This document shows, in pieces, positions 1-64,000 of a DNA stretch of 64,000 bases (its first letter is position 1; the number at the start of each line of letters is the position of its first letter). The stretch lies in the NCBI GenBank assembly GCA_965205025.1, contig CBDBFU010000014.1, positions 288,001-352,000 of the forward strand, in the 5' to 3' direction. A program made the position numbers and the translations under genes. The notes below the pieces were generated by a model. The model had not been told where the DNA came from. It worked only from the letters and a program-made list of their open reading frames with translations, and searched no databases. The stretch comes from Candidatus Poribacteria bacterium (lineage in GTDB: Bacteria > Poribacteria > WGA-4E > WGA-3G).

Positions 1-1
1 C

Positions 2-1486
2 GACTATTGTTGTGTCCACGCTGCTATGGCATTAAAAGAAGACGGTTATGAGACTATTATGGTGAATAGTAATCCTGAAACTGTCAGTACAGATTATGAT
101 ACTTCTGACCGTCTATACTTTGAACCCTTAACATGTGAGGATGTACTGAATATATATGATAAAGAAAAGCCTATTGGGGTAATTGTACAATTTGGTGGTC
201 AGACACCGTTAAATCTTGCAGATTCACTCAAACAAGCAGGTGTACCAATTATCGGCACAAGTCCACAGGATATAGCTCGTTCTGAAAACCGACAACTATT
301 TAAAGAGGTATTAGATGAAATAGGTCTAAAGCAACCACCTAACGGAACCGCTACCTCAATTGATGAAGCTGTACCGATAGCAGCATCACTTGGTTATCCT
401 GTGATTGTAAGACCATCTTTTGTTTTAGGGGGTCGTGCAATGCAAATTGTCTACGATGAAACACTTCTACAAGAATATATGGATACCGCAGTTCAAGCCT
501 CTCCTGAACACCCAATTCTCATTGATAAATATCTTGAGGAGGCAATTGAGGTAGATGTGGATGCTATCTCTGATGGGTACACAACTGTCATTGGCGGTAT
601 AATGGAACATATTGAAGAAGCAGGTGTTCATTCAGGTGATAGCGATTGCGTACTTCCTCCATATACTCTGGTAGATGATCAGATAGACCAGCTTAAAGAA
701 TATACATACGCACTTGCAAAAGCACTGAACGTTTGCGGCCTAATGAATGTTCAATATGCTATAAAAAGCGATGAGATTTATGTTCTTGAAGTAAATCCTC
801 GAGCATCTCGGACGATTCCTTTTGTTAGTAAAGCAATTGGAGTTCCTCTTGCTAAACTTGCTGCGCGCGTTATGGCTGGAAAAACTCTTACAGAATTAGG
901 TTACACTTCGGAAATTGAACCCCCTTATTTTAGTGTAAAAGCACCTGTATTCCCTTTTAATCGATTCCCAGGAGCGAATTCACGACTTGGTCCAGAAATG
1001 AAATCCACTGGTGAGGTTATGGGGATTGATTATGATGTATCACGGGCTTTCGCAAAAGCACAGAAAGCTTGTGGATATTCTCTACCCTTGAAAGGAAACG
1101 TATTTATTAGTGTCAGGAATAAAGATAAAAGATCAGTCATTTTTTTAGCAAAAAAATTAACTGATATGGGATTTGAACTTATAGCTACCCATGGAACAGC
1201 TAAAGTTCTATTACGAAATGGAATGAAGGTAGATCTTGTATATAGTATAGGTAAAGGGAGACCTACTATACACGATCACATCAAAAACCATGCAGTTGAC
1301 TTAATTATAAATACACCTACTGGTGATTTGCATAGAACTAATGAACTCCTCATCAGACAGATGGCAATAGAGCATGACATTCCAATATATTCAACAATTC
1401 CAGGTGCGGCTGCAGCAGTCAATGCAATCGACGTACTACAAAGTGGTGAAATATCAGTAACACCATTACAAGATTATCATAGGTAA
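2..1486 (+). CDS. carB: Carbamoyl-phosphate synthase large subunit, 5'-truncated by the window edge
   Basis: Frame is open from position 2 (DYCCVHAA...). Motifs NSNPETVSTDYD, RPSFVLGGRAM, EHIEEAGVHSGDS, LGPEMKSTGEVMG and a C-terminal MGS domain. Confidence 0.97.
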   Translation, partial: DYCCVHAAMALKEDGYETIMVNSNPETVSTDYDTSDRLYFEPLTCEDVLNIYDKEKPIGVIVQFGGQTPLNLADSLKQAGVPIIGTSPQDIARSENRQLFKEVLDEIGLKQPPNGTATSIDEAVPIAASLGYPVIVRPSFVLGGRAMQIVYDETLLQEYMDTAVQASPEHPILIDKYLEEAIEVDVDAISDGYTTVIGGIMEHIEEAGVHSGDSDCVLPPYTLVDDQIDQLKEYTYALAKALNVCGLMNVQYAIKSDEIYVLEVNPRASRTIPFVSKAIGVPLAKLAARVMAGKTLTELGYTSEIEPPYFSVKAPVFPFNRFPGANSRLGPEMKSTGEVMGIDYDVSRAFAKAQKACGYSLPLKGNVFISVRNKDKRSVIFLAKKLTDMGFELIATHGTAKVLLRNGMKVDLVYSIGKGRPTIHDHIKNHAVDLIINTPTGDLHRTNELLIRQMAIEHDIPIYSTIPGAAAAVNAIDVLQSGEISVTPLQDYHR

Positions 1487-1494
1487 GGTAAATT

Positions 1495-2283
1495 ATGTCA
1501 AACGAATCGACTCGAAGGAATACTCGTTGGGTACAAGCTCTTGATAGATTGTTACAAGTCCTTAATCTTGACGAAGATCACCCCATTAGAATTATGACAA
1601 TTGAAGATGGAAGAGAAGTAATTGTCGTAAAACCAAATGCATTCACCGTTTCAAGATTCTATGCATCTGGACGACCCGACGGTACACGTCCACACGGTCT
1701 GGAATCATACTATGAATACTATCTTACCCAATTAAACAAATATGAAGAAGAAAATGGATCAACTGACGGTTTTGAATTGACTGATGATGAATGGCATACA
1801 TTATTTGACGAATCCTTTCATAGGTATACACGCTATTTATTATTCGCAGGAATCAAACGGTGGGAAGATGTCCAGCGGGATACAGATACCAATATAGCCG
1901 TTACAAATTTAGCTAAGAAGTATGCACCATCAGAAATCGCATGGCGGAGTTATCAATATAAAGGGTATATGATTATGATGAATAGTATTTCAAAAGCAGA
2001 ATTAAGTCTGCAACAAGATGATCCTACAACTGCTTTACAGCACATAGATATAGGTATTGAACAACTTGGGGAATTCTGTGGAGAATGTTTGCGAGAAGAA
2101 CATGCGGATGCAGAAAATATCACACGTGAACGTTATCTAAGTAACCTAATCGAATTTCGTTCAGATTTAGAAGCTATCGCTACAGATGATAGTAACGGTC
2201 AGATGACCAATACAGATAGAGAGGATTCAGATCTATTAACTGAATTAGAAAGATTGTTAAACGATACCGATTCCGTCGATTAA
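1495..2283 (+). CDS. Conserved hypothetical protein, resembling the PVC-type 'UvrB/UvrC motif-containing' family but with no obvious UVR tail
   Basis: 262-aa ORF 8 nt after carB; GRPDGTRPHGLESY and VQRDT motifs recalled from that family; not searched. Confidence 0.55.
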   Translation: MSNESTRRNTRWVQALDRLLQVLNLDEDHPIRIMTIEDGREVIVVKPNAFTVSRFYASGRPDGTRPHGLESYYEYYLTQLNKYEEENGSTDGFELTDDEWHTLFDESFHRYTRYLLFAGIKRWEDVQRDTDTNIAVTNLAKKYAPSEIAWRSYQYKGYMIMMNSISKAELSLQQDDPTTALQHIDIGIEQLGEFCGECLREEHADAENITRERYLSNLIEFRSDLEAIATDDSNGQMTNTDREDSDLLTELERLLNDTDSVD

Positions 2284-2388
2284 GAAATGAGTAATAGGAC
2301 ACAATACCTATTTACTCGAATTCCTAATCAATTAATACGCTATTTCAAGTTGAATCCTCTATAATTTCCATCCATATCTATACTTTGA

Positions 2389-3006
2389 TTATTCTTCCCA
2401 TTCTGGGATATTACCTTCACGACTTGCTTGTATCAATACACCCCCAAGAAATAGGAAAGCAAGACCACGTATCAAGATGTGTATATTAAAATTCACGCCT
2501 GGTATAAATGTAATAGCAAAGGTAATTGCTGATATTATTAACAAGAATGCTGAACCGTTATTACCCCAAAGTCCAATAGAGAAACCAAAACATACAGCCA
2601 TAATAGCATAAGCAAAACCTGCAGTAAGGATTAAGGTTTCATTTAAGTCTAACCATATTTTAGTGAATATACTACCAAATTCCGTTTGTGATGCCGCTTG
2701 TCCCATAACAATTTTTAATGGAGATGTTTGGGTAAGGTGTGCAATTAGTTCTAATATGACCCAAAGGGCAGCAAAAGCAATTCCTATGAGCGTACCTGTT
2801 CTGGCATCGTTTATTAGTAAAACTGAAGTTGCAACCAAAGTTGGTATGATCAATAATAACATTCCAACACTAACACCATGCATAATATCTGGGCGACCAC
2901 TATTTTGAAAAATAAACATGAATCCTGTAAATATCATCAGAAGTGCTCCCAGTATTCCTGCTATACCACCAGAAAAAAATAAACTCTTTGAACTATTATC
3001 AGCCAT
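2389..3006 (-). CDS. Integral membrane protein (about 6 TM helices)
   Basis: Hydrophobic ORF; GGAGG RBS upstream of ATG at 3006 (MADNSS). Confidence 0.75.
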   Translation of the reverse strand: MADNSSKSLFFSGGIAGILGALLMIFTGFMFIFQNSGRPDIMHGVSVGMLLLIIPTLVATSVLLINDARTGTLIGIAFAALWVILELIAHLTQTSPLKIVMGQAASQTEFGSIFTKIWLDLNETLILTAGFAYAIMAVCFGFSIGLWGNNGSAFLLIISAITFAITFIPGVNFNIHILIRGLAFLFLGGVLIQASREGNIPEWEE

Positions 3007-3357
3007 AAAATAGACCTCCAAGATACCATTGTAAATTAAAAAGTAATTCTAAATTTAAGATATTAGTAAGTTATATATATCACAGAGAATATACAAAAAT
3101 AAAAAAATATAAGGACATAAATAATACATTTTAAAAAAATATATATTATAGAGTATACAAAACTACATGTTCTAAGTCAACAATCATAGATAATTTCATA
3201 TAGAAATGTGAGATTCACATAATCAATATTAGCCATGCTGTAGTTAGATTTTGAAATCATTGATGTCAAATTTACCTACACACCTGTCACCCCTTAAAGG
3301 TTTAGGTGAACCAAATATCAGCACCCATTAATGTCAATTTAAGCATAAGACTCTTCT

Positions 3358-3420
3358 GTAGGAGGGAATTCCAATTCCCGACTATATTTGTAGGTTGCGA
3401 TTCAAAGATCGCTCCACAGA
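3358..3420 (+). repeat. GTAG-type REP-like palindromes
   Basis: GTAGGAGGGAATTCCAATTCCCGAC...; related copies at 49256-49310. Confidence 0.5.
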
Positions 3421-3522
3421 ATATAATACCATTTATACGGATTGCACAGGGAAGAGGGATTTGGTGAGTGTAAAGAAGTAATTGGTTTAAGATGCCAACG
3501 AATCCAACTTAACCATTCATAA

Positions 3523-3586
3523 ACGATCACTGGAAAGCTTATAAACCTCAGCATTCCAGCTATCCTATGGTCATATGATACTATTT
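3523..3586. repeat. 64-bp exact direct repeat, copy 1 (stop codon plus 3' flank)
   Basis: Identical to 29024-29087; weaker similarity extends back to about 3489/28989. Confidence 0.9.
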
Positions 3587-6130
3587 GCGTATAATCATCT
3601 TGCGTGTAGCAATGTATTTACCAGCTATTAATGTGTAGAAGTACACACCACTGGCAACATATTCACCACTTTCATTCTTACCATTCCAATACACCGCGCT
3701 ATTTCGTTGTAGATATGAACCAACTGATTGTTGTCCCATTGCTAATGTTCGTATTAATATCCCATCAGTACTATAGATCTGTATTGTAACATCTGATGGT
3801 TGAGATAGTTGGTACGGTATCCATGTTTCAGGATTGAATGGATTTGGATAATTGGGTAGGAGTGCTGTCTTATTTGGTGTTAACTGAAGTAGAAACTGCT
3901 CCAGATATTGTATTCCTTTTTGAATTATTGGATCTGATAAATTAAGCTGTTGAGCTTGTATCAACCAATCGTGTATATTTTCAGTCTTTAGATTTTTATT
4001 CTTACTATATTTTACAGGGGCATCATTACCTTCATTCAATACTCCTGCAACCTTGATAAGATCAGCAATATCAACAACATCATCTCCATTTACATCTGCT
4101 GCATTTTCACCAGTCTGTCCAAAATTTGCCGCAATAACGACTAAATCTTTAACATCTATAACTCCATCATTATTAACATCTTCTTTAATTCGGGAAGGAG
4201 TGAATAAAGTTGGATAATCCCAAAACAGTATTGTTCCATCTACGCCTAATGTTGCGAGAGTATCCCCATCAGGACTAAACTTTAAATCATCAATTCCATT
4301 CGCCATACCTTTTAAAATAGTTTTTAGATCTCCATTTGATGAATCCCAAAATCGTATTGTTCCATCCTTTCTATCTCCAGCAGAAATGAGAGTTTTCCCA
4401 TCTGGACTGAAAGTAATTTTAACATATCTATATGTATGTCCTGTGTTAATTATCGTTCTTTCTTCAGTATATAAATTCCATATATACAACTGTTGTGATC
4501 CACTGACTGAAGCAATCAATCTTCCGTCTGGACTAAAAACTATATTTGTTCCAATGGCTGACGGGTGTGGTATTTCTGTAATAAGTTCTCTTCTTGAAAA
4601 ATCCCATAATCTAATTGCAGACGAATCCCCTGTAACAAGGATTCTTCCATTAGGACTATACGCGACCTGCTTCGTCTGTGTTATTTCTGTTGGAATAGTC
4701 CATAGTGGTTTATAGGATATTGTATCCCATAGAACAACCGCACCTTTGTTTACAGACGCAGCAACGATTGGTTCGTATGGATGGAATGCAACAGAACTGA
4801 CATTACTTTTATGTCCATATAGTGTTGCTTTCGTTTTTCCAGTTGAGACATCCCATAACCTTATACTGTTTTCATTAGCACTCCATATAGATATAGACAA
4901 GGGATATGTTATAGAACCAGTAGCAATGGTTTCTCCATCAGGACTATAAGATACTGAAGCTAAGAGATCATATTGACCATGACCCGTACTGATGAGTTTT
5001 CCAGATGTAGTATCCAAAAGACGAAGTGTGTTATCTCTGCCAATTGATGCGATTGTTTCTCCATCAGGACTAAAGTCAATTTCAGACCATAAAGCCAGGT
5101 GATTATCTATGGTATTTATCTTCTCAAGTGTTTGAGTATCCCAAAGATGAATATTTCCGTCCCTACTACCACAGACTAATGTCTTTCCATCAGGACTAAA
5201 TGAGACACTTATAACCGACGAAGTATGAGCGATAAGAGTGTTCATGTGACGCATGGTATTCATATCCCATAGACATAAAATTCCATCATCACTAACACTG
5301 GCAAGGATACTACCATCTTTATTGTAATCTATACTATTTACACCCAGCATGTGTCCTAAAAGTGTCTGTATTAATGTACCCGTTTCTACATCCCATAAAT
5401 GTATGGAAGTATCCCATCTACCGGAACAACTTGCAATTGTTTTTCCATCAGGACTAAATGAAATATCCGGTACACCAAATAAGCCAAACTCACTATATGT
5501 AATGATAGTCTTATCGAGTTCACCTGTTGGCAGATTCCATAGCTTAATTGTATTGCGGTCATCATAACCACCTGTAGCGAGGATTTTTCCATCAGGACTG
5601 AATTCAAGACAGGTTGCATCATCTTCATGTCCATCAAGGGTTGTTATAATTCTTCCAGTAGCCACATCCCATAGCTTTACTGATGAATCCTTGTACCAAC
5701 TACATGTTGCGAGGATTTTCCCGTCTGGACTAAACTCCAGATCAGTTATCTCATCTGTGTGGGCAGAGAGAACAGATATGAGTTTCCCCGTAGGTACATC
5801 CCATAATAAGAATTCTCCAGCACTACTACTTGCCAATGTATTACCATCAGGACTGAAGGATACGCTTGTAACACGTCTTGAATGATTTGTAAATAGACTT
5901 TGTTCTTTACCAGTATTTGCGTTATATATCCAAACCCCAATTGAACTTGGTACAGCAACGAGTGAATTGTCGGGTGAAAAGATGATATTTCCAGTAATCT
6001 CTCCTTTTCCAAGACGTTTATATGCACCATTAGGGAGTTCCCACTTTGTGTAATCCTGCGCAAATACGGTTAATGGTAATAGGGATAACAACCAAAGCAA
6101 GACAGAGATGGATAGTAGGATCTTTTTCAT
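3581..6130 (-). CDS. Secreted WD40-repeat protein with dockerin and C-terminal T9SS-type/FlgD-Ig sorting domain (paralogue 1, type A1)
   Basis: Signal peptide, about 14 GH...WD repeats, duplicated DVNxDGVxDxxDL dockerin, NYPNPFNPETWIPYQL...RKMIIRK C-terminus. Confidence 0.93.
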   Translation of the reverse strand: MKKILLSISVLLWLLSLLPLTVFAQDYTKWELPNGAYKRLGKGEITGNIIFSPDNSLVAVPSSIGVWIYNANTGKEQSLFTNHSRRVTSVSFSPDGNTLASSSAGEFLLWDVPTGKLISVLSAHTDEITDLEFSPDGKILATCSWYKDSSVKLWDVATGRIITTLDGHEDDATCLEFSPDGKILATGGYDDRNTIKLWNLPTGELDKTIITYSEFGLFGVPDISFSPDGKTIASCSGRWDTSIHLWDVETGTLIQTLLGHMLGVNSIDYNKDGSILASVSDDGILCLWDMNTMRHMNTLIAHTSSVISVSFSPDGKTLVCGSRDGNIHLWDTQTLEKINTIDNHLALWSEIDFSPDGETIASIGRDNTLRLLDTTSGKLISTGHGQYDLLASVSYSPDGETIATGSITYPLSISIWSANENSIRLWDVSTGKTKATLYGHKSNVSSVAFHPYEPIVAASVNKGAVVLWDTISYKPLWTIPTEITQTKQVAYSPNGRILVTGDSSAIRLWDFSRRELITEIPHPSAIGTNIVFSPDGRLIASVSGSQQLYIWNLYTEERTIINTGHTYRYVKITFSPDGKTLISAGDRKDGTIRFWDSSNGDLKTILKGMANGIDDLKFSPDGDTLATLGVDGTILFWDYPTLFTPSRIKEDVNNDGVIDVKDLVVIAANFGQTGENAADVNGDDVVDIADLIKVAGVLNEGNDAPVKYSKNKNLKTENIHDWLIQAQQLNLSDPIIQKGIQYLEQFLLQLTPNKTALLPNYPNPFNPETWIPYQLSQPSDVTIQIYSTDGILIRTLAMGQQSVGSYLQRNSAVYWNGKNESGEYVASGVYFYTLIAGKYIATRKMIIRK

Positions 6131-6140
6131 TTTTGTTCTC

Positions 6141-8654
6141 CTATTTCCTAATTAGTAATCGTCTGGTAGCATTAAACTGTCCTGAAGAGAGGGAATAAAA
6201 ATAACTGCCACTTGCTACATGTTCACCATGTTCATTTTTCCCATCCCAATGGGCTGCACGGGTTCGGGAGTGATAGATTCCAGCTTGTTGTCGGCCAACT
6301 TTTATTGTCCGAACTAACTCACCGTTAGCAGTATAAATGCGAATTGATACATCTGAAGGTGTATTAAGTTGATACGGTATCCACGTTTCTGGGTTTGCAG
6401 GATTAGGATAATTTGGTAAAAGCACTGTATCTTCAGGAGTAAAGTGGAATAAGATATTTTCAAGTACAGCAATACCTTTCTGTAATATTGGAGTTTTGTT
6501 AGGAATCATCTGTGATTGGGTTAACCATTGTTGAACCATTGTGGGGTTCAAAATATTTTTTGCATCTATTAATTTTCGTGGGGCACTATTATCATTATCA
6601 AGTGCAGCGGCAACTAATAACAAATCCTCAATATTCACAATTCCATCTTCATTTAAATCAGCACTATTTTCTGTTCCTGTTTTTCCAAATTGTAATGCGA
6701 CATAGATTAAATCTTGTAAGTCCACAGTACCATCATGATTAACATCTTCTAACAAGGTAGCCATTTCTAATTTCGAATCAATTATTGAGGCATAATCCCA
6801 TAGCATCACAGTCCCATCAGGACTGCCAGTAGCAAGTGTCTTTCCATCAGAAGTAAATACTACATCTAATACAACGTAACCATGTCCAATAAGTGTTTTA
6901 ATCATCTCACCAGTAGCCACATCCCATATTCTTACAATAGGATCATCCCATCCACCACAACTTACGAGATATTTCCCATCTTTACTAAATGCTATTTTTC
7001 GAACTTCTTCCCTATGTGCTGAATGAATTACCGTTGAATCCCCACTCGACATATCCCAAAATATTATTGAGTTATCCTTACCACAACTTGCAAGAATACT
7101 TCCATCATCATTAAAATCAACACAATGTACCCTATCAAGATGTCCATATAGGGTAGTAATGTTGGATCCAGTCGAAACATCCCAAATCCGTACTGTTTTG
7201 TCATTGCTACTACTGGCAAGAAGATTTTCATCAGGACTAAATTTAACTGAAGTAACCCCTGCTGTATGACCAATAAAAGCATCAATATGTGTACGACCTG
7301 CATACCATATATGTACAGCAGTATTTAATTCATTGCCCCCGGCAAGGAGTTGACCATCCGAGCTATACTCTAATCCAGACAAAAAAGCACTTGATGTAAG
7401 ATTCTTCCCTCCATTGCCTGTGAGTGTAGCAAGATATGTTAGATGATTAACATCCCAAATAAGTGTTCTACGACCATCTTGACTAGCAAGTATATTTCCA
7501 TCTGGTCTGAATGCTAAACCTATAAAGTAGTTATACCATTCATTGAAATATATCTGTCCTAACCGTTCGGTAGAGGAGGTATTCCACAGATTAATTTGAT
7601 AAGGACTTCCAGTTGCGAGTATGTTTCCATCCGGACTGAATGCTAAGGCTCTAATTTCAGTCGAATGTCCTTGAATTGACAGATTCCGTTCACCAGTATT
7701 CACATCCCAAATGAATAAACCATCTGAACTGCCGCTTGCGAGTGTAGTACCATCAGGACTGAATACTAATGTATACACTTTCTGCTTTTTATGTCCTATA
7801 AAATCTCTGATTCGTTCCCCCGAACCAACTTTCCATAGATCTAATTTTCCATATCTATCACCAATAGCAATGGTATTTCCGTCAGGACTAAAGGCAATTC
7901 CATGGATTGTTTGTTTTAATTGAATTGTATGATATCTATCTGTTATCACATCTGAAATATTCACTTTTTTCTGGTTCACACTTATACTTGCTACTTTACT
8001 TCCGTCTGGACTAAAGATGATTTTCGATATACTACTTCTATGGTTAGTTAGATATTTCTTCTGTGTAGCAGTCGTAAGATCCCATAACCGTACGGTATCA
8101 TACCAATTTCCACTAATAAGTGAGTTCCCATCAGGACTGAAAGCAAGTGAATTAACCCTACCTGTATGACCAGTCAGTATAGAAATTTTTTCACCTGAAG
8201 CAATATCCCATAGGACTATCGCTTTGCCTATTCCTGCAGCAAAGGTATATCCATCAGGACTGCTTGCAACTGTTCGTCTAACTCCTGTATCTCCTTCGAT
8301 CTCTGCAATTAAACTTCCATCATAGATTGATCTGATTTGGTAGATATCTTCAGTTTCAACACATACGTACATTTCCCCATCGGGACTAACACTAAGTAAG
8401 TCTTTACCATAGGTCGAAATAAAACCTAATTCAACACCAGTCTGTGCATCATAAGTCCAAATACCATTATAGCATTGAACAATTAACCTACTTCCATCAG
8501 GTGAATATGCCAGACTCCTAACAATTCCTTTACCAATCCGTAATTTTGCCCCATCAGGTAAATCCCATTTCATGTATTGATTCGCATAGGAAAATGGAAG
8601 AAAATGTAAAGAAATATATAGACATACAAGCATAATCTGTTTGATAGTTTTCAT
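6141..8654 (-). CDS. Secreted WD40-dockerin-CTD protein (paralogue 2, type B1)
   Basis: Same architecture; type-B marks GRTH and DLIYVALQFG. Confidence 0.93.
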   Translation of the reverse strand: MKTIKQIMLVCLYISLHFLPFSYANQYMKWDLPDGAKLRIGKGIVRSLAYSPDGSRLIVQCYNGIWTYDAQTGVELGFISTYGKDLLSVSPDGEMYVCVETEDIYQIRSIYDGSLIAEIEGDTGVRRTVASSPDGYTFAAGIGKAIVLWDIASGEKISILTGHTGRVNSLAFSPDGNSLISGNWYDTVRLWDLTTATQKKYLTNHRSSISKIIFSPDGSKVASISVNQKKVNISDVITDRYHTIQLKQTIHGIAFSPDGNTIAIGDRYGKLDLWKVGSGERIRDFIGHKKQKVYTLVFSPDGTTLASGSSDGLFIWDVNTGERNLSIQGHSTEIRALAFSPDGNILATGSPYQINLWNTSSTERLGQIYFNEWYNYFIGLAFRPDGNILASQDGRRTLIWDVNHLTYLATLTGNGGKNLTSSAFLSGLEYSSDGQLLAGGNELNTAVHIWYAGRTHIDAFIGHTAGVTSVKFSPDENLLASSSNDKTVRIWDVSTGSNITTLYGHLDRVHCVDFNDDGSILASCGKDNSIIFWDMSSGDSTVIHSAHREEVRKIAFSKDGKYLVSCGGWDDPIVRIWDVATGEMIKTLIGHGYVVLDVVFTSDGKTLATGSPDGTVMLWDYASIIDSKLEMATLLEDVNHDGTVDLQDLIYVALQFGKTGTENSADLNEDGIVNIEDLLLVAAALDNDNSAPRKLIDAKNILNPTMVQQWLTQSQMIPNKTPILQKGIAVLENILFHFTPEDTVLLPNYPNPANPETWIPYQLNTPSDVSIRIYTANGELVRTIKVGRQQAGIYHSRTRAAHWDGKNEHGEHVASGSYFYSLSSGQFNATRRLLIRK

Positions 8655-8662
8655 AATAATTT

Positions 8663-11164
8663 CTACTTCCGGATTACCATTTGTCGTGTGGCAACAAACT
8701 GTCCTGCTGTAAATTCATAGAAGTATACTCCACTCGCTACATGTTCACCATATTCATTTTTCCCATCCCAATAGGCAGCGCGGGAACGAGATTGGTATAG
8801 TCCTGGTTGTTGATATCCTATTTGTAATTGTCGAATCAATTGACCATTTGTTGAATAAATTCGGATTGTTACATCTGATGGTTCGGATAGTTGATACGGA
8901 ATCCACGTTTCAGGATTGAATGGATTCGGATAATTTGGAAATGCAACGGTTTTTTCAGGATACTTACTATTCAGAAGTTGTTCAAGAAAATATATCCCTC
9001 TTTTTGAAACTGGATCAGTAAGATTATGTATCTGTGCCTGTTTCAACCACTCCTTGATAGTACTTGCTTTTAGAATATCTTTATAGGGTGTTTTTGTTGG
9101 AGATGCAGATTCCAGATTAATTGCTGCGGCTACCATGATAAGATCCGTAATATCAACAACACCATCACCATTTATATCAGCTGCATTTGGACCAGTTTTA
9201 TTAAAGTTTGTAGCAACTACAATCAAATCCTTAATGTCAACAACGCCATCCCCATTTACATCAGTTGTTAATGAGATGGGTTGAATTATATCATCAAAAT
9301 CCCATATATAGATTACTCCTCCCTCACCGGCAGTTGCGACTGTGCTCCCATCTTTACTGATCCTAATTTGACCAAAACCATCCGGAATCCCAGAAAATTG
9401 ATGTATTATTTCGGCAGTTCCAGGTTCCCAAAATGATATAGTACCACCATCAGAATTGGTCATACTAATTAGGAACTTTCCATTAGGACTATATGTAATT
9501 CCACTGACACCGACATCTGTCTGGGTAAGTTCTCTCTTAAGCGTTCCCGTTTCCACATCCCATAAATTCACAATTCGTGATGCAAATACGGCTGCAAGAG
9601 TGTTCCCATTCGGACTGAAGGTCAAGGATCTAATCCAAGTATAACCTACCCCGAAGTTTCTTACTTGTTTTCTCTTTGATAAATCCCATAGTAATATGTC
9701 CTGCCCTCCAGATGCCAACATTTGACCATCTTGACTAAAAGCTAAACTAAGTGGAGCCTGTGTAGGTCCAGTAAAGGTGGCAATGTGATGTCCAGTCTGT
9801 GAATCCCATAGACACACATTCTTATCTCTACCTCCTGTGGCAAGCATTTTTCCATCTGGACTGAATCTTACAACATATATATTCCCATTATGTCCCATTA
9901 GCATCAGTTTAGTTTTTCCAGTTACAGCATCCCATAATCGGACTGACCTGTCATAATAATTCCCACTACTCGCTATAGTTTTACCATCTGGACTTATATC
10001 AATTGATTCAATGTAAGATGTATGACCGATTAGAGTGTTTATCTTTTTTCCAGTTGCTGTTTTCCAAAGGTATAGTTTATTGTCCCAACTACCACTAACT
10101 ATCATATCCCCGTTAGGACTTATAGCAAAACTGTCGCCAGCAGTATGGTGACCTAAAATCTGAGTAATGGTTTCTAAAGTCTCAGCATTTCTGATCTGTA
10201 TAGTTCCATCAAAGCTACTACTTACTAAAAGGTTGCCATCTGGACTATAGAGTACATTTTGTACTCTGTATGTATGATCAAGGAGAGTAGTTTTATAGGT
10301 GGCAGTAGATACATCCCACAAAACAACCGTACCATCATCGCCTCCACTGGCAAGAGTATTTCCATCTGAACTAAATGATACACTGTTGACTTTTCTTGTA
10401 TGTCCAGAAAGCGTGTTTATCAGTTCTCCAGTGTCTGTATTCCATAGGTGAATTGAGGTATCTGACCAATCACTGCCTCCGGCGAGTATACTCCCATCAG
10501 GACTAAATGCTAAACTCTGGACACCATCTTCATGACCAATGATGAATTTCTTTAATCTGAGTGTTTCAACATCCCACAATATCACCTCATTTTCATATTC
10601 TGTACAACTTGCAAGAGTTTTACCATCAGGACTAAATATCACATCTGATACATTATCTGAATGATCAGTGAAGATTGCCAACATGACACCACTATTCACA
10701 TCCCATAATATCACAGATTCGTCTGTCCCTCCTCCACAACTTGCAAGTATATTACCATCAGGACTAAAGGCGACACCAAGGATTTCATCGTGATGTCCCA
10801 TAAATCTTTTGATGACTTTTCCTGTAGAAACATTCCAGAGTAATAATTTTCCTTCACGACTCCCACTTGCAAGTATCTTTCCATCCGGACTGTAAGCCAC
10901 ACTTGCAACACCTTCTTGATGTCCTAAGAACAAATCGAGTTCTTTTCCTGAAAATACATCATAAATCCATGTCCCAATTGGCGTTGTAACCACAAGTCTC
11001 TTGCTATCAGGAGAAAATGCAATTTCTCCATCTAACATACCTTTACCAATTCTTAATTTTGCGCGTTCCGGTAAATTCCATCTCATATACTCTTGTGCAA
11101 ATAATGTGATGGGTAAATTAATTATAAGAAGTAGTATGAGGGTAAAATATCGTGTTTTCTTCAT
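8663..11164 (-). CDS. Secreted WD40-dockerin-CTD protein (paralogue 3, type A2)
   Basis: Same architecture; dockerin DLIVVATNF. Confidence 0.93.
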   Translation of the reverse strand: MKKTRYFTLILLLIINLPITLFAQEYMRWNLPERAKLRIGKGMLDGEIAFSPDSKRLVVTTPIGTWIYDVFSGKELDLFLGHQEGVASVAYSPDGKILASGSREGKLLLWNVSTGKVIKRFMGHHDEILGVAFSPDGNILASCGGGTDESVILWDVNSGVMLAIFTDHSDNVSDVIFSPDGKTLASCTEYENEVILWDVETLRLKKFIIGHEDGVQSLAFSPDGSILAGGSDWSDTSIHLWNTDTGELINTLSGHTRKVNSVSFSSDGNTLASGGDDGTVVLWDVSTATYKTTLLDHTYRVQNVLYSPDGNLLVSSSFDGTIQIRNAETLETITQILGHHTAGDSFAISPNGDMIVSGSWDNKLYLWKTATGKKINTLIGHTSYIESIDISPDGKTIASSGNYYDRSVRLWDAVTGKTKLMLMGHNGNIYVVRFSPDGKMLATGGRDKNVCLWDSQTGHHIATFTGPTQAPLSLAFSQDGQMLASGGQDILLWDLSKRKQVRNFGVGYTWIRSLTFSPNGNTLAAVFASRIVNLWDVETGTLKRELTQTDVGVSGITYSPNGKFLISMTNSDGGTISFWEPGTAEIIHQFSGIPDGFGQIRISKDGSTVATAGEGGVIYIWDFDDIIQPISLTTDVNGDGVVDIKDLIVVATNFNKTGPNAADINGDGVVDITDLIMVAAAINLESASPTKTPYKDILKASTIKEWLKQAQIHNLTDPVSKRGIYFLEQLLNSKYPEKTVAFPNYPNPFNPETWIPYQLSEPSDVTIRIYSTNGQLIRQLQIGYQQPGLYQSRSRAAYWDGKNEYGEHVASGVYFYEFTAGQFVATRQMVIRK

Positions 11165-11225
11165 AATATGCTTTATAGTAGTAGAAATGTTGTTTGATAT
11201 TGTTCTGTTGATATAGTGTCTTAAG

Positions 11226-13742
11226 CTACTTAATTATTAACATACGTCGGGTTGCTGTATATTCTCCAGCAGACATAGTACATAAATAAATACCACTTGC
11301 AACTGATTCACCTGCTTTATTCTTTCCATCCCAATATACTGCTTCGTGTCTACTATGATACTCACCAGCAGGTTTATACCCTAAATCTATATGTTTTACT
11401 AACTGACCATTGGATGTATAGATCTGTATGGAAACATCTGTCGGTTTTGCTAACTGGAATGGAATCCAAGTTTCTGGATTGAAGGGATTAGGATAATTTG
11501 GCAATAGAGTAGTCTCTTTTGGTGTAAGTACTACCAAGAGTTGTTTAAGTAAAGCTACTCCTCTTCGGTAGTTGTCTGACACATTATTGGAATTCTGTGC
11601 TTGATTTAGCCACATTTTAACCGTTTCAGCAGAGAGTTTATTGTTAGGCTTAGAAGCCACAATTGGAGCACTATCTGTATTCGCAATCGCTCCTGCAACA
11701 AGCACAATATCAGTAGCATCAACAACACCGTCGTTGTTAATATCTGCGATATTCTCAGTTCCAATCTTTCCAAATTGTGATGCCACATAGATAAGGTCGT
11801 GTATATCCACAACACCATCACTGTTAACATCTTCTGGTATTATTGCAATCTCTTCTTCTACACCGTTAATAGATTTCCAATCCCAGACTAATGCTGTTCC
11901 ATCTGAACTCACACTCACGAAACTGCGTCCATCTGTGCTGAAGGAAATACCATCAATCCTTCCATAATGACCAAATAACGGAGGTAGTGGTTCACCCGAA
12001 GGTACATCCCATAAACGTATAAGGTTATCTCTATCACCGACACTTGCGAGTGTCTCTCCATTAGGACTAAACGCAACACTTGAAACCCAACTGGGATGTC
12101 CGATTAGTTGTCTAATTTGTTTGCCAGTATTAACATCCCATAAGATCACTGAACTATCTTTACTTCCACTGGCAATTAAATTCCCTTTAGGACTGTATGC
12201 AACACTACGCACATCAGCAGTATGCCCTATAAATGTTGTAATCAATTCCTCATTTTCAACATTCCAAAGGCGAACAGTATCATCCAGACTTCCACTTACG
12301 AGATAACGACTATCAGGACTGAATGCAATAGAATAAATGCCTTCACTATGTCCAATAAGTGTTCCTTTGTGTGTACGACCTGAATGCCATAATTGTACTG
12401 TACCTTCACTACTTGCACTTGCAAGATATTTCCCGTCAGGACTATAGGCAATTGATATAATACCATAACCAGATGCCGAATTACCTGAATAGCCCTTGAG
12501 AGTTGCAATGGGTACTCCTTGATTTAGATTCCATAAACGTATAGACCATCCAATTTCACTTGCAAGTGTTTGACCATCTTGACTAAATGCCATTTTCCAG
12601 ATATTCTCATTAGGTTCATAGAGTGTTGTCATATATTCCCCAGTGGTAATATCCCATAGATGAATTACATCTCGACCACCAGTAGCAACTGTACGATTAT
12701 TTGGAGATATCGCAAGTCCATTTAGATAAGTAGTATGTCCAGGTATTGATAAAATCCTTGCCCCTGTCATCACATCCCAAAAAAACAACTCTCCATGTCC
12801 TCCACTTACTAATGTTTGACCGTCAGGACTGAATGCAATAGTTGAAATATCATAGGTATGTGATGTCAGTTCAAATAGTTTTTCCTTAGATTCGAAATCC
12901 CATAAGGAAAGATTATCGATTCTGGAAATGGCAATTAATGAACCGTCTGGACTAAAAGTACAATTATAGTAGAGAGGTATAGTTGCCTCTCCAAGAAAAC
13001 TCCCAGTTGCTATATTCCATTCATATACCCTATTACTATTGTAACCCACCCCGGCAATAATGTTGCTATTCGGATAGAATATGACTCGTGCAACTCCGTC
13101 ATAATGTTTTTTAAATGTGTGCCTGTTTTCGCCTGTCGCTATATCCCATATACGTACAGACCTATCCCAACTGCTGGTTACAAGTGTTTTACCATCTGAA
13201 CTAAAAGCCATGGATGTAATAGTATCTGTGTGTCCTTCAAAAGTGGTTTTCGTTACTCCGGTGTTAACATCCCTTAGAGTCATTGAATAGTCTTTCAGAG
13301 AATAGGATGAATTTGCACTTACAAGTGAATTTCTATCCGGACTAAAAATAACAGATCTAATAGAATTACCATATAGCGGTATACTCTTCACTATATTCCA
13401 TGTTGAAGTGTCGACTATATGAACAGAATCAACTCCATCAAAATATGAGAGTGTACTACCATCAGGACTAAATTCTAACATATCTATCTGTGAATCCTCA
13501 TCAGTGAACAGTCTTAATGTCTTACCAGTGTAGGCATCATAGATCCATATCCCTATAGAACTGTCTACTGCAATATACTCTCCATTCGGGGCATACAGAA
13601 CCTTTTGGATTCTCCCTTTACCCAGACGATATTTCGCGCCTTCAGGTAAATCCCATTGCGTATAATCCTGTGCATAGCAGGATGTTAGAAAATGGATTGA
13701 AATTAAGAGTATTAGAATGATAGAAACCAAAGAAATCTTCAT
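11226..13742 (-). CDS. Secreted WD40-dockerin-CTD protein (paralogue 4, type B2)
   Basis: Same architecture; GNSASGYGI and HSGRTHKGTL. Confidence 0.93.
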   Translation of the reverse strand: MKISLVSIILILLISIHFLTSCYAQDYTQWDLPEGAKYRLGKGRIQKVLYAPNGEYIAVDSSIGIWIYDAYTGKTLRLFTDEDSQIDMLEFSPDGSTLSYFDGVDSVHIVDTSTWNIVKSIPLYGNSIRSVIFSPDRNSLVSANSSYSLKDYSMTLRDVNTGVTKTTFEGHTDTITSMAFSSDGKTLVTSSWDRSVRIWDIATGENRHTFKKHYDGVARVIFYPNSNIIAGVGYNSNRVYEWNIATGSFLGEATIPLYYNCTFSPDGSLIAISRIDNLSLWDFESKEKLFELTSHTYDISTIAFSPDGQTLVSGGHGELFFWDVMTGARILSIPGHTTYLNGLAISPNNRTVATGGRDVIHLWDITTGEYMTTLYEPNENIWKMAFSQDGQTLASEIGWSIRLWNLNQGVPIATLKGYSGNSASGYGIISIAYSPDGKYLASASSEGTVQLWHSGRTHKGTLIGHSEGIYSIAFSPDSRYLVSGSLDDTVRLWNVENEELITTFIGHTADVRSVAYSPKGNLIASGSKDSSVILWDVNTGKQIRQLIGHPSWVSSVAFSPNGETLASVGDRDNLIRLWDVPSGEPLPPLFGHYGRIDGISFSTDGRSFVSVSSDGTALVWDWKSINGVEEEIAIIPEDVNSDGVVDIHDLIYVASQFGKIGTENIADINNDGVVDATDIVLVAGAIANTDSAPIVASKPNNKLSAETVKMWLNQAQNSNNVSDNYRRGVALLKQLLVVLTPKETTLLPNYPNPFNPETWIPFQLAKPTDVSIQIYTSNGQLVKHIDLGYKPAGEYHSRHEAVYWDGKNKAGESVASGIYLCTMSAGEYTATRRMLIIK

Positions 13743-13752
13743 ATTATATTAT

Positions 13753-16293
13753 CTATTTTTTTATTACCATTTGTCGTGTGGCACTGAATTTTCCTGCAGT
13801 AAATTCATAGAAATACATCCCACTCGCGACGGGTTCACCCAGTTCATTCTTTCCATCCCAATAAGCAGCTCGGGAACGGGAATGGTATAGTCCTGGTTGT
13901 TGATGTCCTATTTGTAATTGTCGAATCAATTGACCATTTGTTGAATAAATTCGTATTGTTACATCTGATGGTTCAGATAGTTGATAGGGTATCCATGTTT
14001 CTGGATTGAATGGATTAGGGTAGTTTGGTAGGAGAGTTGTCATTTTGGGAGTAAATGACTTCAAGAGTTGTTCAAGAAAGATAATCCCCTTGTGTATAGC
14101 GGGGTTGCTATTCTTAAGTTGTTGTGCATCAGTTATCCATTGTTGAATAGATTCAGCAGTTAGATTTGTGGTTGTTACCGGTATGGATGGGGCACCATCT
14201 CCAATGTTAATAGCTGCTGCAACAGCAATTAAATCTGCGATATTTACAACACCGTCTCTATTTACATCAGCAAGATTTTCTCCTGTTTTTCCGAAATTAG
14301 CAGCAACCAACACTAAGTCGTTAATATCTACAACACCATCCGAATTGATGTCAACGATATGTGTGGGTTTTTCAATTGCAAATGGGTAATTCCACAAGTA
14401 TATTACACCACCATAACCTGTTGTTGCGAGAGTTTTTCCATCTGGACTAAATATGAGATGACATACCTTATCCGGATTACTGGTGATAGTAAATTTAAGC
14501 TCATTACTCACAAGATCCCAAAATCGAATTGTATTGTCATCAAAAAAACTTGCCGTAGCAAGAGTTTTTCCATCCAGACTAAAAGCAGGAATTGTAAACC
14601 TTCCACTATGTCCTGTTTGTATGGTTCTATAGGCACCAGTCGATATATTCAATAGATGTATATCAGGATTCATACCCGATACTGCCAGAGTGCGACCATC
14701 AGGACTATATACCCCATAGGCATATCCTTCAGGTAGACCGGTATATAATGGAATTGGCTGCATAGTATTTAGGTCCCAGAACTGGATTCCTGACTTCCCC
14801 GCAGTTATGAATGTATTTCCATCTGGACTGAATGTAATGCTACCCATAGGATTATCTCTATCACCGCTAAGTGTCCAAAGTGGGTTCCCCGTTTTTACAT
14901 CCCAAAGAATGCTATCCCATTCAGATGTGCTTGTAAGGATTCTTCCATCCAGGCTAAATGACAAATTATGGATAGCAGAATAATGACCAATCATTGTTTT
15001 CTTATTTTTGCCTGAATCAACATCCCATAGTTTTATTGAAAAGTCATCAGAGTACCAACCATTTATTGAAGGACCTAAATCTCCTCCACTTGCAATGGTT
15101 TGACCATCAGGACTTATTGCGATACTTACAACAGAACTATTATGTCCAATAAATGTATTTAGATTTCTACCCGTTTCTGTATCCCATAATCGAACTGTTC
15201 TATCATTACTTCCACTCACAATAGTCTTTCCATCTGGAGTGAATGCCAATTCATTTATCCTACCATTATGTCCTGTTATTTTGGAGATCGTTTGAAAGTT
15301 TTGAGTATCCCACAATACAACTGTTCCATCCATACTACCAGATGCCAGAATATTGCCATTAGGACTAAATGCCACACTTACAACATCGTCTGTATGTTCT
15401 ATTAATGTCGTCAGATAGCTTCCATTAATTACATCCCATAAACAGATAGTTCTATCAATGCTCCCACTTGCCAACGTCTTCCCATCAGGACTAATAGCAA
15501 TACTTCTTACACCCCCTGTGTGTCCAATGAGTGTCTTTCTTAAAGAAGTTGATGCAACATCCCATAATTGAATCCTTTCGTCCCATCTACCTTTACAACT
15601 TGCTAAAGTACTTCCATCCGGATTGAAGACAATAATCATGTCCCATGCATTCGTTCCAGCATTAAAAGTTGTTCTGAGTTGACCTGTAGTAATATCCCAC
15701 AATTTCACTATATTCTTATCATCATCTTCTCCTGCGGAGGCTATTATATTGCCATCCGGACTGAATGAAATATTATAGACATCATCTAAATGTCCTGTCA
15801 GAGATGTTATTAACCTACCCGTAACACCATTCCATAACTTTACTGTCTCATCTCTCCAATCTCCACAAGTAGCAATTAGGTTCCCATCAGGACTAATAGC
15901 AACATCTGAAATGTCATTCTGATGAGCAGAAATAGTAAGTTTAAGTTTCCCTGAATCAACATCCCATAAATAAAATTCGGAAGCACTACTTCCCACGAGT
16001 GTTTTGTTATCTGGACTAAAAGCAATAGAACGGACAAATCCTACATTATTTGTAAGTAGGTCTAATTCCTCACCAGTTTGTCCATCATATATCCAGATTC
16101 CAATAGAACTTGCTACCGCAAGTCGAGTACTATCAGGAGAGAATACCATATTACCAGTTATATAACCTTTACCAATCCGTCTTTTTGCTCCATCAGGTAG
16201 TCCCCATTGCGAATAATTCTGTGAGAATGCAGTTGACAAAAATGGTATTGAAATTAAGAATAATATGGTAATCAAGAGTCGTCGTGTATTCAT
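13753..16293 (-). CDS. Secreted WD40-dockerin-CTD protein (paralogue 5, type A1)
   Basis: Same architecture; closest to paralogue 1 by shared motifs. Confidence 0.93.
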   Translation of the reverse strand: MNTRRLLITILFLISIPFLSTAFSQNYSQWGLPDGAKRRIGKGYITGNMVFSPDSTRLAVASSIGIWIYDGQTGEELDLLTNNVGFVRSIAFSPDNKTLVGSSASEFYLWDVDSGKLKLTISAHQNDISDVAISPDGNLIATCGDWRDETVKLWNGVTGRLITSLTGHLDDVYNISFSPDGNIIASAGEDDDKNIVKLWDITTGQLRTTFNAGTNAWDMIIVFNPDGSTLASCKGRWDERIQLWDVASTSLRKTLIGHTGGVRSIAISPDGKTLASGSIDRTICLWDVINGSYLTTLIEHTDDVVSVAFSPNGNILASGSMDGTVVLWDTQNFQTISKITGHNGRINELAFTPDGKTIVSGSNDRTVRLWDTETGRNLNTFIGHNSSVVSIAISPDGQTIASGGDLGPSINGWYSDDFSIKLWDVDSGKNKKTMIGHYSAIHNLSFSLDGRILTSTSEWDSILWDVKTGNPLWTLSGDRDNPMGSITFSPDGNTFITAGKSGIQFWDLNTMQPIPLYTGLPEGYAYGVYSPDGRTLAVSGMNPDIHLLNISTGAYRTIQTGHSGRFTIPAFSLDGKTLATASFFDDNTIRFWDLVSNELKFTITSNPDKVCHLIFSPDGKTLATTGYGGVIYLWNYPFAIEKPTHIVDINSDGVVDINDLVLVAANFGKTGENLADVNRDGVVNIADLIAVAAAINIGDGAPSIPVTTTNLTAESIQQWITDAQQLKNSNPAIHKGIIFLEQLLKSFTPKMTTLLPNYPNPFNPETWIPYQLSEPSDVTIRIYSTNGQLIRQLQIGHQQPGLYHSRSRAAYWDGKNELGEPVASGMYFYEFTAGKFSATRQMVIKK

Positions 16294-16304
16294 GGGAAGA
16301 TCTC

Positions 16305-18800
16305 CTATTTTCGTATAACCATGCGTTTTGTTGCCATATAGTTTCCAGCAGATAAAGTATAAAAGTATACGCCACTTGCCACAGGTTCACCATGTTGATT
16401 TTTTCCATCCCAATATGCTGCCCGACTTTGATCTTGATAAACCCCAGCAGGTTTAGACCCTAATTCAAGCGTGCGAATCACTTGGCCGTTTGCTGAATAG
16501 ATTTTTATTATTGGGTTTGTAGCATTTGCCAACTGATATGGAATCCATGTTTCTGGATTAAAAGGATTCGGGTAATTTGACAATAACATGGTTTGATGAG
16601 GAGTTAAGTGTACTAACAGTTGTTCAAGAAAATTGATTCCCTGATGGTAGATTGCGTTATTCTGCATTTGCATTGCCTGGTCAATCCACTCTTGAACTAT
16701 ATTTGAAGTAAGATAATATTCAGATTTAGGAAGTATTAATGGCGCGGCATTCTTATTTGTAATAGCAGCTGCAACTAATAAAATATCAGCGATGTTCACT
16801 ACACCATCATTATTAATATCCGCGTCATTTTTTGTTACTGAATTACCAAATTGAGATGCAACATAAATGAGATCCTGCACATCTACAACTCCATCCCTAT
16901 TGACATCTTCGGAAAGGATAACTGGTTGATTTTCCGTTCCGATTATTGCGTTATAATTCCAAATTAGTATTTCACCATCCCAATTTCCTGTAGCAAATGT
17001 ATCACCATCCGGACTAAAATATAGCAGACGCGGACCTATTCTATGGCCATTTAGAATCTTCCTCTGCACACCAGTGGCAACATCCCAGAGCCTAATTGAT
17101 GGATCTTCACTACCAGCACAACTGACAAGTATTTTTCCGTCATGACTGAATGCGAGACTTTGTATTCCATCGGTATGTCCGGACAAGGTGGAAATCGGTA
17201 GTCCAGTGACAGTATCCCAAAGAATAATAGTTGTATCATCACTTCCACTGGCAACAATACTTGCATCGTGATTAATAGCGACATAGTTTACATTGTCAGT
17301 ATGTCCCTTGTAGGTATGTATTTCAGTTGCGGTGTCAACATCCCATAGACGGACAGTATTATCTTTGCTTCCACTCGCAAGTAAGGTGCTATCATCACTG
17401 ATGGCTACAGATGTCACCTCATCTGAATGTCCAATTAATGTTGATTCATAGGTGCGTCCCTTAAAGAATAAATGTACTAACCAATTACTATTTCCTGCAG
17501 CAAGGTATTGACCATCTCGACTGTAGGCAATTGAAGTATATCCAGAGTAGGTGACAGGAGCATGTGATGTCACTCTCCTTGCATAGACAGTTGCTTTATA
17601 TACATAGGTAGACAAGTCCCATAGAACAATTCTGAAGTCATTACTTGCAAGAGTTGTACCGTCAGGACTAAAAGCTAAATCCGAATATGTTGAATGATGT
17701 CCTGCAAATATCAAAGCCTTAGTTTTACCAGTATTTAGATCCCAAAAATATATTTTTTCACGATTAGATGCCGCAAGTGTAGTTCCATCTGGACTGAGAG
17801 CCATACCCCAAGCATGTAAATGACCATCAATTGATAACAAACGTCTTTTACTTTCTGTATCCCAAATGAATAATTCTTCTGCCCCACTACTGGCAATGTA
17901 GGAACCATCTCGACTAAATGCTATTCTGGAAACTCCTCTAATATGACCACCAAGTTTGGCAATATATGCACCGGTGATGGCATCAAATAGGTGTAAACCG
18001 TCATACCCTCCAACAGCTAAGATTTTACCATCTGGACTCAATGCGATGCACTGAGCAGACATAGTGTCAATCTTCTGTTTTATTTTTCCAGATTCTGTAT
18101 CCCATAACTCAACCGTATCATTCCGATTGGCAGTAATCACCGTGTTACTATCAGGTGTAAAAACAAGATTCTCACTCCCATAAACATATCTTGATAATTT
18201 TGCTGTCTCAATTCCAGTAGCTATATCCCATAAACGTATGGTACTATCAAAACCTATGGTAGCCATCGTCTTACCATCGGAATTAAAAACGATCGTCCTG
18301 AACCGACCATTTGGCAACTCAAGTCTTGTCAATTGTTTTCCAGTAATAGTATCCCATAGATAGATCTTATCACTAAATATCCCAGCAAGTATTTGTCCAT
18401 CTGGACTGAAAACCACCTCACGAATTCCTTCTGGATCTCCGACTAATGACACATTGAAATTGGGATTGAGCAAGTCGCGTATTTTGAGTGTATTAGATGA
18501 ATCAGAAATAACATAAGCATTTGAATATGGACTCACTCCAAGAATCTGAGAAGAATATTCTGCGATAAAGTCAAGTTCTGTTCCAGTGCTGACATCATAG
18601 CTCCATAGTCCTATACCTGTGTCCACAATTAAACGGTTACTATCATGTGAGAATGTTATATTCTGTACTGTCCCTTTCCCTATACGAGATATAGCACCTT
18701 CGGGTAAATCCCATTGATGATAATTTTGAGCGTTGGTGTTTATGGGAAAAAGAATTAAAATGAATAATAAAGATAGTATGTTAAATTCTAACACTTTCAT
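16305..18800 (-). CDS. Secreted WD40-dockerin-CTD protein (paralogue 6, type B1)
   Basis: Same architecture; closest to paralogue 2 by shared motifs. Confidence 0.93.
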   Translation of the reverse strand: MKVLEFNILSLLFILILFPINTNAQNYHQWDLPEGAISRIGKGTVQNITFSHDSNRLIVDTGIGLWSYDVSTGTELDFIAEYSSQILGVSPYSNAYVISDSSNTLKIRDLLNPNFNVSLVGDPEGIREVVFSPDGQILAGIFSDKIYLWDTITGKQLTRLELPNGRFRTIVFNSDGKTMATIGFDSTIRLWDIATGIETAKLSRYVYGSENLVFTPDSNTVITANRNDTVELWDTESGKIKQKIDTMSAQCIALSPDGKILAVGGYDGLHLFDAITGAYIAKLGGHIRGVSRIAFSRDGSYIASSGAEELFIWDTESKRRLLSIDGHLHAWGMALSPDGTTLAASNREKIYFWDLNTGKTKALIFAGHHSTYSDLAFSPDGTTLASNDFRIVLWDLSTYVYKATVYARRVTSHAPVTYSGYTSIAYSRDGQYLAAGNSNWLVHLFFKGRTYESTLIGHSDEVTSVAISDDSTLLASGSKDNTVRLWDVDTATEIHTYKGHTDNVNYVAINHDASIVASGSDDTTIILWDTVTGLPISTLSGHTDGIQSLAFSHDGKILVSCAGSEDPSIRLWDVATGVQRKILNGHRIGPRLLYFSPDGDTFATGNWDGEILIWNYNAIIGTENQPVILSEDVNRDGVVDVQDLIYVASQFGNSVTKNDADINNDGVVNIADILLVAAAITNKNAAPLILPKSEYYLTSNIVQEWIDQAMQMQNNAIYHQGINFLEQLLVHLTPHQTMLLSNYPNPFNPETWIPYQLANATNPIIKIYSANGQVIRTLELGSKPAGVYQDQSRAAYWDGKNQHGEPVASGVYFYTLSAGNYMATKRMVIRK

Positions 18801-18810
18801 TTTATGACTC

Positions 18811-21342
18811 CTATTTTCGTATTACCATTCTTTTTGTAGATGAGTAATTACCAGCTGCAAATTCGTAGATATATATACCACTTGCCACAGGTTCACCTAT
18901 TTCATTCTTACCATCCCAATACCCTGCACGAGTACGATCTTGATATAACCCAGGTTGTTGATGTCCTAATGAAATATTCTTTATCAATAGACCATCTGCT
19001 GAATAAATCCTGATGGATACATCCGTTGATTCAGATAGCTGATATGGAAACCATGTTTCAGGATTGAATGGATTAGGATAGTTTGGTAGGAGTAGAGTTT
19101 TCTTTGGAGTTAAGTCAATCAGAAGTTGCTCCAAAAACATTTTCCCTTTTTGTGTTGTTGGATTAATTATATTCAGTGATTGAGCTTGTTTAATCCAGCG
19201 TTGCACATCTAAAGTTGTAATTGGTAGATTAGGATTTTGTGTAGAGATTGATGGAGCTGCTGCATTTCCTAATTCTGCGGCAATCTGTATGAGATCCGCT
19301 ATGTTTACGATACCATCACCATTAATGTCTGCTATATTCGGTCCTGTCTTACCAAAGTTTGCAGCAACGACAATTAAATCGTAGACATCCACAATACCAT
19401 CCCCATTTACATCTGTTATTAAGTATGTCGGAGTTATAATCGAATTGTATTCCCATAATAGAATAGTACCATCTTTACTTCCGGATACAAGTGTTTGTCC
19501 ATCAGGACTTATTGAAACATCAACAATCCCATTCGTGTGTCCTGATAAGGTATGTTTTAGTACTCCACTATTTACATCCCATAAATATAATGATGGATTA
19601 GCGATATTTCCTCCCGCAATCACGGTCTGACCATCAGAACTGAATGTTATACTACTGACAACTTCCGGACTGTCTGGTAGAATTTTCTGTTCCCCAGAAA
19701 CGACATTCCATAGTATAACTTTATGGTAAGCTCCTCCACTTGTTAATGTTCTTCCATTAGGACTGAACGCAAGGGCATTCACTCTATTTGAATGACCAGT
19801 ATATTCTTCAATCTGGCTATAATTTATGAGACTCCACAGTCGAATTTTTCCATGACTGTTCCCTGATGCCAACGTATAACCATCAGGACTGAAAGCAAGA
19901 CTTAAAATAGGATCATTGTGTGTATTGTTAGTAAAATCGGTTAGTGTCGCATAATTATTACCTGTGACAGTGTTATACAAATATATGTCATCACTGTCAC
20001 CAGCAGATGCAAGGATTTTACCATCTGGACTGAATATAACTTTATTTATAACATTTGTATATCCCAGAACTATTTTGCTTAATCTTCCATTCTCAGCATC
20101 CCATAATCGGACAGTAGGATCATCATAACTGCTACTACTAACTACTGTCCTACCATCAGGACTAAAATCAACCGATTTAATCCTTGCAATATGTCCAGTA
20201 AGGGTATATATACCTTCACCGGTTAGAGTATCCAATATCCTTACTTTACTATCCCAACTTCCTAATATAAGCATCTTACTATTAGGACTTATTGCCATAG
20301 TCGAAATATTTGGAATGTGTCCTGTGATTATCTTCTTCGGTTCAAGACTGTCAGCATCGCGAATTATAATAGTGCCATCCCAACTACCACTGATAAGTGT
20401 CTTACCATCCGAACTAAAGGCAACATTTATAACTGAAGTAGGATGTTCAAGCAATGTTGTCTTGTACTTATAAGAAGGAACATCCCATAATACTATTGTC
20501 CCATCATTACCACAACTTACAAGCGTCTGACCGTCAACACTGAATGTAATACTATTGACACCTTGTGTATGTCCAGTTAATGTGGTTATCAGTTCATCAT
20601 TAACAGTATCCCAAATACGAATTGTGTTATCTAAAAACCCTGCACAACTTGCCAAGATTTTTCCATCAGGACTAAAAGCAAGATCGTTAATATCACCTGT
20701 ATGTCCTATGTAAGTTGTTTTTAGTGTACCAGTAGCAACATCCCATAACTTTATCAAAGACTCCTTCCATTCTGTTCCAGTTGCAAGAGTTTTTCCATCA
20801 GGACTAAATGCAAGGCTTGAGATTTTTTCTGTCTCATCAATATTGATTGAACTGACTTCTCCAGATGCTACATCCCAAATTCGTACAGTTCTATCGTTCC
20901 AACCAGCAGAAGTTGCAAGAGTTTTTCCATCAGGACTAAAAGCAAGTTCGTTAATATCACCTGTATGTCCTAAGAATCGAGCTTTAATTACTCTATTGTT
21001 AACATCCCATAGTAATAATGATTCATCCGAACTCCCACTCGCGAGTGTGGTACCATCCGGACTAAAGGTAAGACCTGCTATGCTCGGGGCAGGCATACTC
21101 AATAGATCAAATTCAGCTCCCGTTTGAGCATCATATAGCCAGATTCCAATTGTAGTTGCAACTGCAAGGATGGAATTGTCAGGTGAAATTGCTATATCTC
21201 CAGAGATTCTACCTTTACCGATTCTAAGTTTCGCACCATCCGGTAAATGCCATCTCATATAATCTTCCGCATAACCCGTATGTGAAAAATAAATCATAAT
21301 AAGCAGTATTATTATTATATGTAAGTGTGTTCTTGATTTCAT
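18811..21342 (-). CDS. Secreted WD40-dockerin-CTD protein (paralogue 7, type A2)
   Basis: Same architecture; closest to paralogue 3 by shared motifs. Confidence 0.93.
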   Translation of the reverse strand: MKSRTHLHIIIILLIMIYFSHTGYAEDYMRWHLPDGAKLRIGKGRISGDIAISPDNSILAVATTIGIWLYDAQTGAEFDLLSMPAPSIAGLTFSPDGTTLASGSSDESLLLWDVNNRVIKARFLGHTGDINELAFSPDGKTLATSAGWNDRTVRIWDVASGEVSSINIDETEKISSLAFSPDGKTLATGTEWKESLIKLWDVATGTLKTTYIGHTGDINDLAFSPDGKILASCAGFLDNTIRIWDTVNDELITTLTGHTQGVNSITFSVDGQTLVSCGNDGTIVLWDVPSYKYKTTLLEHPTSVINVAFSSDGKTLISGSWDGTIIIRDADSLEPKKIITGHIPNISTMAISPNSKMLILGSWDSKVRILDTLTGEGIYTLTGHIARIKSVDFSPDGRTVVSSSSYDDPTVRLWDAENGRLSKIVLGYTNVINKVIFSPDGKILASAGDSDDIYLYNTVTGNNYATLTDFTNNTHNDPILSLAFSPDGYTLASGNSHGKIRLWSLINYSQIEEYTGHSNRVNALAFSPNGRTLTSGGAYHKVILWNVVSGEQKILPDSPEVVSSITFSSDGQTVIAGGNIANPSLYLWDVNSGVLKHTLSGHTNGIVDVSISPDGQTLVSGSKDGTILLWEYNSIITPTYLITDVNGDGIVDVYDLIVVAANFGKTGPNIADINGDGIVNIADLIQIAAELGNAAAPSISTQNPNLPITTLDVQRWIKQAQSLNIINPTTQKGKMFLEQLLIDLTPKKTLLLPNYPNPFNPETWFPYQLSESTDVSIRIYSADGLLIKNISLGHQQPGLYQDRTRAGYWDGKNEIGEPVASGIYIYEFAAGNYSSTKRMVIRK

Positions 21343-21416
21343 ATATAATCCTCAAGTTGTTCTAAATGACGATGTTGAAGTAATCTTACTGGGAACTCCA
21401 TGCTACTGAATTAAAA

Positions 21417-23951
21417 TTATTTCTGTATGACCATTCGTCGTGTAGCGGAAAACTCTCCTGCCGAGAGTGTATAGAAATATATTCCACTGGCAACATTTTC
21501 ACCGATTTCATTCTTACCATCCCAATATGCGGCTTTATTACGACTATGATATACTCCTGCAGATTGATTTCCAACATTCAAAGTTCGTACTAACTGACCA
21601 TCAGATGAATAAATGTATACACTAATTTTTGCTGGTTTTGATATCTGGTATGGAATCCAAGTTTCAGGATTGAATGGGTTTGGATAGTTGTTTAGGAGGG
21701 CACTACTTTTTGGTGTTAATGCAGTTAGAAGATGTTCAAGCACAGTAATACCTTTTTGGAATTCAATAGACGGATTCCTATATTTTTGTGCTTGTTCAAT
21801 CCAACTTTTAATTTGGTCAATTGAGAGTAAATTGGTTGGAGAGGAAGCTCTATTTGGGGCGGCATTTTCATTCTCTAATGCTGTAGCAATTAATACAATA
21901 TCAGCAATATCAACAATTCCATCTTGATTAACATCAGCTGCATTTTCGTTATCTTTTGTACCAAATTGTGATGCAACATAAATCATATCCTGAATGTCTA
22001 CAACACCATCACGGTTTACATCTTCTAAGGTATATTGAGTTTCTCGGTTAATATCTCTTTCTGTCCAATCCCATATTAAGGCTGTTCCATCTGCGCTTAG
22101 AGATACCAAGGAATTTCCATCAGCACTGAAAGCAAGATCTCTAATCCCAGTTGTATGTCCTTTGATCGATGGTAGCGGTTCACCTGTAGCAACATCCCAA
22201 AGAAGAATAGTGTCTTCATAACTTCCCGCACTGGCAAGTGTTCTACCGTCAGTACTGAAAGCAAGATTCCTAACTGAACTCGTATGTCCTGTTAAGATAG
22301 ATCGAATCTCACCGGTACCAACATTCCATAGGATCACAGTTTCATCTCTACTTCCACTGGCAAGTATACTGGCATCAGGACTAAATAGCACACTTACCAC
22401 TTCATCAGTATGACCTCTGAATGTATCTATATGGGTTTCACTTTCTACATCCCATAAACGTACTGTTTGATCTTTACTCCCACTTGCAAGTGTTCGACTG
22501 TCATAACTGAATGCAATGGTAGTTAGTCCTGCAGAATGCCCCGAAAGTGTACCTTTATGTGTACGTCCGAGATGCCACAATTGTATTGTTGCCTGACTAC
22601 TTCCGCTTGCTAAGTATCTTCCATTTGGACTAAATGCAATTGAAGCTATACCATATCCTGAGGCACTATTTCCTAAATACCCCCTTAATGTAGTTAGATG
22701 TGTTCCATCATTTACATTCCACAGACGTATTTGCCAACCTGTCTCACTCGCAAGTATAGAACCATCAGGATTGAACGACATTGTCCCGTTACCCCAATAA
22801 CTTTCATACAATGTCGTTTTTAACGTACCCGTAACTGCATCCCATAAACGAATTTCTTCCCTACTACCAATAGCAATTGTGCGATTATCAGGGGAGAGTG
22901 CAAGACTATAGACATAATCATTATGACCAGAAATTGACATTTTTTGAGTACCAGAAACTACATCCCATAGATGTAATTCTCCATTACCACTGGTAATTAG
23001 TATCCGTCCATTTGGACTAAAGGTAATGGATGAGATAGAGTACAAATGTCCAGTAAGTTCAAATTGATATTTCTCATTTTCAACATCCCAAATCCTTAAT
23101 TCTCTTCCTTTAGCAATAGCCAATATTGACCCATCTGGACTAAAAGTAGACTTTGAAGATATTGGTTGCTTTGGGACACCAAGGTAGTCTCCGGTTTCAA
23201 TATCCCATAGATGTGCTCCACTTCGATTATAACCGACTCCAGCGAATGTTCGACCATCAGGGTAGAATATGATCTTTGAAACACCATCTGTGTGTTTTGT
23301 ATAAGTGGTTCTATGAGTTCCTGATGCAACATCCCATAAACGAATAGACTTATCCCAACTCCCTGTCACAAACGTATTTCCATCTGAACTAAATGCCATT
23401 GATGTAATAATACTTGTATGTCCTTCAATAATATGAAGCTGTTCACCTGTTGCAACATCCCAAAAAACTGCATTGTAATCTGAATTGGCACTGACAAGAA
23501 TCTTCCCATCTGGACTGAAAATCACAGGTCCAGCATATCTATTTTCTATTTGAAACTTTTTTATAATTTGCCAATTGGATGTATCCAGTATACGGACATA
23601 TTCATCATCACTAGCATAGGCGAGCATCCTTCCATCTGGACTGAAAGCTATACTATCAATGTATGGATTCTCTTCACGAAGAAGTGATAATTCATTACCA
23701 GTCTGTGCATCATAGATCCAAATTCCAATAGTACTGGCAACAGCAAAGTATTTTCCATGTGGAGAAAACTCTACCTCATATATTCTACCCTTACCAAGTC
23801 GCATTTTTGCGCCATCCGGTAATCCCCAACGCGCATGATTCTGTGCAGATACAACAGATACAAATATGAGAAAAATTAAACTGAATGATAACAAGAATGG
23901 CATCCAAAATTTCCAAATATAGTTTAACTCTGTATTGACCAGATTCTTCAT
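21417..23951 (-). CDS. Secreted WD40-dockerin-CTD protein (paralogue 8, type B2; first gene of the operon)
   Basis: ATG at 23951 follows a GGAG RBS; closest to paralogue 4 by shared motifs. Confidence 0.92.
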   Translation of the reverse strand: MKNLVNTELNYIWKFWMPFLLSFSLIFLIFVSVVSAQNHARWGLPDGAKMRLGKGRIYEVEFSPHGKYFAVASTIGIWIYDAQTGNELSLLREENPYIDSIAFSPDGRMLAYASDDEYVRILDTSNWQIIKKFQIENRYAGPVIFSPDGKILVSANSDYNAVFWDVATGEQLHIIEGHTSIITSMAFSSDGNTFVTGSWDKSIRLWDVASGTHRTTYTKHTDGVSKIIFYPDGRTFAGVGYNRSGAHLWDIETGDYLGVPKQPISSKSTFSPDGSILAIAKGRELRIWDVENEKYQFELTGHLYSISSITFSPNGRILITSGNGELHLWDVVSGTQKMSISGHNDYVYSLALSPDNRTIAIGSREEIRLWDAVTGTLKTTLYESYWGNGTMSFNPDGSILASETGWQIRLWNVNDGTHLTTLRGYLGNSASGYGIASIAFSPNGRYLASGSSQATIQLWHLGRTHKGTLSGHSAGLTTIAFSYDSRTLASGSKDQTVRLWDVESETHIDTFRGHTDEVVSVLFSPDASILASGSRDETVILWNVGTGEIRSILTGHTSSVRNLAFSTDGRTLASAGSYEDTILLWDVATGEPLPSIKGHTTGIRDLAFSADGNSLVSLSADGTALIWDWTERDINRETQYTLEDVNRDGVVDIQDMIYVASQFGTKDNENAADVNQDGIVDIADIVLIATALENENAAPNRASSPTNLLSIDQIKSWIEQAQKYRNPSIEFQKGITVLEHLLTALTPKSSALLNNYPNPFNPETWIPYQISKPAKISVYIYSSDGQLVRTLNVGNQSAGVYHSRNKAAYWDGKNEIGENVASGIYFYTLSAGEFSATRRMVIQK

Positions 23952-24018
23952 AAGATACTCCAATGGATATACATTTACTGATAGAATAGAGAAACTCTTG
24001 ATGTGTTAATGTATCTTT

Positions 24019-24035
24019 AGCAAAAATAATGCCAA
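24019..24035 (-). promoter_or_regulatory. Sigma54 (-24/-12) promoter of the WD40 operon
   Basis: Minus strand reads TTGGCATTATTTTTGCT, i.e. TGGCA...TTGCT with exact GG-N10-GC spacing, about 70 nt upstream of the first start codon. Confidence 0.65.
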
Positions 24036-24286
24036 ATATGAGACTGCGTATTATGATGGTCTATATAAAATCAATACCTATTCTCTCAAAATAACATCAT
24101 TACTGTCCAAAATATGAACACACAGTATAATAGTCTATGTTATACCAATTTTACTTAATTAACTAACATTAATAGCAGATTGGAAAGCCAATTTAGTTTA
24201 GAAGGTATTATATAGGTGTATGTTGAGTATGTACTGGTTGAGGAAATGAAGAAATAGTTTGTTTCTTTGGTTAATTAATGGAGGTT

Positions 24287-24364
24287 ATGTCAGCAAGTAC
24301 AAAAAGGATAGAATTAGGATTTCAAAGCGGATTGAGACTCAGACCTGCACATGAACGTGCATAA
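24287..24364 (+). pseudogene. Short ORF resembling the HPr N-terminus (possible decayed PTS HPr gene)
   Basis: GGAGG RBS then MSASTKRIELGFQSGLRLRPAHERA*; compare the HPr motif GLHxRPA, with His replaced by Arg and two stop codons following. Confidence 0.25.
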
Positions 24365-24491
24365 TAGGAAAGGATGTACAATATCGGGCAGTAATACAAT
24401 CAGTTGTGTACCTGGATGTAAATATGTAATAGAACAAATAGTATATGAAAGGAATACAGTTTTTTAGGTGAGTGGATACTGAAATGAAATG

Positions 24492-24530
24492 TAAAGGCAT
24501 GGATAATATTCTCAATTATCCATGCCTTTA
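24492..24530 (-). terminator. Hairpin terminator downstream of the YWTD gene
   Basis: Perfect 16-bp stem TAAAGGCATGGATAAT / ATTATCCATGCCTTTA, 15 nt after the stop codon; weak U-tract. Confidence 0.7.
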
Positions 24531-24545
24531 GTTTGTATACTGACT

Positions 24546-27500
24546 CTACTTCAAAATTAACATTTTTCGCGTCGAAGTGAAATCGCCTGCTGTCAGTGTA
24601 TAAAAATACACACCACTCGCAACCGGTTCACCGAGCGTGTTTTTACCATCCCAATACGCCGCACGACTTTTATCGTGATAGATTCCTGCTGGTTGATGTC
24701 CAAACGATAAGGTACGCACCAAAGATCCATTCACAGAATAAATGGATAGTGTCACCTTTGTAGGTCTTGCTAACTGATAAGGTATCCACGTCTCTGGATT
24801 GAACGGATTCGGGTAATTGGGATGTAAATGCGTTTCGTCTATATGTTCTACAAGCACTGCAGGAGCAGTCACGATTGATGTGTGAGTTTGCACGGTGCCC
24901 AAGACTATATTGGCAGGTGCACTTAAGCCCATGACAATATTTTGGATGTTCTCCCCGTTAAGACTGGCACAATTGATACTACCTGTTTCTGTCCAGTAGA
25001 TTTTCCCACTATTAACATCCACGGCGATCCCTTCTGGAGACTCCAAACCTATGATGAAATCAGTTTCAAAGTTTGAACCATCAAAATTGAGTCGTTGGAC
25101 CTTACCCGAAGAGTTTGTTAAATACAACTTACGATTGGCGGAGTCAATCGCAATACCGCGAGGTACTCTTGATAGGGATTTTACCAATTCTACGTTTGAA
25201 CCGTTGAGGTTAGCACGTTGAATCTTCCCTGTTCCATTGCTTGTTTTCTCTGTCCAATAGAGTTTTCCCCCATCAACATCCAATACGATGTTTTTTGGAG
25301 AATTCAAGCCTGTGATAAAGTTGTTTTCAAAGTTTGAACCGTCAAAATTGAGACGCTGAATCTTTCCCCATGAGTTTATCGTATACAGTTTATCATGTGT
25401 AGTATCAATAGCGATTCCACGCTGAGGCCGCTTTATGGATCGCACAAGTTCTACGTTTGAACCGTTGAGGTTAGCACGTTGAATCTTCCCTGTTTTTTGA
25501 CTCGTTTTTTCTGTCCAGTAGATTTTTCCTCCTGCTACATCCATAGCAACACCAGTTGCATTCTGGACGTTTGGAAGAAGGTTTTCTACTGCAACTCCGT
25601 TGAAGCGGTGGAGCGTGCCGTTTGCTTTGTCTGTCCAATACATTGCCGGATACTGGAACTCAGGCACAGGAGTACTAGGCATATCCCCACCCAAGGCAAG
25701 ACTTCCTGGGGCGAGTAAGCCGGTGACGAGCGTACGGGTTGATGATAGTGGAATGTACCTTTGTTTCGGATTTCCTCTTGTGATCGGAAGGTATCCGCGT
25801 CTGATTTCTCCTATCTCATTCGTCCAATAAACTTTGTTCTCCGTAGTGTCCACGGCAATACCAATAGGTGATTGAATGAAAGACCCAATGCTCTCGACTT
25901 TTTTGCCGTTGAGAGAGGAACGCTTGATACTATCCTTCCCCCACTCAGTCCAATAAAGTTTATCCTCTGCCAGAGCAATTCCACCTATTGCTCTTAAGTC
26001 TGTTGCAAGTGTTTGGATATTTGAGCCATCCATATTTGCGCGTTGAATTCGTCTATCTTCAGTCCAATAAACAATACCTTTTGATACGTCTAAAGCGATA
26101 TGCATTGGAGACTTCAAACCCGTAATTAGGTCGGATTGGAAGTTTGAACCGTCAAAACTCATCCACTGGATTTTCCCCAGCGAATTTGTCACGTAAATCC
26201 TACTATTAGAAGCGTCAATCGCTATACTGCGCGGCACACCTTCAAGAGACTTCACATCTTCAATTTTTGAGCCATCAAAGTTTGCGCGTCGGACCTTACC
26301 AACGTTATTGCCCGTTTTTTCAGTCCAATAAACTTTACCACCTGTCATATCCACAGTAAGGCTTGTTACATTTTGGGCACTGGGTACAAAACGTTCTATA
26401 ACCGACCCGGCCAGTTGATGGAGTGTACCCATCTGCGTATTAATCCAATACATTGGAGGACGAAAGGATTCAGGTAGAACTGGACGAGGAATATATACTA
26501 AGGCGAGATCCTTTGGTGCAGTCAACCCCTTGATGATATTTCGAACATTCTTACCGTTAGTATCTGATCGTTGAATTTTTCCACGAGAGTTGGTCCAATA
26601 AATTAGAACTTTATGTCCATTAAAGTCATAGTGCATGTTGTCTACACCAATGCTATGCAGCACACTCATTGATGTAACAATTGTCTGAATGTTGTCTCCG
26701 TTGAGATATGCACGTTTTATTCTTCCACTGTTCTCATCCACTTGTTCTGTCCAGAATAGATAGCGTCCCCAAAAGGTAAAATCACCCACCGATTCCGTAG
26801 TAGATACAACAGTTTCAATATTTTTACCATTCAGGTTTGCCCGACGAATGTGTCCCGCTGCCTCTGTCCAATAGACTTTTCCCGCATGTATAGCAAGATT
26901 ATCTGGAGATTCTAACGCAGCGATGAGATTGGGTTCGAAGTTTGAACCATCAATATTGAGACACTGGATTTTACCCGACGAATTCGTTACGTAGATCTTA
27001 TCATAAGAAGTGTCAATCGCAATACCAAGTGGTACACTTGTTAAGGACTTTACTTCTTCAATGTTTGTACCATCAAAGTTTGCGCGTCTGATCCTGCCAG
27101 TTCTACTACCCGTTTTCTCTGTCCAGTAGACTTTACCATCTGCCACATCTATAGCAAGGCTTGTCGCGTTTAGGACACTCGGTACAAAAGGTATTGGTGT
27201 GGCTCCTATCAACCGATACAACGTACCTTCTTCCGTATTAACCCAATACATTTCCGGATGGAGGTGTTTAATTTCCAATTCATTAGAACGACGACCAACA
27301 TTTTGTTTTTGCTTCTCCCATGGAACACTAGAGCCAAACCACGCATCGTAAGTTGCCTGATCAATGAACAATTCCTCAATCGGAATGGCGGAACTGCGGA
27401 TCGACCAGGTGTAAGGATCATCACCATGACTCAGGTACTTACCTTCACTTATAAAGTAAGGAAGAGCATGTCCTCCGCCTGGGGCATTTTTGACAGGAAT

Positions 27501-28319
27501 GTTCACGACCCTCAATATCTCTCGAAGGAACGCTGTAGTTCCCCAACATCCTCCGGTATAATGTGAAAAATGTTCTGCATTCCAAAAGTCAGAATAAAAC
27601 GTTGTCCCAGATACGACACGTGAGACAGGTGTTGCACCACGGTACTGCCAATGGTCTTCGACATTTTTTGCCGTAAACCCACCGGTAAAGTGTTTCATGT
27701 TATAACGACACCAAGTAAGGAGATTCCCTATTGTCCGCAACCTATCCTGGGCAATCATATCGTTATCACTCAGAAACTGAAATGAGAAATCAGGTGGTGC
27801 AGGCATTCCAGAGTAAATTACTTGGTACCCTTCCAAATCATGCCTTCTCCTAAACATTTTACTTCCATCAAGTAATTCCAACAGTTCCTCCTGAGAATAC
27901 GCGGTTAATGACCAGGACACCCACTCTCCAGTCTCAACAGCAAGACTGAATGCGATATGTGCCAAAAACAGAGGCCATGCGTGATCCTTTGATAGCACCG
28001 TCGAGGAGTAGTCATCATCTGCAAGGTCAAGCATATTAGGTGGAGGATCGGTTAACTCAAGGGATTCTCCTCTCCAAACTTTTTGATACATCTCAAGTAA
28101 ATCTGCTTTTTGAGTAGCAGACCAATCACGGTACTCCTTGATTCCATTTGCATCTTCCCACCTGATGGTTTGGGATATAAGAGGATGGTCAGTTAGCCAA
28201 GCCCCAATATCTGGCTCATCGGTTTCTGCGGTTGCTACCAATGGAATCGAAAGGAAGGTCAATCCACATAAAACAATAAAAAGTAATAGCATCTTGCTCA
28301 AAATATAGTTTGTCTTCAT
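24546..28319 (-). CDS. Secreted protein: transglutaminase/papain-like N-terminal domain, three LDL-receptor class B (YWTD) beta-propellers and CTD
   Basis: Signal peptide; GGCWGTT...VNIPV...GHA...HGDD; many K(V/I)YWTE/YVTN repeats in three blocks each starting P.MYW; same CTD; no dockerin. Confidence 0.88.
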   Translation of the reverse strand: MKTNYILSKMLLLFIVLCGLTFLSIPLVATAETDEPDIGAWLTDHPLISQTIRWEDANGIKEYRDWSATQKADLLEMYQKVWRGESLELTDPPPNMLDLADDDYSSTVLSKDHAWPLFLAHIAFSLAVETGEWVSWSLTAYSQEELLELLDGSKMFRRRHDLEGYQVIYSGMPAPPDFSFQFLSDNDMIAQDRLRTIGNLLTWCRYNMKHFTGGFTAKNVEDHWQYRGATPVSRVVSGTTFYSDFWNAEHFSHYTGGCWGTTAFLREILRVVNIPVKNAPGGGHALPYFISEGKYLSHGDDPYTWSIRSSAIPIEELFIDQATYDAWFGSSVPWEKQKQNVGRRSNELEIKHLHPEMYWVNTEEGTLYRLIGATPIPFVPSVLNATSLAIDVADGKVYWTEKTGSRTGRIRRANFDGTNIEEVKSLTSVPLGIAIDTSYDKIYVTNSSGKIQCLNIDGSNFEPNLIAALESPDNLAIHAGKVYWTEAAGHIRRANLNGKNIETVVSTTESVGDFTFWGRYLFWTEQVDENSGRIKRAYLNGDNIQTIVTSMSVLHSIGVDNMHYDFNGHKVLIYWTNSRGKIQRSDTNGKNVRNIIKGLTAPKDLALVYIPRPVLPESFRPPMYWINTQMGTLHQLAGSVIERFVPSAQNVTSLTVDMTGGKVYWTEKTGNNVGKVRRANFDGSKIEDVKSLEGVPRSIAIDASNSRIYVTNSLGKIQWMSFDGSNFQSDLITGLKSPMHIALDVSKGIVYWTEDRRIQRANMDGSNIQTLATDLRAIGGIALAEDKLYWTEWGKDSIKRSSLNGKKVESIGSFIQSPIGIAVDTTENKVYWTNEIGEIRRGYLPITRGNPKQRYIPLSSTRTLVTGLLAPGSLALGGDMPSTPVPEFQYPAMYWTDKANGTLHRFNGVAVENLLPNVQNATGVAMDVAGGKIYWTEKTSQKTGKIQRANLNGSNVELVRSIKRPQRGIAIDTTHDKLYTINSWGKIQRLNFDGSNFENNFITGLNSPKNIVLDVDGGKLYWTEKTSNGTGKIQRANLNGSNVELVKSLSRVPRGIAIDSANRKLYLTNSSGKVQRLNFDGSNFETDFIIGLESPEGIAVDVNSGKIYWTETGSINCASLNGENIQNIVMGLSAPANIVLGTVQTHTSIVTAPAVLVEHIDETHLHPNYPNPFNPETWIPYQLARPTKVTLSIYSVNGSLVRTLSFGHQPAGIYHDKSRAAYWDGKNTLGEPVASGVYFYTLTAGDFTSTRKMLILK

Positions 28320-28495
28320 TTTATTCTCCTTTCTTGTATCCCAATAGAATAAAGGTTAACATAGGTCTAATAAAAGTAACCAAAGAGGGTTATACTATTT
28401 TCTAAACGAACAGTTCTCATTGAACTCATATTGAGTAAAACATCAGGATGTTATATAATCGGGTGACGCAAGAGTTTATTTATGTCCTATTTTTT

Positions 28496-28600
28496 CTAAT
28501 TCATAAGCTGTGAAAGATCAGAGATCGTATTATGTCCAACCCATAATCTGGACAGTTGCAATAACCCCGAAAGCGGTGTAAGATCTGATATAGTGTGCTG
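28496..28600 (-). pseudogene. LRR gene remnant
   Basis: ISDLTPLSGLLQLSRLWVGHNTISDLSQL, i.e. about 1.5 internalin-type repeats, with no complete gene. Confidence 0.55.
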
Positions 28601-29023
28601 AACGTTGAGATCACGCAAACGAACCGCATCCAGTGCACCTTGTTCTTTATTGACCAATGTCCACGGCGTAAAAAAAGTAAGCGTTCTGCTATGGGTATCG
28701 TAATCCTTTCTTGTTGCGTTTGTCAATAACTTCTACTAAAAAACTATCAAGTGGCAAGATTTTCTTCTACTCATTCTTCACTTCAAAAAGTGATTGTATT
28801 AAGGTGATGCATAGTAGATATGGTGTGAAAAGTCACACCATAACTGCTTTTATAGAGTATTTACAACTATGAAAAAACACACCAACAAAAAATAAATAAT
28901 CCTGGTTTTGTTGAAAATACAGTTGACACCCACTACCGGTTTTGCTATTTTTTAGGCTTATTTATCTCCAAACGCACCATTTCCAAAGAAGATGCCAACA
29001 AACCCAACTTAACCCACTCATTG

Positions 29024-29087
29024 ACGATCACTGGAAAGCTTATAAACCTCAGCATTCCAGCTATCCTATGGTCATATGATACTATTT
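29024..29087. repeat. 64-bp exact direct repeat, copy 2
   Basis: Identical to 3523-3586. Confidence 0.9.
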
Positions 29088-31019
29088 TCGGATTAACATC
29101 TTGCGCGTAGCCGTAAACTCCCCCGCTCTCAGTGTGTAAAAATACACACCACTTGCCACGGGTTCACCGAGTGCGTTCTTCCCATCCCAATACGCAGCAC
29201 TGCTCCGGGATTCATAGATACCAACTGCTTGATGTCCTAATTCGAGTCTCCGCACCAATTTCCCATCAGCAGCATAAATAGAGATACTGACATCAGAAGG
29301 TCTTGCTAAATGATAAGGTATCCACGTCTCTGGATTAAATGGGTTTGGATAGTTCGCAAGCAACACTGTTTTGTTCGGATTCAGCGTTGATAAGAGTTGT
29401 TTTAAAACAGCAATACCTTTTCGGAACTCTGGATCTTCCAAATTGAGTTGTTGGGCATAGTTAAGCCACTGTTGAATGTCAACTGCAGTAAGTGTGGATC
29501 TTATTGCATGCACAGAAGGAGCACCCTGTTCAGTGCTGAATGCCTCAGCAACCATTACCAAGTCTAGGATATTTACCTCACCATCACCATTGACATCCTC
29601 CTCTCTATTTTTGACGGTCTGTCCGAAAAGGGAAGCAACCTTTGCCAAATCTAATATGTTTACCTCACCATCACCATTGACATCTTCTAACCTCCGTGCT
29701 GGTTTAATTACTTGCCCATTTTCAACGGTGACAGGAAGACTATTAGCATCATTGCCAGAGAGAACTACTTTAGATAAGGTTAAAGTTGAGGCTTTAACAG
29801 CAAGAACTTCAAATATGATAGTTGCGAGTATTCCATCACCATCGCTGTTTCCAGCAAGTGAAGTTGCGCCAAGCGTTACGCGATTTCCTTTCACAATCGG
29901 AGGAACAAAATATGCACCACTGGGTAGGTAGTCACTATTATTACCAGATACATATCGGAGCGCAGTAGTATCAAATTCCACTGTAGCCTGGTACCCGGTG
30001 ATGCCTTTTCCACCTTCAATGGTAATATTGATGGTCAATTGTTTGCCGACACGCGGAGACTCTATAGGAGAGGGCGAAATTTTGACAACAGCAGGTGCAA
30101 TTGGATCCGGTTTATCCGGAACACCAGCAGTGACTGATTCATAGAGGTAATCAATTGGAGGTAGAGATGTGCTAGCCCCACAAGCCGAGAACGTTTGCGA
30201 TCCATCTCTAACTTCAATATGTACATGTTCCCCTGTAATATTACCTGGTCCTGTATCCCCTTGTATTCCTAAACGATCACCGATCTCGACAGAATCCCCT
30301 ACATCTACATAAAGATGTCGAGCATGAAGATATAAGGTTGTCTTATTATCATGCTCATTATAGATGGCGATAGTATTAAAGTTGCCGCCTGCCCTAATAA
30401 CTTTCCCCGTTGTTAAAGAATAAAATTCTTCGTCGGCTGTCAATTCGCCAGCTACACTTTTGGTTTGGGCATCCCATCCCGAGTGTCCTCCGCGATAACC
30501 GTCGCAGGCATTGTCGTCATTGGGATCACATCCATAACCATTGTAATCATGGTTGGTCTCTGTATGAGGGATATTCCAAAACAAAGCTTCTACTAGGACA
30601 TCCCTTCGGTCAGCTTCTTCAGCAGCACCAATTACTTTACATCCATCCTCGGTAACAGTTTCTGCACTCCAACCCACGAGATTAGCTCCCAAAATTTTCC
30701 ATTCTACTTCATACCATAATAAGTTGTTCCCTCGTTCAGGTCCCTTTTGTATAATGCCTCTTGTGCCATTAGGCACTCTACCTTTCACAGTAGCAGCCCA
30801 GGGAACAGATATGCCGGACACCCATCTTACAATAACTTTGCCGCCTGGTCCTCTATTTTGTGCCACAACCGTATCGCCTTTCTGAAAAGCCTGAGAACTA
30901 TTTGGAACCAATAATCCCCCAAATATAAATATGAAAAAACAGGCAAGACTCATCAAAGAACGTGTTTTAGATTTCAGTTTTTGCTTTGGCCCTATTGATT
31001 TAATAAAAGAACGTATCAT
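29082..31019 (-). CDS. Secreted SH3-like, M23 metallopeptidase, cohesin, dockerin and CTD protein
   Basis: WYEVEW..GWSAE (SH3-like); HSGWD, YLH and HVH zinc motifs; cohesin-like GYQATVEFDTTALRYV...GDGILATIIFEV; 2x EDVNGDGEVNILDL; CTD. Confidence 0.87.
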   Translation of the reverse strand: MIRSFIKSIGPKQKLKSKTRSLMSLACFFIFIFGGLLVPNSSQAFQKGDTVVAQNRGPGGKVIVRWVSGISVPWAATVKGRVPNGTRGIIQKGPERGNNLLWYEVEWKILGANLVGWSAETVTEDGCKVIGAAEEADRRDVLVEALFWNIPHTETNHDYNGYGCDPNDDNACDGYRGGHSGWDAQTKSVAGELTADEEFYSLTTGKVIRAGGNFNTIAIYNEHDNKTTLYLHARHLYVDVGDSVEIGDRLGIQGDTGPGNITGEHVHIEVRDGSQTFSACGASTSLPPIDYLYESVTAGVPDKPDPIAPAVVKISPSPIESPRVGKQLTINITIEGGKGITGYQATVEFDTTALRYVSGNNSDYLPSGAYFVPPIVKGNRVTLGATSLAGNSDGDGILATIIFEVLAVKASTLTLSKVVLSGNDANSLPVTVENGQVIKPARRLEDVNGDGEVNILDLAKVASLFGQTVKNREEDVNGDGEVNILDLVMVAEAFSTEQGAPSVHAIRSTLTAVDIQQWLNYAQQLNLEDPEFRKGIAVLKQLLSTLNPNKTVLLANYPNPFNPETWIPYHLARPSDVSISIYAADGKLVRRLELGHQAVGIYESRSSAAYWDGKNALGEPVASGVYFYTLRAGEFTATRKMLIRK

Positions 31020-31127
31020 AATAGAATCCTCCTTAAATTACGCTTTGTGCTAGATAACTTTTAGTAACCAATCGTTTCACAACAATAAAGGTTTATATGA
31101 ATATCTTTCATTAGTTAAACGGTTCTT

Positions 31128-31555
31128 TAGTCCCGTAGGACCGATATGTTTATAGAAAAACTATTACACACATCTCTTGAGTCCCGTAGGGACGATATGT
31201 TTATAGCACAGAATCCAAACTTCGTGAAAACAACAAACACAATTAGTTAACTAGCACAAGTCGTTTAAATTGAATTTATATATCGCTTGATTTCTGCAAC
31301 AGTAGGAAATAGGCATCGTTCCCACTAGACGATAACAAACACATAACAATGTATTGTAAGCGAGTTTTGAAACCTTGCCTACAATATACTATAGCTTGGA
31401 CAGTTTCATCCTGTTAGGACTTTCAAACAATTTTTGTCCGGACTTTTATATAGTTATAATAACGACTTGCACCAGTTAACTAATTTTTTTCCTTATATTT
31501 TCACAGATTTTAGGTTCTGTCCTATAAACATATCGTCTGGACGGAACTAAAGGGT
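31128..31555. repeat. GTCCCGTAGGGACG-type REP-like repeats (two direct, one inverted)
   Basis: GTCCCGTAGG(G/A)(A/C)CGATATGTTTATAG at about 31130 and 31181, inverted degenerate copy at about 31521; same family at 40955-41030 and 50692. Confidence 0.6.
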
Positions 31556-32169
31556 CTATCTGTCATGAGGAAAACTTGCTGAATATTGGACTTATGTGAA
31601 ACAATATTGTACAATAAGTTACTTAGTACAAGTCGTTTTTATATCATCCTTTTTCTGTAGGGGTTTTGCGTCTCCTCGCAGGACGATAGTGAACGTGGCA
31701 GACATTTCTCAAATGCCCCTGCCGAGTAAGGTCTTATGATTCTACTTCCGTATCAACATCTTACGCGTAGCAGTGAAATCTCCCGCGCTGAATTTGACAA
31801 AATAGACCCCTGCCGCCACCTTCTCACCAAGATTATTCTTACCATCCCAATACGCCGCACGGATCCGACTATGATACATACCCGCAGCCCGATACCCTAA
31901 CGCCAACCGACGCACGACTATACCTCTTACATCATAGATTGTCAATGTAACATCAGCAGGTTTAGATAACTGATATGGTATCCACGTCTCTGGGTTGAAC
32001 GGGTTCGGGTAGTTCGCTAAAAGTGCTGTTGACATAGGAACAGCGGTGTGTGAAGGAGCACCTGGTGGAATGGTAATGTCAAGACTTAAACTTCCACCAG
32101 CTGCCTCAATTGCTGCTTTGAGTCTACGGAGTGGTCCGTAATCTGTAATCGAATTTCCAGAGATGTATA

Positions 32170-32850
32170 GGGTTGTTAGCGAAGTTAAATCTTCAAGCGC
32201 ACTGACATCACTGATGGAATTGCCACCCAGATCGAGATATGTCAACGAAGTCAACTTAGAAAGTGTAGATATATCACTGATGGAATTGCTATTCAGATAG
32301 AGCCATGTCAACGATGTCAACCCTGAAAGTGCTGATATATCACTGATGGAAGTGCTATTCAGATAGAGCGTTGTCAACGAAGTCAACCCAGAAACCGCTG
32401 ATATATCACTGATGGAATTGCCACCCAGATCGAGACGTGTCAACGATGTCAACCCTGAAAGTGCGGATATATCACTGATGGAATTGCCACCCAGACCGAG
32501 CCATGTCAACGAAGTCAACCCAGAAACCACTGATATATCACTGATTTGAATAGCATCCAGATCGAGTTCTGTCAGATGAGTCAACCCAGAAAGCGCTGAT
32601 ATATCGCTGATGGAATTGCTATTCAGAGCGAGCGTTGTCAGATGAGTCAACCCTGAAAGTGCTGATATATCACTGATGGAATTGTGATTCAGAGCGAGCC
32701 ATGTCAGATGAGTCAACCCTGAAAGTGCTGATATATCACTGATGGAATTGCCACCCAGATCGAGATGTGTCAACGAAGTCAACCCAGAAAGCGCTGATAT
32801 ATCGCTGATGGAATTGCTATTCAGAGCGAGCGTTGTCAGTTGTGTCGCAT
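32170..32850 (-). repeat. 66-bp near-identical coding tandem repeats (22-aa LRR), about 10 units
   Basis: Recurring GATATATC(A/G)CTGATGGAATTG...GTCAACCC at 66-nt period. Confidence 0.9.
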
Positions 32851-33325
32851 ATTCTAATCCTGATATGTTGCTTATCGCAGAATAACCAGCAGATAGTCCT
32901 GTTAATTCTTGCAGTGTCTGCTGTGTGAGAGCATCACCTGCTTGCAGCCCAAGAGCTTTTCGCACCGCAGCGCGTAACTCCGCATCCGGCATCCACTCCT
33001 CCGCGCTATCGGCAATCGACGCAGCTCCAATGTCAACATCTATGCTTATTTCATGGGTAGTCTTTGCTTGTAGACTATGGAGCGGTGCATAATCTGTGAT
33101 CTGATTTCCTGCAAGACTTAATGATATGAGGGCTGTCAAACCTTCAAGTGAACTGACATCGTTGATGGAATTATAACTTAGACTAAGTCCTGTCAGCGAA
33201 GTCAACCCTGAAAGTGCTGATATATCACTGATGGAATTGTTTCGCAGATAGAGTTCTGTCAGATTGGTTAATCCAGAAAGCGCAGATATATCACTTATGT
33301 TATTAACATATAGATATAAATACTG

Positions 33326-34415
33326 CAGGACTTACGCAAAATTACAAAATGTGTTATTCTTATTGATTATGAACACATTTACACATTCTAAAAAGAAGCA
33401 AGACTTATTTTCCGATTATTGTCAATATTTGTTTTCAAGTTTCACTAATTTTACACAAACTTATTTTGCTAAACATACAGACCGTTGGAGCCACGATCAA
33501 CTCAATCGCTTTCTGAGAGACGAAAACATTCCTACAAGTGAACTCTGGGCATCCGTCAAAGACGACATCGACTTTGATGAAGAAGGATACCTGATTTTTG
33601 ATGATGTTGTGCTGTCAAAAATACATTCTAAACGGATTGAAATAGTACGCTCTCAATGGAGTGGTAGTGACAGAAAGGTGATTCAAGGTATCGGTATTGT
33701 CACCTGTCTCTATGTCAACCCTAAGACACAGGAATATTGGGTCATTGATTACCGTATTTTTGACAGAGATCATGACGGTAAAACCAAAATCGATCATTTA
33801 TTGGATATGTTGCACGATGCTTATTCTAAGAAACAACTCCCATTCCGGACAGTCTTGATGGACTCTTGGTATGCGTCCATGAAAGTGATGAAAGCGATTG
33901 ATAGACTTTCTAAGATCTATTATGTTCCGTTGAAACGAAACCGTCTTGTGAATGATACCAAAGGTGTAGAACCTCACAAGGCAGTCAAAGATCTATCTTG
34001 GTCTCAAGCAGAAAAGAAAAGCGGTAAACGCGTACATCTCAAAAACTTTCCGAAAGGTTCTGTCGTAAAGTTATTCCGGTTTGTGTCTGATACCGGACGC
34101 ACGGAATATATAGTGACAAACGATTTGACACAATCAAATGTGGATATGACTCACCAAAAGTGTCGTCTCCGTTGGAAGATTGAACTCCTTCATCGTGAGA
34201 TGAAACAAGTAACCGGTATTGGTAAATGCCAATGTCGTAAGATGCGTGCCCAGAGAAATCATATTGCGTGTAGTTTCCAAGTATGGGTCTTTATGACGCG
34301 TGTTGTACGTGCTGTTGGACAAAAGATTTACAAGTTTAAAGATGGTTTATTGAGTGATTACTTAAAACATCAACTCTCAAATCCTTCAATAAAATTTAAA
34401 ACTGCGTAAGTCCTG
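33326..34415 (+). mobile_element. IS701-family insertion sequence, 1090 bp
   Basis: Perfect 13-bp TIRs CAGGACTTACGCA / TGCGTAAGTCCTG; 5-bp TSD TACTG at 33321-33325 and 34416-34420. Confidence 0.93.
33369..34409 (+). CDS. IS701-family DDE transposase
   Basis: SHDQLNRFL, LIFDD, VLMDSWYA, RWKIELLHREMKQVTG, CQCRKMRAQRNH; first ATG inside the IS is at 33369; stop lies in the right TIR. Confidence 0.92.
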   Translation: MNTFTHSKKKQDLFSDYCQYLFSSFTNFTQTYFAKHTDRWSHDQLNRFLRDENIPTSELWASVKDDIDFDEEGYLIFDDVVLSKIHSKRIEIVRSQWSGSDRKVIQGIGIVTCLYVNPKTQEYWVIDYRIFDRDHDGKTKIDHLLDMLHDAYSKKQLPFRTVLMDSWYASMKVMKAIDRLSKIYYVPLKRNRLVNDTKGVEPHKAVKDLSWSQAEKKSGKRVHLKNFPKGSVVKLFRFVSDTGRTEYIVTNDLTQSNVDMTHQKCRLRWKIELLHREMKQVTGIGKCQCRKMRAQRNHIACSFQVWVFMTRVVRAVGQKIYKFKDGLLSDYLKHQLSNPSIKFKTA

Positions 34416-37400
34416 TACTGTAAAGATGTCAAACTACCGAGCGCGCTAACATCACTGATGTTATTGTTAGCGAGATCTAAACTGGTTAAATTCGTAAAAT
34501 CTTTCAGTGGAGTGATATCACCACCGAATTGAATACTATCTATAAATAAACCAGTAAGTTTTAGTAAACTTTGTAGAGGTAAGATGTCGTCGATTGGATT
34601 GATACCAGCAGATAAATTCTCTAGTGATGTCAACCCCGCAAGTGGTTGGATGTTACTGATATTATTGCCATCGATAGATAACTGACGGAGTTTCGTTAAA
34701 TCTTTCAGAGGTGTGATATCACTGATGGAATTGTTCCCCAGATCTAGCGATGTCAGTTGTGTCGCATATTCTAATCCTGATATATCACGTATTGCAGAAT
34801 CTCTGGCAGATAGTTCTGTTAATCCTTTCAGTGCCTGCTGTGTCAGCTTTTCACCTTCCTGCAATCCGAGTACGGCGCGCACCTTAGTGCGTAAATTGGC
34901 ATCCGGCATCCAATCCAACCCGGAAAAGGCGGCATTAACAGAAATAGAGATGGTCTGCGTAGCAGTAAACTCGCCATCGCTGGCTGTTATTGTAATTGTT
35001 GCACTCCCTATTCCTATTGGCGTGATTGTAATTTGAGAACCAACCGCATTCACAGTCGCAACACTATTATTATCGGAACTTGTTGAATATGTGAGTGTAT
35101 TTTCATCAGGGTCCTGAAAGTTGTCGGAAACATCTAAAACTACGGCAGAATCCCCAACTGTTAGCGTCCGAGCAGAAATCGTACCCACTGTCACAGGTGC
35201 ACGATTCGCAATAGATGCATCGGTGATTGTAATGTAAACAGTCTGCGTAGCATAGAACTCCCCATCACTTGCTTCAATGGTAATGGTTGTAGTTCCATGA
35301 CTTATAGGGGTAATTTCGAGTTGAGAACCGAAAATGCTTGCGGTTGCGATGCTCCTATTATTAGAATATGCGGTGTATGTGAGCGTGTCATTCTCCGGAT
35401 CCGTGAAGTTGCCAGAAACATCTATTTGAACAGATGCATCCCCAATTCTCAGTGTATGATCAGAAATGGTGCCGACTGCGATAGGTGCTTGATTCAATGA
35501 CCCTACAGAAACAGAAATAGTCTGTGTAGCAGTAAACTCACCATCGCTGGCTGTCACGGTTATTGTTGTCTCTCCTTCACTCACAGGGGTGATGGTGACC
35601 TGTGAACCAGACACACTTGCGTCTGCCACACTGCTGTTACTGGAGCTGGTTGAATATGTGAGCGTATCTCCATCGGGGTCCTGAAAGTTGCTCGAAACAT
35701 CTAAAACCGAGGCAGAATCCCCAACTGTAAACGCCTGTTGAAAGATCGTCCCAACTGCTACCGGTGCACGATTCCGCTTTACCACAGAAACTGAAACAGT
35801 CTGCATTGCGGTCAACTCGCCATCACTGGCTGTCACGGTAATTGTTGCGATCCCTTCACTCACAGGCGTGATTCTGACCTGAGAACCCGACACAGTCACA
35901 GTTGCGATATGTCCATTATTTGAAGTTGCAGTATACGTCAGAGCGTCGTTATCCGGATCACGAAAGTTGCTGGAAACATCTATCTGAAGAGGGGAATCAC
36001 CAATGTTCAATGTCTGTGCAGAAATGCTTCCCACTGCTACCGGCGCGTAATTAGGACGCACAGTAATAGCAGCCGCTGCGGAGCAATTATTGTTACTATT
36101 ACTCTCATTTGTCACCCTTGATACACATGCCCCATAATAATAAACACCCGGTTCAGTCGGTGCTGTCAGTCTGATAGATTCATTGTCTGTCTCATTTGTA
36201 TCTAAACTTGACACAAAGTCATCGCCAACTTTTTTGTCACTGCTTGATATGCGGGCATCAGACGAAAGGTAATACGTTAGCCTTGTAGAAGATGTCGGTT
36301 CCCCTAATCCTTGATTACGGACAGTGGTACGTAGCGTAAATTCTTGACCGGGGTCAAGGGTCGGGCTGCTCACAGAAATAGATTCAACGAGATAGTCAGG
36401 AGAACCGGTAACCTCTACACGTTCTTCATCGGCAAGGTTGTTTCTTAGTGCGTGTTCATCCAAGTGATCCGTATTATCAGTGTTATGAATATTAGATCGC
36501 AACAGTGCACCATAATAATACCGATCAGGGGTCGTAGGTGCATCCACAGAAAGTGTTAACGTTGTGCTTCTACGTTCTTGGAGCGATGGCACGCGTAGTG
36601 ACCCAGCACTTCGTAAACCCCTTTCTACAGCTAACTCCTCAAGATTATCGTTACGACTGCCCGAATGATAATAAAAATAGACATTTGTTGCAGCGGACTC
36701 ACCGGGACCATTGTTGCGGATTTCAACTTCTAACTCAAATTCTTGTCCGAGGTTTACCTCATCGTCACTCACATCAAAGTCCCGAATTTTTAGGTCTGGC
36801 GGTTGGCGGAACAATAGTTGATCACCACCGACTGCTTCTGCACTCCATCCTTCTATATTTGCACGATCCCAGTCTATTTTCCACCATGTGAATCCATTCG
36901 CACTTCTGGGACCATCCTCAATAATCCCGGTAGCACCGTTACCCACAAGGTCTATTATGGCGTTGTTAGTTCCGGGACCACTTCTTACTCTAAGCGTATT
37001 TCCTTGAGCAAGTCCATCAACAATAACAGAAACACCTTCTCTCAATCCTTCAGCGCGAGGGTTGCTGCGATCAGGGACATTGAAGGTTGGATCCGTGTTC
37101 GTAGGAGGACGGACAATAACCGCACTGGTTTGGCTTACTACCACAGATATAGTCTGTATAGCAGTTAAATCCGTGTTCACCGTATCGCGTGCTGTAACTA
37201 CCACTGTTACAACCCCTCCTGATACAGGTGTAATCGTGACTCGTGAACCGGAAACAGATGTTTTTACAATGCCACTTGGATTTGATGCTGCTTCATAGGT
37301 AAGGTTATTTGAAGAAGAGAAATATTGTGAAACGTCCACTGTTGTAGCAGAACCGTCTTCTGTCAAAGTTTTAGACGGAATCGTACCTACAGCTCTCGGT

Positions 37401-39110
37401 GGGTTCGTTACGATCAACTGAGCGGACACAGTGACGTTGAAAGTTTGCGTAGCAGTGAGTTGACTATCGCTTGCTGTTACAGTAACTTGCGCGCTACCTT
37501 CACCCGTCGGTGAAATACTTATACTTGCAGTTCCTGTTCTCTGTGCACTCACAACGTTCGCATCGCTGGAGGTTACGGTGTATGTAAGCGCGTCACCATC
37601 TGGGTCACGAAAATAACCTGATACATCAATCGTTGTAGAAGAATCACCCATCCGCAGCGTTTGGGTAGAAATTGAATTAATAAGTCCAGGTGCTTGATTC
37701 GCCACGGGTGTAGGTGAAGTCTCTACGACAACAGAAAAAGTTTGCGCAACTGAATATTCTCCATCGCTTGCTGTTACGGTAAATGTTGCAGAACCTGCTT
37801 TTTTTGGGATGATTGCTAATCTATAATCTGATTCTTGCCATGGGCTCACTGGTAGGATCTCTATACGATTACTTGATGTCTTGTGCAACTGCAAATCTAT
37901 CACACCAGAATTCTGTCCAATCTCCACATTGTAGGTGAGTATATCGTCGTTTGGATCGCTAAAGTACTCAGACATATCCAGCGCATGGGCAAGATTCCCT
38001 ACTGTCATAGTGGGGAGTCGGATTGGTGCCTTGTTCTTTTTCAGAGTTGGTGCACGGTTTCCCTGAACAACAAAAATGTTCCATGTAAATTCCGCCCTTC
38101 CTCCCGCTTTGGTTTCGATTGTAGCAGTTACGGTTTTTTTACCACCTATGTCCCAACTGTACTTTGTAGAATGTGTGCGTGAGGGATTTAATAACGAAGC
38201 TCCCCAACCTTTTCGGTCTGCATCTGTACCATGAGAGTTAAATTCAATGTAGCGAATTTTATCATCGCTTTTTGCTGTGATCTTGAATGTCGTATCAACT
38301 CCTTCCTGAGTTTGCCATGTCTCCACAGAATTTAAAACTAAATAGTCCGCACCTGAAAGAATATCTGTCCCTTCGCTTTCCTTGACGTATTTAAGATTCG
38401 GAACTACTTTTGTTATTTCCGGTGGGGGTATAGCTACATTCACTGTCCAAGTCAAAGTGGCTGGAGCATATTGCTGATTTTTGGAGTGAACGGTAGCAGT
38501 TACTATGTAACTTCCAACTGTATTCCATGTATACTTAACTTTATGCACATGACTGGCACAAAAAGTAGCACACGTGTCTTCTTCTTTCCCATCTACTTGC
38601 GGATATTCTTCTTCAGTAATCGGATTTAAATCATCAACTGAAGAAACAGAAAATACGATTTTATCAATAGGATTTGCAATCCCAGACCCTTCCCCTTTAA
38701 CTTTAAATTCCGTTTTTTTACCCAGTTTTAATTGAACCGAAGTATTCGTTGGTTTTACTCTTTCGATTGTCACTGCACTGCCAGTCTTCGGCAAAATGAG
38801 AATTAACAATAGAAGGCTTAATACACCAATAATATTTTTGACATTTACTTTCCAATTTTTTGATAAATGATAAAAAGACATAGATATTCTCCTTATTTAT
38901 ACTTATGCAGCATATATTTTAGATCAGCTGATTTCAATACGTTAACATCTGTATACGATAACCAAAACTAAATCGTTCTGGTCAACATCATTTTCTATAG
39001 ACAAGGCTTATGTAAATTTAGCGCGCAGATCAAGATTTTTGACTTCACCCTCAATCTCCGCATATTATCAAAAGAATTACCTGTTGTTGGATATAAGAGT
39101 GGTGTTCTAT

Positions 39111-40490
39111 TTATTTCGGAATAACGAAAGCAAAGCGACCTTCATGGTCCATATCCATAAGATCGGATGCATCAAACAGTCTGTTCGGATTTTCCTCATC
39201 TACGACATTAGCGGTACCATTTGCAATCAACCATAGACCGATACCGGTATCAGGGTGTGGGAATATATCATCCCGCACGACACTGAAAATCTTCGGAAGA
39301 CCCTCACGCGTAAGAGTAAACGGTTCACTCATCACGAAAAATTCTCCCAGACGTTCTCCAGTACTCCAGTCCGGTTGATTGAGAAATTGAAGACGCAGCT
39401 GCACAGCAGTCTCAACAGGACAAGCTTCAAGTCCCATCCCTTTTGCGCGTTGATAAATGGTATCAAGCGTAGCAAGCTCACCCTCAGCAAACCCCAACTC
39501 CAGCATAGAAACAACAACTATATCGACCGTTATTCCCTCTGCCATCACCGGAAAATCCGGATGTTCAAGGGCTTGCCTGGACCATAGACTGACCAAGCAT
39601 TTTTCTTCGATCAGTGCTTCTAAAAGATCAACACCAGTCCTATGGGTTCCGAGTGTTACGGTAAAATCAGCTTCAAAACTCACTTCATCTTTTGTATCTT
39701 CACTATTATTTACAAAGTTATTACTGTCCTGTTTTTGCATATTTGCAAGGTATTGAGTACTAACACTGTAAATCACCAGGATTGATAAAACCAAAACAGT
39801 TGCAATCCCTATCCACGGCAAGAACCGATCCCATTTCGAAGAGGGTGTAGGTTTCAGGTCAACAATTCTTCGCATGATGTTCTGCTTGATACTTGATGAT
39901 ATCTGCACGGCACCAAGAACTTCTTGAACCAAGAGTTCCTCTTCTTCACGTAATCGCTTACGAGCACGGGACATACGCGTTCTAATCGTTTCCACTGAAG
40001 TTCCTAAGAATTTACCTATCTCATTCGTAGTCAATTCACCAAGATAATAGAGCGTCATCACTGTCCGCTCACCCTCCGGCAATTTTTCCAACAGTTTATT
40101 CACGATCTCAAAACGATGTTCAGTTGCTTCTGTTTCTCGTTGCTCCGATACATACCGTGCATAATCAGATTTCACTACTTCTTCCATCGGTGTATCCTCC
40201 AATGATTGTAATTGTTTCGCATGTTTTTGTTTACGCAACCAATTTAGACAAAGTCGATTTGCAATAACATACAACCAGTTAAGAAATTGGTCTTTATTTT
40301 TTAAGGTAGAAAGTTTCTGATATGCGCGGAGGAAAGTATCCTGTGTAATTTCTTCTGCGTAGTGAAAATCACCGATTTTCCGCCACGCAATGGCGTGAAT
40401 ACTTTTTTGGTATTTTTCAACTAAAATGGCGAATGCTGAGTCGTCACCTGATAAGACATCATGAATCAATTGAACATCGTCTCTTTCCAT
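39111..40490 (-). CDS. ECF sigma-70 factor with a TM helix and a C-terminal extracytoplasmic domain
   Basis: Sigma region 2 (AEEITQDTFLRAY, WLYVIANRLCLNWLRK), region 4 (LPEGER...TIRTRMSRARKRL), TM segment FLPWIGIATVLVLSILVIY, then about 190 aa more. Confidence 0.9.
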   Translation of the reverse strand: MERDDVQLIHDVLSGDDSAFAILVEKYQKSIHAIAWRKIGDFHYAEEITQDTFLRAYQKLSTLKNKDQFLNWLYVIANRLCLNWLRKQKHAKQLQSLEDTPMEEVVKSDYARYVSEQRETEATEHRFEIVNKLLEKLPEGERTVMTLYYLGELTTNEIGKFLGTSVETIRTRMSRARKRLREEEELLVQEVLGAVQISSSIKQNIMRRIVDLKPTPSSKWDRFLPWIGIATVLVLSILVIYSVSTQYLANMQKQDSNNFVNNSEDTKDEVSFEADFTVTLGTHRTGVDLLEALIEEKCLVSLWSRQALEHPDFPVMAEGITVDIVVVSMLELGFAEGELATLDTIYQRAKGMGLEACPVETAVQLRLQFLNQPDWSTGERLGEFFVMSEPFTLTREGLPKIFSVVRDDIFPHPDTGIGLWLIANGTANVVDEENPNRLFDASDLMDMDHEGRFAFVIPK

Positions 40491-40620
40491 GGAGTACCCT
40501 CACACCTGTATATATGGCCGCATTTACATCCACTGAAACATCCAAATTAAGCACTGAGAATCAGATTATTGCCATGCAATACTATAGTTATGCTATATGA
40601 TTATTATCATCCCATTAGTT

Positions 40621-40649
40621 AAGACACATTATTTTTCCAAAACGTTACA
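40621..40649 (-). promoter_or_regulatory. Possible ECF-type autoregulatory promoter
   Basis: Minus strand TGTAAC-N17-TGTCT, about 130 nt upstream of the sigma gene. Confidence 0.3.
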
Positions 40650-40739
40650 TCATGCGAAAAAAAATAGAGTTTATCTTAAATAAATGTGCAAAACCTTCAA
40701 ATCGATTAACACACCAAATAGAGTATAGCCGTCAATTCT

Positions 40740-41340
40740 GTACCACAAACTTATGAAGATTAATAAAATATTTCGGTAATCCAGTCCATAAACTTATCGT
40801 AGGGGCGGGGTTAACCCGCCCGTATATTACCGAATTTAAAAGTTAATCTTGATTACGCATTCCTCGGAACTGTATCCGTTCTAAAGACACATGGGTTTCT
40901 TCAATAGACCTGTCTACGAAATATTTATAGAAGATATATTTGAACCAAATTCTTGAGTCCCATAGGGACGGAATGTTTATAGCAAAGATGCTTGCTTCAT
41001 ATTCTTGAGTCCCGTAGGGACGGAATGTGTATTGAAGTCGTTATTTCCAATATTCTAAGCCCCGGTGAATGCCATAAGGCATTCATACCCGGGGAACGCC
41101 CACAGGCGTTCATACCGTTGATTCCTTGATTTGCGGGGCGAAAGGTGTGTAGAAAACGTACTAAACCACTAAACCTAAGCCCCGGTGAATGCCATAAGGC
41201 ATTCATACCCGGGGAACGCCCACAGGCGTTCATACCGTTGATTCCTTGATTTGCGGGGCGAAAGGTGTATCCTTAACCAGTATAATACCGATAACCCGTA
41301 TAATACCGAATTAATATATTAATCTTCATTTAGTTTGTGA
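40740..41340. mobile_element. Composite nested MITE/REP cluster
   Basis: GTACCACAAAC..GTTTGTG REP split by ATGAAGATTAAT...ATTAATCTTCAT TIRs; contains GTAG REPs and a 120-nt-period tandem duplicate (41055-41148 / 41175-41268). Confidence 0.7.
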
Positions 41341-41542
41341 TATTACTCCTTACCCTCTCCAAAACTATTATCCGTGAAATCCGCGTAATCTATGTAATCT
41401 GTGATTCAGACAACTAACTGATAGCCGAAAGCCAAAAGCTAAAAAATTATGAACAAAAATAAACTAATTAGCAACAAATATAAAAACTATCAGATAGATA
41501 ATTAAAACCATTTGCGTTGTTTCAATTATTAAATGATAAGAA

Positions 41543-41664
41543 CAGGACTTACGCATTTCATCTTAAAGTCCCCCTGATAAGGGGGATTTAGGGGGTTAAA
41601 ACACCGAAATGACGGCTTTTTAAGTCAAAATTTACCTTTTTCTGCTTAAGTTGCGTAAGTCCTA
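41543..41664 (+). mobile_element. 122-bp MITE with the TIRs of the IS701-family element
   Basis: CAGGACTTACGCA...TGCGTAAGTCCTA with 5-bp TSD AAGAA (41538-42 / 41665-69); internal CCCCCTGATAAGGGGG hairpin. Confidence 0.88.
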
Positions 41665-41764
41665 AAGAATTAAGAATATAGGCACCTTGACAAGCATTTA
41701 GTCAGTCAACTTTAATTTACTAACAACGTCTATATGTATATAGATATAGAAATAGGTATACCTT

Positions 41765-42697
41765 ATGAATCCACCAAAAGTTACCGTTGTAGGGAGTGCT
41801 AATGTTGATTTGGTAATTCGTTCAGAACGAATACCTGAAAAAGGAGAAACTATATTCGGTGATTCTTTTGATATATTCACAGGAGGTAAAGGTTTTAACC
41901 AAGCCACAGCCGCAGCCAGATTAGGAGCAGATGCAACTTTTATTAGTAAAGTGGGAAATGACAGCTTTGGAAAGATGCTTCGTGATGCCATGTCATCTGA
42001 GAACATTAATACACATCATGTTACTATAGATAAGGATGTTGGAACCGGTATAGCGAACATATTGGTTGATCCAAACGGTGAGAATAGTATTATAGTTATT
42101 CCTCGTGCAAATATGTGCATTAATATAACCGAAATTGACAAGGCAGCAGAGAGTATATCGGAAGCCGATATACTCTTGTTACAATTAGAAACACCTATTG
42201 ATGCTTCAATCCGTGCTACAGAAATAGCAAAAGCAAACAATACAACTGTGATCCTTGATCCGGCTCCAGCTAAACCATTACCTAAACATTTTCTATCACA
42301 GATAGATGTATTGACACCGAATACATCAGAAACCGAACATCTATCAGGTATACCTACAAATTCAATTGATTTATGTATTGATGCAGCGAAAGTATTGCAA
42401 CAGAAGTTATCTCAGGATAGATTCGCTGCAGTTGTAATGACACTTGGGAAGAAAGGTGTGCTACTTGTGACAAATAACCAAACTGAACATATATCTCCAG
42501 TTTCTGTTGATACAGTAGATACAACTGGGGCAGGTGATGCGTTCACTGGTGCATTAGCTACATCTCTTGCGAAATCAAAAACATTGATGGATTCTGTTCA
42601 TTTTGCAAATGCTGCCGGAGCAGCTGCCGTTACTGTCCTTGGCGCAACACCATCAATGCCAAATCCTTCAAAAATCGAATCATTAATGACAATGTAA
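41765..42697 (+). CDS. rbsK: Ribokinase
   Basis: VVGSANVDL, GGKGFNQA, LLQLETP, DTTGAGDAF. Confidence 0.92.
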   Translation: MNPPKVTVVGSANVDLVIRSERIPEKGETIFGDSFDIFTGGKGFNQATAAARLGADATFISKVGNDSFGKMLRDAMSSENINTHHVTIDKDVGTGIANILVDPNGENSIIVIPRANMCINITEIDKAAESISEADILLLQLETPIDASIRATEIAKANNTTVILDPAPAKPLPKHFLSQIDVLTPNTSETEHLSGIPTNSIDLCIDAAKVLQQKLSQDRFAAVVMTLGKKGVLLVTNNQTEHISPVSVDTVDTTGAGDAFTGALATSLAKSKTLMDSVHFANAAGAAAVTVLGATPSMPNPSKIESLMTM

Positions 42698-43026
42698 TAC
42701 CATTTCTGATAATTAAAGTCTCTTTTAATGTAGCATAAACTTCCAGTTTGTGCTTTTCAATGTAGCATAAACTTCCAGTTTGTCCAGTATTTCAAAAAAT
42801 GCTAAACAACTGTTCATGAGGCAAACATTTATAATGAAGTATAAGAAAATATTTCGGTAATTCTAATTTTCCCAAACCCGGTAGGCGGGGAATGCCCTAA
42901 GGCATTCATACCGTTGATTTGGCGGTTTCCTAACCACGGGGAATGCTAAATAGCATTCATACCGTTGATTTGGATATTTCTCCAAAATTACCGAATAAAT
43001 AAATTAATCTTCATTAGAAATGGTAT
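42698..43026. mobile_element. Nested MITE (outer TIR ATACCATTTCT / AGAAATGGTAT; inner ATGAAG...CTTCAT carrying a REP with two hairpin inserts)
   Basis: TIR pairs read directly; homologous arrangements at 51857-52088 and 49329-49414. Confidence 0.65.
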
Positions 43027-43066
43027 AATATAGAAAATTCATACAAAATATAATTTGGAGACTGAA

Positions 43067-45940
43067 ATGAAAAAAATAACTACATCAATAATCATCGGAA
43101 TTACATTTCTCTTAATTACTTCAATCACCATAGCACAAGAGAAATGGGAAATAAATATGAGGAAAGACTTTGAGAAAGTGTTGAAAACAAATAAGAACGC
43201 AACAGAGAAACATAGAGATTTAATAGATAAGTGGAAAGAGGAAGGACACCTGGCTGATCTTACAACTCTATATGAATCTGAAAAACCGAATAAACAAGAT
43301 GATGCTCCATTCTTCTATGGATTAGGTTATGTCTATGTTCTTACAAATCCAAATCTCAAAGCAACTACCGATGAAAAGGCAATTCACAATTTTGAAACTG
43401 CAATACAGATTGATCCTTCCCTTTTTTGGGCACATTATAGTTTAGGGGCTGTCTTTAAAAAGCAGGAAAGATATGATGAAGCCTTAGCAAAATTTAAGAC
43501 CTGTCTCACACTCAACCCAGACTATTATCCTGCACATTACTATATCGGTGAAATACAACTGAAACAGGGGAATCATTCTGACGCACTTTCTTCATTTCAA
43601 TTCGCTCAATCCTTGAATCCTAAATGGGAATACCCAATTTATGGAACAGGTTTAGTTTATCTTGACCAAGGTGATCGAAATCAAGCACGAGAAACTTTTG
43701 AACGTGCAATTCAATATAATCCAAAATTTGCACCTGCATATATTAAATTAGGACAAATCCTTGCAATGGATAAATTCTATGATGATGCACTGCAAGAATA
43801 TCAGAAATCATCTGAATACCAACCCTATACAGGAAATGATGTTTTTGAGTTAGCGGTCATTTTTGCTGATACTGGAAATGCAGATGGAGCTATACAATTA
43901 TATCAACGAACTCTTGAACTCGATCCTACTCACGCTCCCGCACATTTGGCAGTTGCTGATATTTTATATTCTCAAGGTGATACGAAAACTGCTGCCATTC
44001 ACTACCAAAAGGCAATTGAGCAAGACCCCACACTCAAAGATCATATCTTTAAACCCTTAGAACCATATTATGTTGGAATTATGAGTGCGGAGGAAGCACG
44101 CCAACATCTCGAAAAAATTATGTCTATATTACCTAATGACCCTCGACCTTATTTCTATTTAGGTAAATTGGAAGCAGATTCTGGGAATATACCACAGGCA
44201 ATTGAAAACTACAATAAGACACGGGAAATTGTAGAATTAGAACCCAATTTTCTGGAGATGGAACTACCACTTGGACAATTTAATGATGTCTATTTTATTC
44301 TCGGTGAACTTTATTATAAACAAGATAAGAAAGAAGAAGCATCGATTAATTTTAAACGTGCATTACAAGTGGATCCAACCCTAAGAACACGATTCTTGGA
44401 TGAAGGTAAAAATGCCTTTGATAATGAAAATTATAAAGAGTCTATTCTTCCGTTAAACAAACACCTACTTCTTTTTCCAAATGAAATAAAGGCAATCTAC
44501 CTGTTAGGACAGAGTTACGAAGCAGATGGAAATACGGAAAATGCTCTCCAATATTATAATAGGTCTATTGAATTGGATCCAAACAGATCTGATATTTTAT
44601 ATAAGATGGTACATATTTATCGAGAAACTGAATCACATCAGAATGCACTCGATACATTAAAGAAACTAATTATTTTAGATGCGAATGATTCTGAAGCACA
44701 CTACCTATCTGCCCTAACATATCTATCATTAGGTAATCAAGAAGAAGCCTTGAATGCTTTTCTGGAGACTATAAGATTGACGCCTGACAATGTGGCTGCA
44801 CAATATCAAACTGGATTGCTATATGAAGACAAAGGTGATCTGGACAATGCGCTTATATATTATGAAGAAACTATAAAATTAGATCCTGAAAACCCAGAAC
44901 CCTTTTTCAAACTCGGTGCTATCTATTTAAATCGTAATGATGAAGATAATATGATTAGAATTTATGAACCTGCGTTAATACTGGAACCCAACCATCCTGA
45001 GATACATTATAAGATGGCTACAATCTTTGAAAAACGGAGTAAAACTGATTCGGAAGGATTCAATTCTGATATTATACTCAAAGCTTTTCATCACTACGGC
45101 TTAGCAAATGAACATGATCCAGAACAATATGAGTGGCATTACCAATTCGCCAGATTATTGGATACCTACGCAGAAACACTTGAGGATTTTGTGAAATACG
45201 CTGAAATGGCTGTTAGTGAATATACGACAACTATTGCTCTCAAACCAGATTTTGCTGATGCATACTACTATAGAGCAATGATTACAAATCGCTATAAACG
45301 TATTGGTGAAAAACTTTACAGAAGTAGTCAGATCCTTGAAGATTTTAACCAAGTTGTTGAATTAGATCCAAAGAACGTTGACGCGTTATTCCATATTGGA
45401 ACACTTCAACTTTGGATTGAAAAATACAAACTCGCAGAAGAGACTTTTAAGAAGGTCATCAAACTTGATCCAACCTATAAAGGTGTCCATTCTCAATTAG
45501 GAGAACTTGCTGAAAGAAATCAGGAGTTTAAGAAAGCTATTCAATTATATGAAAAAGAGTTAACCTTAGATGATAAGGCAGTTGTCGCATATCAACGCCT
45601 CGGTGATCTTTATTACAATTCTGAAATGCAATTGAATAAAGCTAATGATATGTTAGAAAAGGCACTTGAGCTTAGTGAGAGACATGTTCCTACAATTCTT
45701 GTTTATGCAAATGTTCTGTATAGTATGGACAAACTCGGAGCAGCTGCAGATCAATTTGAACGGGCAATTCAATTTGAGCCACGCAATCTAACAGCAAACT
45801 ATAATCTTGCATTAATGTATCAATATTCTGAACGTATTAAATTAGCTACAGAACAATGGAAGCATTTTCTGACATTGAACCCTCCAGAACAGTGGAAAAT
45901 AGAAGCAGAAAACAATCTTAGAGATATTGAAAACAAATAA
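43067..45940 (+). CDS. Secreted multi-TPR protein
   Basis: Signal peptide from ATG 43067; many AxxxLG...A...(L/I)DP TPR repeats. Confidence 0.9.
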   Translation: MKKITTSIIIGITFLLITSITIAQEKWEINMRKDFEKVLKTNKNATEKHRDLIDKWKEEGHLADLTTLYESEKPNKQDDAPFFYGLGYVYVLTNPNLKATTDEKAIHNFETAIQIDPSLFWAHYSLGAVFKKQERYDEALAKFKTCLTLNPDYYPAHYYIGEIQLKQGNHSDALSSFQFAQSLNPKWEYPIYGTGLVYLDQGDRNQARETFERAIQYNPKFAPAYIKLGQILAMDKFYDDALQEYQKSSEYQPYTGNDVFELAVIFADTGNADGAIQLYQRTLELDPTHAPAHLAVADILYSQGDTKTAAIHYQKAIEQDPTLKDHIFKPLEPYYVGIMSAEEARQHLEKIMSILPNDPRPYFYLGKLEADSGNIPQAIENYNKTREIVELEPNFLEMELPLGQFNDVYFILGELYYKQDKKEEASINFKRALQVDPTLRTRFLDEGKNAFDNENYKESILPLNKHLLLFPNEIKAIYLLGQSYEADGNTENALQYYNRSIELDPNRSDILYKMVHIYRETESHQNALDTLKKLIILDANDSEAHYLSALTYLSLGNQEEALNAFLETIRLTPDNVAAQYQTGLLYEDKGDLDNALIYYEETIKLDPENPEPFFKLGAIYLNRNDEDNMIRIYEPALILEPNHPEIHYKMATIFEKRSKTDSEGFNSDIILKAFHHYGLANEHDPEQYEWHYQFARLLDTYAETLEDFVKYAEMAVSEYTTTIALKPDFADAYYYRAMITNRYKRIGEKLYRSSQILEDFNQVVELDPKNVDALFHIGTLQLWIEKYKLAEETFKKVIKLDPTYKGVHSQLGELAERNQEFKKAIQLYEKELTLDDKAVVAYQRLGDLYYNSEMQLNKANDMLEKALELSERHVPTILVYANVLYSMDKLGAAADQFERAIQFEPRNLTANYNLALMYQYSERIKLATEQWKHFLTLNPPEQWKIEAENNLRDIENK

Positions 45941-46019
45941 AAAACATGTCAGATATCTCTAATTTCGAACTAATTAAAAATTTACCACATGTCTATGGAT
46001 ACAGACAATAAATCTTCAA

Positions 46020-46130
46020 CATTTCCTCTTAAAGTCCCCCTGATAAGGGGGATTTAGGGGGTTAAAAACATTAAATAAACGATTTTATATGCAAATATAT
46101 CCGTTCTCCGTTCAAATTGCATTTGTCCTG
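46020..46130 (+). mobile_element. Truncated copy of the IS701-derived MITE
   Basis: CTTAAAGTCCCCCTGATAAGGGGGATTTAGGGGGTTAAAA matches 41562-41601; degenerate right TIR (TGCATTTGTCCTG). Confidence 0.65.
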
Positions 46131-46155
46131 TTAATTATCAAACTCACGTTACAAC

Positions 46156-46845
46156 ATGTCTATAAATTCAGACAATAAATCTTCAACATTTCCATTGACA
46201 CATTTTCAGGAAACACTTAATACAGATCTGATTGGCAGGTCTGGCATACAATTCTACAATGAAGTATCATCAACAAACGATGCTGCAATCCAGCAAGGTA
46301 AGATGTATGGAGCACAGGAAGGAAAACTTTTCATAGCTGATTACCAAACTGCCGGACGCGGACGATATGGTCGCAAATGGAATGCTTTACATGGGAAGTG
46401 TCTCTTAGTTTCTATTATCTTTACACATCGTCTGAAAAAGGATGAAGTACATTTACCCAATCTGATAGGGGCACTCTCTATCGCACAAGCCATCAGTTCA
46501 TTTTTGACCCTACATGCAAGGATAAAACATCCAAACGATGTCCGTATAAATAAAAAGAAAGTTGCTGGAGTCTTAACCGAGATTCAATATGATAAAAACA
46601 AACATCCATTTTTCGTATTAGGTTTTGGGGTCAATGTCAATATCACATTACAGGAATTTCCAACTTCGCTCCAAAAAACTGCAACATCATTATTCATAGA
46701 ATCTAAACTTCAAAATGATGATATGTGTAGAGGGGAAATACTCAATCAGATTTTGACCTATCTTGAGAAAAATTATCTTCTTCTAAAATCCGGAAATGTC
46801 CAGCAAATCAAATCTGATTTAAGTAAGTGGGAAGAGGTATCATGA
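46156..46845 (+). CDS. birA: Biotin--[acetyl-CoA-carboxylase] ligase without an HTH domain
   Basis: SSTND, QTAGRGRYGRKW, IKHPNDV, KKVAGVLTE, GFGVNVN. Confidence 0.9.
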   Translation: MSINSDNKSSTFPLTHFQETLNTDLIGRSGIQFYNEVSSTNDAAIQQGKMYGAQEGKLFIADYQTAGRGRYGRKWNALHGKCLLVSIIFTHRLKKDEVHLPNLIGALSIAQAISSFLTLHARIKHPNDVRINKKKVAGVLTEIQYDKNKHPFFVLGFGVNVNITLQEFPTSLQKTATSLFIESKLQNDDMCRGEILNQILTYLEKNYLLLKSGNVQQIKSDLSKWEEVS

Positions 46846-47279
46846 AAATCATTGTCAGTGCATGCCTTCTTGGCACAAATTGTCGCTATGACGGTGGGAA
46901 CAGTAAAAACTTGAAGGTAATAAACCTGACTAAGAAAGATGACCTAATACCTGTGTGTCCAGAAGAAGCAGGAGGGTTACCTACTCCTCGTCCCGCAGTT
47001 GAAATCGTCGGTGGGGATGGTGATGATGTCTTGGATGGAAAGGCGAAAGTACTTACATCAGATGGAGAAGATAAAACAGCTGAATTCATAAAAGGTGCAC
47101 AATATGCTCTCGAATTGATCCAATCTGAAGGAGCAACGAAAGTAATACTTAAATCAAGAAGTCCATCATGTGGTTGTGGAGAAATCTATGACGGATCGTT
47201 TTCTGGATCTCTCATTTCAGGAAATGGAGTCACGACTGCTCTCTTAAAAAGACATGGAATAGAGGTAATTTCAATATAA
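46842..47279 (+). CDS. DUF523 family protein (2-thiouracil desulfidase-like, Fe-S)
   Basis: VSACLLG.NCRYDG, VCPE..GGLPTPRP, LKSRSPSCG. Confidence 0.88.
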   Translation: MKIIVSACLLGTNCRYDGGNSKNLKVINLTKKDDLIPVCPEEAGGLPTPRPAVEIVGGDGDDVLDGKAKVLTSDGEDKTAEFIKGAQYALELIQSEGATKVILKSRSPSCGCGEIYDGSFSGSLISGNGVTTALLKRHGIEVISI

Positions 47280-47300
47280 AGACCTGAATTTGAAATATAC

Positions 47301-48074
47301 CTATCCCATCAACTTAATTATCTGTTCACCAATTTCTGGACTTCGCATCAGTGATTCCCCCACCAATATAGCATTTAAACCAACCTGTTCTAACTTTTTT
47401 ACATCCTCACGTGAAAGAATGCCACTTTCACTAATGACAACTTTATCGTCCGGTATTAATTCATACAATCTAAATGTTGTTTCCAAATCTGTATGAAATG
47501 TCTTCAAATTCCTATTATTTATCCCAATAATCTCAGCACCTACATCTAAAGCAATTTCAAGATCTTCTTCTGTATGGACTTCAACAACAGATGCCATAGT
47601 GAGAGATGAAGCAATATCTATAAATTCTTGTAATTGACTTGATGTTAATGCAGCAACAATTAAGAGAATAGCATCCGCCCCTCCAACGCGAGCTTGATAA
47701 ATGTGGTACGGATCAATAGTGAAATCTTTTCTCAGTAAAGGTACATCAACAACTTCTCTAATTGAGGTAAGATAATCAAGTTTACCATCAAAGAATCTTA
47801 CATCAGTCAATACAGATATAGCAGCAGCACCATATTCAGCATAGGTTTCAGCAATTCGAATAGGATCAAATGACGCACGGATAATACCCTTACTCGGAGA
47901 TTTCTTCTTAACCTCGGCTATAAGGCTCATCTCCTCAGTTATTGAAATTGCTTCCATAAAGTCTTTCGTTGGGTGAATGGAGTTTAACTTACTATGTAGT
48001 GTCGAAAGTGGCACTGAATTCTTATCAAATTCCAATTCTTTCAGTTTATGTCCAATTATTGTTTCTAATATCAA
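47301..48074 (-). CDS. trpC: Indole-3-glycerol-phosphate synthase
   Basis: IAEVKKKSPSKG, LLRKDF, IGINNRNL, ISESGI, LVGESLM. Confidence 0.96.
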   Translation of the reverse strand: MILETIIGHKLKELEFDKNSVPLSTLHSKLNSIHPTKDFMEAISITEEMSLIAEVKKKSPSKGIIRASFDPIRIAETYAEYGAAAISVLTDVRFFDGKLDYLTSIREVVDVPLLRKDFTIDPYHIYQARVGGADAILLIVAALTSSQLQEFIDIASSLTMASVVEVHTEEDLEIALDVGAEIIGINNRNLKTFHTDLETTFRLYELIPDDKVVISESGILSREDVKKLEQVGLNAILVGESLMRSPEIGEQIIKLMG

Positions 48075-48132
48075 TGGAATACCTACTTTATAAATTTAAA
48101 TCATGATATTGACCTAAACATTTTATTTTAGA

Positions 48133-49143
48133 TTACTCGTTTGAAATCACCCTTAATTCTTCAAGTTTTTCAAAAGCACGTCCTGAATCAATCGAATCAA
48201 TTGCCAGTTTCATTCCCACCTCAAGGTTTTCTGCCTTTCCACCTGCAACAATTGCAGCCCCAGCATTTAATAAAACTATATCACGTTTAGGTCCCATTTG
48301 ACCCTTTAGTATATTCGTGGTAATTTCAGCATTCTCTTCAGGTGTACCACCAAGGAGTGATTCTTGTTCTGTCTTTGGGATACCAAGCGTTGTCGGATCA
48401 AGTGTGTATGTATTCACATCACCATTCTTTAATTCCGATATTCGAGTTGTTGTTGTAGTAGTAATTTCATCTAACCCATCAGCACCGTGGACAATAAATG
48501 CATGTATTGTACCAAGATTCTTAAGCACATGTGCATGTGTTTCAGTAAGTTCAGAAGAATATACTCCTAATACTTGAGCCTTTGCACCTGCAGGATTTGT
48601 CAGAGGACCAATAGCATTGAATATCGTTCGAATCCCAATTTCTCTCCTCGGACCGATAGCATGTTTCATCGCACCATGTAATAGTGGGGCAAACAGAAAA
48701 CCAACCCCTACTTCATCAATACACTTTCCAACCTGTTCGGGGGATATCTCAATGTTTACACCAAGAGCCATTAACACATTAGCACTTCCACTTTGACGAG
48801 TTACACCTCTATTCCCATGTTTTGCAACTGAAATACCTGCACCAGCAACCACAAAAGCAGAGGTTGTTGATATATTAAATGAATGTAATCCTGTACCTCC
48901 TGTACTACAAGTATCAACAACAAGAGGATGTTTTGTAGTAATCTTTGTTGCTTTTTCACGCATCACGCGCACTGCCCCAGTAATTTCTTCTACTGTCTCT
49001 CCTTTCAGTCGCAAGGCAGTAAGAAAACACGCAATTTGGGCATCTGTGGCATCCCCTTCCATGATTTCACTCATGGCTCCAACCATTTCTACTTCTTCTA
49101 AGTCGTTCCCCTCAACAACCTTCTGTATTGCATCTTGGATCAC
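48133..49143 (-). CDS. trpD: Anthranilate phosphoribosyltransferase
   Basis: DTCSTGG...FNIST, AKHGNR, GPLTNPA, HGADGLDE. Confidence 0.96.
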   Translation of the reverse strand: MIQDAIQKVVEGNDLEEVEMVGAMSEIMEGDATDAQIACFLTALRLKGETVEEITGAVRVMREKATKITTKHPLVVDTCSTGGTGLHSFNISTTSAFVVAGAGISVAKHGNRGVTRQSGSANVLMALGVNIEISPEQVGKCIDEVGVGFLFAPLLHGAMKHAIGPRREIGIRTIFNAIGPLTNPAGAKAQVLGVYSSELTETHAHVLKNLGTIHAFIVHGADGLDEITTTTTTRISELKNGDVNTYTLDPTTLGIPKTEQESLLGGTPEENAEITTNILKGQMGPKRDIVLLNAGAAIVAGGKAENLEVGMKLAIDSIDSGRAFEKLEELRVISNE

Positions 49144-50464
49144 CTAAACACCTCCATAGTTAACCATATATCATACATTGTAGTAAACCATCATATTATA
49201 ACCAAAAAACACCTATAATTCAAGAATAGATACACATATTCTCCTCTTCTCTTCTGTAGGAGCGATTTCCGATTCCCAACTCTCCTCTTCTGTAGGAGCG
49301 ATCTCCGAGATTCAAAAAAATACCTCTTTGTACCACAAACTTTCAGTTTGTGACCTGAAAAATGACTAATATAATAACCGCCTAATGAGACAATAATTTA
49401 TGGAAATGGTATAAGAACATAATAACCAAAATTATTGAAGAAAACCAAATCATAATACAACTAAAGATATAAATAACATCAGTTTGATAATAAAAAATGT
49501 CAGTTCGATAGACAGAATTTTGTCCTGAAGATAGTCTTTGTAGCACAAACTTTCCAGTTTGTGCACTCTGGTGTTAACTAAAGGTTCGGGTTACAATATA
49601 ATAATACAATCAAACATAGAAAAAATAGCGATGGGCTTCAATGGTCAGAAGATACAGAAAAACCAGAAAAGAACACAAAAATCAAAATTCTCAAATTTCA
49701 TGAAAATAACCATAAACCCAGTCTACTACAAGGATTAGAACAATATTACAAAGTTACACCATGTAACGAAAAGTGTAACTTTTTCATTTTACTCTCTTTC
49801 GTTTTACTAAAGAGTATCACATTAATACAGTTCCTCTTCGTAGGGACGGGGTCTCCCCGTCCGTATTTTCGATATATTATACCTGGCAAGAACAATGAAT
49901 CCTCCAAATCTATGATTAATGGGGTATGTTCTAATGTCTTGTCAAAATGGATGGAGAAGATAAATTACATTCAAACAATCCAAAATTTATGGATTAGCGG
50001 AAAAGCAAAAGACACAAAATTCATCATTTTAGAGAATTCTCGTAACCTTAAAAAAGTGGCTATGAACATAGTGTAGTACTGACGGGATAGAGGTTTTATC
50101 AATGTCACACCATGTGACAAAAAGTGTAACAATTTAAACTAATAGATAATATATATATTGCAATTTGTAAACCATTAAAAAGGGGTGCGTAAAGTAATTG
50201 TCACTTTACTTAACACCAATGAAATCTCAATTCCAATTCATACAGTCTGAATTTCGAGATTTACAGCTTATTTTTCACTACTATAATTTTGACAATTCTA
50301 TTTCAGGGAAACTGAGAATCTAATGATAAGTCTATTTTTTGGAGTTTTCTATATCAAAAATACCGTACTCCAGCGGAGTACTATGTCTATAGAAAACAAT
50401 ATCGGAACAATCTGGTACTCCAGATGAAGTTAAAAAAATAAATAGGTAATTTGGACCCAGAGCT

Positions 50465-51020
50465 GGTAGGTGCGGTTTCCTAACCACGGGGAATGCTAAA
50501 TAGCATTCATACCGTTGATCCATAGGCGTCAATTTAAGGAGAAGTACGCTATAAATTTCAGGTCGGTAGGTTCGGTTTCCTAACCGAACCGGGTTTGTTC
50601 CAATTGCGTTCATAAAGTTTTTCGCGAAGGATCCAGTGCGATTAGGAAATCGCACTATTAGCGTCAATTTAGACTATGATTTATTGGTTTTGAGTCCCGG
50701 GGAATGCCTAAATGGCATTCATACCGTTGATTTGGTAGGGACGGAATGTCTATAGAAGTGGTTATCACCAATATCCCAAGCCCCGGTGAATGCCATAAGG
50801 CATTCATACCGTTGATTCGCGGGGCGAAAGGTTTGTAGAAAACGTAATAAACACAAAACACTAAGCCCCGGGGAATGACTAAATGTCATTCATACCGTTG
50901 ATTCGCGGGGCGAAAGGTGTATCCTAAATTGATGCCTATGGTGCGATTAGGAAATCGCACCTACCGGCCTGGGAAAACCACTAAATTGACGCCTATAGTG
51001 CGGTTTCCTAACCGCACCGG
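50465..51020. repeat. Dense REP/MITE cluster with four hairpin inserts
   Basis: GTAGGTGCGGTTTCCTAACCGCAC REPs in both orientations; TIR pair CATAGGCGTCAATTTA / TAAATTGATGCCTATG (50521-50940). Confidence 0.75.
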
Positions 51021-51856
51021 ATTCTACAAGAAACTGGAAATTACCCGAATAAATTCTTTAACTTCATGCGGAGTGCTATGCCCAAATACACTATGGATGA
51101 AAAACATATAAGTACATAATACACACTTAAGTTATAATATGGTTAACGTATGTGATTCACGGAAAATTGGTATAATTGAAATTATAAACCCTTATAGGAT
51201 AAGGGCTCGTAAAATTGCTCCGTGAAGGTTTCCGTGAAAGTGCTATCATTTCAAAACGATAGATATTAACACTTTTTTACATTCACATTATCCATTCATC
51301 CAACAGAATTAGGTGTTCGATCTCACATTGAAAGCAAGAGTAACATTGTTTGTAAAATGATTTCCGAGATAAATATTGGGATCCACATACTATTGCAGCG
51401 TAATGGTTAGTGGCAAATACTTTACATACCCCTAAACATTCTGATTCTGGTAATGTATAGAGTATTGTGATATACTTACTTCAATGAAGTAATGTATGTT
51501 TTTGTCATTTTAGTTGGAACATAGATAACTCTATTGATTACTCATACTGAAGAATTATCTTAATATTAAATGAAAACAAGATCAGAACTCCCATCTTCCA
51601 CGCCTCTTGATATCCGTCACCTATTCAACAATTCGAATATCCAATTCCTACATCCAGTCGGATGGCAACTGCTTCCCCCAACCAACATGGGTTTATATAT
51701 CAAGCGGAAGCAATTCATAGATGTCTCGCTGCTGGATTACATCAGTGTCCACAATACAACAAGGAAGAATCACTTCATTCGATGAATCTATTAACGGAGA
51801 TTAATTCATCAAGATTCTCAAAGCAGTGATATTGGAAATATATTCAATTAACCTAA

Positions 51857-52088
51857 TACCATTTCTAATTGAAAATGTCTCTTTTTTGTACCACAAACTT
51901 TATGAGGATTAAATAAATAGTTCTGTAAGCCTAATTTTCCCAAACCCGGTAGGTGCGGTTTCCTAACCGCACTGAATATTTCTCCAAAACTGCCGAATTA
52001 AATAATTAATCTTTATTCAGTTTGTGACCTGAAAAATGACTACCATAATAACCACCTAATGATATAATAATTTATAGAAATAGTATAA
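51857..52088. mobile_element. Nested MITE carrying a REP with no hairpin insert
   Basis: ATACCATTTCT...AGAAATAGTAT outer ends; inner element 51902-52016 splits GTACCACAAACTTTCAGTTTGTG, which is intact at 49330. Confidence 0.65.
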
Positions 52089-52157
52089 GTTATCAATACA
52101 GTAAAATTCTATTGTGCCAAATTTTGTATGCAATAAAATTATGAATTAGGAAGTAAT

Positions 52158-53492
52158 ATGAACAAACCAAATATAATCTATATTCATTCTCATGATACTG
52201 GACGATATGTACAACCCTATGGTCACGCGATTCCTACGCCAAACATTCAAAAATTAGCCGAAGAAGGTGTCCTATTCAGAAATGCCTTCTGTGCAAATCC
52301 AACATGTTCACCTTCTCGCGCATCACTTCTAACTGGACAGTGGGCACATAGTTGTGGCATGGGTGGTTTAGCAAATCGAGGATGGAGTTTACCTGTTCCT
52401 GAACATCTCATACCTCATACTTTAAATAGTGCAGGTTATGAAACTGCATTAGCAGGATTCCAGCATGTCGTACGCAACGTTGAGGATACAGGTTATCAAC
52501 GGATCTTATCAAAAGAATATGGAAAGTCAGGGGCTGAAGAACGTGCATGTGCATTTCTATCTGAAAAGCATAATTCTCCCTTCTTCTTAGATATCGGGTT
52601 TGGAGAAACACACAGGAAGGCAAAAGGTTTTGATCCACCCCCAGACGGTGAACCGAAAACCGATCCACGTTATGTGAAACCACCACCGACCTTCCCAGAT
52701 ACACCTGATACAAGAAAAGATATGGCAGAATACATCGATTCAGCGCGCAGATTAGATTGGAAAATGGGGAAGGTATTTGATACTTTAGAGAATAATGGAC
52801 TCGCAGAAAACACTTTGGTGATATGTACAACTGACCACGGTCTGGCTTTCCCTCGAATGAAATGTCATGTCACTGATCACGGTATCGGTGTAATGCTAAT
52901 TATACGGGGTCCCGGTGGTTTTGATGACGGTAAAGTGATTGATGGATTGGTCAGTCAGATAGATCTATTCCCAACTATCTGTGAATTAGCAGAAATTGAT
53001 CCACCGGACTGGTTACAAGGATATTCTGTTTTGCCACTTGTAGGTGGTAAAGAGAATGAAATCAGAGACGCTATCTATGCAGAGGTAAATTACCACTGTT
53101 GCTATGAACCACAACGAGCAATCCGCACCAAACGATGGAAATATATCCGTCGATATGATAACGCTAAACTGTGGGCATTACCAAACTGTGATGATAGTAT
53201 CAGTAAGACATTTATGATGGATAACGGTTGGACAGATCAACCAGTGGAATCTGAACGCTTGTATGATGTTGTATTTGATTCCTCAGAAGCACATAATCTT
53301 GCTGAAGATCCTGAGTATAATGATGTATTGCTTGAGATGCGTGGAAAATTGGAACAGTGGAGATCTGAAACAAACGATCCAGTTACTGACACCCAAATTA
53401 TGATACCGCCTGATACAGCAGTACTCAATGACCCATCAGATGTTTCTCCTGGAGACAAACATTATCCTGCATCAGAGATAGTAAATAATTGA
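52158..53492 (+). CDS. Cys-type (FGly) sulfatase, resembling N-sulfoglucosamine sulfohydrolases
   Basis: KPNII, CSPSRASLLTG, TTDHG, SQIDLFPTI. Confidence 0.92.
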   Translation: MNKPNIIYIHSHDTGRYVQPYGHAIPTPNIQKLAEEGVLFRNAFCANPTCSPSRASLLTGQWAHSCGMGGLANRGWSLPVPEHLIPHTLNSAGYETALAGFQHVVRNVEDTGYQRILSKEYGKSGAEERACAFLSEKHNSPFFLDIGFGETHRKAKGFDPPPDGEPKTDPRYVKPPPTFPDTPDTRKDMAEYIDSARRLDWKMGKVFDTLENNGLAENTLVICTTDHGLAFPRMKCHVTDHGIGVMLIIRGPGGFDDGKVIDGLVSQIDLFPTICELAEIDPPDWLQGYSVLPLVGGKENEIRDAIYAEVNYHCCYEPQRAIRTKRWKYIRRYDNAKLWALPNCDDSISKTFMMDNGWTDQPVESERLYDVVFDSSEAHNLAEDPEYNDVLLEMRGKLEQWRSETNDPVTDTQIMIPPDTAVLNDPSDVSPGDKHYPASEIVNN

Positions 53493-53522
53493 GGGAAATT
53501 ACTTAGTCTGGAATCGTTACAA

Positions 53523-53675
53523 TAACGTGAGTTTGATAATAGGCAAATAAGCTTTATTTTTCAAAAATATTACTTCTATACGCCCGGTAGGTGCGGTTTC
53601 CTAACCACGGGAATGCTAAATAGCATTCATACCGTTGATTCAAACATAAAAATCTGATTTTTCAAACTCACGTTA
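53523..53675. mobile_element. 153-bp MITE carrying a REP and a hairpin insert
   Basis: TIRs TAACGTGAGTTTGA / TCAAACTCACGTTA flanked by CAA on both sides; solo right end at about 46138-46151. Confidence 0.7.
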
Positions 53676-53890
53676 CAATATAATCATGCATACGATATTT
53701 CTTACAAATCGTGTGCAAGTGTAATCTGGATCTAATCGGAATATAATCATACTCCATAAGGTGCAATTAATACTATTTGTAACACTCTTTTCACTTGTCT
53801 ATTTCAACTGAAAGTGATAAGATAATTATATACTGATGATTTACGACTGGGTAAGATTTACCCAGTAGATTCTTAAAGGAGAATACGTAA

Positions 53891-54697
53891 ATGCGGCACG
53901 AACTTACTGCCGAACAAATCGAATTCTATAGAGAGAATGGATTTCTGGTAATTGAGAATTTTCTGGACGAAATTGAATTAGCTGAGTGGCGAAGGTGTAC
54001 CGATGAAGCAGTAACAGAACGACTTGGAAACTCAGTTGAAAATATGACAAACCAACTGGATCCAAAGAATTTTTATGCACGTGTTTTTACACAATGTTTA
54101 AGACTTTCAGATTCACACACTGGAATGCGAAAGTTGGTACATGATCCAAAAATTGGTCGCATGGCAACACAATTAGCAGGTGTTGACGGTATGCGAATAT
54201 GGCACGATCAAGCATTAATTAAACCCCCCAACGGCAATCCTACAGCATGGCATCTTGATGTACCCTATTGGTCATTTGATTCACAGCACGCAGTTTCATT
54301 CTGGGTTGCATTAGACGATGCAACTCTTGAGAATGGTTGTATGTGGTATTTACCAGGGACACAAAAGACTGCTCGTTTTGACAATGTTGGAATTGGAGAG
54401 AATATTGGTGCTTTGTTTGATGTCTATCCTGAATGGAAAAAGCTTACACCCCAATCAGCACCATGTCCTGCAGGATCAATGGCATGGCATAATGGGTTAG
54501 TTGCACATGGGGCAGGTGCTAATATGACTTTCTCTCACCGTAGAGCCATGACTTGCGGCTTTATGCCAGATGGATGTACTTTTAATGGAAAGAAGAATAT
54601 CCTGCCAGAACCCTATTTCAGTTCACTTACAATTGGTGATGTTCTGGACAACAATGAGCAGAATACTCTTGTTTGGCATAAAGATTGGGAAAAGTAA
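53891..54697 (+). CDS. Phytanoyl-CoA dioxygenase (PhyH) family Fe(II)/2OG dioxygenase
   Basis: WHLD (HxD), WVALDDATLENGCM, HNGLVAHGAGAN, RRA. Confidence 0.92.
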   Translation: MRHELTAEQIEFYRENGFLVIENFLDEIELAEWRRCTDEAVTERLGNSVENMTNQLDPKNFYARVFTQCLRLSDSHTGMRKLVHDPKIGRMATQLAGVDGMRIWHDQALIKPPNGNPTAWHLDVPYWSFDSQHAVSFWVALDDATLENGCMWYLPGTQKTARFDNVGIGENIGALFDVYPEWKKLTPQSAPCPAGSMAWHNGLVAHGAGANMTFSHRRAMTCGFMPDGCTFNGKKNILPEPYFSSLTIGDVLDNNEQNTLVWHKDWEK

Positions 54698-54751
54698 TTC
54701 GTTATCAATACTGTAAAGATGAAGTAATTGGATAGAAAAGGAGAGATAAGT

Positions 54752-56149
54752 ATGGCAAAAAAGCCAAATATCGTATTGATGGGTGTTGATTCACTTCTGG
54801 CAACCCATATGAGTTGTTATGGATACCATAGACATACCACTCCTCATATTGATCGATTTGCACAAGATGGAACACTCTTTGAAAAAACATATAGTGCACA
54901 TATACCAACCACAAGTGCGTATGCATCTATGCTTACAGGAATGGACACTTTTAGCACACAGGTTGTCGCACTAAGACATAAAGGACCTCTCAGAGAGGAA
55001 ATTAAAACACTACCTGAAATCCTTCGAGAGGAAGGATATGATACAACTTGTGTAGGTTTTGGAAATCCAAGTGGACGCGGATTCGATACATATCTTGAAT
55101 TTTCTGGATGGGGACCAGACGAAAGTGGACGGAGTCCAAAAGCAGAAAACCTTAATAAGACTACACTTCCTGAGCTTGATCGATTAATTAAACAGAGTGA
55201 TGACAAACCTTTTTTCCTATTTCTACGTCATATGGACCCACATTCACCCTATTTACCACCAGCACCTTATGAACGAATGTTCTATCACGGGGATGAATGT
55301 GACCCCAGTAATACATCTATGGAACCTGTGATGTCATTTAAACCTTTCTGCGACTACTTTGCATCTTGGATGCCTGTAGGAATCACTGATAAAGATTATG
55401 TCATCGCACAATATGATGGTGCTATTGCTTATATGGATGCTTGTATACAAACACTCTTTAACGCTCTTGAAACCCATGGGGTTATGGATGAAACCATCGT
55501 TGTTATAAATGGTGATCATGGTGAAACACTCTATGATCACGAATGTTGGTTTGACCATCATGGACTATATGATGTAACTCTTCACGTCCCTTTGATAATT
55601 AGATATCCAGGACGAATTCCTGCTGGAAAACGGGTCTCAGGTTATAATCAGCATAAAGATCTTGTTCCAACACTTCTTGAGTTAGCTGATATTGAAACAG
55701 ATATAGATTTCGATGGAGATAGTCTCTTGCAATTAATAAATGGAGAAATTACATCATACGAGAGTGAATTCTACATTACTGAATGTACTTGGATGCGAAA
55801 GCACGGATGGCGTACACCCGAATGGAAGTTAATAGTTGCACTTGAACCAGATTTTCACTACAAACCTCCCGTTGAATTATATAATCTAATTCAAGATCCA
55901 GATGAAAATGAAAATCTGGCAGATTCACATCCAGATATCGTCAATGTACTTGAAACCAGAATGCACAGATGGATTGAGAAAAGGAAAGAAGAAACAGGTC
56001 TACCAAACCCAATTATGAACCAAGGTGATTGGCACGGACATAATGGGATAGGTCCCTTTAAGAGTTCTGATCAAGCATACAATACAATGCATATTGGTAA
56101 TCCTGGAGAAGCAGCACGGCTTCAAGCTAAACCTAAGGACGAAGAATAA
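54752..56149 (+). CDS. Sulfatase-like alkaline-phosphatase-superfamily hydrolase lacking the CxPxR motif
   Basis: KPNIVLMGVDSL, PTTSAYASMLTG, DPHSPY, GDHGE, DHHGLY. Confidence 0.85.
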   Translation: MAKKPNIVLMGVDSLLATHMSCYGYHRHTTPHIDRFAQDGTLFEKTYSAHIPTTSAYASMLTGMDTFSTQVVALRHKGPLREEIKTLPEILREEGYDTTCVGFGNPSGRGFDTYLEFSGWGPDESGRSPKAENLNKTTLPELDRLIKQSDDKPFFLFLRHMDPHSPYLPPAPYERMFYHGDECDPSNTSMEPVMSFKPFCDYFASWMPVGITDKDYVIAQYDGAIAYMDACIQTLFNALETHGVMDETIVVINGDHGETLYDHECWFDHHGLYDVTLHVPLIIRYPGRIPAGKRVSGYNQHKDLVPTLLELADIETDIDFDGDSLLQLINGEITSYESEFYITECTWMRKHGWRTPEWKLIVALEPDFHYKPPVELYNLIQDPDENENLADSHPDIVNVLETRMHRWIEKRKEETGLPNPIMNQGDWHGHNGIGPFKSSDQAYNTMHIGNPGEAARLQAKPKDEE

Positions 56150-56207
56150 TTCACTTTGAATTACAATCAAACTTATTCATATCCCATTTTATGAAAGGAC
56201 AATTTTG

Positions 56208-57029
56208 ATGCCAGATTATACAAGGACTGAGGTGTTGGCAAGACTACGGACAGAATTAGACTCTGGAAATACCCTACTTGCTGTAGGAGCAGGTACAGGT
56301 ATTACTGCAAAATTCGCTGAAAAAGGTGGGGCAGATCTAATTGTTATATATAATTCTGGACGATACCGTATGTCCGGTTTTGGTTCATGTGCAGGACTCC
56401 TTGCTTATGGGGATGCAAATGCTATTGTGATGCAGATGGGTGAGCGAGAGGTATTACCTGTTGTGAACGAAACACCTGTAATCGCTGGTGTAAATGGAAC
56501 AGACCCAACTCGTCGTATGAGCAACTTTTTGAAACAGGTTAGAGATGTAGGATTTGACGGTGTAAATAACTTCCCTACAGTTGGTGTGATTGACGGTACA
56601 TTTCGAATCACTCTTGAAGAAACTGGTATGGGTTTCTATAAGGAAGTTGAGACAATAGGTATTGCTCATGATATGGATTTATTCACCATAGTTTATGTCT
56701 TTAATCCTGAAGAATCAGAGAATATGGCAAAAGTCGGCGCGGATGTTATAATCGCACATATGGGAACAACAATCGGTGGAACAATTGGAGCAGAAACCGC
56801 ATTTACTCTCGAAGATGCAGCAGTGAAAGTTCAGGAAATCTGTGATGCAGCACAATCACAGAATCCAGATGTAATCTGTCTGGCACATGGAGGACCAATC
56901 TCAAAAGCCCCAGAAGCAAAGTATATCAATGATAATACTGATACTGTGGGTTTTGTAGGTGCATCCAGCATTGAACGGTTCGCTTGTGAAGAGAGTATAC
57001 CGCGGGTAACGGCTTCATTTAAGGAATAA
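56208..57029 (+). CDS. Phosphoenolpyruvate hydrolase-family TIM-barrel protein
   Basis: GAGTGITAK, YNSGRYRM, YGDAN, NFPTVG, HGGPI, GASSIER. Confidence 0.88.
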   Translation: MPDYTRTEVLARLRTELDSGNTLLAVGAGTGITAKFAEKGGADLIVIYNSGRYRMSGFGSCAGLLAYGDANAIVMQMGEREVLPVVNETPVIAGVNGTDPTRRMSNFLKQVRDVGFDGVNNFPTVGVIDGTFRITLEETGMGFYKEVETIGIAHDMDLFTIVYVFNPEESENMAKVGADVIIAHMGTTIGGTIGAETAFTLEDAAVKVQEICDAAQSQNPDVICLAHGGPISKAPEAKYINDNTDTVGFVGASSIERFACEESIPRVTASFKE

Positions 57030-57100
57030 ATTAGAAAAGGATTTAGGCAAATTGAACAGAGAAAGTATCTATTTTACTGAAAAGTTGTTATTTCATTTTA

Positions 57101-57155
57101 TTTAACCCGCTAAATCCCTTATCAGGTGAACTTTAAGGGGAAATGCGTAAGTCCT
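57101..57155 (-). mobile_element. Degenerate inverted left end of the IS701-derived MITE
   Basis: ...CTTTAAGGGGAAATGCGTAAGTCCTA is the reverse complement of the MITE left end. Confidence 0.55.
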
Positions 57156-57646
57156 ATTAGCATTAAATCTCTTAAACAAGTGTCGTTATTAAATTAAGCA
57201 CATTGTGCGTCGATGACGGGCGGGAAACCCTTGAAGAAACACACAACAAAAAACCCTTATGGGTTCAGTGCCTGCTGGAAAATCGGAAAATTGATAAGTT
57301 ATTTTTAATATTGCTTAGACTATCTATGCTATAGTTTGGAAATTTCTTTAGAGTCCGTGTGTGAAAATAGATGTAGGTGTTTTGCTTGGGTGTTTCTCTC
57401 AGGTTGAGAAGTAAAAGTTCAGTTTTCTCTCATTTCTACGGAAAATACGGTCCGTTGATGTTTTGTTCCGGCAACCCAGCGATTGCGAACCTCGACAAGC
57501 AGGCGGCTCTATAAACAAAAGAACGTTGCGTTTCACTCGCAATTTGGGGATTGACAGGTTTCGATGAACTGTGAAATTGATTTTCTCCCTTCACTTGTTT
57601 TGTAGCATTCTTTCAACCCAATCTACAAGTTATATGCGATACCTTC

Positions 57647-57732
57647 TACTGCCATAGGAGATTCCATTCAAGTAGTTGGATATTTTAGCACAATCTTGGT
57701 TTAGAGAGTGGTTTAAATTTCCGATGGCAGTA
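57647..57732. mobile_element. Small MITE-like element upstream of the R-M locus
   Basis: TIRs TACTGCCATAGGAGATT / AATTTCCGATGGCAGTA. Confidence 0.5.
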
Positions 57733-57785
57733 CAACTCTTAACTTTTTGATTATAAAGAAAAGGTTGAAAAGAAAAGGGAAAACT

Positions 57786-58566
57786 ATGAATCGTTGGACG
57801 CAGCTAAGCATTGAGTTTGCCAATCAGAGAAACTATCTTGATGAATTGTTTAGCGTTTATCCAACAATTCCCGAAGGAATTCGAGATATTGATGAAGATT
57901 TATGGGAACAAGTAGAGCAGTCATTTCAGGAAAAAGACAATACCGCGCTGTTAAAGGCATTGCTCAAATTAGACTTGTTCCCAATAAAAGATTCCTATGT
58001 TGCGTATCTGAAAAAGGACGAGAGTGCAATAAGGAAAAACCCAAATACAGTTGATAGATTATGTGGTAGACTTTATGAAATGGGATTAAAGAAAATTTAC
58101 GAACGTTCCTCTGAACCGAAAGAAAACAAATAGGCAAATTGGTCCCTTATTTAGACGCTGGTTAAACAAAGGGGTATTGGGTGTTCAACCCATTTCTCTT
58201 GAAGATTTTCTTGCGTCAGACGATAATGCTGTCTTGGATGCAAGCGACGCTCAAATGATGGAATTTGCTAGAGAACAATTGAACTACACGCGTAACAAAG
58301 GATTAGATTTTCTCGCAAGATTTAACGGTAAATATGTAATCGGCGAAGCCAAATTTTTAACCGACATCGGAGGGCATCAAAACGCGCAATTTAATGATGC
58401 GATAGGTGTTGTCGAAACGGAAGTCAACGCTGTTTCAGTTGCCATTTTAGATGGAGTTCTCTATATCAGAGGTCGTTCAAAAATGTATCGTGCGATTACC
58501 CAAGAATTAACCCAGTATAACATCATGAGTGCATTGGTTTTAAGAGAGTTTTTATTTCAACTCTAA
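57786..58566 (+). pseudogene. Type II restriction endonuclease (Tsp45I-like), frameshifted
   Basis: Deleting one A at 58123-58126 joins the ORFs (SSEPKETNRQIGPLFRRW), 259 aa; PD-(D/E)xK core GLDF...GEAK; family assignment from recall. Confidence 0.75.
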
Positions 58567-58577
58567 AGGGTTATCAA

Positions 58578-59597
58578 ATGCAGAATTTGATTATAGAAGG
58601 CGACAACATCAAAGGACTTGAATATCTTCTGAATGAAAGAGATCTAAAGGAAAGGATTGATTTGGTCTATATAGATCCTCCCTTTGCCACCAATAGTCAT
58701 TTTACAATTACAGATGAAAGAGCATCTACGATAAGCAGTTCCCGAAAAGGTGATGTTGCTTATTCAGACAGATTGACCGGAAAACAATTTATTGAGTTTT
58801 TAAGAGATAGATTACTGTTGCTCAAAGAACTGCTGTCAGATGAAGGTTCTATTTATTTGCATATTGACTACAAAGTTGGGCATTATGTAAAGGTTATGAT
58901 GGATGAAGTATTTGGAATGAATAATTTCAGAAATGACATCACCAGGATAAAGTGTAACCCCAAAAATTTCAAGCGAACAGGATACGGAAATATAAAAGAC
59001 TTGATCTTATTCTATTCTAAATCTTCAAAACCTATATGGAATGAACCGAAAGAGCCGTATACGCCAGAAGATTTAGAGCGATTATTTCCTAAAGTCAAAA
59101 AAGGAAGAAGGTATACTACAGTGCCGATTCATGCGCCGGGAGAAACTGAAAATGGTGAAACAAGCAAAACATTCAAAGGATTATCTCCTCCGAAGGGACG
59201 GCATTGGCGAACAGATGTACAGACTTTAGAAAAATGGGATGAGGCGGGTCTGATAGAGTGGTCATCAAGGGGAAACCCTAGAAAAATAATCTTTGCGGAT
59301 GAACAGATAGGTAAAAGGGTTCAAGATATTTGGGAGTATAAAGACCCGCAATCCCCAACATATCCAACGGAAAAAAATCCAGACCTGTTAGACAGAATTA
59401 TTAGAACTTCCTCTAATCCTGAAAGTGTGGTTTTGGATTGTTTTTGTGGTTCAGGAACAACTCTGAAATCTGCACATCTGTTAAATAGAAGGTGGATAGG
59501 CATAGACCAATCAGAACAGGCTATAAAAACAACAATTGATAAATTGAGTGCAGTTGACTGCCTACTCACTAAATATGAGTTCATATCTTTGCTTTGA
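58578..59597 (+). CDS. Beta-class amino (N6A/N4C) DNA methyltransferase
   Basis: Motif IV YIDPPF precedes motif I LDCFCGSGTT; adjacent to the REase. Confidence 0.92.
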   Translation: MQNLIIEGDNIKGLEYLLNERDLKERIDLVYIDPPFATNSHFTITDERASTISSSRKGDVAYSDRLTGKQFIEFLRDRLLLLKELLSDEGSIYLHIDYKVGHYVKVMMDEVFGMNNFRNDITRIKCNPKNFKRTGYGNIKDLILFYSKSSKPIWNEPKEPYTPEDLERLFPKVKKGRRYTTVPIHAPGETENGETSKTFKGLSPPKGRHWRTDVQTLEKWDEAGLIEWSSRGNPRKIIFADEQIGKRVQDIWEYKDPQSPTYPTEKNPDLLDRIIRTSSNPESVVLDCFCGSGTTLKSAHLLNRRWIGIDQSEQAIKTTIDKLSAVDCLLTKYEFISLL

Positions 59598-59696
59598 TGT
59601 GGTTGAATGAATAAGGAGGGCAAGTGTGTCCTACCATCAGAAATTCCTGCCCTGTCTAAACCAAGATTGTAATAAAATAGACATTATAATAGTTTA

Positions 59697-59829
59697 TAGG
59701 ACACACGAATTCCCTCTTAAAGTACCCCTGATACGGGGATTTAGAGGGTAAAAAAAAACGAAATACTCTCCCAGCAAGACTCTTTTGCGTAAAATATGAT
59801 CCGTTTCTGCTCAATTTGCGTAGGTCATG
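59697..59829 (+). mobile_element. Degenerate copy of the IS701-derived MITE
   Basis: TAGGACACACGAATTCCCTCTTAAAGTACCCCTGATACGGGGATTTAGAGGG...TGCGTAGGTCATG. Confidence 0.6.
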
Positions 59830-59937
59830 GTTAAGTGACATAACGCGTACTTAAATCGTTATAATGTCTAATGACAATCTAAATGATTTGCAGCAAAATC
59901 TCATCAAAAAGACGACGATTAAATAGTGGAGAAATTA

Positions 59938-62334
59938 ATGTCAAATACGGTTAAAGAAATAGAGATCCTCAAGGCATCTGATGATGAACTCATACGTATC
60001 AGCCGAGAAGGCACATTGTCCTTAAACCTAAAAGAGATGCAGACCATTCAAGCACATTTTAGGTCATTACAACGTAATCCTACAGATGTAGAACTTGAGA
60101 CAATAGCACAGACTTGGTCAGAACATTGTGTTCATAAGACCTTTAAATGTATCATTGAATACTCCGAACCAGAGAAAAATACTGAACGTATTGAAGGACT
60201 ATTCCCAACCTACATACAACGTGCAACAGAAAAAATAAATAAACCGTGGTGTGTATCTGTCTTTTCAGATAATGCTGGGATAATAGAATTCGATGAAGAA
60301 AATAACCTGGTGTTTAAAGTAGAAACTCACAACCATCCATCTGCAATTGAACCTTATGGGGGAGCAGGTACAGGTATTGGAGGAGTCATAAGGGATTCAT
60401 TAGGAACTGGACTTGGTGCAAAACCTATATTAAATACAGATGTCTTCTGTTTTGGCTTACCCGATATGGCGTATGAAGATTTACCAAAAGGCACATTACA
60501 TCCGAAACGAGTATTTAAAGGAGTTGTTTCTGGTGTACGAGATTATGGAAATCGTATGGGGATACCAACTGCCAATGGAGCAATACTGTTTGATTCAAGA
60601 TATACGGCTAACCCACTTGTTTTCTGTGGAAATGTAGGATTAATTCCCAGAGATAGATGTGATAAATCGGTTGAACCTGGGGACCTCATAGTTGCTATTG
60701 GGGGACGGACAGGACGTGATGGAATCCATGGTGCTACATTCTCATCGGCTGAATTAGATGATACATCCGAAAACCTTGGAAGTGTTGTACAAATTGGCAA
60801 CCCCATTATGGAAAAGAAGATTGTTGATGCATTATTACAAGCACGTGACCAAAATCTATATCGATCAATCACCGATTGTGGAGCAGGTGGGTTTTCTTCG
60901 GCAGTAGGTGAGATGGGGGAGGACACCGGTGCGGAGGTACATTTAGAGAATATACCCTTAAAATATGATGGATTAGCTCCATGGGAGATCTGGTTATCGG
61001 AAGCACAGGAACGAATGGTAATAGCTGTACCACCTGAAAATCTTGATGAACTTATGAAGATATGTGACTCAGAGATGGTTGAAGCAACCGTACTCGGCAA
61101 CTTTACAGATTCACACAGATTACAGGTTTTTTATCAAGACAATATAGTTGGGGACTTAGATATGGGTTTTCTACATAAAGGTCTACCCCAAATTGTCAAG
61201 CAGGCTGTATGGCAACCACCACAACACACTGAGATGCCATCACGTGATAACGATACCGATCATTATTCCGATGACCTATTACATCTTCTTGCCAGTCCAA
61301 ATATTGCCAGTAAAGAATCTGTGATCCGTCAGTATGACCATGAAGTACAAGGTGGGGTTGTCATCAAACCACTTGTTGGAATAGAAAATGATGGGCCAAG
61401 TGATGCCTGTGTTGTTACACCAGTCATAGGAAAACCTACAGCTGTCATTGTTGCAAATGGTATTAATCCGAGATATAGTGATGTTGATCCATACCATAGT
61501 GCCGCAGGGGCAATAGATGAAACCTTACGGAATATAATTGCAGTTGGAGGATCACTTGAGAAAACTGCTTTATTGGACAATTTCTGTTGGGGAAATCCAG
61601 ATAAACCGGATAGACTTGGTGAATTAGTTAGAGCAGCAAAAGCATGTTATGACATTGCTACTGCCTATGAAACACCTTTTATTTCTGGTAAAGACAGTCT
61701 ATATAACGAATATAGGGACACAACGACTGGTGAACAAAGGGCAATTCCTGCTACTCTCTTAATATCGGGGATCTGTGTAATACCTGATGTAAATTGTGCC
61801 ATTACTATGGATGTAAAATCTGCCGCGAATCTCATATATGTTGTAGGTAACACATATTCTGAATTAGGTGGTTCACACTACTTCGGAATACATGATTATA
61901 TAGGTAATAGTGCACCTAAAGTTCGTCCTGATGAAGGCAAAAAGGTTATGGGGTCATTGAGTAGAGCGATCCACTTGAGTTTGGTTCGTTCTTGCCATGA
62001 TTGTTCTGAAGGTGGAATAGGCGTCGCAGCTGCTGAAATGTCTTTTTCTGGTGGGTTTGGGATGGAATTAAGTCTTGAACATGTCCCTATTGCTGAAGAT
62101 ATTCCCTATGATGATTTTCGACTATTCTCTGAGTCTAATAGTCGATTCATTGTTGAAGTAGAACCTGGAGATCAAAACGAGTTTGAAAATCAAATGAATG
62201 GTGTATCTATTGGTTATCTCGGAAAGACCATTGAGTCTAACGAGTTTATAATACACGGAATAAAAAGTAATCGTATTGTTGATACTACTATTGAGAAGCT
62301 TAAGTCCGCATGGCAGACACCATTACATTCGTAA
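59938..62334 (+). CDS. purL: Phosphoribosylformylglycinamidine synthase subunit PurL
   Basis: QTWSEHC.HK, KVETHNHPSAIEP, DCGAGG, LSEAQERM, FISGKDS. Confidence 0.96.
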   Translation: MSNTVKEIEILKASDDELIRISREGTLSLNLKEMQTIQAHFRSLQRNPTDVELETIAQTWSEHCVHKTFKCIIEYSEPEKNTERIEGLFPTYIQRATEKINKPWCVSVFSDNAGIIEFDEENNLVFKVETHNHPSAIEPYGGAGTGIGGVIRDSLGTGLGAKPILNTDVFCFGLPDMAYEDLPKGTLHPKRVFKGVVSGVRDYGNRMGIPTANGAILFDSRYTANPLVFCGNVGLIPRDRCDKSVEPGDLIVAIGGRTGRDGIHGATFSSAELDDTSENLGSVVQIGNPIMEKKIVDALLQARDQNLYRSITDCGAGGFSSAVGEMGEDTGAEVHLENIPLKYDGLAPWEIWLSEAQERMVIAVPPENLDELMKICDSEMVEATVLGNFTDSHRLQVFYQDNIVGDLDMGFLHKGLPQIVKQAVWQPPQHTEMPSRDNDTDHYSDDLLHLLASPNIASKESVIRQYDHEVQGGVVIKPLVGIENDGPSDACVVTPVIGKPTAVIVANGINPRYSDVDPYHSAAGAIDETLRNIIAVGGSLEKTALLDNFCWGNPDKPDRLGELVRAAKACYDIATAYETPFISGKDSLYNEYRDTTTGEQRAIPATLLISGICVIPDVNCAITMDVKSAANLIYVVGNTYSELGGSHYFGIHDYIGNSAPKVRPDEGKKVMGSLSRAIHLSLVRSCHDCSEGGIGVAAAEMSFSGGFGMELSLEHVPIAEDIPYDDFRLFSESNSRFIVEVEPGDQNEFENQMNGVSIGYLGKTIESNEFIIHGIKSNRIVDTTIEKLKSAWQTPLHS

Positions 62335-62378
62335 CTATTTAGGTAGAAATGTGTTCTAATAAGTATAGGAGAAAGAGA

Positions 62379-63195
62379 TTGAAACCAAAAGTACTTATTC
62401 TTCGAACAGCAGGAACAAACTGTGATTCTGAAAACAGATGTAGCCTTTAAACTGGCAGGTGGACATACAGATTTAGTCCATATACAGAACCTTATTTCAG
62501 GTAAGGTAAATCTCTCAGACTATCATATTCTTGCAATTCCAGGTGGATTTTCATACGGTGATGACATTGCAGCAGGGATACTACTCGCAATTGAGATGAG
62601 ACATAAACTGAGTGAAGTCTTAGAAGAATTTGTTGCTGAAAATAAACTGATAATTGGAATATGTAACGGATTTCAAGTACTTGTTAGGACAGGATTATTG
62701 CCAGGATTATCAAAAGAAAAGACTACAACAAATACAGATGTCCCACAACGTGCTACATTGGCAATGAATACATCAACAAAATTTGAATGTCGCTGGGTTG
62801 ATCTTAAAACGGAAGAGAGTCAATGTGTCTTCACCAAAGGTATTAAACCAAATCTCTATCTCCCAGTTGCCCATGCCGAAGGACGATTTACTGCCCACCA
62901 AGAGGTATTAGACGAATTAGTTGACAATAAACAAGTTGTATTTCGATATACTAATGGTTCACTCCCTTCGTCAGACAACATTGAGTATCCATATAATCCA
63001 AATGGGTCTGATTTCAATATTGCAGGTATTTGTGATAAAACAGGTAGAATATTCGGTTTGATGCCACATCCAGAGCGATTTCTTACAAAATGGAATCACC
63101 CACGATGGACAAGAGAGGACCTTCCAGAAGAAGGTGATGGTTTGGTATTATTCAAAAACGCAATTGATTATGCAAAAGCGACTTTTTATGAGTGA
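62379..63195 (+). CDS. purQ: PurQ glutaminase subunit with an apparent +1 frameshift at 62431-62434
   Basis: AGGAG RBS and TTG start MKPKVLILRTAGTNCDSE; continues in the other frame with PGGFSYGD, GICNGFQ, AHAEG, MPHPER. Confidence 0.9.
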
Positions 63196-63622
63196 ACAGC
63201 TCAACAGACGATTACTCCCTTTCTATATGAAACTACCTGTCTTTTGGGTATTTATCATTTTGACTTTAGTAGGTCAGGTGTTATGGGTAGCATATATTTC
63301 CAAGGATCCTCAAATAGATTTACGTTGGTCAAGTTTTGGATATGGATTTGGTATTGTACTCGGTTTTATGCAAGGAAAGTGGACATCAAGATTATGGGAT
63401 AGGTCGTATCTACAAGTATTGAGACGTGAGATTATATTCTGGCAAGCAAAAGGTGCAAAAACTCTGACATATTTTACCTGTTTTGCTCTTGGACTACCGG
63501 TAACTGGAATTCTATTGATTAAATCAACTGTACAATTAACAGGTATCCAATCCTATGTTTTTGGGTTTATTGGTGGAATGAATGTAGCACTGATGTTATG
63601 GGTACGTCGGATACCAAAATAA
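63188..63622 (+). CDS. Small membrane protein (4 TM)
   Basis: ATG overlaps the purQ 3' end; four hydrophobic segments. Confidence 0.7.
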   Translation: MSEQLNRRLLPFYMKLPVFWVFIILTLVGQVLWVAYISKDPQIDLRWSSFGYGFGIVLGFMQGKWTSRLWDRSYLQVLRREIIFWQAKGAKTLTYFTCFALGLPVTGILLIKSTVQLTGIQSYVFGFIGGMNVALMLWVRRIPK

Positions 63623-63687
63623 GTATCAACACATCTCACTGTTCTCTAACTAACAATCCATTCCTACCATTACAATACCTTCGCCAA

Positions 63688-64000
63688 TTATCTTGGATTT
63701 AGTTCTGGCTGTGTGGGATGAATAGCACCGATAAAACCGGGATCGCTTTCCCATACAATCAGGAAAAGAAACGATCTAAACCATAAGTCTCTTGTACCGA
63801 TTTTGATATGATGATTTCGTCTGCGGTGATAGTCACTTTCAGGATTAAACAAATAGTTATTGAAAGAGCCAACAATCATATACCAAGACAGAATCGTGTT
63901 ATAGAAACGTTGTATCGCTCGGTAGCTACCTTCTTTTAATGTCCAACGGGAGATATTTAACATTGTACCCCGACCTGTCATCGCAAGCAGGATTAATACA
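63688..64000 (-). pseudogene. Degraded IS4-like DDE transposase fragment
   Basis: LLAMTGRGTMLNISRWT..GSYRAIQRF matches a common transposase N-terminus (recall); the frame decays downstream. Confidence 0.6.

Follow-up and report, generated by a model that had tools for sequence, protein, structure and literature searches.

On balance, we think that the eight WD40 genes in the window (the whole stretch of 64,000 nucleotides analysed here) form a single block of cargo within a kit found across the Poribacteria. Members of this kit probably leave the cell through a type IX-like system and are then likely docked onto exported cohesins, which would give rise to branched chains at the cell surface. 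The bacterium, a member of the Poribacteria of the sponge-symbiont type, would in this way use cellulosome-style display for binding proteins, not for cellulases.

The WD40 array

Between positions 3581 and 33205, eleven ORFs on the minus strand share a C-terminal domain (CTD) of about 98 amino acids. They encode eight WD40 proteins, a YWTD/LDL-receptor-B protein of 1257 aa, an M23 protein of 645 aa and an LRR protein of 487 aa. A dockerin was identified in nine of the eleven, the YWTD and LRR proteins being without one, and a signal-like N-terminus in ten, as in type A cargo of the T9SS, which combines a signal peptide with an Ig-like sorting domain at the C-terminus. TIGR04183 matched above cut-off in both of the CTD-bearing window proteins that were scanned, and the modelled CTD resembles the CTD of PorU from P. 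gingivalis (6za2 residues 1054-1157; Z 10.3, rmsd 2.7, 91 aligned).

The WD40 proteins w1 to w8 (n = 8, 831-849 aa, all on the minus strand) have hydrophobic, signal-like N-termini and belong to two subfamilies, A and B. The subfamily-A protein w1 (3581..6130, dockerin 4025-4195) consists of a signal peptide, a double WD40 region, a dockerin, an Ala-Pro (AP) motif, a helical hairpin and the CTD. The same architecture was observed in w3 (8663..11164, dockerin 9107-9277), w5 (13753..16293, dockerin 14197-14367) and w7 (18811..21342, dockerin 19258-19428) of subfamily A, and in w2 (6141..8654, dockerin 6588-6761), w4 (11226..13742, dockerin 11673-11846) and w6 (16305..18800, dockerin 16749-16922) of subfamily B. 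The first gene of the array is w8 (21417..23963, dockerin 21864-22037), also of subfamily B. PF00400 scores range from 230 to 356 bits, and all eight proteins have a PF00404 match above cut-off. Since each head contains 11-15 repeat marks at a spacing of about 42 aa over some 600 aa, the pattern fits two propellers per head, for which about 14 WD repeats are expected, and agrees with the preliminary description of eight double WD40 proteins with a dockerin.

The intergenic gaps within the block are only 8-74 bp. A promoter scan of positions 2200-22000 yielded 76 sites against 82 expected and 14 terminators against 9.3 +/- 3.7 expected, and neither count is informative. The window is not unique, its array being the largest among the 18 arrays examined.

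The neighboring genes

The YWTD protein (24546..28319, minus strand) consists of a signal peptide, a domain of about 350 aa without family, YWTD propellers, an AP motif and the CTD, with neither dockerin nor hairpin. The M23 protein (29082..31019, minus strand) has the order signal peptide, SH3-like region, M23, cohesin, a 6-aa linker, dockerin, AP, hairpin and CTD. Its Pfam matches to M23 (PF01551, E 7e-11), cohesin (PF00963, E 4e-10) and dockerin (E 2e-11) agree with the earlier domain assignment, whereas the SH3 region has no Pfam match of its own; this call derives from a 44-aa alignment (45% identity, E 4e-10) with part of the nearby Ig-LRR gene, which itself matches SH3_3 below cut-off (E 0.003). 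The zinc motifs of M23 peptidases (HxxxD, HxH) are present in the translation as HSGWD and HVH. The only cohesin in the window (29697..30107, minus strand), with a nine-stranded cohesin fold, was assigned to class alpha of the two classes, alpha and beta, which were defined by alignment and a motif rule that misplaces some members.

The Ig-LRR gene has been interrupted by an insertion sequence. The 3' fragment (31742..33205, minus strand) encodes LRR, AP and CTD with no signal peptide and no dockerin, and the 5' part (34370..38881, minus strand) a signal peptide, Big_9/cadherin-like Ig repeats, an SH3-like region, CARDB and LRR with the CTD absent. Between them lies a DDE transposase element on the plus strand (33326..34415) of 1090 bp with 13-bp terminal inverted repeats and a 5-bp flanking duplication, TACTG, of which there are 10 near-identical full copies genome-wide. 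The two fragments are thus one Ig/SH3/CARDB/LRR gene, and because 31742..33205 is its signal-less half, the eleven co-oriented secreted proteins previously listed come down to ten intact candidates. The minus-strand gene at 39111..40490 lies within the coordinates first given for the system but encodes an ECF sigma factor, which contains a transmembrane-like stretch and a C-terminal domain without family; it has no CTD and was excluded.

Gaps of 582-762 bp lie between the YWTD, M23 and Ig-LRR genes, which are therefore probably not part of the WD40-block operon. Over long stretches of the YWTD and M23 genes, contigs from run X3 give little cover or none, an observation that carries no evidential weight.

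Evolution of the array

The WD40 heads are arranged as B-A pairs, strictly so in 17 of 18 arrays, and the eight proteins in the window represent four such fixed pairs. A and B are two old subfamilies. Orthologues have been kept at 71-86% identity, which does not agree with the suggestion that the heads are interchangeable. A recent tandem expansion was also considered and rejected, the heads being 32-54% identical to each other. The dockerin is retained in all 36 subfamily-A proteins, and 4 of 35 subfamily-B proteins have lost the dockerin and the hairpin while retaining the CTD.

In 11 of 17 relatives, a gene for a WD40-cohesin-dockerin-CTD protein, here called the leader, is located directly upstream of the array. 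Its orthologue in our genome is represented by two ORFs, split within the cohesin at the end of contig C17, which may be a real split or an assembly error. The cohesin of the M23 protein falls into the same class as that of the leader. A full-length SH3-M23-cohesin gene was identified in 2 of 40 relatives; the M23 protein of G010 is on a different contig from the array, and none was found in G004 or G018, two genomes that have the full set of eight WD40 genes in common with ours. The M23 protein was therefore rejected as a conserved hub, and the proposal that it is the docking partner engaging peptidoglycan is not supported.

Cohesin, dockerin and hairpin domains

Modelling confirmed the cohesin and dockerin folds. 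The window cohesin scores 40.4 bits to PF00963 (cut-off 24.1), and the list of structures similar to its model is headed by 20 cohesin entries, including the non-cellulosomal cohesin of A. fulgidus (2xdh; Z 17.4, rmsd 2.8, 130 aligned). PF00404 matches nine dockerins in the window above cut-off. In a model of the dockerin and hairpin of w5 (14047-14367), the dockerin superimposes on the NagH dockerin of C. perfringens (2ozn_B; Z 9.2, rmsd 1.7, 55 aligned), followed by other solved dockerins at Z 5-6.3, and its helices at residues 15-23 and 43-52 have a pLDDT of 89-94. In sequence-profile searches, type II cohesins lead the matches, as does 2y3n, the dockerin of B. cellulosolvens.

Residues D1, D5 and D12 of both 12-residue Ca loops are conserved in 100% of 145 tails. 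The recognition residues of dockerins we take to be positions 10, 11, 17/18 and 20-22. Among 59 WD40 dockerins, F20 and G21 of repeat 1 are kept in 90% and 97%, and I10 of repeat 2 in 90%, whereas positions 10 and 11 of repeat 1 are variable, with the commonest residue reaching 37% and 47%. These dockerins thus have one conserved and one variable face, unlike the symmetric dockerins of 20 CTD-less proteins.

The hairpin was found in 34 of 34 ORFs with dockerin and CTD, from which the hairpin model was itself seeded, but in none of 16 CTD-only and none of 15 dockerin-only ORFs; in relatives, it is present in 108 of 110. A structure search with the hairpin alone returned just generic helical pairs (Z 5.6 or less). 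AlphaFold2 folded the cohesin-dockerin-hairpin-CTD tail (pLDDT 86, pTM 0.57) with no contacts or confident domain packing, and likewise found no confident packing for dockerin-hairpin (pLDDT 79, pTM 0.50, linker pLDDT < 50); these models speak neither for nor against cis occupancy or a capping role of the hairpin. Mutual information over the 145 tails (Neff 92) was noise, with no usable contacts.

The genome-wide kit and the export machinery

Models for cohesin (PF00963), dockerin (PF00404), WD40 (PF00400) and TIGR04183, to which the preliminary description had pointed, all matched, and the genome-wide count of cohesins also suggested there gives 18 full cohesins in 15 ORFs, next to 49 dockerin ORFs. 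Thirteen cohesins directly precede their own dockerin and five have no following dockerin, so that the ratio of dockerins to free cohesins is about 10:1; 35 of the 49 dockerin ORFs have no cohesin. PF00963 is present in 41 of 41 genomes. The cohesin-dockerin-hairpin-CTD cassette is shared as a unit by many passengers at about 50-60% identity.

One free carrier (G000:C20:76901) has the order cohesin, acidic linker, Spondin, Ig and CTD, with no dockerin. It is conserved in 22 of 24 congeners at 68-88% identity, with a cohesin lacking a dockerin at 21 of these 22 loci. The strand region presumed from solved cohesins to be the binding face varies, by eye, among its orthologues. A multi-cohesin scaffoldin outside the window (G000:C20:313620) combines three cohesins with a dockerin and a CTD; the highest number per protein is three here and four in G002. 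A tandem-cohesin scaffoldin was matched in 13 of the 24 congeners searched and not found in several array carriers.

Yet another category is represented by the 15 of 49 dockerin ORFs from which the CTD is absent. Their dockerin repeats are symmetric (I10-L11/F20-G21), and they include solute-binding proteins, a thioredoxin, a copper monooxygenase and a B12-capture-like propeller. CTD-less cohesin-dockerin proteins are also present. Several heads of dockerin ORFs match no family. As previously stated, no glycoside hydrolase was seen on any dockerin protein examined: Pfam identified no glycoside hydrolase catalytic family on the 46 of 49 ORFs scanned (among the best 25 families for the WD40 proteins), and reading by eye revealed no glycoside hydrolase on the remaining three.

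A SprA-like gene of about 2150 aa was identified in 40 of 41 genomes, with matches below the family cut-off. PorV has seven matches above cut-off, and three PorU-like C25 peptidases contain GHG...C at scores below the family cut-offs. The PorZ model gave weak partial matches only, and the GldM and GldN models matched neither this genome nor the controls.

Discussion

We hypothesize that kit members carry a portable tail at the C-terminus, ([cohesin]-)dockerin-AP-hairpin-CTD, and would be exported by Sec through their signal peptides. By analogy with the Bacteroidota T9SS, which we assume to apply, a SprA-like translocon and PorV would then recognise the CTD, and one of the three PorU-like peptidases would remove it. 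The conserved Ala-Pro right after the dockerin is a candidate processing site. With both 12-residue loops intact, the dockerin would bind Ca2+, and because one face is conserved and the other variable, it may dock in one orientation only. As sockets we favour the genus-wide dockerin-free carrier for the base and proteins with cohesin-dockerin tails, such as the WD40 leader and the M23 protein, as putative chain extenders, the heads being displayed as stable B-A pairs, probably with distinct ligands, for which sponge matrix, cells or particles are conceivable. Chains are likelier than a hub because 13 of 18 cohesins adjoin their own dockerin. Cohesin-dockerin binding, its Ca2+ dependence, a surface location and host interaction are all predictions.

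With the same arrangement of cohesins, however, a large share of the sockets may be occupied in cis or through self-oligomerisation, and since a CTD is present on every WD40 protein, anchoring is possible without docking. Docked chains are also disfavoured by the excess of dockerins over free cohesins, the loss of the dockerin in some B proteins, the variable positions 10 and 11 of repeat 1, the variation of the presumed binding face in the free carrier, the split leader of this genome, the failure to find the tandem-cohesin scaffoldin in several array carriers and the SprA and PorU scores below cut-off. It is possible, if not what we expect, that there is no assembly in trans, that single proteins are anchored by the CTD with dockerin, hairpin and cohesin as a Ca2+-stabilised or cis-satisfied stalk, with the WD40 dockerins in part left over from an ancestral cohesin-dockerin tail. 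The cassette that travels as a unit, the loss of dockerin and hairpin in 4 of 35 B proteins and the lower symmetry of the WD40 dockerins relative to CTD-less ones all agree with such a stalk. However, 22 of 24 congeners retain a dockerin-free carrier, most dockerin ORFs (35 of 49) lack a cohesin, and the dockerin and one conserved face are kept in all 36 A proteins. The 6-aa linker is also probably too short for cis binding, going by cohesin-dockerin geometry. The preliminary description instead placed interchangeable WD40 heads on the SH3-M23-cohesin protein at the peptidoglycan, forming a combinatorial complex. That protein does carry the window's only cohesin, which shares its class with the leader cohesin, is co-oriented 5 kb upstream and has intact M23 motifs, but it is full-length in 2 of 40 relatives, off-contig in G010 and not found in G004 or G018. 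Furthermore, one cohesin offers one slot, the CTD would direct the protein outwards and not to the peptidoglycan of the bacterium itself, and the heads have been preserved as orthologous pairs in a set order, which makes this arrangement very improbable. The folds, the genome- and order-wide stock of cohesins and dockerins, the dockerin-free and multi-cohesin carriers, the lack of glycoside hydrolases on the dockerin proteins examined and the export and sortase-like genes speak for a cohesin-dockerin display in general; the M23 partner and the interchangeable heads are not supported.

Docking could also be mainly periplasmic, with CTD-less proteins organised in the envelope or ferried out on CTD carriers while the hairpin shuts CTD-tagged dockerins in transit. 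The 15 CTD-less dockerin ORFs with symmetric repeats, the CTD-less cohesin-dockerin proteins and the distribution of the hairpin (34/34, its own seed set, 0/16, 0/15 and 108/110 in relatives) point in this direction, whereas the unconfident dockerin-hairpin packing (pTM 0.50, linker pLDDT < 50) and the noise from the covariation analysis do not, and we find it improbable. It is compatible with our preferred explanation of docked surface chains and differs in where docking occurs. A more elaborate, rather improbable variant is a two-compartment plug-and-socket system with a divergent type IX pathway. The AP-hairpin would be a removable pro-piece that shuts CTD-tagged dockerins in the periplasm and is cut on export; cohesin-dockerin tail proteins would then polymerise on the surface, forming a mesh that extends itself and bears B-A WD40 pairs as obligate heterodimers, and CTD-less dockerin proteins (solute-binding, B12-capture propeller) would exit on free cohesins of CTD carriers.

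The best structural matches, the NagJ cohesin-NagH dockerin pair of C. perfringens and the A. fulgidus cohesin, are non-cellulosomal. Binding is shown by the solved 2ozn complex, but the C. perfringens system has glycoside hydrolase passengers and neither CTD nor hairpin. A helical FIVAR module precedes, rather than follows, the NagH dockerin. The closest sequence matches are canonical cellulosomes and adaptor scaffoldins (A. cellulolyticus ScaB, B. cellulosolvens 2y3n), and the cohesin and dockerin on one chain resemble monovalent adaptor scaffoldins. Here, however, no cellulases or CBMs were found, there are at most three cohesins per protein, and anchoring is probably by CTD/sortase and not by SLH or LPXTG.

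Likewise, the accessible passages on ANME archaea (PMC9012536) describe non-cellulolytic proteins with dockerins on NikA/OppA-type binding proteins (here SBP_bac_5) and scaffoldin-like proteins with a dockerin and up to five cohesins, pairs untested experimentally; they also state that archaeal cohesin-dockerin binding has been verified. Unlike the kit described here, that system is archaeal and S-layer anchored, with no T9SS-type CTD or WD40 array described in those passages. Ca. Stygibacter of the Cloacimonadota, in the part of PMC8542988 available, is also diderm and uncultured and has a tandem-cohesin scaffoldin-like protein with a CTD in an inferred complex; its single scaffoldin of 3755 aa has CBMs, GH18, GH57 and peptidases, whereas we observe many small carriers and mostly non-catalytic heads. 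For Chlorobium chlorochromatii, the available text proposes from a model only that Cag_2037/Cag_2038 tether a symbiosis protein to a Gram-negative surface by cohesin-dockerin (bioRxiv 10.64898/2026.03.19.712371), but with one pair, T1SS-type export and alginate lyase cargo.

By titles and the beginnings of abstracts, no paper addresses this poribacterial system; Kamke 2013, Podell 2019 (ISME J), Peer 2009 and bioRxiv supplements may mention cohesins or dockerins. Poribacterial WD40 and LRR proteins with a Por-type CTD (TIGR04183) are reported in the accessible parts of Kamke et al. 2014 (PMC3909097). The domain fusions were, as the preliminary description had it, already known: supplement file 8 mentions dockerin 21 times and cohesin 28 times and lists one WD40+cohesin+TIGR04183 gene. 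The main text, as far as available, lacks both words, proposes no assembly and reports that Por structural genes were not found, whereas SprA-like, PorV and PorU-like genes were identified here; the hairpin, AP motif, B-A pairing, leader and free carrier do not occur in the available passages.

Those parts of Kamke et al. 2014 gave no answer to how the many eukaryote-like repeat proteins of Poribacteria get to the cell surface and remain there. With candidates now named for the export machine, the processing site and the sockets, and with a small set of domains of 50-140 aa suited to production in E. coli and to pairwise tests, this question can be tested without culture. If our hypothesis is true, cohesin-dockerin assembly, known from enzyme complexes, would in an uncultured symbiont lineage serve to display binding proteins.

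Results

The region at 3581-40490 had been described as 11 co-oriented secreted proteins sharing one C-terminal domain. Eleven minus-strand ORFs do end in a ~98-aa domain of the PorU-CTD fold (CTD), although one of them, an LRR ORF, corresponds to the 3' half of a gene that an insertion sequence (IS) has interrupted. The IS at 33326-34415 has 10 near-identical full copies across the genome and is young and active. All eight WD40 genes (w1-w8, 3581-23963), spaced 8-74 bp apart, encode a dockerin, as had been proposed. In the neighbour thought to join SH3, M23, cohesin and dockerin (29082..31019, minus strand), the latter three domains were recovered in a 645-aa protein, while support for the SH3-like stretch is indirect. 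The last ORF included in the original cluster (39111-40490) encodes instead an ECF sigma factor, in which a hydrophobic stretch joins sigma to a ~200-aa C-terminal domain without a Pfam family. The YWTD protein (24546-28319) has no dockerin; its N-terminal domain (residues ~30-350), also without a Pfam family, contains a GGCWG...GGGH stretch suggestive of a transglutaminase-like Cys-His site. Short intergenic repeats at ~31120-31200 and 40700-41650 recur dozens of times across the genome, show very high contig depth and are REP/MITE-like, and at 57747-59597 a Tsp45I-type restriction enzyme is encoded as two ORFs (128 and 129 aa) adjoining an intact DNA methylase.

With profiles built from the genome under study (G000), in which the window spans C14:288001-352000, 58 ORFs with a CTD were identified, 50 in the main class, and 49 with a dockerin, 34 of which have both domains. 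Between dockerin and CTD stand an Ala-Pro (AP) motif and a two-helix hairpin. The hairpin model matched all 34 of these ORFs, by which it was itself seeded, none of the 16 CTD-only or 15 dockerin-only ORFs of G000, and 108 of 110 dockerin-CTD ORFs from relatives. The motif [ASTG][APS]P lies ~57 aa upstream of NYPNP in 30 of the 34 dockerin proteins; among CTD-only proteins this distance is ~120 aa in eight with an Ig spacer and ~17 aa in four, and the motif was not found in the remaining four. The proline is conserved in 99% of 145 tails, and we infer that the AP motif is a candidate processing site. All parts of the tail fold in AlphaFold2 models, and a structure search confirmed the cohesin, dockerin and PorU-type CTD folds; no confident packing between the parts was seen in these models (pTM 0.57 and 0.50). 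The ESM Atlas clusters nearest to the tail are mostly from Poribacteria, and at 3 of 6 loci the named relatives of a G000 protein are Candidatus Poribacteria. A further tag, short and with the pattern V[ESDQ]P..K..[TS]WG.[ILV]K, marks the C-terminus of 60 ORFs genome-wide (e.g., G000:C12:234113-235810); it replaces the CTD in the cohesin carriers of families f3 and f4 and occurs together with it in a few proteins.

Dockerins in G000 are carried by WD40, LRR, Ig, cadherin, YWTD and VWA proteins, solute-binding proteins, thioredoxin, copper monooxygenase-like proteins and a few peptidases. Those lacking a CTD include ABC solute-binding (SBP_bac_5, Peripla_BP_6), thioredoxin and copper monooxygenase-like proteins (G000:C15:464594, C31:62675, C10:67176, C15:412176, C26:128145, C11:106465 and C15:160765). 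The proposed lack of glycoside hydrolases is supported, in that no catalytic family of these enzymes was seen on the dockerin proteins of G000 examined; a GH67 N-terminal domain is found on one CTD protein without a dockerin.

Cohesin matches (PF00963) were obtained in all 41 genomes searched across the order, with 2-30 per genome, and G000 has 18 full cohesins over 15 ORFs. In relatives, the heads fused to the cohesin-dockerin-hairpin-CTD cassette include WD40, LRR and trypsin-like ones. A tandem-cohesin scaffoldin, which in G000 has three cohesins (C20:313620) and adjoins LRR-cohesin-dockerin genes, is present in 13 of 24 congeners. A dockerin-free cohesin-Spondin-Ig-CTD protein (G000:C20:76901) has counterparts of 68-88% identity in 22 of 24 congeners. 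The central strands of its free cohesin differ among these loci (L125-L147), with four or more sequence variants, the rest of the protein being 68-88% identical; these variants are possible species-specific docking codes. Another free cohesin carrier of G000 lies at C28:157491. Six congeners (L057-L062) have a conserved ~451-aa protein with a signal peptide, a repeated helical domain of no family, a cohesin and a C-terminal dockerin but no CTD; it was not among the cohesin matches of G000.

The w5 gene was matched in 19 of 24 congeners (E <= 1e-90), and arrays were compared in the 17 with full-length matches plus G000, some loci being incomplete because of contig ends or the limits of the stretch examined. 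A tree of 82 heads gave three groups: B (35 heads; w2, w4, w6, w8; support 1.0), A (36; w1, w3, w5, w7; 0.41) and leader (11; 1.0). Mean identity is ~49% inside A or B and 34% between them. B and A alternate strictly in 17 of 18 arrays, G000 included, with two, four, six or eight genes; the G004 array has one additional B-like ORF without a tail. Either a partnership between B and A or simply the unit of duplication could account for this pairing. The dockerin is kept in 36 of 36 A proteins and lost jointly with the hairpin in 4 of 35 B proteins. All eight genes occur in unchanged order in G004 and G018 (71-86% identity).

The gene upstream of the array in 11 of 17 relatives is a WD40-cohesin-dockerin-CTD leader. 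Its G000 orthologue (G000:C17:10347-12795, L124; 89% identity to the G018 leader) is broken into two ORFs inside the cohesin, by a real split or an assembly error, and its 5' end lies past the contig edge. In G018 (L107, G018:C31:94001-114000) the eight-gene array is ~6 kb from an SprA-like gene, whereas G000:C17 bears the leader and the 3' end of SprA with no array between them, which suggests that the array moved in G000.

Candidate export genes were found in G000: three C25 peptidases of PorU-like architecture with GHG...C (PorU scores under cut-off), seven PorV matches above cut-off and, at the edge of C17, only the 3' end of an SprA-like gene. An SprA-like gene of ~2150 aa is present in 40 of 41 genomes, with SprA scores under cut-off. 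The models used for motor and ring components (GldM and GldN) had no match in G000 and also matched no control.

Discussion

Our preferred reading, which we consider slightly more likely than not, is that these proteins would be exported by a divergent T9SS, processed near the putative AP site and docked in trans, in a putatively Ca2+-dependent manner, onto cohesins that are free or would extend a chain, so that a branched display results. Five of the 18 cohesins in G000 are free, 10 are followed directly by their own dockerin and three more are once an insertion is allowed. Single anchoring of each protein, with dockerins that act in cis or are relics, is a distinctly less probable explanation. 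The two repeats of solved dockerins have antiparallel geometry. In the WD40 dockerins (n = 59), F20/G21 are kept in repeat 1, where positions 10/11 vary, and I10 (with A11 in 69%) is kept in repeat 2, from which F20 is absent; the repeats of CTD-less dockerins (n = 20) are symmetric. One conserved and one variable face, in such a geometry, would thus fit a single binding mode better than a dead domain.

That docking is mainly periplasmic, or serves piggy-back export, appears unlikely. We give least credence to a reading in which the M23 protein is a hub for the interchangeable heads of the preliminary description; among the best 150 of 1220 matches by score, its SH3-M23 version of the cassette was full-length in two of 40 relatives, G010 and G024. 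Trans docking after T9SS-type export remains our favored model.

The individual domain fusions were, as supposed, already known in Poribacteria, being listed in the supplements of PMC3909097 (12 files searched). That study places the phylum, rather than G000 itself, in sponges, and reports that the CTD but no Por structural genes were found in Poribacteria (Kamke 2014, PMC3909097); the candidate export genes found here extend beyond that account. Non-cellulolytic kits with scaffoldin-like proteins, and dockerins on similar solute-binding, thioredoxin and copper monooxygenase-like cargo, have been described in ANME (PMC9012536), a CTD-bearing scaffoldin in Cloacimonadota (PMC8542988) and, in rumen bacteria, dockerins that serve functions unrelated to carbohydrates (PMC6487960). 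A non-exhaustive search of titles and abstract openings found no paper on poribacterial cohesin-dockerin assembly. By membership, the system is not a cellulosome; if binding holds, it would work like cellulosome-type docking.
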